From NCBI GenBank assembly GCA_964016885.1, contig OZ024759.1, positions 4,154,001-4,218,000 of the forward strand: a stretch of DNA of 64,000 bases, read 5' to 3'. The notes under the pieces were generated by a model that made no database searches, was not told the DNA's origin, and was given only the letters and a program-made list of their open reading frames with translations. The position numbers and the translations under genes are program-made. This document shows, piece by piece, positions 1 to 64,000 of the stretch. Position 1 is the first letter of the stretch; each line of letters starts with the position of its first letter. This DNA comes from Eledone cirrhosa (taxonomy: Eukaryota).

Positions 1-483
1 GCTGTGAAATTCCTCAGTCTAGGACTGCTGGAATTTCAAATTTGGCGGTCATTATGATGCGTGAAGGGACGACTTAGCTGACACGAAAAATAACTGCAGT
101 AAGAAATGTTTTCTTATATCAATGTTTGAAGGGCATCCACTGATGATTTATAAGTGCCCACCTGCATATGTTCTTACAGAAAAATATGTAGGCTTCTACA
201 TAAACCGGAAACATTCTCCCAACTTGTAGAAAACTTATAATGAAACAATTGTTTGGAAAGAGAGATATATTTTAATTTTAATTATATCTCATATAAAATA
301 ATACAACTGGTTTTCCACAAAATACATATAGTTAGCACCCCAAACACAAAATTGGGATTATACTAAGGTATATCCTAATGTTTGTTGAGTGAGATGGTAG
401 TCAGTCAGAGTTTAGCTTAAAGCTTTCTCTGTTATTGTATTAAATATATGTATATATATATATATATATGTATCTATATATAT

Positions 484-3400
484 CACCTTGACCGACCAGT
501 CTGTCGGGCGTCCATTCGACGCCGCTGGTCACAGCACGCCGTCCATTCCTCTCCGTATTGTGCTTTCCTCATCCATGTAGTCCCAATCATATTCCTAAAA
601 TTATCTGCCACCTTCATGGAGGCCTTCCGAGTGGTCGCTTCCACTCGCACGGGTACCACTCCGCAACTGCGCAGGTCCAGTGATTATCGGTGAACCGGGC
701 GGCGTGTCCAGCCCATCTGAACTTGCTGCGTATATATTGCGCGATGACGTCCCTCACACCGGACTTCTGTCTAATGACTTCGCTCCTGATGTGCTCTCTC
801 AACAAGATTCCTAGCATTGATCTCTCCATGGCTCTTTGAGCCGTTACCAGCCTCTGCTCTTCTCTCTTCGTTGTAGCCCAAGATTCACTGCCATATAACA
901 TTGCAGGTAAAACTGTGCTATTGAAGGGGTTGGCGTGGGTGGTCTTGTCCAACCTCCCCTTGAGCACATCCCTTATGCCGCTGAACGCCTTCCATCCCTT
1001 ACTCTCTGCGAGATCAGCCTCTCAATGTATTGGCGCATGTTCACTTCTTGTCCTAGGTAGACGTATTCCTCCACCTCCTCTATTTCATCACCACCAACCA
1101 CCATTCGACCTGTTGGTACGTTGTCGGACCGCATGAAGTTCGTTTTCATGCTGTTCATCTTGAGGCCTACTGCAGAGCTTTTGATGTCGAGCTCCGTCAG
1201 CATGGTCTGAAGCCGATCCGTGGTTTCAGCGATGAGTACGATGTCATCAGCGAAACGGAGGTGGGTAAGTATCTCCCCATTGATGGTGACACCGCCTTGC
1301 CAGTCAATGCCTCTGATGATCTGCTCGAGACACGCGGTGAAAACTTTTGGAGAGATCGTATCTCCTTGCTTCACTCCCTTCTCGACCGGCACTCGTACGG
1401 GTGATGACAGCAGAGCTGTGTCGGTGGTGCATCCGGAATTCGCCTCCTTGAGCAGTTGAACGTATTCTGCCTCGACTCCTTGCCTCTGCAGCGAGTTCAG
1501 CACTGCGTTGATTTCGACGCTGTCGAAGGCCTTCTTGTAGTCTACGAACGCGACGCAAAGAGGCATCTTGTACTCTTTTGCTTGCTCAAGCAGTTGTGTC
1601 AGAGTAAATATGTGGTCCATCGTGCTGTAGTTCTTCCGGAAGCCGGCTTGCTCTTTCGGTTGCGGTTCGTCCAGATGATGTGATAACCTGTTCAGGATTA
1701 TCTTCGTGAACAGCTTGTACACGTGAGACAGCAGGAATATGGGTCAGTAGTTCTTCAGATCTTGTCTATCGCCCTTCTTTTATAGCAGGATGGTATTCGA
1801 CTCTTTCCACTGCGAGGGTATTCTTCCCTCGTCCAGATCGTGTGTGAATCGCTCGGCGAGGATTTTCCAGAGCTGTTCTCCGCCTGACTTCAACACCTCC
1901 GATGTTATTCCGTCTTTCCCTGGCGCCTTTCCGCTTTTCATTACACCGACGGCTCTTTCCACCTCACCGACAAGGATGGGTGGCACATTTTCTTCCTGTT
2001 GGAGTGACGACAACGGCTGCACATTCCCGGCAGACTTGAAGAGCTTGGTGTAGAAGTCTTCGTAAATCTTTTCCATCTCATTCTTGTCGCTGACCGGTAC
2101 TCCAGCTGTGTTCTTCAGGGTCGTCACCTCCGATCTGTACATTGCCATGTCCGTCTCGCATTTCTTGAGGCTCTTCTTTTCCTCTGCGGCCTTCAGGAGC
2201 TTCCCCATCCGGTATGCCTCGAAGTCTCTCTTCAGTTGCCGTATCACTCTGCTGAGAAGGGAATATTCGAGGTGATTTTCAGGTGTCCTCTTCATAATCT
2301 TCCTCTTCTCAAGCAACTTCATAGTTTCCTCCCAGACTCTTCCCTTCCGCTCCTTCGGGCACACACCCTTAGCCTTCCTCAAGCACTCCTTCAGTTTCCT
2401 TATCAGTGAGTCGTAGTCAGCGTCTATGCCGTCTCCTTTACACCACTTTTCCTGCATGATGGCTTCCTGCTGCTGCGCCTCGTTGAAGACCCAGACGCGT
2501 TCTCCCTTCGACGCCAAATGCAGCGCCTTCTTCTCCCTCGTCCGATCGATGACGACCTTCGGCCTCACCAGACGATGATCACTGCCAGTGTTAAATGGCG
2601 TTATGACGGAGACGTCCTGCAGTATACGTCGCTTGTCGACCAGGATGTAGTCGATCTCGTTTCCGTGCTCAGAATTTAGCGATACCCAGGTCATCTTTTC
2701 TCCTCCTTCTTCCTGAATAGGCTGTTTCCGATGTAGAGCCGTCTCATCTCCGCCATGGTGACCAGACACTCTCCTCTCTCATTTCGATCTCCTAGGCCGA
2801 ATTTTCCTACATACTCTTCCCCTTGCCGTCCCTGTCCGACCTTTGCGTTGAAGTCCCCCATCACGACGGTGTAAGTGGACTTCACAGCTAGCACTTTGTC
2901 TAGCTGGCGATAGAATTCTTCCACTTCCTCGTCGTCGCGTAGGTCTGGATGATCTTGAGGGTGGCCTTCCCTGAGAGGTTTATGTTCAGTACACCAATCC
3001 GTGACGATATGAACTGGCAAGAAGTGACCTTCGAAGCCCATTCCTTGCTTACGATAAACCCTATACCAATCTGGCATCCTCTGCTTTCCCGAGTCTCACG
3101 GCGCATCCATCTTGCCATCGGGAATTCGCCTCCTTCTTCTGGCGGGTCTTGCACAGCCCTAACACGTCCCACCTGATCTTCTTCTTCTCCTCCATTAGGT
3201 GGTTCAGTCCTTGCCCCCTGCCAAAGACCTGCAGTTGTATGTGCATATGGCAAGGTTAGTCCTGTTCCATGGCGGCCTTCGGGAACCTGCGATTCTTAGC
3301 AGCCTCTCGTCGCTCGGGTCGCACTCCGCCGTCATGGAGCAGCCCGATTGACTCGCAGGGTACTGAGGCCCTTTTCTTCGTGCTGTTTTAACCATAAGAT

Positions 3401-3510
3401 GACGCCATCCCATTGGCTGGGCGGGCAGGCCGGTACCTCTTCAGTTTAGCTAGCTTTTGAACTCTAGAAGATGATGAATCATCTCTAGGACCCAATTCGG
3501 GTCAAACAAA
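484..3510 (-). mobile_element. Near full-length RTE-clade LINE (APE endonuclease plus RT), frameshifted
   Basis: ORF pieces with CTYNCRSL, VMGDFNAKVG, NEIDYIL, GSDHRLV (APE); QAGFR, FVDYKKAFDS, QGDTISP, LRFADDIV (RT); MLYGSESW...RWAGHAAR...GRPP (RTE C-terminus). Flanked by (TA)n. Confidence 0.92.
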
Positions 3511-3516
3511 TAAAAA

Positions 3517-3548
<32 letters not shown>

Positions 3549-3552
3549 TACA

Positions 3553-3700
3553 TATACTTGGGGAGGTTCATATTGTTGTAATAATATTGCCAGAAATAAT
3601 AACAGAACACACTCACTGTTTGGTTGGTTTTCGCTTCTGTATCTTTTATATCTCCATAGTTAATTTATTTGGCAATCAAAGAACTTTGTTAGACTATATA

Positions 3701-3766
<66 letters not shown>

Positions 3767-3892
3767 ACCATTGGTCAATCAATGCCAAATAAATTAACTA
3801 TGGAGATATAAAAGATACAGAAGCGAAAACCAACCAAACAGTGTTATTATTTCTGGCAATATTATTACAACAATATGAACCTCCCCAAGTAT

Positions 3893-3893
<1 letters not shown>
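3553..3893. repeat. Inverted repeat, ~120-bp arms around a (TA)n spacer
   Basis: tacttggggaggttcatattg...atttatttggca and its reverse complement at ~3782-3893. Confidence 0.85.
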
Positions 3894-3955
<62 letters not shown>

Positions 3956-4734
3956 TATATACACACACACATATATATATACACACACACATATATATAC
4001 ACACACATATATATACACACACATATATATATACACACATATATATATATACATATATATATATACACATCATCATCATCATTCTACGTCCACTTTTCCC
4101 TGCTTGCAAGGGTGGGATGGGAACTGATCCTGGCTTGATTTCTACAGCTGGATGCCCTTCCTAACACCAACCTCATTTACAGTGAGTGCTGGGTGCTTTT
4201 TTTGCCGTGGCACCTCCACGACCACTTTACAGTGGAATGATAGGGACCCCAGTCCCTATCATCTCATTTCTACAGCTGAGTAAACTGGAGCAATGTGAAA
4301 TAAAGTGTCTTGCTCAAGGAAACAACGCATCACGTGGTCTGAGAATTGAACTCACAACCTTTCGATTGCAAGGCCAATGCTCTAACTACTAAGCCATGTG
4401 CCTCCATTCATATATATATACATATATATATATACACACACATATATATCTAAGTCTAAAGTCTGTCTTAAGCCAGCAGGCTCATTTGGCCGGTGCTTAT
4501 ACCGGTTTCATGGCGTGAAGTGAGTGGGAGTACAAGACTACCCCCTGGACAGGATGCCAGTCCATCGCAGGGTTAAACCTCCAGCTATTACTGGTACACA
4601 TTTTCAGCTGAGTAAACTGGAGCAACGTGAAATAAAGTGTCTTTCTCAAGGAAACAACACATCACCCGGTCCAAGAATGGAACTCACACCTTTCGATTGA
4701 AAGCCTAATGCTCTAACCACTAAGCCATGTGCCT

Positions 4735-4781
<47 letters not shown>

Positions 4782-4784
<3 letters not shown>

Positions 4785-5765
4785 AGTATGTATGTATGTA
4801 TACATACATACATATATGTATACAGACGTATAGTAGTATGTATATATATACATACATGCACACATATATATATGTACGTATCAGTTTACCAAACATTTAT
4901 TATAATGCTCGGTTTGTTTGTTTGTAAACAAACAAACAGCCCGAATTACGCCGTACAGTGTTTAGGCAACCACGTCACCTTTTTGTTCAACACTGACACA
5001 GGAATGATGTACTAGTTTCAAGCTTATTAGCTATCGTCAGCATTGTATACCTTCCTGCCAGATGGTTGAACGTCTGAAAGTATATACTTTCCTTATGCAT
5101 ATTAACGGCTGAGCAGCCTAATTTGCATATCGAGTGAGATCAGTCGGCTGGGCACACCGAAAACGATAAATGGAATAGAATGAAATGAAATTTCATTTCT
5201 CACTCTTAGTAAGGCACTTACTTAAATGTAAGTATGTATGTATACGTACATACATATATGTATACAGACGTACAGTAGTATGTATATATATACATACATG
5301 CACACATATATATATGCACGTATCGGTTTACCGAACATTTATTATAATGTTCGGTTTATTTGTTTGTAAACAAACAAACAGCCCGAATTACGCCGTACAG
5401 TGTTTAGGCAACCACGTCACCTTCGTTTCATTCTATTCCATTTATCGTTTTCAGTGTGCCCGGCCGACTGAACTCACTCAATATGCAAATTAGGCTGCTC
5501 AGCCATTAATATGCATAAGGAAAGTATATACTTTCAGATGTTCAACCATCTAGCAGGAAGGTATACGGTGCTGACGATAGCTAATAAGCTTGAAATGAGT
5601 ACATTGTTCCTGTGTCAGTGTTGAACAAAAAGGTGACGTGGTTGCCTAAACATTGTACGGCGTAATTCGGGCTGTTTACAAACAAACAAACCGGACATTA
5701 TAATAAATGTTCAGTAAACCGATACGTGCATATATATATGTGTGCATGTATGTATATATATATAT
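4782..5765. repeat. Direct plus inverted repeat complex (A-B ... A-B'-A')
   Basis: 4782-4980 recurs at 5228-5422. 4981-5190 recurs inverted at 5423-5632, followed by an inverted copy of A. Confidence 0.85.
5005..5045 (-). ncRNA. Minimal hammerhead ribozyme-like motif; second copy at 5566-5606(+)
   Basis: caatg-CTGACGA-tAGCTaataAGCTt-GAAA-CTAG-TA-cat; palindromic loop in place of helix III. Confidence 0.55.
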
Positions 5766-5934
5766 ATATGTATATACATATATATATATATACACACACA
5801 CACACAATTATATAGAACAATAAAATATGGCACCAGATGTTCAACCCAAGACCTTATGATTGAGAACAGCACACCTGTAACCTCTAAGCTATATATCTTC
5901 ACACAGACTTTCTGATAAAGACAGAAGTACCCAC

Positions 5935-6072
5935 CTGACTGACAGTTGTCTCCCCTGAAACCAGCTGCACATCCAACACTAGAACACACCCCAGATTTAA
6001 TGTCGCAATGATCGTTGTCAGCACAGTGGCACAAATACTGACAGTTCAAGCCAAAATAACCCTTTTTACATT
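5935..6072 (-). CDS. EGF-like exon, 138 nt
   Basis: CKKGYFGLNCQYLCHCADNDHCDIKSGVCSSVGCAAGFRGDNCQS; poly-T cag acceptor, gtgggt donor. Confidence 0.9.
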
Positions 6073-6199
6073 CTGAAAAAAAAAAAAAAAGAAAATAGAA
6101 TTATATACACAACATATATATAAAATTATACACAATAACACATATATACAATTATACACAGCTATAACATACATATACACAATTATACATAACTATAAT

Positions 6200-6550
6200 G
6201 CCAATGTGCGTGAATGACCAAGCATAGACGAGTTGAGAAAGAAACTGGGTATAAGAGGGATAAGTTGTGGTGTGTAGGAGAGAAGGCTGAGCTGAGATGG
6301 TATGGACATGTGATGCGCATGGAGGATGACCGCTGGGTAAAGAAGTGCCAAGAAATCCCAGTAGAAGGAAGACGCAGTAGAGGTAGACCATGAAAAACAT
6401 GGGCGGAGGTGGTGAGAGAAGACCTCAAATTGCTGAAACTCACGGAGGAGATGACAAGGGACCGTGACGAATGAAGAGATGCCATGCTTAATAAGACCCG
6501 TCCCACCCTTGCAAGCAGGGAAAAGCGGACGTAAAATGATGATGATGATG
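6200..6550 (+). mobile_element. RTE LINE 3' fragment
   Basis: WYGHVMRMEDDRWVKKC...GRP homology and (TGA)n tail. Confidence 0.8.
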
Positions 6551-7599
6551 ATAATAATAAAATTATTGTGTACAGTGCTCAGGTGCACTACAACTCATCA
6601 ATGGTGAATGTATAGTACATTAGTGAACAGACAGTGAACAGTGTATGAGTCATGAGATACACACAGACACATGCATGCGTGTGTATGGAGGGGGAATATC
6701 AGGTGTAGTGTTGGCGCAAAAAAAAAATAAAAGGAAATGCTTACAGCACCTAGGTTTCTCAAGTGGTTTCCCATCTAAGTACTAACTAGGCTCGAGTCAA
6801 GATATATGTGTGTGTGTGTATGTATGTATGGAGGGGGAATATTAGGTGCAAGGTTGGCGAATTTCAGGCAACATGGAGGTTTTAAAGGATGCAGTGTCCC
6901 GGCAGCTAACAACTGATGCAGGTAGTTTGTTCCATGCTTCAGTGAATTTCAGGAAGCATGGAGGTTTTAAAGGATGCAGTGTCCTGGCAGCACACAACTG
7001 ATGCGGGTAGTTTGTTCCATACTTCAGCAAATTTTTATATATATTGATTGACCAACAGTTAAAAAATATAAATATAAATATAGTTTCTCAGAGTTTTTTC
7101 ATCACATATCTGTGACATCATCAGTGATATTTCTATGCTTGTCATATTCCTGTGATGTTTTCTTATTCTATTTTATTTATTTGCAGTAGTTCCAACGTAA
7201 AAGACTTTCATAATAGTTGATCACTATAAATAACAGTTAGGAAAACCAGATAAAGTACATGTGGAGATAGAAAGAAGTAGACGGAGGGTCCTGTAAGGAA
7301 CAGGTGCAAGTTTGCTTCCTTGCAAATACTTCTGTCTACATCTACCTTTCTCCTGAGATACTTTACTACCCACATTAACCTGTCACCTGTGGTCCATTAC
7401 TGTCTACCAGGAATAATAATTGTTTCTACTTTAGGCACAAGGTCAGAAATTATCCAAGTGTATTACTGGTACTTTATTTTATCGACCCCGTAAGGATGAA
7501 AGGCAAAGTTAACTTCGGTGGGATTTGAACTCAGATTGTAAAGGGACATAACTATGCTGGAAAGCACGGCATCCGACTCTCTACCGATACTGCCATAAT

Positions 7600-8372
7600 A
7601 CAGTTATACTAGTTAGAAGTAGAAATAAAAGACTATTAAACATATGTAGTCATTAATAATATAGTTATACTAGTTAGTAGTAAAAGTAAAAGAGTAATAC
7701 ACCTATGTAGCCATTAATAATATAGTTATACTAGTTAGTAGTAAAAGTAAAAGAGTAATAAACCTATGTAGTCATTAATAATATAGTTATACTAGTTAGT
7801 AGTAAAAGTAAAAGAGTAATAAACCTATGTAGTCATTAATAATATAGTTATACTAGTTAGTAGTAAAAGTAATAGAGTAATAAACCTATGTAGTCATTAA
7901 TAATATAGTTATACTAGTTAGTAGTAAAAGTAAAAGAGTATTAAACATATGTAGTCATTAATAATATAGTTATACTAGTTAGTAGTAAAAGTAAAAGAGT
8001 ATTAAACATATGTAGTCATTAATAATATAGTTATACTAGTTAGTAGTAAAAGTGAAAGAGTAATACACCTATGTAGTCATTAATAATTTAGTTATACTAG
8101 TTAGTAGTAAAAGTGAAAGAGTAATACACCTATGTAGCCATTAATAATATAGTTATACTAGTTAGTAGTAAAAGTAAAAGAGTAATAAACCTATGTAGAC
8201 ATTAATAATATAGTTATACTAGTTAGTAGTAAACGTAAAAGAGTAATAAACATATGTAGACATTAATAATATAGTTATACTAGTTAGTAGTAAAAGTAAA
8301 AGAGTAATAAACATATGTAGACATTAATAATATAGTTATACTAGTTAGTAGTAAACGTAAAAGAGTATTAAA
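7600..8372. repeat. 61-bp AT-rich minisatellite, ~12 copies
   Basis: taataatatagttatactagttagtagtaaaagtaaaagagtaataaacctatgtagtcat. Confidence 0.92.
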
Positions 8373-8377
8373 CCAAC

Positions 8378-8515
8378 CAGTTTGACAATCAGTTCCTATA
8401 TAGCCTGGTTCACAGTTGCCCTCTTCACAAACACCATTGGTTCTGTTGCAGTATTTACTTTCTTCACAATGACAAACCTTTTGACAGTTAGACCCAAAAG
8501 TATTGCTTGGACAGA
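8378..8515 (-). CDS. EGF-like exon, 138 nt
   Basis: CPSNTFGSNCQKVCHCEESKYCNRTNGVCEEGNCEPGYIGTDCQT; atccag acceptor, gttggt donor. Confidence 0.88.
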
Positions 8516-8749
8516 CTGGATGAAATAAAGGATCAAACAGAAATTTAGTAAATTTAACCCTTTAGCATTTACATTACTTTATATATATATACTATTGTAT
8601 TTTTACAGTAAACACTTTATCACATATTATGGAGTCTAGGAGATTTTGATGATGATATTATTTATTTTGAGAAGAATACCTTAATGTCAGTATTGGTGAC
8701 CGGTTATTGAAAGAAGTCAATATATAACCCTTTAGCATTTACATTACTC

Positions 8750-11232
8750 ATAGACATTCAATGTAGAAGAGAACTGGGAGTTCCTAAAAAATAACTTACT
8801 AGAGGCGACGGATGAGGTCTGTGGCTGGAGTAAGACCTCAAGCAGGAGGAGAGTGACTTGGTGGTGGAACAATAAGGTATATGAGGCAGTTAAGGCCAAG
8901 AGACAGGCATGGAAAGAATGGAAGAACGGGGGGAGCAGGGTACATTACATAGAGACCAAGAGGGAAGCTAGGCGACAAGTATACTTAGCTAGGAGGGAAG
9001 CAGAGGATAGAAAATTCAAGCATGTTTTGCAATGTAAGGACCAGAAACAGGAGGTGTTCAAGATTGCGAGGCAGTGTGTCAGAGAGAATTGTGATGTCAT
9101 TGGAGAGAAGTGTATCCGGAATGATAAAGGTGAGCTTGCCCTCACAAGTGCTGAGAAGAAAGATGCATGGAAGAGTCATTATGATAGATTACTAAATGAG
9201 GAGAATGCATGAGAAGAAGAGACCCTACCCCAAGTAGACCCTATAGAGAGGCCAGCAGTACAAGTCAGCAGCAGCGTAGTAAGTAAGGCAATCAAAGATA
9301 TGAAGATGGGGAAGGCAACCGGTCCATCGGGTATAGCTGCTGAGATGCTGAAGGCATCTGGGTCTGTAGGTCACACTATAACCACACGTATTGTTAACCA
9401 GGTAATACTAGAAGGTGTCATACCAAAAGATTGGTGCAGTAGCATTATTGTCAACTGCTACAAAGGTAAAGGTGATGCACTAGATAGAGGAAACTATAGA
9501 GGTATAAAGCTGATGGACCAGGTCATGAAAGTAACAGAAAGAGTTATAGCACAGTTGATTAGGGACCGGGTGAAACTAGATGAGATGCAATTTGGGTTTG
9601 TACCAGGAAGAGGCACCACTGATGCCCTCTTCCTTGTGAGGCAGTACAGGAAAAGTACCTAGCTAAAAGCAAGCCACTCTACCTGCCATTTGTCGATCTC
9701 GAGAAAGCCTTTGACAGAGTTCCACGTGCTGTAATCTGATGGGCTCTTAGAAAACTAGGAGTAGATGAATGGCTTGTGAAAGCGGTACAAGCCATGTATA
9801 GGGGAGCAGTCAGCAAAGTTAGGATTAGCAATGAGTATAGCGAGGAATTTAGCGTACAGGTTGGGGTCCACCAGGGCTCTGTTCTTAGCCCCCTCCTGTT
9901 CATCATAGTCATGCAGGCAATAACGGAGGAGTTTAAGACCGGATGCCCATGGGAACTCCTGTATGCTGATGACCTCGCACTTATAGCTGAATCTATGGTA
10001 GAGCTAGAGAAGAAATTCCAAACCTGGAAGCAGGGACTAGAAAGAAAGGGTCTCAAAGTCAACATGATAAAGACTCAGGTCCTTTTAAGTAGACGAGAAA
10101 ACAGAACCCAGATCCCCTCAGGGAAATGGCCTTGCTCAGTATGTAGGAAAGGTGTAGGTAGGAACTCCATTCCCTGCCCCAAATGCAAACAATGGGTACA
10201 CAAGAGATGTAGCGGGATCTCAGGAAGCTTAATTAAGAATGTAGGCTTCACATGCAGCAGCTGTGCTGGGACAGCATGCAGCAAAAAGCCACAGGAAACA
10301 AGTACCACCAATCTCTCGGAGGGCTCTGTAGAAAGAGTAGACCGCTTCTGCTACCTAGGTGACCGAATTAGCAGCGGAGGTGGGTGTTCAGAAAGTACAA
10401 TAACTAGGGTAAGAACGGGATGGAAGAAGCTTAGGGAACTACTACCACTACTAGCTGCAAAAGGCTTTTCCCTCAAAATGAAAGGCAGACTGTATGATGC
10501 GTGTATCCGAACAGCAATGTTGCATGGTAGTGAGACCTGGGCGCTGAAGGTGGAAGACTTATGTAGATTAGAGAGAAACGAAGCCTTCATGCTCCGATGG
10601 ATGTGTAACAGTAATATACGCGAACGACAAAGCATAAATGAATTGAGAGAGAGACTGAGCATAAGAGGAATCAAATGCTGTGTGCAGGAGAGGCAGTTGC
10701 GTTGGTATGGACATGTGATGCGTATGAAGGATGACAGCTGCATAAAAAGGTGCAGAGCACTAGAAGTCGATGGAAACCGCGGAGTGGGGAGACCCAAGAT
10801 GACCTGGGATGAGGTGATAAAAACCGACCTTACCCAATTCCACCTCTCAAAGGCGATGACACATGACCGTGACCTCTGGCGTCTCGCAGAAATACAGAGT
10901 ACCCGACCTCCCATGGGTACAAGCTGATGCATATAGACAATAAGCCCCCACACCCCCCACTTCAAGGTGGTCGTGGAGGTGCCACGGCAAAAAGCACCCA
11001 GCCCACACTGTAAAGTGGACGTGTAGGCAACACGAAAAAGCACCCAGTACTCACTGTAAATGAGGTTGGTGTTAGGAAGGGCATCCAGCTGTAGAAATCA
11101 AGCCAAATCAGTTCCTGTATGAGCAAAGCATAGTCAGCCGACCAGACACTGCCCACAACAGGACAACCCGTCTAACCCATGCTAGCGTGGAAGAACGGAC
11201 GTAAAACGGTGATGATGATGATGATGATGATG
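8750..11232 (+). mobile_element. 5'-truncated RTE-clade LINE with a Cys/His (PHD-like) insert and (TGA)n tail
   Basis: QFGFVPGRGTTDA, HQGSVLSP, LYADDL, CSVC...CPKC..WVHKRC...CSSC, MLHGSETW, LRWYGHVMR, GRPKMTW; several stops and frameshifts. Confidence 0.92.
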
Positions 11233-11699
11233 ACTCTATATATACTATTGTATTTTCATGGTAAAGGCTTTACCTCACATAAGTATCTCATAATGTCGAA
11301 TCTATGAGATTTTGATTTTATCTATTTTGAGAAGAATACCTTAATGTCAGTATGAGTGGCCAGTTATGGCCGGTTTCAACAGAAAGAGGTGAGAGGATTC
11401 TGGTCAGATATGGCCGGTTTAAATGCTAAAGGGTTAAACACCCCAGTGTTGAAATGTGGTAGTGCTGGTGCCATGATAAAGTGCACCAAGCCTACACTGG
11501 AAAATGGAAGTGTTTGATGCTGTGATAAAATGCATCCAGCCCATACTGTAAAGTGTTAGTGTGGTACCATGATAAAAGTAGCAAGACCACCCTGGCATGT
11601 GGTAAAGGTGGTGCCATGAGGAAATGCACCCAGTACATGCTGTGAGGTAGTGTTAGGAAGGGCATCCAACAATAGAAACTATGCTAGAGAAACACTGGC

Positions 11700-12360
11700 A
11701 CACTTGGAAAATTAGAAGCACACAGGTACAGTGGGAACATCAGAGACACAGTGGGTACTCAAGAGGCACAATGGCTCACTGTGAACATCCAGAAGCACAC
11801 TGGGATATTAGAGGCATACTGGCATACTGGGAACATTGGAGCACAGTGGGAACATCAGAGGCACACTGGAATATCAGTGGACACTAGGTACATAGGAGGC
11901 ATACTGAGAACATCAGAGGCTCACTGGGCACATCAGAGACACACTGGGAATACAAGAGGCACACTGGGAACATCAGAAGCACAGTAGGCACATCCGAGGC
12001 ACACTAGGTATATCAGAGACACACTGGGAACACAAGAGGCAGACTGGGAACATCAGAAGCACAGTAGGTACATCAGAGGCACACTAGGTATATCAGAGAC
12101 ACACTGGGAACACAAGAGGCAGACTGGGAGCATCAGAGGCACAGTTGGCACATCAGAGGCACACTAGGTATATCAGAGACACACTGGGAACACAAGAGGC
12201 AGACTGGGAGCATCAGAGGCACAGTTGGCACATCAGAGGCACACTGAGCACATCAGAGACACACTGGGAATACAAGAGGCATACTGGGAACATCAGAAGC
12301 AGAGTAGGTACACAAGAGGCAGACTGGGAACATCAGAGGCACACAGGGCACATCAGGAGG
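11700..12360. repeat. Degenerate 20-bp minisatellite, ~30 copies, with an 80-bp higher-order pattern
   Basis: gaggcacactgggaacatca variants. Confidence 0.85.
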
Positions 12361-12408
12361 CACGCTGTTAATAAATGAACATTTACAGTTTAAAATAAGC
12401 ATACTAAC

Positions 12409-12546
12409 AAGCTTGGCAGTCATGACCAGTAAAACCAGGTAGACACTTGTTGTTTGGACAGTGTCCAGTTTTAGGGTTACAGTTTGCACTGTCCTTGCAT
12501 TTACAGGGATTTGAACAATGGACACCAAAATAACCAGCTTTACACA
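12409..12546 (-). CDS. EGF-like exon, 138 nt
   Basis: CKAGYFGVHCSNPCKCKDSANCNPKTGHCPNNKCLPGFTGHDCQA; taacag acceptor, gttagt donor. Confidence 0.88.
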
Positions 12547-12601
12547 CTGTTAAAATAAAACAAACAAGTAGAAATATCTAACATTACTTTACAAATATAT
12601 A

Positions 12602-13670
12602 CAGGGTGCAGCATAAATACTGTTACAAAATATCAAATGAGTTTAAGTCATAATATTAATTACTTTATGCTTTGCAGCATAGAGTTACGGCCCTTTATGA
12701 TCTGAGTTCAAATCCCGCCCAGATTAACTTTGCCATTCATCCTTACTGGGTCGATAAAATAAAGTACCAGTCACACACAGGGAGCGCTTTAATAGACCCC
12801 CCCCCCCCCACAAATTTCTGGCCTTATGCTTATATAAGAAACCAATAATAATTACTTTATTATTGATCTGATTGCTCAAATATTAACCTAATACTATATA
12901 CTAACTGTTTTGGGGGTTATATAAGGATTCATTGCACATTTTTTCATGTTCAGAGTTGCTGAAGCATGGAACAAATTACCTGCATCAGTTGTTAGCTACT
13001 GGGACACTACATCCTTTAAAACCTCCATGCTTCCTGAAATTCGCCAACACTACACCTGATATCCCCCTTCCATACACACGCATGCATGTGTGTGTATTTC
13101 ATGACTCATACACTGTTCACTTTCCTGACCTTTATACATTATTCTATGTACTATATATGCACCTGAGCAGTGTACACAATAATTTCATTATTATTATTAT
13201 TTAAATGTCCTTAGAATTGAAAGGAAAATTCATAATTGGACAGCATGAAAAAAAGTAGACTCCACCTCAGATTTTTATAACTGGAAAACAGCTTGAAATT
13301 AACAGAATGCTCATAAAAAGGACCATTGATCACTTCAAAGAAACTTCCTCAACAAAAGCCAAGATCAGGACGTCCTAGCACCTTCTGAACACCAAAACTA
13401 ATCAAATACATGCATGAGAAAATCAGATGTAAGCCAAAAAGATTCATGAGAAAAATGGTGAAAGAGGCCGAAATTTCAGAGAGATCCATGAGGAGGCTAT
13501 GTAAAGATGATCTCGAGATGTGAGAACAAAAGGAAAGCATATCAAATAAGATTGCATGGTGTTAATAAACATTTTATTAATTACATTGTGCCACAATTGT
13601 AGCTAGGTACAATAAATATTGAAGGAGTTATAAGCATTTTATTTTGTAACAGTATTTATGCCGTACTATG
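12602..13670 (+). mobile_element. Decayed Tc1/mariner element with nested SINE and LINE fragments
   Basis: TA-flanked TIRs (GCATAAATACTGTTACAAAAT / ATTTTGTAACAGTATTTATGC); transposase HTH remnant KPRSGRP...KIRCKPKRFMRKMVKEAEISERSMRRLCKDDL. Confidence 0.7.
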
Positions 13671-13770
13671 TAGTATTATGTGGTCAGAAACTCTCAAGAA
13701 AGTTGGACAGGAGAAGGTCACCAGAGAAGAACCACCCTCTCACCTCATGCAAGGGTTTCAGCCATTAACC

Positions 13771-14063
13771 CAGGCATGGGCAACCTTTTTCGAGAAGCGG
13801 GCTGCATGAGATATGGCTCATCATCAGGGAGGCCGCAAGCGCTAATTTACATTTGTGCCCACATTAAAAAAAAAGGGTGATAACTCAGGTTGTTTTGATT
13901 TGTTTCTTCAGAATTCGTACACGTTGTTTTCCTCAATCGTTAAAAATTATAGAAAGATAAATTACGACTGAAAAGTTGGGGTAAAAAAATCAGAAAGATT
14001 TCACTTAGGTGATTTAGGTGAGTCATTTAGAAAGCTTTGTGGGCCGCAGGTTACCCATGACTG
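13771..14063. mobile_element. hAT-type MITE
   Basis: TIRs CAGGCATGGGCAAC / GTTACCCATGACTG; imperfect 8-bp TSD cattaacc/ccttaatc. Confidence 0.65.
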
Positions 14064-15506
14064 CCTTAATCTATTTAACATTTACATTACTGTGTTTAAG
14101 TGTGTGTGAGTGAGTGCATTTGTGTGTTTTAATGTGAGTGTGTTTGTGTGTTTTAGTGTGTGAGTACATTTGAGCATTTAAGAATGTGAAAGAGTATATG
14201 TGTTTGTGTGTTTTAGAGTGTGAGTGCATGTGTGTGTGAACTCTTTTATTCACCTCTTACAATAGGAAAGGACACTGTGCCAGTTATTTTGTGTCTCAAC
14301 TAATTGCAACAAAGCTAATAAACTTTCATGCTCTATTTAACACTAACACAAGTGTAAATGGTGTTAAACTTACAATCATGTTCTGGGTTTCATTCTTGGA
14401 CTGGGTTGTGTGTTATGTTCTTGAGCAAAACATTATACTCAGTATGTATGTATGGTCCTGTAACTCCTGACAGAGTCGTAGAGGTGCCGTATTAACAGAC
14501 ATCATTTTTTGGGTATTTTAAGCCAGGCGGAGCCCATCCCTGTCCAGGCCTGAATACAGCAGATTTCTTCCAGAGAAAGATAGAAAGTGAGAGAGAGGAA
14601 ATGAGAAAGAGATATAGAAGAAGAATCGACCCCAGTACTAGACTGGTATTTTTTTATTGACATCAAAAGGATGAAAGGCAAAGTTGACCTCAGCGGGATT
14701 TGAACTCAGAGAGCAGAGAGTTGGAACGAATACCACAAAGCATTCTATCTGATGTTCTAACGACTCTGCCAATTCACTGCCTATATACTCAGTATACTCA
14801 GTTGGAAATGAGTATCAACAATTGCTGGGGGTTTTCTCTGCAATGGACTGGTGTCCTGTCCAGGCTGGAATTGTTTACTGTCAGTCACTTAACACCATGG
14901 AAACCAAGGTAAACACTGGCCTGATTAGCATCCAGGCTTGAGACAGACTTTAGACTCAGAACAAGTAACAGCCAAATTATAGATTAGTATGATAAAAAGG
15001 AAAGGACACATTAAATAGTGTAGTCCTAGTTATGCAATGCCTGAGAGAAGGGTGGAATGTGCTTATCTCGGTTTCCATGGTGTGAAGCAACTGAGAGTAC
15101 AGAATTCCATCCTGCACAGGACTCCTGTCCTGTGCAGGATGGAATTTAAAATCCCCCAGCAATTGCTGGTACTCATTTTCAACTGAGTATACTACGCAAG
15201 AATGTTTTGCTTAAGAACGCAATGCACAGCCAAGTCCAGGAACCAAACCCACAACATTATGATTGTAAATCCAACAGCTTTACCACTTGTGTTAGTGTTA
15301 GATAGAGATGACAGCTCATTGATCTCATAACTAGTTTAAACTGTAAACAACTGACAGTGTCCTTACATATTATAAAGAGGTGAATAAAAGATATTGAAAA
15401 AGATACTGTCAATTCACCAGCTTTTATTTTAATTTACAAATCTGCCCCCCCCCCCCCCCCCCATAAAAAAAAAGACAATGGAAATTCGATATTTAGTTTT
15501 ACTCAC

Positions 15507-15644
15507 CATTTTGGCAGTTTCTTCCTTCAAAACCAGCAACACATCTTCCGTCAGAACATATTCCTGTCACTGAGTCACATTTGTTGCTGTCTACACAGTG
15601 ACATATACCTTCACAGTTGCTGCCAAATCTACCATTCTGGCAGA
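15507..15644 (-). CDS. EGF-like exon, 138 nt
   Basis: CQNGRFGSNCEGICHCVDSNKCDSVTGICSDGRCVAGFEGRNCQN; aag acceptor, gtgagt donor. Confidence 0.88.
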
Positions 15645-15929
15645 CTTTCAAAGAAACAAAAACATTGTTTGTTAATAAAAAAAAAAGCAAACCCTTTTTG
15701 GTTCAGAAACTTCTGGCGGAATCCCAGTCTCATATTTTTATATGGTTTGAATATAAATATACTTCTCTACCTTTTTTTCATGGAACCCCAGACATTCATT
15801 TGCAGAACCCTTGGGTTCCATGGATCCCACTTTGGGAATGACTAATAAAGAACACCCTAAAGTTTGGAGAGATAAAACAAGAATTCATATATGTTGCACA
15901 GAGTAATTAGCTTCTTTCATTTCACTCAC

Positions 15930-16067
15930 CTGTTTGACAGTTGTTACCTTTATAGCCAGGTGTACACCCACCACTCGAACAGGTACCAGATTTAGGGTTA
16001 CACGTGCTATTGTCATAGCAGTGACAGCTATAGCTACAATCTTTACCAAACTTGCCACTGGAGCACT
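15930..16067 (-). CDS. EGF-like exon, 138 nt
   Basis: CSSGKFGKDCSYSCHCYDNSTCNPKSGTCSSGGCTPGYKGNNCQT; tttcag acceptor, gtgagt donor. Confidence 0.9.
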
Positions 16068-17670
16068 CTGAAATATAGAGCTATTATTTATTATTTATTC
16101 ATGAGTGAATAAGAATTGTTTCGACTTTTGACATAAGGCCAGCAATTACCCCAGTGCATTACTGGTACTTTATTTTATCGACCCCGTAAGGTCGAAAGGC
16201 AAAGTTAACCTCTGTGGGATTTGAACTCAGACCGTAAAGAACCATAACTCTATGCTGCAAAGCATGGCATCCGACGCTCTACCGATACTGCCAATCCACT
16301 ACCCTCACGATTCAATAATAATTATTTCTACTTTTTGCACAAGGCTAGCAATTATCCCAGTGTATTACTGGTACTTTATTAGTAATGCACTGGATAACAA
16401 TAATGTTATAATAGTATTATAATATCATTAATATTCAGTTTGTTTGCCAGCAAACAGCCTCATAAACACCACGTGTGTTTTCTAGATGAACAATGTCATC
16501 CTTTTGTTGTAAAAGGGAAAGAAATGGGCAGAACTGTTGGAGTGTTTGTTGGATGAAATGCTTTGCAGAACTTCTGAGGTCTGAGTTCAAATCTTGCTCA
16601 GGTCAAACTTGAATGTCATTTTTACAAGCTTGATAAAATAATGTACCAGTTAAATACTGGGGTAGATATAATCAACTGACTTTCTCTTTACTCCAAAATT
16701 AAGAAATCATTATTAACCCTTTACCATTCACATTACTCTATATATACTATTGTGTATTTTCATGGTAAAGGCTTTATCTCACATAATTATCTCACATAAT
16801 ATCGAATCTATAGATTTTGAAAGTATTTATTTTGAGAACAATACCTTAACATCAGTTTGAGCGACCAGTTACAGCCAATATCAACAGAAAGAGGTAGAGA
16901 ATTCTGGCCGGTTTGGGCCAGTTTGAACACGAAAGGGTTAATTAAAAACATTGGTACATTTGTGCTTTACATAGTTTTGGCTTGGTTTTACTGGTTGGGT
17001 ATTCTTCTTGTAACCAATCACTTTACTGAGTGGCCTGGGTGCACCAGTTCTTGAGAGGTTGTACTAATTAGGGTGGCACCAAGTGGATACAAAATGTGGG
17101 ACGAAAAGAAGAGAGAGGAGTCAGTTGAAAATGTCTGAGTGGAGGTGGCATGAACCTAGAATACTCCGAGGAACAGAGTCCAATATAGTAGTGGTGGAAA
17201 GCAGGAGGAGAAGGCACATGGGGAGAGTATCAGTGAAGAAGAGAAAAAATGGTGTATCCATTTGGTTTATAGTCAAGTTTTATTTTTTTTAAACAAGCAC
17301 CTTTATAGGCTTAGTCGGCCACCTATGAGGTTGTCACCCCATAGGAAGTATTCTGGGTGTTTCAATGGTAAGGACACCATGCCTATCATGTTGTTGTTAC
17401 AGCTCACATTTATGTAGGTTTGGCTGGCCCCCTACAAGGATGCACTCCATAGGAAATATTCTGGGTGTTTTAATAATAAGGACCCCAGGCCTATCATGTT
17501 GTTACAGCTCTACCTATGTAGGTTTAACTGGCCTCTGACAAAAATGCACCCCAAAGGAGCCTCGGTCTTTTCATGTCACTCTTTCCTTGGTAAGTTTGGA
17601 ATCTCACTTTGAAGTGCCATGTGCTCACCTAGAAATACAAATAGCATAGAAGATCTACTGAATGACTCAC

Positions 17671-17808
17671 CTGTCTGACAATTGCTACCTTGATAGCCAG
17701 CTTCACAGCCACCACTGGAACATACACCTGTGATGGGGTCACACTTGCTGTTGTTGGCACAGTGACATGAGTTAATACAGTTGTCACCAAATTTACCACT
17801 TCTACACT
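17671..17808 (-). CDS. EGF-like exon, 138 nt
   Basis: CRSGKFGDNCINSCHCANNSKCDPITGVCSSGGCEAGYQGSNCQT; acccag acceptor, gtgagt donor. Confidence 0.9.
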
Positions 17809-17849
17809 CTGGGTACATTAAATATGAAGAATATAGAAGTTAGATGGAA

Positions 17850-18605
17850 TGAGATGTGAAATGTATGTGATATACAATGTATGAGTTGTGAAATGTATGG
17901 GATGTGAAATGTAGGAATATGAAATGTAGTGGGTGTAAAATGTAGGGATGTGAAATGTAGGGATGAGGAATGTAGGGATGGGGAATGTAGGGATGAGGAA
18001 TGTAGGAGATGTGAAATGTAGGATATGTGAACTGTAGTAGATATGAAATGTAAGAGATGTGAAATGTAAGAGATGTGAAATGTAGGTGATGTGAAATGTA
18101 GGATATGTGAAATGTAAGGATGTGAAATGTAGGAGATGTGAAATGTAAGAGATGTGAAATGTAGGAGATGTGAAATGTAAGAGATGTGAAATGTAGGTGA
18201 TGTGAAATGTAAGAGATGTGAAATGTAGGTGATGTGAAATTTAAGAGATGTGAAATGTAGGGATGAGGAATGTAGGAGATGTGAAATGTAGGAGATGTGA
18301 AATGTATGAGATGTGAAATGTAGGAGATGTGAAATGTAAGAGATGTGAAATGTAAGATATGTGAAATGTAAGAGATGTGAAATGTAGGAGATGTGAAATG
18401 TAAGAGATGTGAAATGTAAGAGATGTGAAATGTAGGTGATGTGAAATGTAAGAGATGTGAAATGTAAGAGATGTGAAATGTAGGAGATGTGAAATGTAGG
18501 TGATGTGAAATGTAAGAGATGTGAAATGTAGGATATGTGAAATGTAAAGGTGTGAATTGTATAATGTGAAATATAGATGTGAATTGTGTGAGATGTGAAA
18601 TGTAG
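17850..18605. repeat. 16-bp minisatellite, ~45 copies
   Basis: gagatgtgaaatgtaR. Confidence 0.92.
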
Positions 18606-18958
18606 AGAATGTACAAGAATAACAGTAAACATCAACAACAACAACAGCAACCATCATCAACAACAATAACATGAATAACAAAAACAAACAACAATAGCAA
18701 CAACAAAAACAACAAAAACAATAACAAAATAACAACAGCAAACAAAAATAGCAGTCATCAACAACATCCCTTACATTTTTACCTGTTCCAGCCATCTGGC
18801 AGAGGCCATGCTGGGGCACCGCTCTTGTTGCTACACATTCTATCTCCAGCCTGTGTTGTCTGGCCATTGGTGTAAGAGGGAGTTTGTTGCTGTTGCCCAT
18901 CAATAACAAAATAACAACAACAAAACAACAATAGCAACAACAACAAATATATACTTAC

Positions 18959-19096
18959 TTAACTGACAATTGTTACCCTCATATCTAGCAATACAACCCC
19001 CACTTGAACAGGTCCCTGATACTGGGGTACACTTGCTGTTGTCTGTACAGTGACATATACTGCTGCACTTGGCACCAAACCTTCCATATTGACGAA
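18959..19096 (-). CDS. EGF-like exon, 138 nt (first Cys replaced by Arg)
   Basis: RQYGRFGAKCSSICHCTDNSKCTPVSGTCSSGGCIARYEGNNCQL; ccatag acceptor, gtaagt donor. Confidence 0.82.
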   Translation of the reverse strand, partial: FVNMEGLVPSAAVYVTVQTTASVPQYQGPVQVGVVLLDMRVTIVS

Positions 19097-19329
19097 CTAT
19101 GGCAGAAAAAAAAATATATATAATTCCAAAATTAAATTAAGGGTGTCATGTCCGAGAGACATGCGCCATTAAACAACATAAGACAATTATTCCATTTACC
19201 AAAGGTTTTATGAAGACTGACGAGCTCGTCTGTCTTCGTGAAACCTTTGGTAAATGGAATAATTGTCTTATGTTGTTTATTACATAACTAAATAGCTCTG
19301 TAGCTTACATAGTGCACTCTCCTTTCCTT

Positions 19330-19690
19330 CGGAAACACTTAATATATATATATGCAGAAGACCTGACTTCCCTAGGGTACAAGCCGAAGCTGAAGCATAT
19401 GGAAAATATGCCCCCACCCCCTCCTCCCACTGCAAAGTGGTCGTGGAGGTGTCATGACAAAAAAGCACCCAGCCCACACTGTAAAGTGGACATGTAGGCG
19501 CCACGGTAAAAAAGCACCTAGCACTCACTGTAAATGAGGTTGGTGTTAGGAAGGGCATCCAGCTGTAGAAATCAAGCCAGCATCAGTTCCCATATGAGCA
19601 AGACAAGGTCACTCGACCTGGCATTGCCTACAACAGGACAACCGGTCTAACCCATGGAAGAATGGACGTAAAAGGGTGATGGTGATGATA
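19330..19690 (+). mobile_element. RTE 3' UTR fragment
   Basis: Matches 10950-11230 (cactgtaaatgaggttggtgttaggaagggcatccagctgtagaaatcaagcc...ggacgtaaaa). Confidence 0.75.
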
Positions 19691-19851
19691 TATATTTTTT
19701 TCACTAATGTCACACAAAATTGTATGTTTTTTGTAGCTTTATGGTTTAACGGTTTCCTTTTTAAAAATTGTTTTTTTGTTTTGTTTTGTTTTCGTTCGCT
19801 GTCTTCTCTTTTCTTTGTTGATTTTCTTAAATATATATATATATAAATATA

Positions 19852-19890
<39 letters not shown>

Positions 19891-20614
19891 TTTTTTTTTT
19901 CTGATTCCACCCTGCCTGTCCCTTCAATCTTTCTAATTTCTCATTCTTTCTTCTGATGAAGGACTAGCGTCCAAAACCTTAAAACCCTCTTGTTGCTATT
20001 TCAAGTGTTAACCTAATATTTTCTTTCCATATACTGTACCGATTGTGTTGTTATCTCTGTTTACACACAATCATCATCATCATCATCATCATTTTACGTC
20101 CGCCTTTCCCTGCTTGCAAGGGTTGGACGGGTTCTATTCAGCGCAGCATCTCTCCACTTGTCACGGTCCTTCGTCATCTCCTCAGATTACATTTATTGTA
20201 TTCAGCCATGTAGAGTGGAAATTTTATTTTATTTGAATGTGGCAAAGCCGGTCATTTATTGCTCGTATACAGGAAACTGACTGGCCAGTCTGCTGATATA
20301 CAAATCTGGCTGATCAGTGGATCTGCTAATATGCAGATCTGACTGATCAGCCAGTCTGCTAATATGGAAATCAGGCCGATCAGCCACTGTATATTTTAGA
20401 AAATAGTATATATTTTCACTAGCTCTGACAGTTGGCAGGTGAAGAGTGAGCTGTACTGATGAAGGCTGATACCCAGAAAAATTAGTGTCTGCAATTCTGT
20501 TTACATGCCAACACAAGAGCAAGAATGATGGGTTCATTCTATTGACATGGCTTTAAAATTGAGGCTTGTTTGCATAATTGCAGACGAATCGAATGCTATT
20601 ATTAATATTCGAAA

Positions 20615-20810
20615 AGGGCGGTAGATTGGCAGTATCGGTAGAGGGTCGGACCATGCTTTGACGCATAAAGTTACGGCCCTTGCTATTCTGAGTTCAAATC
20701 CCGCTGAGGTTAACTTTGCCTTTCATCCTTATGGGGTCGATAAAATAAAGTACCAGTAATACACTGGGTAATTGCTGGCCTTGTGCCAAAAGTAGAAACA
20801 ATTATTAATA
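20615..20810 (+). mobile_element. Second SINE family (MetaSINE-like core); copies ~7415-7595(-), 12670-12845(+), 14625-14780(-), 16115-16305(-), 26465-26600(-), 33085-33220(+), 34230-34425(-), 57510-57695(-)
   Basis: B box GAGTTCAAATCCC followed by TTTGCCTTTCATCCTTAYGGGGTCGATAAAATAAAGTACCAG, recurring in many copies. Confidence 0.78.
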
Positions 20811-21264
20811 TTCGAAAAACTCAGATTACATATATATATAGAGATATATATATATGGCTTAAAAGAGAAGATGAATGGTGTGTCTGACACATTGAGGTTG
20901 ATGGAGACACCTTGCTGAGAGTCATAACACCAGACACTTCAAATTTCATGCTGTTCTGATGCATTGAGATGGAACAGCTGCTACCTTTATAACCAGCACC
21001 ACACCCTCCATTGGAACACACACCTGTCTGACAGTTGCTACTTCCACAACCAGCACCACATCTTCCGCTGGAACACATACCTGTCTGACAGTTGATACCT
21101 TTATAATCAGCACCACACATTCTACTATAACACACACCTGTCTCTGTGTTACACCTGTCTCTGTGTTACACCTGTCTCTGTGTTACATCTGTCTCTGTGT
21201 TACACCTACTGTCATCTTGTTTCAATATATTAAGTTACAAACAAAGCTATACTACACCACTTAC

Positions 21265-21402
21265 CTGTCTGACAGTTGCTACCTTCATAACCAGCAGCAC
21301 ATCCGCCACTAAAATACACACCTGTCTGTTTGTTACACCTGTTGTTGTCAGTACAGTGACAGATGCTTTCGCAGTTGGGTCCAAATTTACCAATATCACA
21401 AA
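21265..21402 (-). CDS. EGF-like exon, 138 nt (6th Cys replaced by Tyr)
   Basis: CDIGKFGPNCESICHCTDNNRCNKQTGVYFSGGCAAGYEGSNCQT; gtttag acceptor, gtaagt donor. Confidence 0.8.
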
Positions 21403-21471
21403 CTAAACATACAAAAAAAATAGATAAACAAATTCTGAAGAAGTCACGGCTGTTCCACATTTCTAGTCACT

Positions 21472-22420
21472 GTACTATTGTAACTAGTACTCTACTAACT
21501 ACCACTATACTAACTATTGTAACTAGTACTCTACTAACTACTACTACATCATTCACTATACTAACTATTGTAACTAGTACTCTACTAACTACCACTATAC
21601 CATTCACTATACTAACTATTGTAACTAGTACTCTATTAACTACCACTACATCATTCACTATACTAACTATTGTAACTAGTACTCTACTAACTACCACTAT
21701 ACCATTCACTATACTAACTATTGTAACTAGTACTCTACTAACTACCACTACATCATTCACTATACTAACTATTGTAACTAGTACTCTACTAACTACCACT
21801 ATACCATTCACTATACTAACTATTGTAACTAGTACTCTACTAACTACCACTACATCATTCACTATACTAACTATTGTAACTAGTACTCTACTAACTACCA
21901 CTATACCATTCACTATACTAACTATTGTAACTAGTACTCTACTAACTACCACTATACCATTCACTATACTAACTATTGTAACTAGTACTCTACTAACTAC
22001 CACTACATCATTCACTATACTAACTATTGTAACTAGTACTCTACTAACTACCACTACATCATTCACTATACTAACTATTGTAACTAGTACTCTACTAATT
22101 ACCACTATACCAATCACTATACTAACTATTGTAACTAGTACTCTACTAACTACCACTACATCATTCACTATACTAACTATTGTAACTAGTACTCTACTAA
22201 CTACCACTATACCATTCACTATACTAACTACCACTACATCATTCACTATACTAACTATTGTAACTAGTACTCTACTAACTACTACTACATCATTCATTAT
22301 ACTAACTATTGTAACTAGTACTCTACTAACTACTACTAAATCATTCACTATACTAACTATTGTAACTAGTACGCTACTAACTACCACTATACCATTCACT
22401 ATACTATTATAACTACCACT
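21472..22420. repeat. 51-bp minisatellite, ~18 copies
   Basis: ctattgtaactagtactctactaactaccactacatcattcactatactaa. Confidence 0.92.
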
Positions 22421-22633
22421 CTGTAGTAGTAGTAGTGGCACTCCATCGGTTACGATGAGTGTTCCAACTGATACAATCAACAGTACAGCCTGCTCGTGAA
22501 ATTTACATGCAAGTGGCTGAGTATTCCACAAACACGCGTACCCATAATATAGTTCTCAGGGAGATTCAGCAAGACACAATATGTGACAAGGCTAGCATTT
22601 CGAATTACAGGTACAGTTCATTTTTGCCAGCTG

Positions 22634-25600
22634 AGTGGACTGGAGCAACATGAAATAAAGTGTCTTGCTCAAGGACACAGTGGACTGGAGCAACATGAAA
22701 TAAAGTGTCTTGCTCAAGGACACAGTGGACTGGAGCAACATGAAATAAAGTGTCTTGCTCAAGGACACAGTGGACTGGAGCAACATGAAATAAAGTGTCT
22801 TGCTCAAGGACACAGTGGACTGGAGCAACATGAAATAAGGTGTCTTGCTCAAGGACACAGTGGACTGGAGCAACATGAAATAAGGTGTCTTGCTCAAGGA
22901 CACAGTGGACTGGAGCAACATGAAATAAAGTGTCTTGCTCAAGGACACAGTGGACTGGAGCAACATGAAATAAGGTGTCTTGCTCAAGGACACAGTGGAC
23001 TGGAGCAACATGAAATAAAGTGTCTTGCTCAAGGACACAGTGGACTGGAGCAACATGAAATAAAGTGTCTTGCTCAAGGACACAGTGGACTGGAGCAACA
23101 TGAAATAAAGTGTCTTGCTCAAGGACACAGTGGACTGGAGCAACATGAAATAAAGTGTCTTGCTCAAGGACACAGTGGACTGGAGCAACATGAAATAAGG
23201 TGTCTTGCTCAAGGACACAGTGGACTGGAGCAACATGAAATAAGGTGTCTTGCTCAAGGACACAGTGGACTGGAGCAACATGAAATAAAGTGTCTTGCTC
23301 AAGGACACAGTGGACTGGAGCAACATGAAATAAGGTGTCTTGCTCAAGGACACAGTGGACTGGAGCAACATGAAATAAAGTGTCTTGCTCAAGGACACAG
23401 TGGACTGGAGCAACATGAAATAAAGTGTCTTGCTCAAGGACACAGTGGACTGGAGCAACATGAAATAAGGTGTCTTGCTCAAGGACACAGTGGACTGGAG
23501 CAACATGAAATAAAGTGTCTTGCTCAAGGACACAGTGGACTGGAGCAACATGAAATAAAGTGTCTTGCTCAAGGACACAGTGGACTGGAGCAACATGAAA
23601 TAAAGTGTCTTGCTCAAGGACACAGTGGACTGGAGCAACATGAAATAAAGTGTCTTGCTCAAGGACTCAGTGGACTGGAGCAACATGAAATAAAGTGTCT
23701 TGCTCAAGGACACAGTGGACTGGAGCAACATGAAATAAAGTGTCTTGCTCAAGGACACAGTGGACTGGAGCAACATGAAATAAAGTGTCTTGCTCAAGGA
23801 CACAGTGGACTGGAGCAACATGAAATAAGGTGTCTTGCTCAAGGACACAGTGGACTGGAGCAACATGAAATAAAGTGTCTTGCTCAAGGACACAGTGGAC
23901 TGGAGCAACATGAAATAAGGTGTCTTGCTCAAGGACACAGTGGACTGGAGCAACATGAAATAAAGTGTCTTGCTCAAGGACACAGTGGACTAGAGCAACA
24001 TGAAATAAAGTGTCTTGCTCAAGGACACAGTGGACTGGAGCAACATGAAATAAAGTGTCTTGCTCAAGGACACAGTGGACTGGAGCAACATGAAATAAAG
24101 TGTCTTGCTCAAGGACACAGTGGACTGGAGCAACATGAAATAAAGTGTCTTGCTCAAGGACACAGTGGACTAGAGCAACATGAAATAAAGTGTCTTGCTC
24201 AAGGACACAGTGGACTGGAGCAACATGAAATAAAGTGTCTTGCTCAAGGACACAGTGGACTGGAGCAACATGAAATAAAGTGTCTTGCTCAAGGACACAG
24301 TGGACTGGAGCAACATGAAATAAAGTGTCTTGCTCAAGGACACAGTGGACTGGAGCAACATGAAATAAAGTGTCTTGCTCAAGGACACAGTGGACTGGAG
24401 CAACATGAAATAAAGTGTCTTGCTCAAGGACACAGTGGACTGGAGCAACATGAAATAAAGTGTCTTGCTCAAGGACACAGTGGACTGGAGCAACGTGAAA
24501 TAAAGTGTCTTGCTCAAGGACACAGTGGACTGGAGCAACATGAAATAAGGTGTCTTGCTCAAGGACACAGTGGACTGGAGCAACATGAAATAAAGTGTCT
24601 TGCTCAAGGACACAGTGGACTGGAGCAACATGAAATAAAGTGTCTTGCTCAAGGACACAGTGGACTGGAGCAACATGAAATAAAGTGTCTTGCTCAAGGA
24701 CACAGTGGACTGGAGCAACATGAAATAAGGTGTCTTGCTCAAGGACACAGTGGACTGGAGCAACATGAAATAAGGTGTCTTGCTCAAGGACACAGTGGAC
24801 TGGAGCAACATGAAATAAAGTGTCTTGCTCAAGGACACAGTGGACTGGAGCAACATGAAATAAGGTGTCTTGCTCAAGGACACAGTGGACTGGAGCAACA
24901 TGAAATAAAGTGTCTTGCTCAAGGACACAGTGGACTGGAGCAACATGAAATAAAGTGTCTTGCTCAAGGACACAGTGGACTGGAGCAACATGAAATAAGG
25001 TGTCTTGCTCAAGGACACAGTGGACTGGAGCAACATGAAATAAAGTGTCTTGCTCAAGGACACAGTGGACTGGAGCAACATGAAATAAAGTGTCTTGCTC
25101 AAGGACACAGTGGACTGGAGCAACATGAAATAAAGTGTCTTGCTCAAGGACACAGTGGACTGGAGCAACATGAAATAAAGTGTCTTGCTCAAGGACACAG
25201 TGGACTGGAGCAACATGAAATAAAGTGTCTTGCTCAAGGACACAGTGGACTGGAGCAACATGAAATAAAGTGTCTTGCTCAAGGACACAGTGGACTGGAG
25301 CAACATGAAATAAAGTGTCTTGCTCAAGGACACAGTGGACTGGAGCAACATGAAATAAGGTGTCTTGCTCAAGGACACAGTGGACTGGAGCAACATGAAA
25401 TAAAGTGTCTTGCTCAAGGACACAGTGGACTGGAGCAACATGAAATAAGGTGTCTTGCTCAAGGACACAGTGGACTGGAGCAACATGAAATAAAGTGTCT
25501 TGCTCAAGGACACAGTGGACTAGAGCAACATGAAATAAAGTGTCTTGCTCAAGGACACAGTGGACTGGAGCAACATGAAATAAAGTGTCTTGCTCAAGGA

Positions 25601-25964
25601 CACAGTGGACTGGAGCAACATGAAATAAAGTGTCTTGCTCAAGGACACAGTGGACTGGAGCAACATGAAATAAAGTGTCTTGCTCAAGGACACAGTGGAC
25701 TAGAGCAACATGAAATAAAGTGTCTTGCTCAAGGACACAGTGGACTGGAGCAACATGAAATAAAGTGTCTTGCTCAAGGACACAGTGGACTGGAGCAACA
25801 TGAAATAAAGTGTCTTGCTCAAGGACACAGTGGACTGGAGCAACATGAAATAAAGTGTCTTGCTCAAGGACACAGTGGACTGGAGCAACATGAAATAAAG
25901 TGTCTTGCTCAAGGACACAGTGGACTGGAGCAACATGAAATAAAGTGTCTTGCTCAAGGACACA
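22634..25964. repeat. 45-bp tandem array, 74 copies, inside a SINE
   Basis: agtggactggagcaacatgaaataaRgtgtcttgctcaaggacac. Confidence 0.97.
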
Positions 25965-26124
25965 ATGTACTGCTGGGAATTGAACTCGTGACCTTACAAT
26001 CTTAAGCCGAATACCCTAACTACGAAGCCACGTGCTTCACTCCACTCTACCGCTCTACTAACTACCACTACACCATTCATTATACTAACTATTATAACTA
26101 CCACTCTACTAGTAATATTTATGA

Positions 26125-26460
26125 GTAATATTAACTAATTATATTAACTAATTATATTGACTAATTATATTGACTAATTATATTAACTAATTATATAGAC
26201 TAATTATATTAACTAATTATATTGACTAATTATATTGACTAATTATATAGACTAATTATATTAACTAATTATATTGACTAATTATATTGACTAATTATAT
26301 TGACTAATTATATTGACTAATAATATTGACTAATTATATTGACTAATTATATTGACTAATAATATTGACTAATTATATTGACTAATAATATTGACTAATA
26401 ATATTGACTAATTATATTGACTAATTATATTGACTAATAATATTGACTAATTATATGAAC
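26125..26460. repeat. 13-bp minisatellite, ~25 copies
   Basis: ctaattatattga. Confidence 0.9.
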
Positions 26461-26647
26461 TAATAATTGTTTCTACGTAAGGCACAAGGCCAGCAATTAC
26501 ACAGTACATTACTGGTACTTTATTTTATTGACCCCGTAAGGATGAAAGGCAAAGTCAACCTCGGCGGGATTTGAACTCAGATCGTAAAGGGACGTAACTG
26601 GGTTCAAATCCTACTGAAGTTATAGCTCTGGCTTTCATCCTAACAAG

Positions 26648-26860
26648 GTTGATAAAGTAAAGTACCAGTAACGTACTGGGGTTGATAAAGTAAAGTACCA
26701 GTAACGTACTGGGGTTGATAAAGTAAAGTACCAGTAATGTACTGGGGTTGATAAAGTAAAGTACCAGTAACGTACTGGGGTTGATAAAGTAAAGTACCAG
26801 TAATGTACTGGGGTTGATAAAGTACCAGTAACGTACTGGGGTTGATAAAATAAAGTACCT
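26648..26860. repeat. 34-bp tandem repeat, ~6 copies, derived from the SINE
   Basis: gttgataaagtaaagtaccagtaacgtactgggg. Confidence 0.85.
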
Positions 26861-26902
26861 GGACTGGTGAGAGATAAAAGCTGAGATATGAAAATAACTA
26901 AC

Positions 26903-27040
26903 CTTTCTGACAACTGTTTCCTTCATAACCTGGAGCACATCTACCCCTTGAACAGATCCCTAATTCCACATTACACCTGTTGTTATCTTCACAATGACAC
27001 ACCTGATCACAGTTGGCACCAAGTCTTCCACTACTGCACA
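26903..27040 (-). CDS. EGF-like exon, 138 nt
   Basis: CSSGRLGANCDQVCHCEDNNRCNVELGICSRGRCAPGYEGNSCQK; ttacag acceptor, gttagt donor. Confidence 0.9.
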
Positions 27041-27067
27041 CTGTAACAGGAAAACATTGGTGTAGAT

Positions 27068-27794
27068 CAGGGATTGGCAACTTCTTTGCCTCCACGGGCC
27101 GGACGAACGCCATAAAAGAATAATTATGGAAAATTACACAAGCTAAAATTTAATCTCGAGTGTTGACTATACTATTCATTTCTCAAATCTTGAATTATAT
27201 TCACAAATACCTCTGAATCCTGTGATTTCCCTCCTTGAAATGATGGAAAATGCACAATTTTTATTTCAAAGTTGATGTTCCCACAACTGTAGCTTTTTTT
27301 CAAAGACAACAATATGGTTATACATTTCATTTACGAGCTGAGTTTTACCTTGAAGTTGTAAATTTAAGTTATTTAACCCTTTAGCACTTACATTATTCTA
27401 TATTTACTATTGTAGTTTCACAGTAAACACTTTATCTTATATAGTTATCTCACATAATATTGAATCTATGAGATTTTGATATTATTTATTTTGAGAAGAA
27501 TACCTTAACGTCAGTATGAGTGGCTAGTTACAGCCGGTTTGAACAGAAAAAAGTGAGAGATTTCTGGCCGGATATGGCCGGTTTAAATGCTAAAGGGTTA
27601 AACGAGTCACAATATCCTCAATAAATACCAAAGTTGTAACAGCAGGCCTTTTATTGTATTCGAAAGGCTCGTCTCTCATGTTACAATAAATTTAAATTTT
27701 AAATAAACAACTCATTGGGCATAAGTTCTTGCAGGCTGGTCGAAATCCTTTCCTGAGCTGGACCGGCCTGTGCGCCATAAGTAGCCAACCCCTG
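27068..27794. mobile_element. hAT-type non-autonomous element containing a piggyBac-like MITE
   Basis: TIRs CAGGGATTGGC / GCCAACCCCTG; degenerate TSD. Confidence 0.6.
27373..27601. mobile_element. piggyBac-like MITE; copies ~8555-8720, 8726-11437 (split by a LINE), 16713-16942, 32952-33085, 33265-33593, 34985-35190
   Basis: TTAA|CCCTTTAGCA ... TGCTAAAGGG|TTAA termini with a conserved ~220-bp body. Confidence 0.75.
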
Positions 27795-27912
27795 CTGTAG
27801 GGTAATGTCTTGTGATGGTAATGGTGGTACTGGTGGTAGTAGTGGGAATATTGCACCGGACAATTCTCGTTTCATTTTCTTCCAATTTTCTCTGTTGCTC
27901 CATGTTCATCAC

Positions 27913-28890
27913 TCATGTCTCACTCCTATAAATCATGTCACTTCTAACACATGTAGCAAACATCTTTCCCTTCCATGTCTCACTCCTATAAATCATATCA
28001 CTTCTAACACATGTAGCAAACATCTTTCCCTTCCATGTCTCACTCCTATAAATCATGTCACTTCTAACACATGTAGCAAACATCTTTCCCTTCCATGTCT
28101 CACTCCTATAAATCATATCACTTCTAACACATGTAGCAAACATCTTTCCCTTCCATGTCTCACTCCTATAAATCATATTACTTTTAACACATGTAGCAAA
28201 CATCTTTCCCTTCCATGTCTCACTCCTATAAATCATGTCACTTCTAACACATGTAGCAAACATCTTTCCCTTCCATGTCTCACTCCTATAAATCATATCA
28301 CTTCTAACACATGTAGCAAACATCTTTCCCTTCCATGTCTCACTCCTATAAATCATGTCACTTCTAACACATGTAGCAAACATCTTTCCCTTCCATGTCT
28401 CACTCCTATAAATCATATTACTTTTAACACATGTAGCAAACATCTTTCCCTTCCATGTCTCACTCCTATAAATCATGTCACTTCTAACACATGTAGCAAA
28501 CATCTTTCCCTTCCATGTCTCACTCCTATAAATCATGTCACTTCTAACACATGTAGCAAACATCTTTCCCTTCCATGTCTCACTCCTATAAATCATGTCA
28601 CTTCTAACATATGTAGCAAACATCTTTCCCTTCCATGCCTCACTCCTATAAATCATGTCACTTCTAACACATGTAGCAAACATCTTTCCCTTCCATGTCT
28701 CACTCCTATAAATCATGTCACTTCTAACACATGTAGCAAACATCTTTCCCTTCCATGTCTCACTCCTATAAATCATGTCACTTCTAACACATGAAGCAAA
28801 CATCTTTCCCTTCCATGTCTCACTCCTATAAATCATGTCACTTCTAACACATGTAGCAAACATCTTTCCCTTCCATGTCTCACTCCTATA
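27913..28890. repeat. 60-bp tandem array, ~16 copies, derived from RTE RT coding sequence
   Basis: catctttcccttccatgtctcactcctataaatcatgtcacttctaacacatgtagcaaa. Confidence 0.95.
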
Positions 28891-28987
28891 AATTATGTCT
28901 CTTTTTAAGCATGTATCATACATATCTCTCCTCCATGTGATGTCTCAATATATTATTTTAGAAACAAAGCTACACTACACCACTTAC

Positions 28988-29125
28988 CTGTCTGACAGTT
29001 GCTACCTTCATAACCAGCAGCACATCCGCCACTAGAACACACACCTGTCTGTTTGTTACACCTGCTGTTATCTGCACAGTGACATGTATATTTACAGTTG
29101 GGTCCAAATTTACCTGTTTTACACC
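28988..29125 (-). CDS. EGF-like exon, 138 nt
   Basis: CKTGKFGPNCKYTCHCADNSRCNKQTGVCSSGGCAAGYEGSNCQT; tttcag acceptor, gtaagt donor. Confidence 0.87.
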
Positions 29126-29329
29126 CTGAAAATAAAATATGAAAGTCTAAATATATTTATTAATTTACATTAATTTCTGATAGTTTCATATTTTACATGG
29201 CGGACATTATCAGAGTTTTTGATGAACAGTATGGTTTTCATCCTGGACGTAGCAGAGCTGCATGATTAAATAATTAGCTCGAAACCAGTATCACACTGAT
29301 GATGACATCATATCACCTGCTGATGATGT

Positions 29330-29500
29330 TTCTCATGGATAAGATGAAAGCTTTTTCACAAATGGGATCCTAGCACTGCAACACCAATGGAGAAAGGGTG
29401 TGGACCGCAGGGGGGACTATTTGCAAAAATAAACCTCATTTGGTCACATTGCATGAGAGTAACTTGTTCAACCTAAGAACTATTCAGAAAAGCCTTGTAT
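29330..29500 (+). mobile_element. mariner transposase C-terminal remnant
   Basis: DESFFTNGILALQHQWRKGVDRRGDYLQK* (read through one apparent indel) resembles the mariner WxKCVxxxGDYxEK end. Confidence 0.6.
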
Positions 29501-29512
29501 TACACCACTTAC

Positions 29513-29649
29513 CTGTCTGACAGTTGCTACCTTCATAACCAGCAGCACATCCTCCACTGGAACACACACCTGTCTGTTTGTTACACCTGTTGTTGTCAGC
29601 ACAGTGACAAATATTGCCATAGTTGGGCCAAATTTACCTGTTTTACACC
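29513..29649 (-). pseudogene. EGF-like exon copy, 137 nt (frameshift and Cys>Tyr)
   Basis: TTT GG- CCC AAC TAT versus TTT GGA CCC AAC TGT in sister exons; splice sites intact. Confidence 0.7.
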
Positions 29650-29901
29650 CTGAAAATAAAAATATGGAATGTTCTGCATGAGTAAGGGGTTAATGGACAG
29701 CTTCTTGCTCCTATAAATCATGTCACCTCTAACACATGTAGCATACATCTTGCCTTTCCATTCTCTTCAGCTTCTCCTGTAGCTCCATCTTCATCACTCA
29801 GTATGTAGCATATATCTTTCCCTTCCATGCGATGCAAACTTGTTACAAACATTTTCTTTCCATGCGATGTCCCAATATACTAAGTTACAAACAAAGCTTA
29901 C

Positions 29902-30021
29902 CTGTCTGACAGTTGCTACCTTCATAACCAGCAGCACATCCTCCACTGGAACACACACCTGCTGTTGTCAGAACAGTGACATGTGTTGCCACAGTTGGGT
30001 CCAATTTACCTGTTTTACACC
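29902..30021 (-). pseudogene. EGF-like exon copy, 120 nt (1-nt plus 17-nt deletions; frame restored, several Cys lost)
   Basis: Splice sites intact; reads CKTGKLDPTVATHVTVLTTAGVCSSGGCAAGYEGSNCQT. Confidence 0.7.
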
Positions 30022-30129
30022 CTGAAAATAAAATATGGAAGTCTAAATATATTTGACAATTCACATTAATTTCTGATAGTCTCATATTTTAAATGGTGGA
30101 CATTATCCTAATTCTGTAAAATTGAGATA

Positions 30130-30430
30130 AGAAAGATTGCTCCAATTAAAGAAGGAACTCCTTGTTAAACCTTCCTGATAAAGTTTATGATAAATGTCTG
30201 ACAAAGAGAGATTGTTGTGTTCAAGTTAGCTGATGGACAATGTGGTTTTACCCTGGATGCAGTAAAGCTGACCAAATATTCACAGTGAGGTAGGTCTTTG
30301 ATAAATCATGGGATTACTGCCAAGAGATGTATTCCTGTTTTGCAGACATCAAAAAGGCTTATGACAGTATTTTACAGGATCAGATGTGGAATGTTCTGAA
30401 TGACTATGGGGTCGATGGACACATCCCGGC
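30130..30430 (+). mobile_element. Decayed LINE RT fragment
   Basis: QCGF...DQIF...CFADIKKAYDS...MWNVLNDYGVDG. Confidence 0.65.
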
Positions 30431-30743
30431 TCCAATAAATTAGTCATCCCCATTTTTCCTCAACACATGATCCAGCATATCCTTTCATTTCTCTTCATAA
30501 ATATTATTGACACTATTTACATCAATCTCTGCAAAATATTGATTTCCTGCCTCTTTCATGGGGATATTTCACCGGACCATTCTCATTTCAAGTCTCCTCT
30601 GCTTTCTCTGTTGTTCCATCTTCATCAATCATGTCTCACTCTTAAAAATAATGTCACTTCTAACACATGTAGCATACATTTTTCCCTTCCATGTGATGTC
30701 TCAATATATTAAGTTAGAAACCAAGCTATACTACACCACTTAC

Positions 30744-32365
30744 CTGTCTGACAGTTTCTATCTTCATAACCAGCACCACACCTGTCTGACAGTTGCTACC
30801 TTCATAACCAGCACCACACCTGTCTGACAGTTGCTACCTTCATAACCAGCACCACACCTGTCTGACAGTTGTTACCTTTATAACCAGCACCACACCTGTC
30901 TGACAGTTGTTACCTTCATAACCAGCACCACACCTGTCTGACAGTTGTTACCTTTATAACCAGCACCACACCTGTCTGACAGTTGTTACCTTCATAACCA
31001 GCACCACACCTGTCTGACAGTTGCTACCTTCATAACCAGCACCACACCTGTCTGACAGTTGTTACCTTCATAACCAGCACCACACCTGTCTGACAGTTGT
31101 TACCTTCATAACCAGCACCACACCTGTCTGACAGTTGTTACCTTCATAACCAGCACCACACCTGTCTGACAGTTGTTACCTTCATAACCAGCACCACACC
31201 TGTCTGACAGTTGCTACCTTCATAACCAGCACCACACCTGTCTGACAGTTGTTACCTTCATAACCAGCACCACACCTGTCTGACAGTTGCTACCTTCATA
31301 ACCAGCACCACACCTGTCTGACAGTTGTTACCTTTATAACCAGCACCACACCTGTCTGACAGTTGTTACCTTCATAACCAGCACCACACCTGTCTGACAG
31401 TTGCTACCTTCATAACCAGCACCACACCTGTCTGACAGTTGTTACCTTCATAACCAGCACCACACCTGTCTGACAGTTGTTACCTTTATAACCAGCACCA
31501 CACCTGTCTGACAGTTGTTACCTTCATAACCAGCACCACACCTGTCTGACAGTTGCTACCTTCATAACCAGCACCACACCTGTCTGACAGTTGTTACCTT
31601 TATAACCAGCACCACACCTGTCTGACAGTTGTTACCTTCATAACCAGCACCACACCTGTCTGACAGTTGCTACCTTCATAACCAGCACCACACCTGTCTG
31701 ACAGTTGTTACCTTCATAACCAGCACCACACCTGTCTGACAGTTGTTACCTTTATAACCAGCACCACACCTGTCTGACAGTTGTTACCTTCATAACCAGC
31801 ACCACACCTGTCTGACAGTTGCTACCTTCATAACCAGCACCACACCTGTCTGACAGTTGTTACCTTTATAACCAGCACCACACCTGTCTGACAGTTGTTA
31901 CCTTCATAACCAGCACCACACCTGTCTGACAGTTGCTACCTTCATAACCAGCACCACACCTGTCTGACAGCTGATACCTTCATAACCAGCACCACACCTG
32001 TCTGACAGTTGTTACCTTTATAACCAGCACCACACCTGTCTGACAGTTGCTACCTTCATAACCAGCACCACACCTGTCTGACAGTTGTTACCTTTATAAC
32101 CAGCACCACACCTGTCTGACAGTTGCTACCTTCATAACCAGCACCACACCTGTCTGACAGTTGCTATCTTCATAACCAGCACCACACCTGTCTGACAGCT
32201 GATACCTTTATAACAAGCACCACACCTCCACTACAACACACACCTGTCTGACAGCTGATACCTTTATAACTAGCACCACACCTCCACTACAACACACACC
32301 TGTCTGACAGTTGATACCTTTATAACAAGCATCACACCTCCATTACAACACCCACCTGTCTGACA
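30744..32365. repeat. 38-bp tandem array (~39 copies) plus a few 57-bp units, derived from the EGF exon 3' end
   Basis: cctgtctgacagttgYtaccttYataaccagcaccaca; the array ends at a retained GTAAGT donor (GT at 30743-30742). Confidence 0.95.
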
Positions 32366-33928
32366 CCTGTCTGTTTCCATTACTCCTCTCACAGAGTCAC
32401 TTTCATCCATCCTCAACACATGACCCAACCATCTCACACCATTTCTTTTCACAACATTCATCAGTCGTCCTATCCCCATCATCCTTTTTAAATCATCTTT
32501 CAGCAGCCCTCAACTAATCCACTCGATCATTCTCATTTCCATTCTTTCCATAATTATTTAAATCTTGTGACTTAAATATTTTTCATATTTCAAAATAATC
32601 AATTAAACTTTAAATTGATTTTAAAAAGGTTTTTTTTCTTTACTTTTTAAAATATTTATTGAAGTGAAATATTAATTTCTAACATAATCACATGACTTGA
32701 CATTTGAAGTGATGGGGTGGGGGCTTAAAGTAATACTACCTAGTATTTTACTGGTACTTAATTAATCAACCCTGACAGTAGTGATGGATAAACCATTAAG
32801 CAAAATAATCACATGTTTAGGGTAACAAGGGAAAAGGGGTAAATTTTAATTAAATTAAACATATTTTTCATTCTGTCAACACCTTCCATCCAATTTTCTT
32901 CCAGAAGTTATTTATGAGGTGAGGGGTGGTGGGGGATGCACACCATCATCCTTAACCCTTTAGTATTTACATTACCCTATAAATACTATTATATTTTCAC
33001 GGTAAGGGCTTTATCTCTCATAATTATCTCGCATAATATTGAATCTATGAGATTTTGATATTATTTATTTTGAGAACAATACCTTGCTTTGCGGCACAGA
33101 GTTACTGCCCTTTGCGTTCTGAGTTCAAAACCCGCTGAGGTTTGCTTTGCCTTTCATCCTTACGGGGTCGATAAAATAAAGTACCAGTCACGCACTGGGG
33201 TCAATTAAATCGACTTTCCCCTGAAGTAAAAATTTCAATCTACACTTCGACAATGCTGTTTATTTTAACCCTTTAGTATTTACATTACTCTGTATTTACT
33301 ATTATATTTTCACAGTAAAGTCTTGTGGAGACACTGCACCCTTTAAAACCTCCATGCTTCCTGAGATTCGCCAACACTGCACCTAATATTCCCCCTCCAT
33401 ACACGCGCACATATGTATATCATGACTCACACTATTCACTTCCCTGACATTTGTATAAAATAAAGTACCAGTAATGTACTGGGTAATTTGCTGGCCTTGT
33501 GCCAAATGTAAAAACAATAATATTGAATCTATGAAATGTTTATATTATTTATTTAGAGAACAATACCTTCACATCGATATGCTAAAGGGTTAAACTTGTT
33601 AGGGCTTCAAAAGAACTTTATGAGACCCTGCACAGAAAAGTGAAAGACAAAGTCAACCATGGCAAGATTTGAACTCAGAATAGAATGGTGGTGGTGGTGG
33701 TGGTGGTAGTTGTGGTAGTGGTGTTAGTGGCAGTGGTGGCTGGTGGTGGTGGTTGGTAGTGGTTGTGGAGGTGGTGGGGTTGTGGGTGAGGTGGTGGTGG
33801 TTGCAGTGGGAGTTGTGGTGGTTGATAGTGATGTTGGGTAGTGGTTGTGGTTGTGGTAGTGGTGGTAGTAGTGATGATGATGATAATAACAATGATGATA
33901 TTTATGATGATGATAGTACACCACTTAC

Positions 33929-34066
33929 CTGTCTGACAGTTGCCACCTTCATATCCAGGAGCACATCCTCCATTAGAGCAGCTACCAGTCTGTGGCTTAC
34001 ATTTACTCTTGTCAGCACAATGACACATGTTTCGACAGTTTGGTCCAAATTTTCCTCTCTTACATC
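33929..34066 (-). CDS. EGF-like exon, 138 nt
   Basis: CKRGKFGPNCRNMCHCADKSKCKPQTGSCSNGGCAPGYEGGNCQT; ttgtag acceptor, gtaagt donor. Confidence 0.9.
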
Positions 34067-35410
34067 CTACAAATCAATCAATAACAAATATATATTTTGG
34101 TGTGTATTTGTGTGGCCTTGTGGTAAGGGTGTTGGACTTACAATCATAATGTCGTGAGTTCTATTCCTCAACTAGGTTGTGTGTTGTGTTCTTGAGCAAA
34201 AGTATTTCCATTCATGTTGCTCCAGTATAATAATAATTGTTTCTACTTTTGACACAAGGCCAGCAATTACCCAGTACATTACTGGTACTTTATTTTATCG
34301 ACCCCGTAAGGATGAAAGGCAAAGTTAACCTTGGTGGGATTTGAACTCAGATCATAAAGGGACGTAACTCTATGCTTCAAAGCATGGCGTCCGACTCTCT
34401 ACCAATACTGACAATCCACCGCTCCAGTATAATAATAATAATAGTGAAATTATTGTGTACAGTGCTCAGGTGCACTATAACTCATCAAAGGTGCATGTAA
34501 AGCACATAGAATAATGAACAAATGTCAGGAAAATGAACAGTGTATGAGTCATGATAAACATATGTACGTGTGTATGGAGGAGGGATATCAGGTGTAGTGT
34601 TGGCGAATTTCAGGAAGCTTGGAGTTCAGTGCCAGTAATAGCTGGTGATTTAACCTTGGGATGGACTGGTGCCCTGTCCAGGGGAAGTTTTGTATTTTAA
34701 GTCACTTCATGCCATAGATAGCACTGGCCTGATGACCCTCAGCACTCGAGACACACTTTAGACATTTTTTTGTTTTTGTATATTCAACAGCCCAGTCCTT
34801 CTAACTGTCGGTAGGTATCACACTGAGCAGAGTCCACTGTATTCCCCACACCTGGACAGGATGCTAGTCCATTGCATGGTATTTCACTGCTATATTATTC
34901 TATCTACTCCAAAAGTATGACAGAAAAAGTTGATTTTGGTGGGATTTGAATACCGTTTTAAAAAAGAACTCAAAATCACAACCCATTAAAACCTTTAGAA
35001 TTAAAACCGGTTATATCTGTTCAAACCAGCCATAACTGGCTGCTCATACTTATGTTAAGGTATTGTTCTCAAAATAGATATTATCAAAATCTCATAGATT
35101 TGATATTATGTGAGATAATTATATGAGATAAAGCCTTTACTGTGAAAATATAATAGTGTATATGAAGTAGTGTAAATGCTAAAGGGTTAATCTGTAACTC
35201 TACTGCCCCTGCTACTCACATCTTCCTCATGATCAACATTTAACATTGACTTCCCCTGTAACCAAGAGTGGGATGTGTCAACAGAGACCGACTCAGAACT
35301 TAATCGGAGCTACTGACCTCTCAGATGTTACTGATACATTTCATCATGACTGAAGAGGACATTCATCCATTTGTCTGGTAGATTCTCTAAAGAAATAGAA
35401 CTACAAAAGA

Positions 35411-38400
35411 GCACACACGTGTCTGACAGGTGCTACCTTATAACCAGGACCACACCATCTACTGTAACACACCTGTCTGATAGGTGATACCTTATAACCA
35501 GGACCACACCATCTACTGTAACACACCTGTCTGACAGGTGCTACCTTATAACCAGGACCACGCCATCTACTGTAACACACCTGTCTGATAGATGATACCT
35601 TATAACCAGGACCACACCATCTACTGGAACACACCTGTCTGACAGGTGCTACCTTATAACCAGGACCACACCATCTACTGTAACACACCTGTCTGATAGA
35701 TGATACCTTATAACCAGGACCACACCATCTACTGTAACACACATGTCTGACAGGTGCTACCTTATAACCAGGACCACATCATCTACTGTAACACACCTGT
35801 CTGATAGATGATACCTTATAAACAGGACCACACCATCTACTGTAACACACCTGTCTGACAGGTGCTACCTTATAACCAGGATCACACCATCTACTGTAAC
35901 ACACCTGTCTGACAGGTGCTACCATATAACCAGTACCACACCATCTACTGGAACACACGTGTCTGACAGGTGCTACCTTATAACCAGGACCACACCATCT
36001 ACTGTAACACACCTGTCTGACAGCTGCTACCTTATAACCAGGACCACACCATCTACTGGAACACACCTGTCTGACAGGTGCTACCTTATAACCAGGACCA
36101 CACCATCTACTGTAACACACCTGTCTGATAGATGATACCTTATAACCAGGACCACACCATCTACTGGAACACACCTGTCTGACAGGTGCTACCTTATAAC
36201 CAGGACCACACCATCTGCTGTAACACACCTGTCTGATAGATGATACCTTATAACCAGGACCACACCATCTACTGTAACACACATGTCTGATAGCTGCTAC
36301 CATATAACCAGGACCACACCATCTACTGTAACACACCTGTCTGATAGATGATACCTTATAACCAGGACCACACCATCTACTGTAACACACCTGTCTGACA
36401 GGTGCTACCTTATAACCAGGACCACACCATCTACTGTAACACACCTGTCTGATAGATGATACCTTATAACCAGGACCACACCATCTACTGTAACACACCT
36501 GTCTGACAGGTGCTACCTTATAACCAGGACCACACCTTCTACTGTAACACACCTGTCTGACAGGTGCTACCTTATAACCAGGACCACACCATCTACTGTA
36601 ACACACCTATCTGACAGGTGCTACCTTATAACCAGGACCACACCTTCTACTGTAACACACCTGTCTGACAGGTGCTACCTTATAACCAGGACCACACCAT
36701 CTTCTGTAACACACCTGTCTGACAGCTGCTACCATATAACCAGGACCACACCATCTACTGTAACACACCTGTCTGATAGCTCCTACCTTATAACCAGGAC
36801 CACACTATCTACTGTAACACACTTGTCTGACAGGTGCTACCTTATAACCAGGACCACACCATCTACTGTAACACACCTGTCTGATAGATGATACCTTATA
36901 ACCAGGACCACACCATCTACTGGAACACACCTGTCTGACAGGTGCTACCTTATAACCAGGACCACACCATCTACTGTAACACACCTGTCTGATAGATGAT
37001 ACCTTATAACCAGGACCACACCATCTACTGTAACACACATGTCTGACAGGTGCTACCTTATAACCAGGACCACATCATCTACTGTAACACACATGTCTGA
37101 TAGATGATACCTTATAAACAGGACCACACCATCTACTGTAACACACCTGTCTGACAGGTGCTACCTTATAACCAGGATCACACCATCTACTGTAACACAC
37201 CTGTCTGACAGCTGCTACCATATAACCAGTACCACACCATCTACTGGAACACACGTGTCTGACAGGTGCTACCTTATAACCAGGACCACACCATCTACTG
37301 TAACACACCTGTCTGACAGCTGCTACCTTATAACCAGGACCACACCATCTACTGGAACACACCTGTCTGACAGGTGCTACCTTATAACCAGGACCACACC
37401 ATCTACTGTAACACACCTGTCTGATAGATGATACCTTATAACCAGGACCACGCCATCTACTGGAACACACCTGTCTGACAGGTGCTACCTTATAACCAGG
37501 ACCACACCATCTACTGTAACACACCTGTCTGATAGATGATACCTTATAACCAGGACCACACCATCTACTGTAACACACATGTCTGATAGCTGCTACCATA
37601 TAACCAGGACCACACCATCTACTGTAACACACCTGTCTGATAGATGATACCTTATAACCAGGACCACACCATCTACTGTAACACACCTGTCTGACAGGTG
37701 CTACCTTATAACCAGGACCACACCATCTACTGTAACACACCTGTCTGACAGGTGCTACCTTATAACCAGGACCACACCATCTACTGTAACACACATGTCT
37801 GATAGCTGCTACCTTATAACCAGGACCACACCATCTACTGTAACACACCTGTCTGACAGCTGCTACCATATAACCAGGACCACACCATCTACTGTAACAC
37901 ACCTGTCTGATAGATGATACCTTATAACCAGGACCACACCATCTACTGTAACACACCTGTCTGACAGGTGCTACCTTATAACCAGGACCACACCTTCTAC
38001 TGTAACACACCTGTCTGACAGGTGCTACCTTATAACCAGGACCACACCATCTACTGTAACACACCTATCTGACAGGTGCTACCTTATAACCAGGACCACA
38101 CCTTCTACTGTAACACACCTGTCTGACAGGTGCTACCTTATAACCAGGACCACACCATCTTCTGTAACACACCTGTCTGACAGCTGCTACCATATAACCA
38201 GGACCACACCATCTACTGTAACACACCTGTCTGATAGCTCCTACCTTATAACCAGGACCACACTATCTACTGTAACACACTTGTCTGACAGGTGCTACCT
38301 TATAACCAGGACCACACCATCTACTGTAACACACCTGTCTGATAGATGATACCTTATAACCAGGACCACACCATCTACTGGAACACACCTGTCTGACAGG

Positions 38401-41400
38401 TGCTACCTTATAACCAGGACCACACCATCTACTGTAACACACCTGTCTGATAGATGATACCTTATAACCAGGACCACACCATCTACTGTAACACACATGT
38501 CTGACAGGTGCTACCTTATAACCAGGACCACATCATCTACTGTAACACACCTGTCTGATAGATGATACCTTATAAACAGGACCACACCATCTACTGTAAC
38601 ACACCTGTCTGACAGGTGCTACCTTATAACCAGGATCACACCATCTACTGTAACACACCTGTCTGACAGCTGCTACCATATAACCAGTACCACACCATCT
38701 ACTGGAACACACGTGTCTGACAGCTGCTACCTTATAACCAGGACCACACCATCTACTGTAACACACCTGTCTGACAGCTGCTACCTTATAACCAGGACCA
38801 CACCATCTACTGGAACACACCTGTCTGACAGGTGCTACCTTATAACCAGGACCACACCATCTACTGTAACACACCTGTCTGATAGATGATACCTTATAAC
38901 CAGGACCACACCATCTACTGGAACACACCTGTCTGACAGGTGCTACCTTATAACCAGGACCACACCATCTACTGTAACACACCTGTCTGATAGATGATAC
39001 CTTATAACCAGGACCACACCATCTACTGTAACACACATGTCTGATAGCTGCTGCCATATAACCAGGACCACACCATCTACTGTAACACACCTGTCTGATA
39101 GATGATACCTTATAACCAGGACCACACCATCTACTGTAACACACCTGTCTGACAGGTGCTACATTATAACCAGGACCACACCATCTACTGTAACACACCT
39201 GTCTGACAGGTGCTACCTTATAACCAGGACCACACCTTCTACTGTAACACACCTGTCTGACAGGTGCTACCTTATAACCAGGACCACACCATCTACTGTA
39301 ACACACCTGTCTGACAGGTGCTACCTTATAACCAGGACCACACCTTCTACTGTAACACACCTGTCTGACAGGTGCTACCTTATAACCAGGACCACACCAT
39401 CTACTGTAACACACCTGTCTGACAGGTGCTACCTTATAACCAGGACCACACCATCTACTGTAACACACATGTCTGATAGCTGCTACCTTATAACCAGGAC
39501 CACACCATCTACTGTAACACACCTGTCTGACAGCTGCTACCATATAACCAGGACCACACCATCTACTGTAACACACCTGTCTGATAGATGATACCTTATA
39601 ACCAGGACCACACCATCTACTGTAACACACCTGTCTGACAGGTGCTACCTTATAACCAGGACCACACCTTCTACTGTAACACACCTGTCTGACAGGTGCT
39701 ACCTTATAACGAGGACCACACCATCTACTGTAACTGACCTATCTGACAGGTGCTACCTTATAACCAGGACCACACCTTCTACTGTAACACACCTGTCTGA
39801 CAGGTGCTACCTTATAACCAGGACCACACCATCTTCTGTAACACACCTGTCTGACAGCTGCTACCATATAACCAGGACCACACCATCTAATGTAACACAC
39901 CTGTCTGATAGCTCCTACCTTATAACCAGGACCACACTATCTACTGTAACACACTTGTCTGACAGGTGCTACCTTATAACCAGGACCACACCATCTACTG
40001 TAACACACCTGTCTGATAGATGATACCTTATAACCAGGACCACACCATCTACTGGAACACACCTGTCTGACAGGTGCTACCTTATAACCAGGACCACACC
40101 ATCTACTGTAACACACCTGTCTGATAGATGATACCTTATAACCAGGACCACACCATCTACTGTAACACACATGTCTGACAGGTGCTACCTTATAACCAGG
40201 ACCACATCATCTACTGTAACACACCTGTCTGATAGATGATACCTTATAAACAGGACCACACCATCTACTGTAACACACCTGTCTGACAGGTGCTACCTTA
40301 TAACCAGGATCACACCATCTACTGTAACACACCTGTCTGACAGCTGCTACCATATAACCAGTACCACACCATCTACTGGAACACACGTGTCTGACAGGTG
40401 CTACCTTATAACCAGGACCACACCATCTACTGTAACACACCTGTCTGACAGCTGCTAACTTATAACCAGGACCACACCATCTACTTGAACACACCTGTCT
40501 GACAGGTGCTACCTTATAACCAGGACCACACCATCTACTGTAACACACCTGTCTGATAGATGATACCTTATAACCAGGACCACACCATCTACTGGAACAC
40601 ACCTGTCTGACAGGTACTACCTTATAACCAGGACCACACCATCTACTGTAACACACCTGTCTGATAGATGATACCTTATAACCAGGACCACACCATCTAC
40701 TGTAACACACATGTCTGATAGCTGCTACCATATAACCAGGACCACACCATCTACTGTAACACACCTGTCTGATAGATGATACCTTATAACCAGGACCACA
40801 CCATCTACTGTAACACACCTGTCTGACAGGTGCTACCTTATAACCAGGACCACACCATCTACTGTAACACACCTGTCTGACAGGTGCTACCTTATAACCA
40901 GGACCACACCTTCTACTGTAACACACCTGTCTGACAGGTGCTACCTTATAACCAGGACCACACCATCTACTGTAACACACCTGTCTGACAGGTGCTACCT
41001 TATAACCAGGACCACACCTTCTACTGTAACACACCTGTCTGACAGGTGCTACCTTATAACCAGGACCACACCATCTACTGTAACACACCTGTCTGACAGG
41101 TGCTACCTTATAACCAGGACCACACCATCTACTGTAACACACATGTCTGATAGCTGCTACCTTATAACCAGGACCACACCATCTACTGTAACACACCTGT
41201 CTGACAGCTGCTACCATATAACCAGGACCACACCATCTACTGTAACACACCTGTCTGATAGATGATACCTTATAACCAGGACAACACCATCTACTGTAAC
41301 ACACCTGTCTGACAGGTGCTACCTTATAACCAGGACCACACCTTCTACTGTAACACACCTGTCTGACAGGTGCTACCTTATAACCAGGACCACACCATCT

Positions 41401-44400
41401 ACTGTAACACACCTATCTGACAGGGGCTACCTTATAACCAGGACCACACCTTCTACTGTAACACACCTGTCTGACAGGTGCTACCTTATAACCAGGACCA
41501 CACCATCTACTGTAACACACCTGTCTGACAGCTGCTACCATATAACCAGGACCACACCATCTACTGTAACACACCTGTCTGACAGCTTCTACCTTATAAC
41601 CAGGACCACACCATCTACTGTAACACACCTGTCTGACAGCTCCTACCTTATAACCAGGACCACACTATCTACTGTAACACACTTGTCTGATAGCTGCTAC
41701 CCTATAACCAGGACCACACCATCTACTGTAACACACCTGTCTGACAGGTGATACCTTATAACCAGGACCACGCCATCTACTGTAACACACCTGTCTGACA
41801 GCTGCTACCTTATAACCAGGACCACACCATCTACTGTAACACACCTGTCACCTTATAACCAGGACCACACCATCTACTGTAACACACCTGTCTGACAGGT
41901 GCTACCTTATAACCAGGACCACACCATCTACTGTAACACACTTATCTGACAGGTGCTACCTATTAACCAGGACCACACCATCTACTGTAACACACCTGTC
42001 TGACAGGTGCTACCTTATAACCAGGACCACACCATCTACTGTAACACACCTGTCTGATAGATGATACCTTATAACCAGGACCACACCATCTACTGTAACA
42101 CACCTGTCTGACAGGTGCTACCTTATAACCAGGACCACACCATCTACTGTAACACACCTGTCTGATAGATGATACCTTATAACCAGGACCACACCATCTA
42201 CTGTAACACACCTGTCTGATAGATGATACCTTATAACCAGGACCACACCATCTACTGTAACACACCTGTCTGATAGATGATACCCTATAACCAGGACCAC
42301 ACCATCTACTGTAACACACCTGTCTGACAGGTGCTACCTTATAACCAGGACCACACCATCTACTGTAACACACCTGTCTGATAGATGATACCTTATAACC
42401 AGGACCACACCATCTACTGGAACACACCTGTCTCACAGGTGCTACCTTATAACCAGGACCACACCATCTACTGTAACACACCTGTCTGACAGGTGCTACC
42501 TTATAACCAGGACCACACCATCTACTGTAACACACCTGTCTGACAGGTGCTACCTTATAACCAGGATCACACCATCTACTGTAACACACCTGTCTGACAG
42601 GTGCTACCTTATAACCAGGACCACACCATCTACTGTAACACACCTGTCTGATAGATGATAATTTATAACCAGGACCACACCATCTACTGTAACACACCTG
42701 TCTGACAGGTGCTACCTTATAACCAGGACCACACCATCTACTGTAACACACCTGTCTGACAGGTGCTACCTTATAACCAGGACCACACCTTCTACTGTAA
42801 CACACCTGTCTGACAGGTGCTACCTTATAACCAGGACCACACCATCTACTGTAACACACCTGTCTGACAGGTGCTACCTTATAACCAGGACCACACCATC
42901 TACTGTAACACACATGTCTGATAGATGATACCTTATAACCAGGACCACACCATCTACTGTAACACACCTGTCTGACAGCTGCTACCATACAACCAGGACC
43001 ACACCATCTACTGTAACACACCTGTCTGATAGATGATACCTTATAACCAGGACCACACCATCTACTGTAACACACCTGTCTGACAGGTGCTACCTTATAA
43101 CCAGGACCACACCATCTACTGTAACACACCTATCTGACAGGTGCTACCTTATAACCAAGACCACACCTTCTACTGTAACACACCTGTCTGACAGGTGCTA
43201 CCTTATAACCAGGACCACACCATCTACTGTAACACACCTGTCTGACAGCTGCTACCATATAACCAGGACCACACCATCTACTGTAACACACCTGTCTGAC
43301 AGCTGCTACCTTATAACCAGGACCACACCATCTACTGTAACACACCTGTCTGACAGCTCCTACCTTATAACCAGGACCACACTATCTACTGTAACACACT
43401 TGTCTGATAGCTGCTACCTTATAACCAGGACCACACCATCTACTGTAACACACCTGTCTGACAGGTGATACCTTATAACCAGGACCACACCATCTACTGT
43501 AACACACCTGTCTGACAGCTGCTACCTTATAACCAGGACCACACCATCTACTGTAACACACCTGTCTGACAGCCGCTACCTTATAACCAGGACCACACCA
43601 TCTACTGTAACACACCTGTCTGACAGGTGCTACCTTATAACCAGGACCACACCATCTACTGTAACACACCTGTCTGACAGGTGCTAACTTATAACCAGGA
43701 CCACACCATCTACTGTAACACACTTATCTGACAGGTGCTACCTATTAACCAGGACCACACCATCTACTGTAACACACCTGTCTGACAGGTGCTACCTTAT
43801 AACCAGGACCACACCATCTACTGTAACACACCTGTCTGATAGATGATACCTTATAACCAGGACCACACCATCTACTGTAACACACCTGTCTGACAGGTGC
43901 TACCTTATAACCAGGACCACACCATCTACTGTAACACACCTGTCTGACAGCTGCTACCTTATAACGAGGACCACACCATCTACTGTAACACACCTCTCTG
44001 ACAGGTGCTACCATATAACCAGGACCACACCATCTACTGTAACACACCTGTCTGATAGATGATACCTTATAACCAGGACCACACCATCTACTGTAACACA
44101 CCTGTCTGACAGGTGCTACCTTATAACCAGGACCACACCATCTACTGTAACACACCTGTCTGATAGATGATACCTTATAACCAGGACCACACCATCTACT
44201 GTAACACACCTGTCTGATAGATGATACCTTATAACCAGGACCACACCATCTACTGTAACACACCTGTCTGATAGATGATACCCTATAACCAGGACCACAC
44301 CATCTACTGTAACACACCTGTCTGACAGGTGCTACCTTATAACCAGGACCACACCATCTACTGTAACACACCTGTCTGATAGATGATACCTTATAACCAG

Positions 44401-47400
44401 GACCACACCATCTACTGGAACACACCTGTCTCACAGGTGCTACCTTATAACCAGGACCACACCATCTACTGTAACACACCTGTCTGACAGGTGCTACCTT
44501 ATAACCAGGACCACACCATCTACTGTAACACACCTGTCTGACAGGTGCTACCTTATAACCAGGATCACACCATCTACTGTAACACACCTGTCTGACAGGT
44601 GCTACCTTATAACCAGGACCACACCATCTACTGTAACACACCTGTCTGATAGATGATACCTTATAACCAGGACCACACCATCTACTGTAACACACCTGTC
44701 TGACAGGTGCTACCTTATAACCAGGACCACACCATCTACTGTAACACACCTGTCTGACAGGTGCTACCTTATAACCAGGACCACACCTTCTACTGTAACA
44801 CACCTGTCTGACAGGTGCTACCTTATAACCAGGACCACACCATCTACTGTAACACACCTGTCTGACAGGTGCTACCTTATAACCAGGACCACACCATCTA
44901 CTGTAACACACATGTCTGATAGATGATACCTTATAACCAGGACCACACCATCTACTGTAACACACCTGTCTGACAGCTGCTACCATACAACCAGGACCAC
45001 ACCATCTACTGTAACACACCTGTCTGATAGATGATACCTTATAACCAGGACCACACCATCTACTGTAACACACCTGTCTGACAGGTGCTACCTTATAACC
45101 AGGACCACACCATCTACTGTAACACACCTATCTGACAGGTGCTACCTTATAACCAAGACCACACCTTCTACTGTAACACACCTGTCTGACAGGTGCTACC
45201 TTATAACCAGGACCACACCATCTACTGTAACACACCTGTCTGACAGCTGCTACCATATAACCAGGACCACACCATCTACTGTAACACACCTGTCTGACAG
45301 CTGCTACCTTATAACCAGGACCACACCATCTACTGTAACACACCTGTCTGACAGCTCCTACCTTATAACCAGGACCACACTATCTACTGTAACACACTTG
45401 TCTGATAGCTGCTACCTTATAACCAGGACCACACCATCTACTGTAACACACCTGTCTGACAGGTGATACCTTATAACCAGGACCACACCATCTACTGTAA
45501 CACACCTGTCTGACAGCTGCTACCTTATAACCAGGACCACACCATCTACTGTAACACACCTGTCTGACAGCTGCTACCTTATAACCAGGACCACACCATC
45601 TACTGTAACACACCTGTCTGACAGGTGCTACCTTATAACCAGGACCACACCATCTACTGTAACACACCTGTCTGACAGGTGCTAACTTATAACCAGGACC
45701 ACACCATCTACTGTAACACACTTATCTGACAGGTGCTACCTATTAACCAGGACCACACCATCTACTGTAACACACCTGTCTGACAGGTGCTACCTTATAA
45801 CCAGGACCACACCATCTACTGTAACACACCTGTCTGATAGATGATACCTTATAACCAGGACCACACCATCTACTGTAACACACCTGTCTGACAGGTGCTA
45901 CCTTATAACCAGGACCACACCATCTACTGTAACACACCTGTCTGACAGCTGCTACCTTATAACGAGGACCACACCATCTACTGTAACACACCTCTCTGAC
46001 AGGTGCTACCATATAACCAGGACCACACCATCTACTGTAACAGACCTGTCTGATAGATGATAACTTATAACCAGGACCACACCATCTACTGTAACACACC
46101 TGTCTGATAGATGATACCTTATAACCAGGACCACACCATCTACTGTAACACACCTGTCTGACAGGTGCTACCTTATAACCAGGACCACACCATCTACTGT
46201 AACACACCTGTCTGATAGATGATACCTTATAACCAGGACCACACCATCTACTGTAACACACCTGTCTGATAGATGATACCTTATAACCAGGACCACACCA
46301 TCTACTGTAACACACCTGTCTGATAGATGATACCCTATAACCAGGACCACACCATCTACTGTAACACACCTGTCTGACAGGTGCTACCTTATAACCAGGA
46401 CCACACCATCTACTGTAACACACCTGTCTGATAGATGATACCTTATAACCAGGACCACACCATCTACTGGAACACACCTGTCTCACAGGTGCTACCTTAT
46501 AACCAGGACCACACCATCTACTGTAACACACCTGTCTGACAGGTGCTACCTTATAACCAGGACCACACCATCTACTGTAACACACCTGTCTGACAGGTGC
46601 TACCTTATAACCAGGATCACACCATCTACTGTAACACACCTGTCTGACAGGTGCTACCTTATAACCAGGACCACACCATCTACTGTAACACACCTGTCTG
46701 ATAGATGATACCTTATAACCAGGACCACACCATCTACTGTAACACACCTGTCTGACAGCTGCTACCTTATAACCAGGACCACACCATCTACTGTAACACA
46801 CCTGTCTGATAGATGATACCTTATAACCAGGAACACACCATCTACTGTAACACACCTGTCTGATAGATGATACCCTATAACCAGGACCACACCATCTACT
46901 GTAACACACCTGTCTGACAGGTGCTACCTTATAACCAGGACCACACCATCTACTGTAACACACCTGTCTGATAGATGATACCTTATAACCAGGACCACAC
47001 CATCTACTGGAACACACCTGTCTCACAGGTGCTACCTTATAACCAGGACCACACCATCTACTGTAACACACCTGTCTGACAGGTGCTACCTTATAACCAG
47101 GACCACACCATCTACTGTAACACACCTGTCTGACAGGTGCTACCTTATAACCAGGATCACACCATCTACTGTAACACACCTGTCTGAGAGGTGCTACCTT
47201 ATAACCAGGACCACACCATCTACTGTAACACACCTGTCTGATAGATGATACCTTATAACCAGGACCACACCATCTACTGTAACACACCTGTCTGACAGCT
47301 GCTACCTTATAACCAGGACCACACCATCTACTGTAACACACCTGTCTGATAGATGATACCTTATAACCAGGAACACACCTTCCACTGGAACACACACCTG
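35411..47400. repeat. 54-bp satellite, ~220 copies (~12 kb), derived from the EGF exon 3' half
   Basis: acacacctgtctgacaggtgctaccttataaccaggaccacaccatctactgta. Confidence 0.97.
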
Positions 47401-47477
47401 TCTCTGTCTTACACCTGTCTCTGTGTTACACCTACTATCATCTTGACTAAATATATTAAGTAACAAACAAAGCTTAC

Positions 47478-47615
47478 CTGTCTGACAGTTGCTACTTTCA
47501 TAACCAGCAGTACATCCTCCTCTAGAACACACACCTGTCTGTTTGTTACATTTACTGTTGTCAGCACAGTAACATGTGTTGCCACAGTTGGCTCCAAATT
47601 TTCCATTTCTACAGA
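47478..47615 (-). CDS. EGF-like exon, 138 nt
   Basis: CRNGKFGANCGNTCYCADNSKCNKQTGVCSRGGCTAGYESSNCQT; ccacag acceptor, gtaagc donor. Confidence 0.85.
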
Positions 47616-47889
47616 CTGTGGAAATAAAAATATGAGAACAATGACAATAACAACAACATATAACACTATACAAGATAATGCTTCTGATTTAGGCACAAGG
47701 CCAGCAATTTTAGGGGAGGAGAAAATCAATTAAATCGACCCCAGTGTGTGACTGGTACTTCATTTTATCAACCCTGTTGGGATGAAAGGGATAGCTACCA
47801 CAATTCTATCATCTATATTATAGCGTTGTCATCTATACTATATCTATATCATCTGTACTATATTTGTATCATCTTAATTTCCATGTTTC

Positions 47890-48340
47890 TAACACCCATG
47901 GATATGCCTACAAAGTCAGAAAACAGCACAGCTCCCATGACTTTCGGAAACATTTTTTCAAGCTCAGAGTTGCTGAAGCATGGAACAAACTACCTGCATC
48001 AGTTGTTAGCTGTCGAGACACATCCTTTACAACCGCCATGGAACAAACTAATTGCATCAGTTGTTAGCTGTCGAGACACTACATCCTTTAAAACCTCCAT
48101 GGAACAAACTACCTGCATCAGTTGTTAGCTGTCGAGACACTACATCCTTTAAAACCTCTATGCTTCCTGAGATTCGTCAACACTGCACCTGATGTCCCCC
48201 CTTCCATACACACGCACACATGTATTTCATGACTCTAACACTGTTCCTTTTCCTGACATTTAAACATTATTCTATGTACTATACATGCACCTTTGATGAG
48301 TTGTAGTGCACCTGAGCACTGTACACAATAATTTCATTAT
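47890..48340 (+). mobile_element. CR1/L2-like LINE 3' end; related fragments at ~6560-7030(-), 12935-13200(+), 33330-33460(+), 34440-34625(-)
   Basis: THGYAYKVRKQHSSHDFRKHFFKLRVAEAWNKLPASVV...SFK is typical of the CR1/L2 ORF2 C-terminus; internal triplication of the NKLPASVV segment. Confidence 0.7.
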
Positions 48341-49030
48341 TATATTATTTTATACTCCAGTGGTATGACCTAAACTATATATAATCCATACTATATCTAT
48401 ACAATCTATATGATTTCCGTAACATCGATATTATGTCTATATACTTGCCGATTCTCTACACTCCATACCAATGTTATACTATATATTCATGAGGCTATGA
48501 TATCCCCTTTATATTGTAAGCACATAGCTTAGTAGTTAGAGCATTGGCCTTGCAATCGAAAGGTTGTGAGTTCAATTCTCAGACCGGGTGATGTGTTGTT
48601 TCCTTGAGCGGTACACTTTATTTCCCATTGCTCCAGTTTACTCAGTTGTAGAAATGAGATGATAGGGACTGGGGTCCATATCATTCCACTGCAAAGTGGT
48701 CCTGGAGGTGCCACGGCAAAAAACACCCAATACTCACTGTAAATGAGGTTGGTGTTAGGAAGGGCATCCAGCTGTAGAAATCAAGCCAGAATCAGTTTCC
48801 GTCCCACCCTTGTAAGCAGGGAAATGCAGACGTAAAATGATGATGATGATGATTGTAGCTCCAAAACAGTTTAAATCTACCTGTCTCACAGGTGTTACCT
48901 TCATAACCAGCACTACACCCTCCACTAAAACACACACCTGTCTCTGTGTTACACTTAGCTGTGTGTTACACCTACTGTCATCTTGACTCAATATATCATG
49001 TTAGAAACAAAGCTATACTACACCACTTAC

Positions 49031-49168
49031 CTGTCTGACAGTTGCTACCTTCATAACCAGCAGTACATCCTCCACTAGAACACACACCTGTCTGTTTGTA
49101 ACACCTGTTATTATCAGCACAGTGGCATGTGTGTTTACAGTTAGCTCCAAATTTACCAATGTCACAGG
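49031..49168 (-). CDS. EGF-like exon, 138 nt
   Basis: CDIGKFGANCKHTCHCADNNRCYKQTGVCSSGGCTAGYEGSNCQT; ttacag acceptor, gtaagt donor. Confidence 0.87.
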
Positions 49169-50760
49169 CTGTAATATGAAATGTAATGTAAACAGTTTGA
49201 ACAATTTCAAGATATAATATTTAGAATTATTAACCTTTTTGATATCAAAATACCTGACACCGATTAACTGTTTTACTCTATATATTTATCTAAAAACCTC
49301 CCACTATAGTGTTATGTAAGAACTTTTGTTAAGTTATGTTCCATCCAAAATATTAGTGATGAAAATCTCAGTTATATAACTATAGCCCTTCAAATTCTTC
49401 ATTATATAAAAATTTGTTTAAATTTGTATGCAATATATTTCTTTAGTAATATGGTAATGAAAGGATTAATGACATAGACAGTGTCTTTAAGTAGAAATAT
49501 GGTAATGAAAGGGTTAATGATATAGACAGTGTCTTTAAGTAGAAATATGTAATGAAAGGGTTAATGACATAGACAGTGTCTTTAAGTAGAGATATGGTAA
49601 TGAAAGGGTTAATGACATAGACAGTGTCTTTAAGTAGAAATATGGTAATGAAAGGGTTAATGACATAGACAGTGTCTTTAAGTAGAGATATGTAATGAAA
49701 GGGTTAATGACATAGACAGTGTCTTTAAGTAGAAATATGGTAATGAAAGGGTTAATGACATAGACAGTGTCTTTAAGTAGAGATATGTAATGAAAGGGTT
49801 AATGACATAGACAGTGTCTTTAAGTAGAAACTTGGTAATGAAAGGTTTAATGACATAGAGTCTATGTCATTAAACCTTAATCCAAATATTCAATTACTTT
49901 GAAGCAAGAAACAAATGCAAATATCCGACTAACTTGAATTTTCCATCGGATTTTAAAATTATTTTACGTATTTTTGCTATATTAGTTTTTTTAACTTAAT
50001 ATTATTATTTTTCTATTGTATTTCTTTATAATTATGTGAATACAAAAATATTTTATATTGTAACTTTTTATGTTAAATAATAAATGACTATAAAACTATA
50101 CAAAAACTATAATAATTTCACAAAAGTCGCATTCATAGGTATATCAACTTATGCGACCTCCTTTATTACTGCCTAATTTAAATGTGGCCTCTAATGGTAA
50201 AAAGGTTCCTCTCCTCTGACATAGACAGTATCTTTCATTAGAAATATGGTAATGAAAGGGTTAATGACATAGACAGTGTCTTTTATTAGAAATGTGGTAA
50301 TGAAAGGGTTAATGACATAGACAGTGTCTTTTATTAGAAATGTGGTAATGAAAGGGTTAATGACATAGACAGTGTCTTTTATTAGAAATGTGGTAATGAA
50401 AGGGTTAATGACATAGACAGTGTCTTTTATTAGAAATGTGGTAATGAAAGGGTTAATGACATAGACAGTGTCTTTCATTAGAAATGTGGTAATGAAAGGG
50501 TTAATGACATAGACAGTGTCTTTTATTAGAAATGTGGTAATGAAAGGGTTAATGACATGGACAGTGTCTTTCATTAGAAATATGGTAATGAAAGGGTTAA
50601 TGACATAGACAGTGTCTTTCATTAGAAATGTGGTAATGAAAGGGTTAATGACATAGACAGTGTCTTTTATTAGAAATGTGGTAATGAAAGGGTTAATGAC
50701 ATAGACAATGTCTTTCATTAGAAATATGGTAATGAAAGGGTTAATTACTACACCATATAC

Positions 50761-50898
50761 CTGTCTGACAGTTGCTACCTTCATAACCAGCAGCACATCC
50801 TCCACTAGAACACACACCTGTCTGTTTGTTACATTTACTGTTGTCAACACAGTGACATGTGTTGCCACAGTTGGCTCCAAATTTACCTGATTTACAGA
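50761..50898 (-). CDS. EGF-like exon, 138 nt (weak donor GTATAT)
   Basis: CKSGKFGANCGNTCHCVDNSKCNKQTGVCSSGGCAAGYEGSNCQT; ttccag acceptor. Confidence 0.75.
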
Positions 50899-51006
50899 CT
50901 GGAAATAAAATATGAGAACAATGACAATTATAACAACATTTACACTATACAAGATAATAAATATCACAATATTATATTATCTATATTATAATGTTGTCAT
51001 CTATAC

Positions 51007-52869
51007 CAGAGGTCGGCATCCTTTTGGGGTGTGCGGGCCACTTTGCTATGGAGTGTCACACAGGCAGGCCACATTTCTATGCAGTGTCTCACTGGCAGGC
51101 CACATTGTTACGAAGTGTCTTGTCAGTTGCTCACATTGCTATACAGTGTCTTGTCAGCAGGCCACATTGCTATACAGTGTCTTGTCAGCAGGCCACATAG
51201 CTATGGAGTGTCTTGTCAGCAGGCCACATAGCTATGGAGTGTCTTGTCAGCAGGCCACATAGCTATGGAGTGTCTCACCAGCAGGCCACATTGCTATACA
51301 GTGTCTTGTCAGCAGGCCACATTGCTATACAGTGTCTTGTCAGCAGGCCACATAGCTATGCAGTGTCTCACCAGCAGGCCACATAGCTATGGAGTGTCTA
51401 GTCAGCAGGCCACATAGCTATGGAGTGTCTCACCAGCAGGCCACATTGCTATGCAGTGTCTTCTCAGCAGGCCATATTGCTATGCAGTGTCTCACCAGCA
51501 GGCCACATGGCTATGGAGTGTCTCACCAGCAGGCCACATAGCTATGCAGTGTCTCGTCAGCAGGCCATATTGCTATGCAGTGTCTCGTCAGCAGGCCACA
51601 TAGCTATGTAGTGTCTCAGCAGCAGGCCACATAGCTATGGAGTGTCTCACCAGCAGGCCACATAGCTATGGAGTGTCTTGTCAGCAGGCCACATAGCTAT
51701 GTAATGTCTCGCCAGCAGGCCACATAGCTATGTAGTGTCTTGTCAGCAGGCCACATAGCTATGTAATGTCTCGCCAGCAGGCCACATAGCTATGCAGTGT
51801 CTCACCAGCAGGCCACATAGCTATGCAGTGTCTCGTCAGCAGGCCATATTGCTATGCAGTGTCTCGTCAGCAGGCCATATTGCTATGCAGTGTCTCACCA
51901 GCAGGCCACATAGCTATGCAGTGTCTCGTCAGCAGGCCACATTGCTATACAGTGTCTTGTCAACAGGCCATATAGCTATGGAGTGTCTCACCAGCAGGCC
52001 ACATAGCTATGTAGTGTCTTGTCAGCAGGCGACATAGCTATGGAGTGTCTCACCAGCAGACTACATAGCTATGCAGTGTCTCACCAGCAGGCCACATTGC
52101 TATGCAGTGTCTCACCAGCAGGCCACATAGCTATGCAGTGTCTCGTCAGCAGGCCACATTGCTATGCAGTGTCTCGTCAGCAGGCCACGTAGCTATGTAG
52201 TGTCTCGTCGGCAGGCCATGATATCAAATAAGTAATGAGAACATATGTAAAAAGAATGCAGTAATATAATAAAATACTCTGACATTTTTAATAAACTCTG
52301 ACAAAGCCATGACACCTGGCAGTGTATTTAAACCAGGGTTGCCATTTGTTCAGTGAACATATTTACTTCTAATAATACTGAACACTTTTAACATAGAAAA
52401 ATAAATAAACATTGATTATTATCAAATACAGTCCCTTACAGATGTTTTACTACCAGACAGTTAACTAAAATGAACAATTTTGAGGATGAAATGAAATAAC
52501 TATGTCAGACATACTGACTTTTTTAGGTAAGTCTGGGTCATTTCACATCCCTGCCATACAGATACTATGTATGTACATATATACACGAATACACACACAC
52601 AGTCCCTTTGACCTCGATGTCTGACTATTCTATCTCTCTGAGTTTGATTGTTTCTTACTGTCACATTAAAACATTACGTTCAGTTAAGTGAGTCTTGAGG
52701 TTAGACGTGTTCTCTAGTTGGTATTTTAATCCCAAATAATTCAGAACACATTTTCAGGGGATGGCTTAGTCAAAGATTGAAACCTGTCGGCAGGCCAGAT
52801 GTCGCCCGTGGGCCAGATGTGGCCCGCGGGCCAGATGTGGCCTACGGGCCAGGGATTTAATGACCCCTA
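51007..52869. mobile_element. Non-autonomous hAT (Charlie/Buster-like) element
   Basis: Ends CAGAGGTC... and ...GACCCCTA, perfect 8-bp TSD ATCTATAC (50999-51006 and 52870-52877), GGGCC-rich subterminal repeats. Confidence 0.82.
51040..52220. repeat. 31-bp minisatellite, ~38 copies, inside the hAT element
   Basis: cagcaggccacatagctatggagtgtcttgt variants. Confidence 0.92.
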
Positions 52870-53235
52870 ATCTATACTATAGTGATATCAACTATTTTAT
52901 ATCTATATCATCTGTACTATATCCCTACAACCTATATTATATCTATAGCTATACTATATCTATTCCTCTATATTATATCTATTGAAGGTGCAAGGATTAG
53001 TGGTAAGAGCGTCAGGCTTACAATCATAAAGTTGTGAGTTTGATGCCTGAATCTTGCTGTGTTTTGTGTTCTTGAACAAGTCACTTTATTTCATGTTGCT
53101 CAAGATACTCTGCTATAGAAATGAGTTGTGATGTCACACTTTCAATAGGAACACACACCTGTCTCTAAGTTACACCTGCTGTTGTTTTGTTTCAATATAT
53201 TATGCTACAACAAAGTTATGCTACATCACTTACCT

Positions 53236-56200
53236 TATTAGAAATATGGTAATGAAAGGGTTAATGACATAGACAGTGTCTTTCATTAGAAATATGGTAA
53301 TGAAAGGGTTAATGACATAGACAGTGTCTTTCATTAGATATATGGTAATGAAGGGGTTAATGACATAGACAGTGTCTTTCATTAGATATATGGTAATGCA
53401 GGGGTTAATAACATAGGTAGTGTCTTTCATTAGATATATGGTAATGAAAGGGTTAATGACATAGACAGTGTCTTTTATTAGATATATGGTAATGAAGGGG
53501 TTAATGACATAGACAGTGTCTTTCATTAGATATATGGTTATGAAAGGGTTAATGACATAGGTAGTGTCTTTCATTAGAAATATGGTAATGAAAGGGTTAA
53601 TGACATAGACAGTGTCTTTCATTAGATATATGGTAATGAAGGGGTTAATGACATAGACGGTGTCTTTCATTAGATATATGGTAATGCAGGGGTTAATAAC
53701 ATAGGTAGTGTCTTTCATTAGATATATGGTAATGAAAGGGTTAATGACATAGACAGTGTCTTTTATTAGATATATGGTAATGAAGGGGTTAATGACATAG
53801 ACAGTGTCTTTCATTAGATATATGGTAATGAAAGGGTTAATGACATAGACAGTGTCTTTCATTAGATATATGGTAATGAAGGGGTTAATGACATAGACAG
53901 TGTCTTTCATTAGATATATGGTAATGCAGGGGTTAATAACATAGGTAGTGTCTTTCATTAGAAATATGGTAATGAAAGGGTTAATGACATAGACAGTGTC
54001 TTTCATTAGAAATATGATAATGAAAGGGTTAATGACATATAGTGTCTTTCATTAGAAATATGGTAATGAAAGGGTTAATGACATAGACAGTGTCTTTCAT
54101 TAGATATATGGTAATGCAGGGGTTAATAACATAGGTAGTGTCTTTCATTAGAAATATGGTAATGAAAGGGTTAATGACATAGACAGTGTCTTTCATTAGA
54201 AATATGATAATGAAAGGGTTAATGACATATAGTGTCTTTCATTAGAAATATGGTAATGAAAGGGTTAATGACATAGACAGTGTCTTTCATTAGATATATG
54301 GTAATGCAGGGGTTAATAACATAGGTAGTGTCTTTCATTAGATATATGGTAATGAAAGGGTTAATGACATAGACAGTGTCTTTTATTAGAAATATGATAA
54401 TGAAAGGGTTAATGACATATAGTGTCTTTCATTAGAAATATGGTAATGAAAGGGTTAATGACATAGACAGTGTCTTTCATTAGATATATGGTAATGAAGG
54501 GGTTAATGACATAGACAGTGTCTTTCATTAGATATATGGTAATGAAAGGGTTAATGACATAGACAGTGTCTTTCATTAGATATATGGTAATGAAGGGGTT
54601 AATGACATAGACAGTGTCTTTCATTAGATATATGGTAATGCAGGGGTTAATAACATAGGTAGTGTCTTTCATTAGAAATATGGTAATGAAAGGGTTAATG
54701 ACATAGGCAGTGTCTTTCATTAGAAATATGATAATGAAAGGGTTAATGACATATAGTGTCTTTCATTAGAAATATGGTAATGAAAGGGTTAATGACATAG
54801 ACAGTGTCTTTCATTAGATATATGGTAATGCAGGGGTTAATAACATAGGTAGTGTCTTTCATTAGATATATGGTAATGAAAGGGTTAATGACATAGACAG
54901 TGTCTTTTATTAGAAATATGGTAATGAAAGGGTTAATGATATAGACAGTGTCTTTCACTAGATATATGGTAATGAAGGGGTTAATGACATAGACAGTGTC
55001 TTTCATTAGAAATATGGTAATGAAAGGGTTAATGACATAGGTAGTGTCTTTAATTAGAAATATAGTAATGAAAGGGTTAATGACATAGACAGTGTCTTTT
55101 ATTAGAAATATGATAATGAAAGGGTTAATGATATAGACAGTGTCTTTCACTAGATATATGGTAATGAAGGGGTTAATGACATAGACAGTGTCTTTCATTA
55201 GAAATATGGTAATGAAAGGGTTAATGACATAGGTAGTGTCTTTAATTAGAAATATAGTAATGAAAGGGTTAATGACATAGACAGTGTCTTTCATTAGAAA
55301 TATGGTAAGGAAAGGGTTAATGACATAGGTAATGTCTTTAATTAGAAATATAGTAATGAAAGGGTTAATGACATAGACAGTGTCTTTCATTAGAAATATG
55401 GTAATGAAAGGGTTAATGACATAGACAGTGTCTTTCATTAGAAATATGGTAATGAAAGGGTTAATGACATAGGTAATGTCTTTAATTAGAAATATAGTAA
55501 TGAAAGGGTTAATGACATAGACAGTGTCTTTCATTAGAAATATGGTAAGGAAAGAGTTAATGACATAGACAGTGTCTTTCATTAGATATATGGTAATGAA
55601 AGGGTTAATGACATAGACAGTGTCTTTCATTAGAAATATGGTAATGAAAGGGTTAATGACATAGACAGTGTCTTTCATTAGAAATATGGTAATGAAAGTG
55701 TTAATGACATATACAGTGTCTTTCATTAGAAATATGGTAATGAAAGGGTTAATGACATAGACAGTGTCTTTCATTAGAAATATGGTAATGAAAGGGTTAA
55801 TGACATAGACAGTGTCTTTCATTAGAAATATGGTAATGAAAGGGTTAATGACATAGGTAATGTCTTTAATTAGAAATATAGTAATGAAAGGGTTAATGAC
55901 ATAGACAGTGTCTTTCATTAGAAATATGGTAAGGAAAGAGTTAATGACAGACAGTGTCTTTCATTAGATATATGGTAATGAAAGGGTTAATGACATAGAC
56001 AGTGTCTTTCATTAGAAATATGGTAATGAAAGGGTTAATGACATAGACAGTGTCTTTCATTAGAAATATGGTAATGAAAGGGTTAATGACATATACAGTG
56101 TCTTTCATTAGAAATATGGTAATGAAAGGGTTAATGACATAGACAGTGTCTTTTATTAGAAATATGGTAATGAAAGGGTTAATGATATAGACAGTGTCTT

Positions 56201-57860
56201 TCACTAGATATATGGTAATGAAGGGGTTAATGACATAGACAGTGTCTTTCATTAGAAATATGGTAATGAAAGGGTTAATGACATAGGTAGTGTCTTTAAT
56301 TAGAAATATAGTAATGAAAGGGTTAATGACATAGACAGTGTCTTTTATTAGAAATATGATAATGAAAGGGTTAATGATATAGACAGTGTCTTTCACTAGA
56401 TATATGGTAATGAAGGGGTTAATGACATAGACAGTGTCTTTCATTAGAAATATGGTAATGAAAGGGTTAATGACATAGGTAGTGTCTTTAATTAGAAATA
56501 TAGTAATGAAAGGGTTAATGACATAGACAGTGTCTTTCATTAGAAATATGGTAAGGAAAGGGTTAATGACATAGACAGTGTCTTTCATTAGAAATATGGT
56601 AATGAAAGGGTTAATGACATAGGTAATGTCTTTAATTAGAAATATAGTAATGAAAGGGTTAATGACATAGACAGTGTCTTTCATTAGAAATATGGTAATG
56701 AAAGGGTTAATGACATAGACAGTGTCTTTCATTAGAAATATGGTAATGAAAGGGTTAATGACATAGACAGTGTCTTTCATTAGAAATATGGTAATGAAAG
56801 GGTTAATGACATAGACAGTGTCTTTCATTAGAAATATGGTAATGAAAGTGTTAATGACATATACAGTGTCTTTCATTAGAAATATGGTAATGAAAGGGTT
56901 AATGACATAGACAGTGTCTTTCATTAGAAATATGGTAATGAAAGGGTTAATGACATAGACAGTGTCTTTCATTAGAAATATGGTAATGAAAGGGTTAATG
57001 ACATAGGTAATGTCTTTAATTAGAAATATAGTAATGAAAGGGTTAATGACATAGACAGTGTCTTTCATTAGAAATATGGTAAGGAAAGAGTTAATGACAG
57101 ACAGTGTCTTTCATTAGATATATGGTAATGAAAGGGTTAATGACATAGACAGTGTCTTTCATTAGAAATATGGTAATGAAAGGGTTAATGACATAGACAG
57201 TGTCTTTCATTAGAAATATGGTAATGAAAGGGTTAATGACATATACAGTGTCTTTCATTAGAAATATGGTAATGAAAGGGTTAATGACATAGACAGTGTC
57301 TTTCATTAGAAATATGGTAATGAAAGGGTTAATGACATAGACTGTGTCTTTCTTTAGAAATATGGTAATGAAAGGGTTAATGACATATACAGTGTCTTTC
57401 ATTAGAAATATGGTAATGAAAGGGTTAATGACATAGACAGTGTCTTTCATTAGAAATATGGTAATGAAAGGGTTAATGACATATACAGTGTCTTTCACTA
57501 GAAATATGATAATTGTTTCTACTTTTGGCACAAGGCCTGCAATTACCCAGTCTATTACTGGTACTTTATTTTATCGACCCCATAAGGATGAAAGGCAAAG
57601 TTAACCTCGGCGGGATTTGAACTCAGAATGGCAAGGGCCGTAACTCTATGCGTCAAAGCATGGCGTCCGACCCTCTACCGATACTGCCAATCCAATTAGA
57701 TATATGATAATGAAAGGGTTAATGACATAGACAGTGTCTTTCATTAGAAATATGGTAATGAAAGGGTTAATGACATAGACAGTGTCTTTCATTAGAAATA
57801 TGGTAATGAAAGGGTTAATGACATATACTGTGTCTTTCATTAGAAATATGGTAGTAGGAA
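53236..57860. repeat. 48-bp satellite, ~90 copies; smaller arrays at ~49445-49860 and ~50217-50745
   Basis: tagaaatatggtaatgaaagggttaatgacatagacagtgtctttcat; interrupted by a SINE at ~57510-57695. Confidence 0.96.
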
Positions 57861-58130
57861 GTTTAATTACTATACTGACAGTTGCTACCTTCATAACCAG
57901 CAGCACATCCTCCACTAGAACATACACCTGTCTCTATGTTACACCTGATGTTGTTTTGTTTCAATATATTAAGCTACAGACTAAGCTATACTACACAACA
58001 CACTTCATTGGAACACACACCTGTCTCTGTGTTACATCTCGCTGTTTGTTACACGTCTCTGTATGTTACACCTGCTGTTGTCTTGACCCACTATATTAAG
58101 TTATAAACAAAGCTATACTACACCACTTAC

Positions 58131-58268
58131 CTGTCTGACAGTTGCTACCTTCATAACCAGCAGTACATCCTCCACTAGAACACACACCTGTCTGTTTGTT
58201 ACATTTACTGTTGTCAACACAGTGACATGTGTTGCCACAGTTGGCTCCAAATATACCATTTCTACAGA
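58131..58268 (-). CDS. EGF-like exon, 138 nt
   Basis: CRNGIFGANCGNTCHCVDNSKCNKQTGVCSSGGCTAGYEGSNCQT; ccacag acceptor, gtaagt donor. Confidence 0.87.
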
Positions 58269-58959
58269 CTGTGGAAATAAAAATATGAGAACAATGACAA
58301 CAACAACAACATATAACACTATACAAGATAATCATCATCTTCATCCATTTAATGTCCATTTTCTATGCTAGCATGGGTTAGATATACTGTCCCATTGTGA
58401 GAAAAGTTGGGTCAGATGGCCATGTCTTGCTTATGCAGAACTGATTTGGGATTGGTTTTGATGGCTGGATGCCCTTCCAAATGCCAACCACTTTACAGTG
58501 TGGACTGGGCACTTTTTGTTGTGTCACCAACTTGACCACTTTACAATGAGAGCTGAGCACTTTTTGTTGTGGCATTATCACAACCATTTTACAGTGTGTG
58601 CTGGGCACTTTTTGTTGTGGCACTATCACAAGCACTTTATAGTGTGGGCTGGGCATTTTTGTTGTGGCACTATCACAACCACTTTACAATGAGGGCTGGG
58701 CACATTTTGTGTCACCAACATGACCACTTTACAGTGTGGGCTGGGCATTTTCGTTGTGGCACTATCGCAACCACTTTACAGTGTGGACTGGGGACTTGAG
58801 TGGGGCAGTTGCATGGGGATTGAGGAGGTAGATTTAGGGGCATGGGTGAGGGGTGGGGATTTAGTAGCTCACTGACCTTTCTTCAACCCATTCTCACACT
58901 GGCTACTGTGCTTTCAGAACACCTTCATCCACTGCAAGTAACAGAAACTATGTACCACT

Positions 58960-59152
58960 TCTTCATAACCAGCACCACACCCTCTACTGTAACACACCTG
59001 TCTTACAGTTGCTATCTTCATAACCATCACCACACACTTCACTGGAACACACACCTGTCTCTGTGTTACATCTAGCTGTTTGTTACACCTGCTGTTGTTA
59101 GTACAGTGACATGTGTGTTTACAGTTAGGTCCAAATTTACCTGCTTTACACC
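58960..59152 (-). pseudogene. Degenerate EGF-like exon copy
   Basis: Acceptor ttttcag|GG, then CKAGKFGPNCKHTCHCTNNSRCNKQ, a 17-nt frameshifting duplication and a partly duplicated 3' half; no canonical donor at the expected position. Confidence 0.7.
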
Positions 59153-59315
59153 CTGAAAATAAAAATATGGAATGTTCTGCATGAGCATGTGGTCGAAGGA
59201 CAGCTCCTTGCTCCGATAAATCATGTCACTTCTAACACATGTAGCATACATGTTTCCCTTCCATGTAATAACCCAATATATTAAGTTAGAAACAAAGCTA
59301 TACTACACCACTTAC

Positions 59316-59452
59316 CTGTCTGACAGTTGCTACCTTCATAACCAGCAGCACATCCTCCACTAGAACACACACCTGTCTCTTTGTTACACCTGCTGTTATC
59401 AGCACAGTGACATGTGTATTTACAGTTGGGTCCAAATTTACCTGTTTACAGA
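59316..59452 (-). pseudogene. EGF-like exon copy, 137 nt (1-nt deletion in an A run, frameshift)
   Basis: Splice sites intact, but TGT AAA CAG GTA instead of TGT AAA ACA GGT. The deletion is in a homopolymer, so it may be a sequencing error. Confidence 0.65.
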
Positions 59453-59544
59453 CTGTGGGTATAAAATATGAGAACAATGACAATTACAGCAACATATAAC
59501 ACTATACAAGATAATAAATATCATAATTATATCATCTATATATA

Positions 59545-59880
59545 TGGTGGCACATGGCTTAATGGTTAGAGCATTGGCCTTGCAATTGAAAGGTTGTGAG
59601 TTCAATTCTCAGACCGGGTGATGTGTTGTTTCCTTGAGCAAGACACTTTATTTCACATTGCTCCAGTTTACTCAGCTGTAGAAATGAGATGATAGGGACT
59701 GGGGTCCCTATCATTCCACTGTAAAGTGGTCGTGGAGGTGCCATGGCAAAAAAGCACCCACTACTCACTGTAAATAAGGTTGGTGTTAGGAAGGACATCC
59801 AGCTGTAGAAATCAAGCCAGAATCAGTTTCCGTCCCACCCTTGCAAGCAGGGAAAAGCGAACGTAAAATGATGATGAGTC
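59545..59880 (+). mobile_element. tRNA-derived SINE with CORE-like domain and RTE-derived tail; other copies ~4068-4405(-), 48520-48850(+), 60640-60972(-); shared head and core also at 4460-4738(-), 22435-26040(-)
   Basis: A box TGGCTTAATGGTTAG, B box GAGTTCAATTC, core TCCTTGAGCAAGACACTTTA; tail matches the RTE 3' UTR. Confidence 0.82.
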
Positions 59881-60128
59881 TAACCCATGCTGGTGTGGAA
59901 GATGTACGTTATACGAAGATGATGATGATATAGTGTTGTCATCTATCATCTATACTATATCTCTACAACCTATATGATATCTATATCCTATATATTATAT
60001 CTATATCATCTGTATTATATCTATATCATCATAACCAGCATCACACCTGTCTCTGTCTGTTTTTTTACACCTGCTGTTGTTTTGTTTCATATATCAAGTT
60101 AGAAACAAATCTGTACTACAGTACTTAC

Positions 60129-60266
60129 CTGTTTGACAGTTGCTACCTTCATAACCAGCAGCACATCCTCCACCTGAACACACACCTGTCTCTTTGTTAC
60201 ACCTGCTGTTATCTGCGCAGTGACATGTGTATTTACAGTTGGCTCCAAATTTACCTGTTTTACAGA
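60129..60266 (-). CDS. EGF-like exon, 138 nt
   Basis: ttttcag|TC, encodes CKTGKFGANCKYTCHCADNSRCNKETGVCSGGGCAAGYEGSNCQT, donor gtaagt. Confidence 0.88.
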
Positions 60267-60482
60267 CTGAAAATAAAAATATGGAAGTCTAAATATATTT
60301 AATAATTCACATTAATTTCTGATATTTTCATATTTTACATGGTAGACATTATTTGAATTTTGAAAATGTGAGACCAGAGAAATTGCTTCATGTGACACTG
60401 TAAGAAAACATTAAAGAAAACATTAAAAAAATGAAATGTATATCTTCTTCTTTATCATTAAGAATGTCAGCAGCAGCAGCAC

Positions 60483-60514
<32 letters not shown>

Positions 60515-61050
60515 CAGAGAGAGAGAGAGAGAGAGAAGAGAGAGAGTAGTTAATAATAAATACAAAGACCAAAATCTAGAGAGGGCTCAATAAGATAAGA
60601 GTTTTATGTATATGTATATATATACATATATATGTATCATCATCATCATCATCATCATTTTACGTCCACTTTTCCCTGGTTGCGAGGGTGGGACGGAAAC
60701 TGATTCTGGCTTGATTTCTACAGCTGGATGCCCTTCCTACCACCAACCTTATTTACAGTGAGTGCTGGGTGCTTTTTTGCTGTGGCACCTCCACGACCAC
60801 TTTGCAGTGGAATGATAGGGACCGCAATCCCTATCATCTCATTTCTACAGCTGAGTAAACTGGAGCAATGTGAAATAAAGTGTCTTGCTCAAGGAAACAA
60901 CACATCACCCGGTTTGAGAATTGAACTCACAACCTTTCGATTGCAAGGCCAATGCTCTAACCACTAAGCCATAGAGAGAGAGAGAAGTGAGAGAGTAGTT
61001 AATAATAAATAGAAACACCAAAATCTGGAGAGGGCTCAATAAGATAAGAG

Positions 61051-61099
<49 letters not shown>

Positions 61100-61102
<3 letters not shown>

Positions 61103-62974
61103 TCAATACATAAACAGAGAAAGCCTTAAGCGATACTCTGACCAACACCATCTCACTCAACAAACATTAGGATATACCTAAGTATTATCCCAATTTAGTG
61201 TTTGGGGTGCTAACTAATCAGTATTTCGTGGATAGCTGGTTGTATTATTTTATATGAGACATTATTAAATAAATATCTCTTTCCCTCCAGACGGCCGTTT
61301 CATTATAAGATTTCTACAATTTGGAATAAATAATTTCCAGGTTATGTAGAAACTTGTATATAATCCATAGTTTTATACACAAGTGGGCTCTTATAAACTC
61401 ATCAGTGGATGCCCAAATAATATCGATATAAGAATTATATCGACATTAATAGATTAGTGATGGTCTCCCTCAACGCTAAGAAGAGACTGGTAGTTCAGAA
61501 AATCCAGCAGTCCTCTCAAAGATAAAATACACGCTGTACCCAAAAGGGTAAAGGGAGGTCATCTTAAAATAAACCAATATACACGCTGGTCATTTAAACC
61601 TGTTAGGTATTAACCACATGTATAAGAACTCAATTGGATAGTAAAAGAATAACTATATGTATACACAACCAATGCACACATAGAGATAACACATAATAAA
61701 TACATGTATGGATCCCCCATATACACACACAGCCACTCTCTAAGGCTAAATCAGACATGGGATACAAGGAAGATCAATCAGTATTTCATATAAAAAATAA
61801 TAATAATAAAGTGCAGGGTGATAAAAATTAACGGTAGCCACGGAGCAGGCAGACTCAGAAAAACCTGGGATGACTTGATAAATTCCGACCTCACACCTCT
61901 CCAAGACAATGTCACTGGACCGAGATCTTTGGCGCCACACAGAAGACCCGCCTTGCCTAAGTACAAAGCGAAACCTACAGTCAGTAGGCACCTCTAACAA
62001 AATACACCCCTGTCCCACTACCCCACCCCATCCACACCACCCCCTTAAATGTGAAGTTATGTTGGTACCACAACATCCAGTCCGAAACAAATGAGGTTGT
62101 GTAGGTGTCACAACAGAAAAAACACACAGTCCACGCTGTAATGTGGCCGTGTAGGTAACACGGTAAAAACCTCCCAGTCCACACTGTAAACGTGGTTGGT
62201 GTTAGGAAGGGCATCCAGCCATAGAAAACTTGCCAGTCAGTCCTATACGAGCAGGACAACGAATATTGCCTCAAGTGGGAAAACTCCCGTCCAAACCCAT
62301 GCAAGCGTGGAAGATGGACGTTAAACGATGATAATGATGATGATGATGATGATGAAAGAGAGTCATACCTTATATCTGGAAATCATATCTGGCCACCAAG
62401 AGTATATATTCAATACATAAACAGAGAAAGCCTTAAGCGATACTCTGACCAACTCCATCTCACTCAACAAACATTAGGATATACCTAAGTATTTTCCTAA
62501 TTTAGTGTTTGGGGTGCTAACTAATCAGTATTTCGTGGATAGCTGGTTGTATTATTTTATATGAGACATTATTAACTAAATATCTCTTTCCTTCCAGACG
62601 GCCGTTTCCTTATAAGATTTCTACAATTCGGGATAAATAATTTCCAGGTTATGTAGAAACTTGTATATAATCCATAGTTTTATACACAAGCGGGCTCTTA
62701 TAAACTCATCAGTGGATGTCCAAATAATATCGATATAAGAATTATATCGACATTAATAGATTAGTGATGGTCTCCCTCAGCGCTAAGAAGATCCAGCGCT
62801 TAGAAAATCCAGCAGTCCTCTCAAAGATAAAATACACGCTGTCCCCAAGAGGGTAAGGGGAGGTCATCTTAAAATAAAACAATATACACGCTGGTCATTT
62901 AAACCTGTTAGCTATTAACCACGTGTATAAGAACTCAATTGGATATTAAAAGAATAACTATATGTATACACAAT

Positions 62975-62975
<1 letters not shown>
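61100..62975. repeat. Two ~570-bp direct repeats (~61100-61675 and ~62408-62975); a diverged inverted copy at 1-430
   Basis: caatacataaacagagaaagccttaagcgatactctgacc...aagaataactatatgtatacacaa occurs twice. Confidence 0.85.
61830..62355 (+). mobile_element. RTE LINE 3' fragment
   Basis: GAGRLRKTWDDLINSDL..DRDLWR plus a 3' UTR like 10930-11232; (TGA)n tail. Confidence 0.78.
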
Positions 62976-63036
<61 letters not shown>

Positions 63037-63258
63037 CAAATATTTCAAATATTTCAGATCAGTGGTTGGCGTTGGGAAGGGCATCCAGCCGTAAAAAAAC
63101 AGTCAGAAACTCTCGTATATGAGCGAGACATGGTCACTTGACCCAACATGCCTCTAAATGGGACAACCCTGTCTAACCCATGCTAGCATGGAAGATAGAC
63201 GTTAATTGATGATGATGATGATACATACATATATATATAGCTACATTACACCACTTAC

Positions 63259-63396
63259 CTGTCTGACAGTTGCTACCTTCATAACCAGCAGTACACCCTC
63301 CACTGTAACACACACCTGTCTCTGTGTTACATTTGCTGTTGTCTGCACAGTGACAATTTCTACTACAGCTGGGACCAAACTTTCCTACAGGACACA
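63259..63396 (-). CDS. EGF-like exon, 138 nt
   Basis: ttctatag|TG TGT CCT..., encodes CPVGKFGPSCSRNCHCADNSKCNTETGVCYSGGCTAGYEGSNCQT, donor G|gtaagt. Confidence 0.88.
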
Positions 63397-63490
63397 CTAT
63401 AGAAAATATTTAAAATTCACTTCTAATATTCACTCACTTTTTTCAGGTAACATGTTTGATGTTTGTAAAACCTATGAAGACCTGCACTAT

Positions 63491-63532
<42 letters not shown>

Positions 63533-63745
63533 TATACATATATATATATACACATATATATACATATATATATATATACACATATATATATACATATATA
63601 CTGAAGTAAAAGTTAAGTGGAAATATCCAAGAGTAAGAGCACTCAGTCCATAGGACGAGTTTAGTATAAATAATTACAACAGTGACATAAACAGGTACTC
63701 AAGTTTGAATGGGTTCTGGGCCCCAATTTCTTCAGCCTGTCATGA

Positions 63746-63820
63746 GATGTTTTCCATTTTCCTCATGACAGGCTGAAGAAATTTGGGGCCGAGAACCCAA
63801 CGAAACTTGAGTACCTGTTT
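63746..63820 (+). ncRNA. Minimal type I hammerhead ribozyme-like motif
   Basis: acagg-CTGAAGA-(ttggg...cccaa)-cGAAAC-ttga-GTA-cctgt; stem I ACAGG/CCTGT; a degenerate inverted twin at ~63690-63745. Confidence 0.6.
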
Positions 63821-64000
63821 ATGTCACTGTTGTAATTATTTATATCTATATACATATATATATATATATATATATTCAAAATTAATTAAATTAAATTAAA
63901 TTAGATTAAGGGAGTCATGTCCAAGACATGCGCCATATCCACCGTAGAATAAGCTCAAAGATTTCAATGAATAGATCCGAGCATTTTATATCAACTAGAA

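Follow-up and report, generated by a model that had tools for sequence, protein, structure and literature searches.

The array of EGF-like exons in the 64-kb window (the whole stretch of DNA analysed here) probably encodes the stalk of one mollusc membrane protein of the MEGF/SREC type, similar to scavenger receptors, in which the number of units likely changes by local exon duplication and loss. By profile search and exon-by-exon check, we identified 21 near-full copies of a tandem exon unit of 46 codons with eight cysteines, all on the minus strand, from 63396 to 5935. The full copies reached nhmmer E values of 1e-15 to 1e-42, which excludes chance; the profile was seeded by 15 exons, which match by construction, and the remaining six copies are independent of the seed. 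As the first-pass annotation had stated, 17 copies are exactly 138 nt long, in phase 1-1, flanked by AG and GT and without stops. The four others differ in length (E03x, 137 nt; E04x, 155 nt; E10d, 120 nt; E11x, 137 nt). Further lost copies have left two orphan donors, with their GT at 53233 and 30743. The earlier count of at least 22 copies thus stands if these two remnants are included (23).

Copies of the exon and selection on them

The features of the array are listed below in transcriptional order, with the type of search in brackets.

63259..63396 (-): E01, intact 138-nt EGF exon, the window's first (profile search, exon check)
60129..60266 (-): E02, intact, inside an inverted repeat pair (exon check, repeat search)
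60027..60080 (-): intronic shadow behind E02, a partial copy of the exon 3' part (profile search)
59316..59452 (-): E03x, 137 nt, 1-nt deletion near the 5' end (exon check)
58998..59152 (-): E04x, 155 nt, exon/shadow fusion (exon check)
58131..58268 (-): E05, intact, K5I in the window (exon check)
57875..58086 (-): two intronic shadows behind E05 (profile search)
53135..53236 (-): orphan donor, a shadow and a young-clade flank (a 48-nt satellite in place of the missing exon body)
50761..50898 (-): E06, intact (exon check)
49031..49168 (-): E07, intact, with a shadow at 48881-48964 (profile search, exon check)
47478..47615 (-): E08, 138 nt, H15Y, S31R and G40S (exon check)
35413..47433 (-): minisatellite of 222 copies of a 54-nt unit, expanded from the E08 shadow (profile and repeat search)
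33929..34066 (-): E09, intact (exon check)
30742..32369 (-): remnant of an exon, with minisatellites of 56 nt and 38 nt from its 3' end and then a GTAAGT donor at 30743 (5' half absent)
29902..30021 (-): E10d, 120 nt, 1-nt and 17-nt deletions (exon check)
29513..29649 (-): E11x, 137 nt, 1-nt deletion and C10Y (exon check)
28988..29125 (-): E12, intact (exon check)
26903..27040 (-): E13, intact, diverged (exon check)
21265..21402 (-): E14, 138 nt, C29Y, with a shadow carrying 17-nt and 57-nt repeats at 20974-21207
18959..19096 (-): E15, 138 nt, C1R and G37R (exon check)
17671..17808 (-): E16, intact (exon check)
15930..16067 (-): E17, intact (exon check)
15507..15644 (-): E18, intact (exon check)
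12409..12546 (-): E19, intact, the most diverged, weak donor (6/9) (exon check)
8378..8515 (-): E20, intact, weak donor (6/9) (exon check)
5935..6072 (-): E21, intact, the window's last (exon check)

The exon anatomy and the tree place young, similar copies at the 5' end of the array and old, diverged copies at its 3' end, the duplicated unit being the exon with short flanks. With the remnants, this pattern supports the exon birth and death proposed by the first-pass annotation. When all 21 copies are joined in order, a stop falls in the fourth, E04x, and omitting the three frameshifted copies leaves 821 open codons. The statement that a functional mRNA must skip exons thus holds for the assembled haplotype. 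Three of the 138-nt copies are changed at conserved positions: E08 (G40S), E14 (C29Y) and E15 (C1R and G37R). The introns between copies measure 163-13,411 nt, and two LINE fragments lie within introns. The long open reading frames of the window were rejected as exons of the same gene, being LINE fragments or satellite frames, and an integrase match on the 54-mer frame was a repeat artefact with no passing stretch.

The intact copies are under purifying selection. Across these 17 copies there is no stop, 134 of 136 cysteines are kept, and six framework changes were seen against about 103 expected under neutrality, for columns partly picked from the same alignment. Pooled over pairs that are not independent, the pairwise dN/dS was 0.43 for seven core young exons, 0.41 for nine young exons and 0.29 for eight old ones. 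Amino-acid variation is concentrated at codons 1-13, and the trio E05, E06 and E08 has a pN/pS of 1.3-1.9 (1-2 synonymous against 5-8 nonsynonymous differences); both observations could stem from diversifying selection or from a recent relaxation. A patchwork of similarity suggests gene conversion among exons, the formal recombination test being weak (P = 0.31 and 0.037).

Probable receptor family of the array

The tandem eight-cysteine, laminin-type EGF-like repeats are of the MEGF10/PEAR1/SCARF/Draper/CED-1 type. Their cysteine spacing is that of SCARF1/SREC-I, MEGF10, PEAR1, Draper and CED-1, the array unit being about three residues longer than that of SCARF1. The better of two solved-structure matches was a SCARF1 chain (8hna_B, E = 3.6e-10), which bears out the earlier assignment to MEGF/SREC-type repeats, and Draper, PEAR1 and SCARF1 proteins were among the protein-search matches. 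Single exons gave weak matches to Pfam EGF_laminin and EGF_STAB1-2 (E from 1.5e-4 to 0.07, most of them below the cut-off), from residue 14 onwards, and a fold search with a 45-residue model (pLDDT 72.5) gave no significant match. Members of the MEGF10/PEAR1/SCARF/Draper/CED-1 group have an N-terminal EMI domain, a transmembrane segment and an NPxY/ITAM-like tail; neither an EMI domain nor such a tail is visible within the window, the 5' and 3' ends of the gene lying beyond it. Receptors of molluscs and amphioxus that bear other tails score higher than this group.

Like the array, mollusc MEGF/GBD-RPTP or scavenger class F-like receptors carry long runs of eight-cysteine units of 45-46 aa, one exon each, the exon structure of these relatives being deduced from isoform differences. 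Some isoforms of the MEGF/GBD-RPTP-type relatives are devoid of whole units. Copy-number instability is reported in snail relatives, with EGF domain loss between haplotypes described in PMC12297450. The array differs from these receptors by its uninterrupted run of at least 17 units. Receptors of this kind have a galactose-binding (fucolectin) domain, a single transmembrane helix and tandem phosphatase domains; no fucolectin (lectin), transmembrane or phosphatase exon was found within the 64-kb window. When the non-EGF parts of 256 homologous proteins were compared with the window, only LINE sequence and one EGF remnant matched. Among these 256 proteins there was no orthologue (best, 28 of 45 residues identical). 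The best named homologue, Octopus sinensis XP_036365016.1, consists of a fucolectin-type domain, EGF units, a transmembrane segment and a phosphatase; it is a paralogue, whose units of 43-45 aa are 45-66% identical to those of the array. Since no orthologue was found and the fucolectin, transmembrane and phosphatase exons are absent from the window, the receptor type is one that we infer. The recognition and signalling ends would lie beyond the window; they would likely consist of a domain of the fucolectin type together with a transmembrane segment, to which phosphatase domains may or may not be joined.

The highest per-unit identity, up to 72% (the top BLAST identity), was found with amphioxus proteins (named Branchiostoma matches and the unnamed proteins P0121, P0123 and P0127), which carry EGF arrays of 46-47 aa per unit. 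In single-exon protein searches, E12 matched amphioxus proteins only and E18 had no match. The amphioxus receptors string up to 16 near-identical units in series, the same exon-array expansion, but in a distant lineage and joined to domains of the adhesion-GPCR, fibrinogen, Ig or kinase type. In so distant a lineage, part of this closeness may reflect convergence towards a simple consensus.

We take the array unit to have laminin-type pairing, with all four disulfides within one exon. Units self-contained in this way could be added or skipped without harm.

Broken copies and CAGGT words

The first-pass annotation had pointed to frameshifted copies with intact splice sites (29513-29649 and 59316-59452) scattered among intact ones. 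The sites are indeed intact, but the interleaving is not independent: the broken copies are two related, closely spaced pairs within one young sub-lineage, 29852-30037 being homologous to 59253-59470 and 29511-29761 to 58996-59264. E03x and E11x have perfect donors (CAG/GTAAGT, 9/9) and acceptors resembling those of intact copies. The only private change of E03x is the loss of 1 nt within or next to an A run, and an alternative CAG acceptor at +11 would restore its frame. For E11x, a frame-restoring acceptor was sought and not found; given its perfect sites, its exclusion is therefore unexplained by plain loss of splice signals. E10d is net in frame, with four cysteines only. In E04x, the 5' half of the exon is joined to an intronic shadow and the true donor is gone. 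Its 3' part aligns with four shadows at scores of 112-155, against 87-109 for five exons, and its private changes comprise seven nonsynonymous and no synonymous ones.

In this sub-lineage, CAGGT occurs at exon nt 12, 64, 81 and 138. Six copies carry it at both nt 12 and nt 63-64, including all four broken ones (none of the other 15 is broken), and these six share ancestry. The CAGGT words match the 17-nt deletion, the fusion of exon to intron and two minisatellites derived from the exon, of which one is 12 kb long. The satellite units align to the exon 3' end. The 54-nt minisatellite stems from exon nt ~84-138 and contains 185 ACAG/GTGTG words; a CAG/GTRAG donor and a pyrimidine-rich acceptor were sought in it and neither was found. 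We found no description of such exon-derived minisatellites in the open-licence literature.

Local duplication, together with decay driven by microhomology, explains the broken copies without calling for a regulated programme. Slippage or unequal exchange between CAGGT words would have caused the 17-nt deletion of E10d, fused E04x to its intronic shadow and generated the 57-, 56-, 54- and 38-nt minisatellites. Dead copies would be tolerated as pseudoexons and skipped in some transcripts, the products of their inclusion being likely cleared by nonsense-mediated decay. Alleles, and probably transcripts too, would then differ in the length of the stalk, as do the gene models of oyster and mussel.

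Unit skipping, alleles and competing readings

RefSeq isoforms of oyster and mussel relatives drop whole 46-aa units, and unit-skipping isoforms are annotated up to X16 in Dreissena. Of 20 bivalve isoforms compared with their longest form, 14 are set apart by whole Cys-rich blocks alone and five more also lack other parts; all are automated models, which mis-mapped reads among similar exons could create. The annotation of relatives with it makes in-frame skipping of units plausible, even likely, at the array, and it would be ordinary for this receptor family. In the open-licence literature, we found no paper about this locus and none describing how mollusc MEGF receptors skip units.

The many bivalve isoforms would also fit a regulated combinatorial skipping, which would produce many recognition ectodomain isoforms per animal or cell and let dead copies persist, every copy being optional. 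The symmetry of all intact exons, the variation concentrated at codons 1-13 and the strong sites of broken copies, which require some skipping, point the same way. However, EGF-module exons are usually symmetric in phase 1-1, so this phase is no sign of a cassette system. Moreover, the intact young units are 76-96% identical to one another in DNA, so that swaps would alter little except length, and the overall dN/dS is below 1. Inverted repeat pairs enclose 18 of the 21 copies and could loop them out (the pair around E02 is 324 nt long and 95% identical, 59554-59877 and 60649-60972), but these repeats are dispersed high-copy elements. They were rejected as a specific cause of skipping, as they enclose intact and broken copies alike. 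Such regulation is possible but seems unlikely.

A doubtful extension is that the exon is self-destabilising, its four CAG/GT words serving as microhomologies for recombination and also as alternative splice sites, so that the receptor ectodomain varies between alleles and transcripts. The sub-lineage would then breed and kill its own copies, spawn the 12-kb minisatellite with its 185 donor-like words and force a variable skipping pattern. If true, such an exon would let the animal, likely a cephalopod, vary a pathogen- or self-recognition receptor, with selection at codons 1-13.

We compared 57870-60420 with public contigs, X1-X3 from one sample and X4 from the organism of a second study. E04x is present without gaps in X1-X3 contigs, and its 3' half in X4. 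The intact form of E03 occurs in X2 and X3 (two public runs of one sample), and the contig with intact E03 also has two intron-letter differences, as expected of another haplotype. At position 58255, in E05, X2, X3 and X4 carry another letter than the window. Allelic variation at the array is therefore likely.

A recent death of the assembled haplotype or of the whole gene, an early pseudogene whose message is destroyed by included frameshifts, appears improbable. It would agree with the stop that constitutive splicing meets in E04x, the six lesions or remnants, the three changes at conserved sites in 138-nt copies, the satellites, the two intronic LINE fragments and the absence of a protein from this locus in three protein searches. 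Yet 17 exons have no stops, the length lesions are limited to one sub-lineage, the old 3' exons are intact except E15, an intact E03 form exists, and E04x is common to the organism of the second study, while neighbouring exons are still open.

That the gene is a plain constitutive one whose broken copies arose as assembly errors, as the first-pass annotation had envisaged as a refutation, is very improbable: E04x is confirmed by the public contigs, E10d and E11x have two lesions each, and the two intron differences beside intact E03 are haplotype-like. The lone deletion in or beside an A run and the longer form in X2/X3 mean that E03x alone may be such an error.

In clusters of the Dscam1 type, each exon is preceded by a shared selector element that can pair with a single docking site. 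At positions -170 to -25 of 12 of the 21 copies, picked to avoid most flanks shared by descent, the best shared 8-mer occurred upstream of only two exons, against a random-window mean of 3.9; the search took exact words only, which degenerate selectors could escape. In Drosophila Dscam1, which resembles the array in its tandem homologous exons within one ectodomain gene, one exon is chosen per cluster (PMC12074976). The homologues of the array instead carry 3-16 units in series (five of six proteins scanned, the pattern having missed the sixth), their isoforms mostly skip units without exchange, and the 163-13,411-nt introns and symmetric phase permit double inclusion. A mutually exclusive cluster in which one copy fills one slot is thus hardly credible, despite tandem exons of equal length, and the comparison with Dscam made in the first-pass annotation is not supported. 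What the array shows is likely a behaviour already known from gene models of oyster and mussel, not a new diversity system of the Dscam kind.

MEGF-family genes sit in snail loci associated with schistosome resistance (PMC12297450, PMC13712769), and the available parts of these two papers do not describe how unit number changes. The locus alone reveals no new immune diversification system. Within one stretch, it brings together exon births, exon deaths of four kinds, a difference between alleles and satellites derived from the exon, all linked with one short repeated word. It is also a tractable place to test whether splicing, in addition to changes in the DNA, varies the stalks of mollusc MEGF receptors.

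Anatomy of the exon array

Copies of the EGF exon were located by a six-frame motif scan and with a DNA profile derived from 15 exons, and were then checked singly. All of them lie on the minus strand of the window, and 21 are near full length (E01 to E21 in gene order). Seventeen of these have 138 nt, AG..GT borders, phase 1-1 and no stop; each holds 45 whole codons and 8 cysteines, except two copies with 7. The broken copies, marked x or d, are off-length:

59316-59452, minus strand, E03x, 137 nt
58998-59152, minus strand, E04x, 155 nt
29902-30021, minus strand, E10d, 120 nt
29513-29649, minus strand, E11x, 137 nt

Two further copies remain solely as a donor with young-clade flank (at 53233 and 30743). 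The exon counts of the first-pass annotation were thus confirmed, as was its logic that a functional mRNA must skip exons if the broken copies are real: the 21 copies concatenated in order present a stop in E04x, and concatenation without E03x, E04x and E11x gives an open frame of 821 codons. A search with the non-EGF parts of 256 homologues revealed no additional exon of the gene within the window.

We then considered assembly error as the origin of the broken copies, using public sequencing runs (X1-X3 from one sample, X4 from a second study) with contigs aligned to 57870-60420. Two contigs (59044-59157 and 58776-59072) span E04x gap-free in X1-X3, reaching 45 and 68 letters to the two sides of 59089 and 28 below 59072, and X4, at low depth, is identical to 58912-59073. 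This shows that E04x is real. For the E03x deletion, no gap-free bridging contig was found among those listed, and E03x is a null polymorphism or else an assembly error. In X2 and X3, with no similar row in X1, 59422-59545 is covered by a contig of 125 nt that has an additional base at 59444 and differs at two intron positions; its next-best site in the window is 89% alike. It is most likely an intact allele of E03, a copy beyond the window being another possible source. At 58927 the runs with these contigs disagree with the window at full depth, and they may therefore derive from another animal than the assembly. E10d and E11x carry two lesions each, and words of 28960-30100 were present in four of the seven listed runs (0.83, 0.73 and 0.67 for one sample; 0.04 for the second study).

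Breakage of copies and exon-derived repeats

All four broken copies occur as neighbours, in two pairs with introns of 163 and 252 nt, and homology between the pairs extends through the flanks. The word CAGGT occurs at both exon nt 12 and 63-64 in six copies, including the four broken ones, and none of the 15 other copies is off-length; this link is suggestive only, the six bearing copies sharing ancestry. In E12, CAGGT is found at nt 12, 64, 81 and 138. The 64-81 spacing (17 nt) is the length of the E10d deletion and also of the unit repeated in the shadows, i.e. the partial intronic copies of the exon 3' part found 50-60 nt downstream of most young exons. The 81-138 spacing (57 nt) equals the unit behind E14, itself the source of the 56-, 54- and 38-nt units. 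E04x has lost its GTAAGT donor and has 7 nonsynonymous and 0 synonymous private changes. Its 3' part has alignment scores of 112-155 with shadows and of 87-109 with exons, which identifies E04x as a fusion of the exon with its own shadow. Microhomology-driven slippage or unequal exchange would be the cause of such breakage.

The window is AT-rich animal DNA, probably octopod to judge from the best named homologue and from repeat motifs. It contains TA microsatellites and dispersed repeats, and two LINE fragments in it match reverse transcriptase. Repeats in the window include:

35413-47395, 12-kb minisatellite, 222 x 54 nt, grown from the E08 shadow (exon 3' end)
22634-25972, intronic minisatellite
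27914-28938, intronic minisatellite
49444-50745, intronic minisatellite
51036-52218, intronic minisatellite
53237-57853, intronic minisatellite
21474-22406, further intronic minisatellite
17851-18605, further intronic minisatellite
7595-8374, further intronic minisatellite
11821-12367, further intronic minisatellite
500-3300, minus strand, near-full LINE, reverse transcriptase (PF00078, E 7.6e-31), endonuclease-like region by eye
8754-10927, plus strand, second LINE fragment, reverse transcriptase, between E19 and E20

In the 54-nt array, 149 scored units comprise 30 distinct variants, the commonest seen 49 times; the array contains 185 ACAG/GTGTG words, with no CAG/GTRAG donor and no pyrimidine-rich acceptor. 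Unit sizes in the other intronic minisatellites are 45, 60, 48, 31, 51, 16, 61 and 20 nt. The 45-nt array is stop-free over 1150 codons in one frame, with no Pfam match, and the 60-nt unit is also present once behind E03x and behind the 30743 donor. A direct duplication of about 500 nt was seen by eye between E01 and E02 (62480-62960 and 61110-61660). The LINE at 500-3300 is disrupted by stops and frameshifts; that at 8754-10927 holds an insertion resembling a PHD finger (PF00628, E 7.5e-6).

Age of and selection on the copies

Duplication has copied the exon together with 50-150 nt of flank. The young group comprises E01-E12 and E14, with 73-96% DNA identity between intact members; the older copies (E13 and E15-E21) share 46-70% among themselves. 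Intact exons retain 134 of 136 cysteines and have no stop, their pooled dN/dS is 0.43, 0.41 and 0.29 (the pairs are not independent), and 6 framework changes were observed vs. about 103 in neutral simulation, a comparison partly circular for seven non-cysteine columns. Intact exons have therefore been maintained by selection. Nonsynonymous change is concentrated in codons 1-13 (pN 0.198 vs. 0.073 and 0.052), which, with the pN/pS of 1.3-1.9 (small counts) in the E05/E06/E08 trio, speaks against a purely static stalk. E08, E14 and E15 have substitutions at conserved positions and may be in decay. Similarity along the exons is a patchwork, the recombination test giving P = 0.31 with nine exons and 0.037 with eleven.

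Splicing and the protein family

The best named profile match is an Octopus sinensis paralogue (XP_036365016.1; 45-66% identity per unit) that combines EGF units and a fucolectin-type domain with a transmembrane segment and a phosphatase; this design recurs in many other top matches, from bivalves and gastropods. Amphioxus proteins among the top matches join the EGF unit to other tails, and SCARF1 is the best solved-structure match. The same module is expanded in an adhesion GPCR (P0121, a homologous protein). In this 3791-aa protein, about 20 near-identical 47-aa EGF units precede Ig, GAIN and 7-transmembrane domains. In Biomphalaria, members of the family are described as single-pass receptors of scavenger class F-like type, some with fucolectin and phosphatase domains and others lacking them, in copy-number-variable regions (PMC13712769). 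EGF domain loss is reported for a resistant snail (PMC12297450), and two MEGF10 orthologues for Aplysia (PMC9334734).

Relatives are the best guide to splicing. Twenty RefSeq-type isoforms from four oyster and mussel models were set against the longest form of each model, two oyster models perhaps being one gene in two assemblies. Fourteen differ solely by entire cysteine-rich blocks (from 1 to 6 units, in varied places), four of these also carrying one extra unit; five additionally lack N-terminal parts and one differs by two residues. These are automated models that may contain mis-mapping among similar exons. Many isoforms of the oyster and zebra mussel MEGF-phosphatase models (P0257, P0259, P0264, P0275) lack whole 46-aa units, on which our literature search found no paper. 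The models of these relatives point to in-frame skipping of the ordinary kind rather than to selection of one unit among many.

The comparison with Dscam made in the first-pass annotation was not supported. Homologues of the array carry runs of 3-16 units, whereas Dscam1 selects one exon per cluster (PMC12074976), and upstream of the exons an 8-mer is shared by at most 2 of 12 exons vs. a mean of 3.9 in random windows. In the array itself, E04x is predicted to be excluded for want of a donor, and E03x could use a CAG acceptor at +11, with loss of the first cysteine. As E11x has perfect splice sites and no rescuing acceptor, its sequence suggests that it must be skipped or shortened via an in-frame donor inside it, or else that share of transcripts is lost. 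Looping out of exons by inverted repeats is conceivable, but the repeat pairs surround 18 of the 21 copies, with no bias towards the broken ones. One dispersed high-copy element is a possible RNA hairpin or editing substrate:

59554-59877 and 60649-60972, inverted around E02, 324 nt, 95%
48515-48853, third copy

The outer copy has two possible pairing partners; one pairing would loop E02 alone, the other E02-E07.

The evidence does not support a dedicated Dscam-like system, and it is improbable that a self-destabilising exon diversifies a recognition receptor here, in DNA as well as in RNA. For this family, unit-number variation and skipping are already present in database models, and domain loss is in print. 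The exon birth and death proposed at first pass is real, and a clear case in what is probably a mollusc MEGF/SREC-type ectodomain; the exon deaths have a probable sequence-level cause, and the exon-derived minisatellite is unusual.
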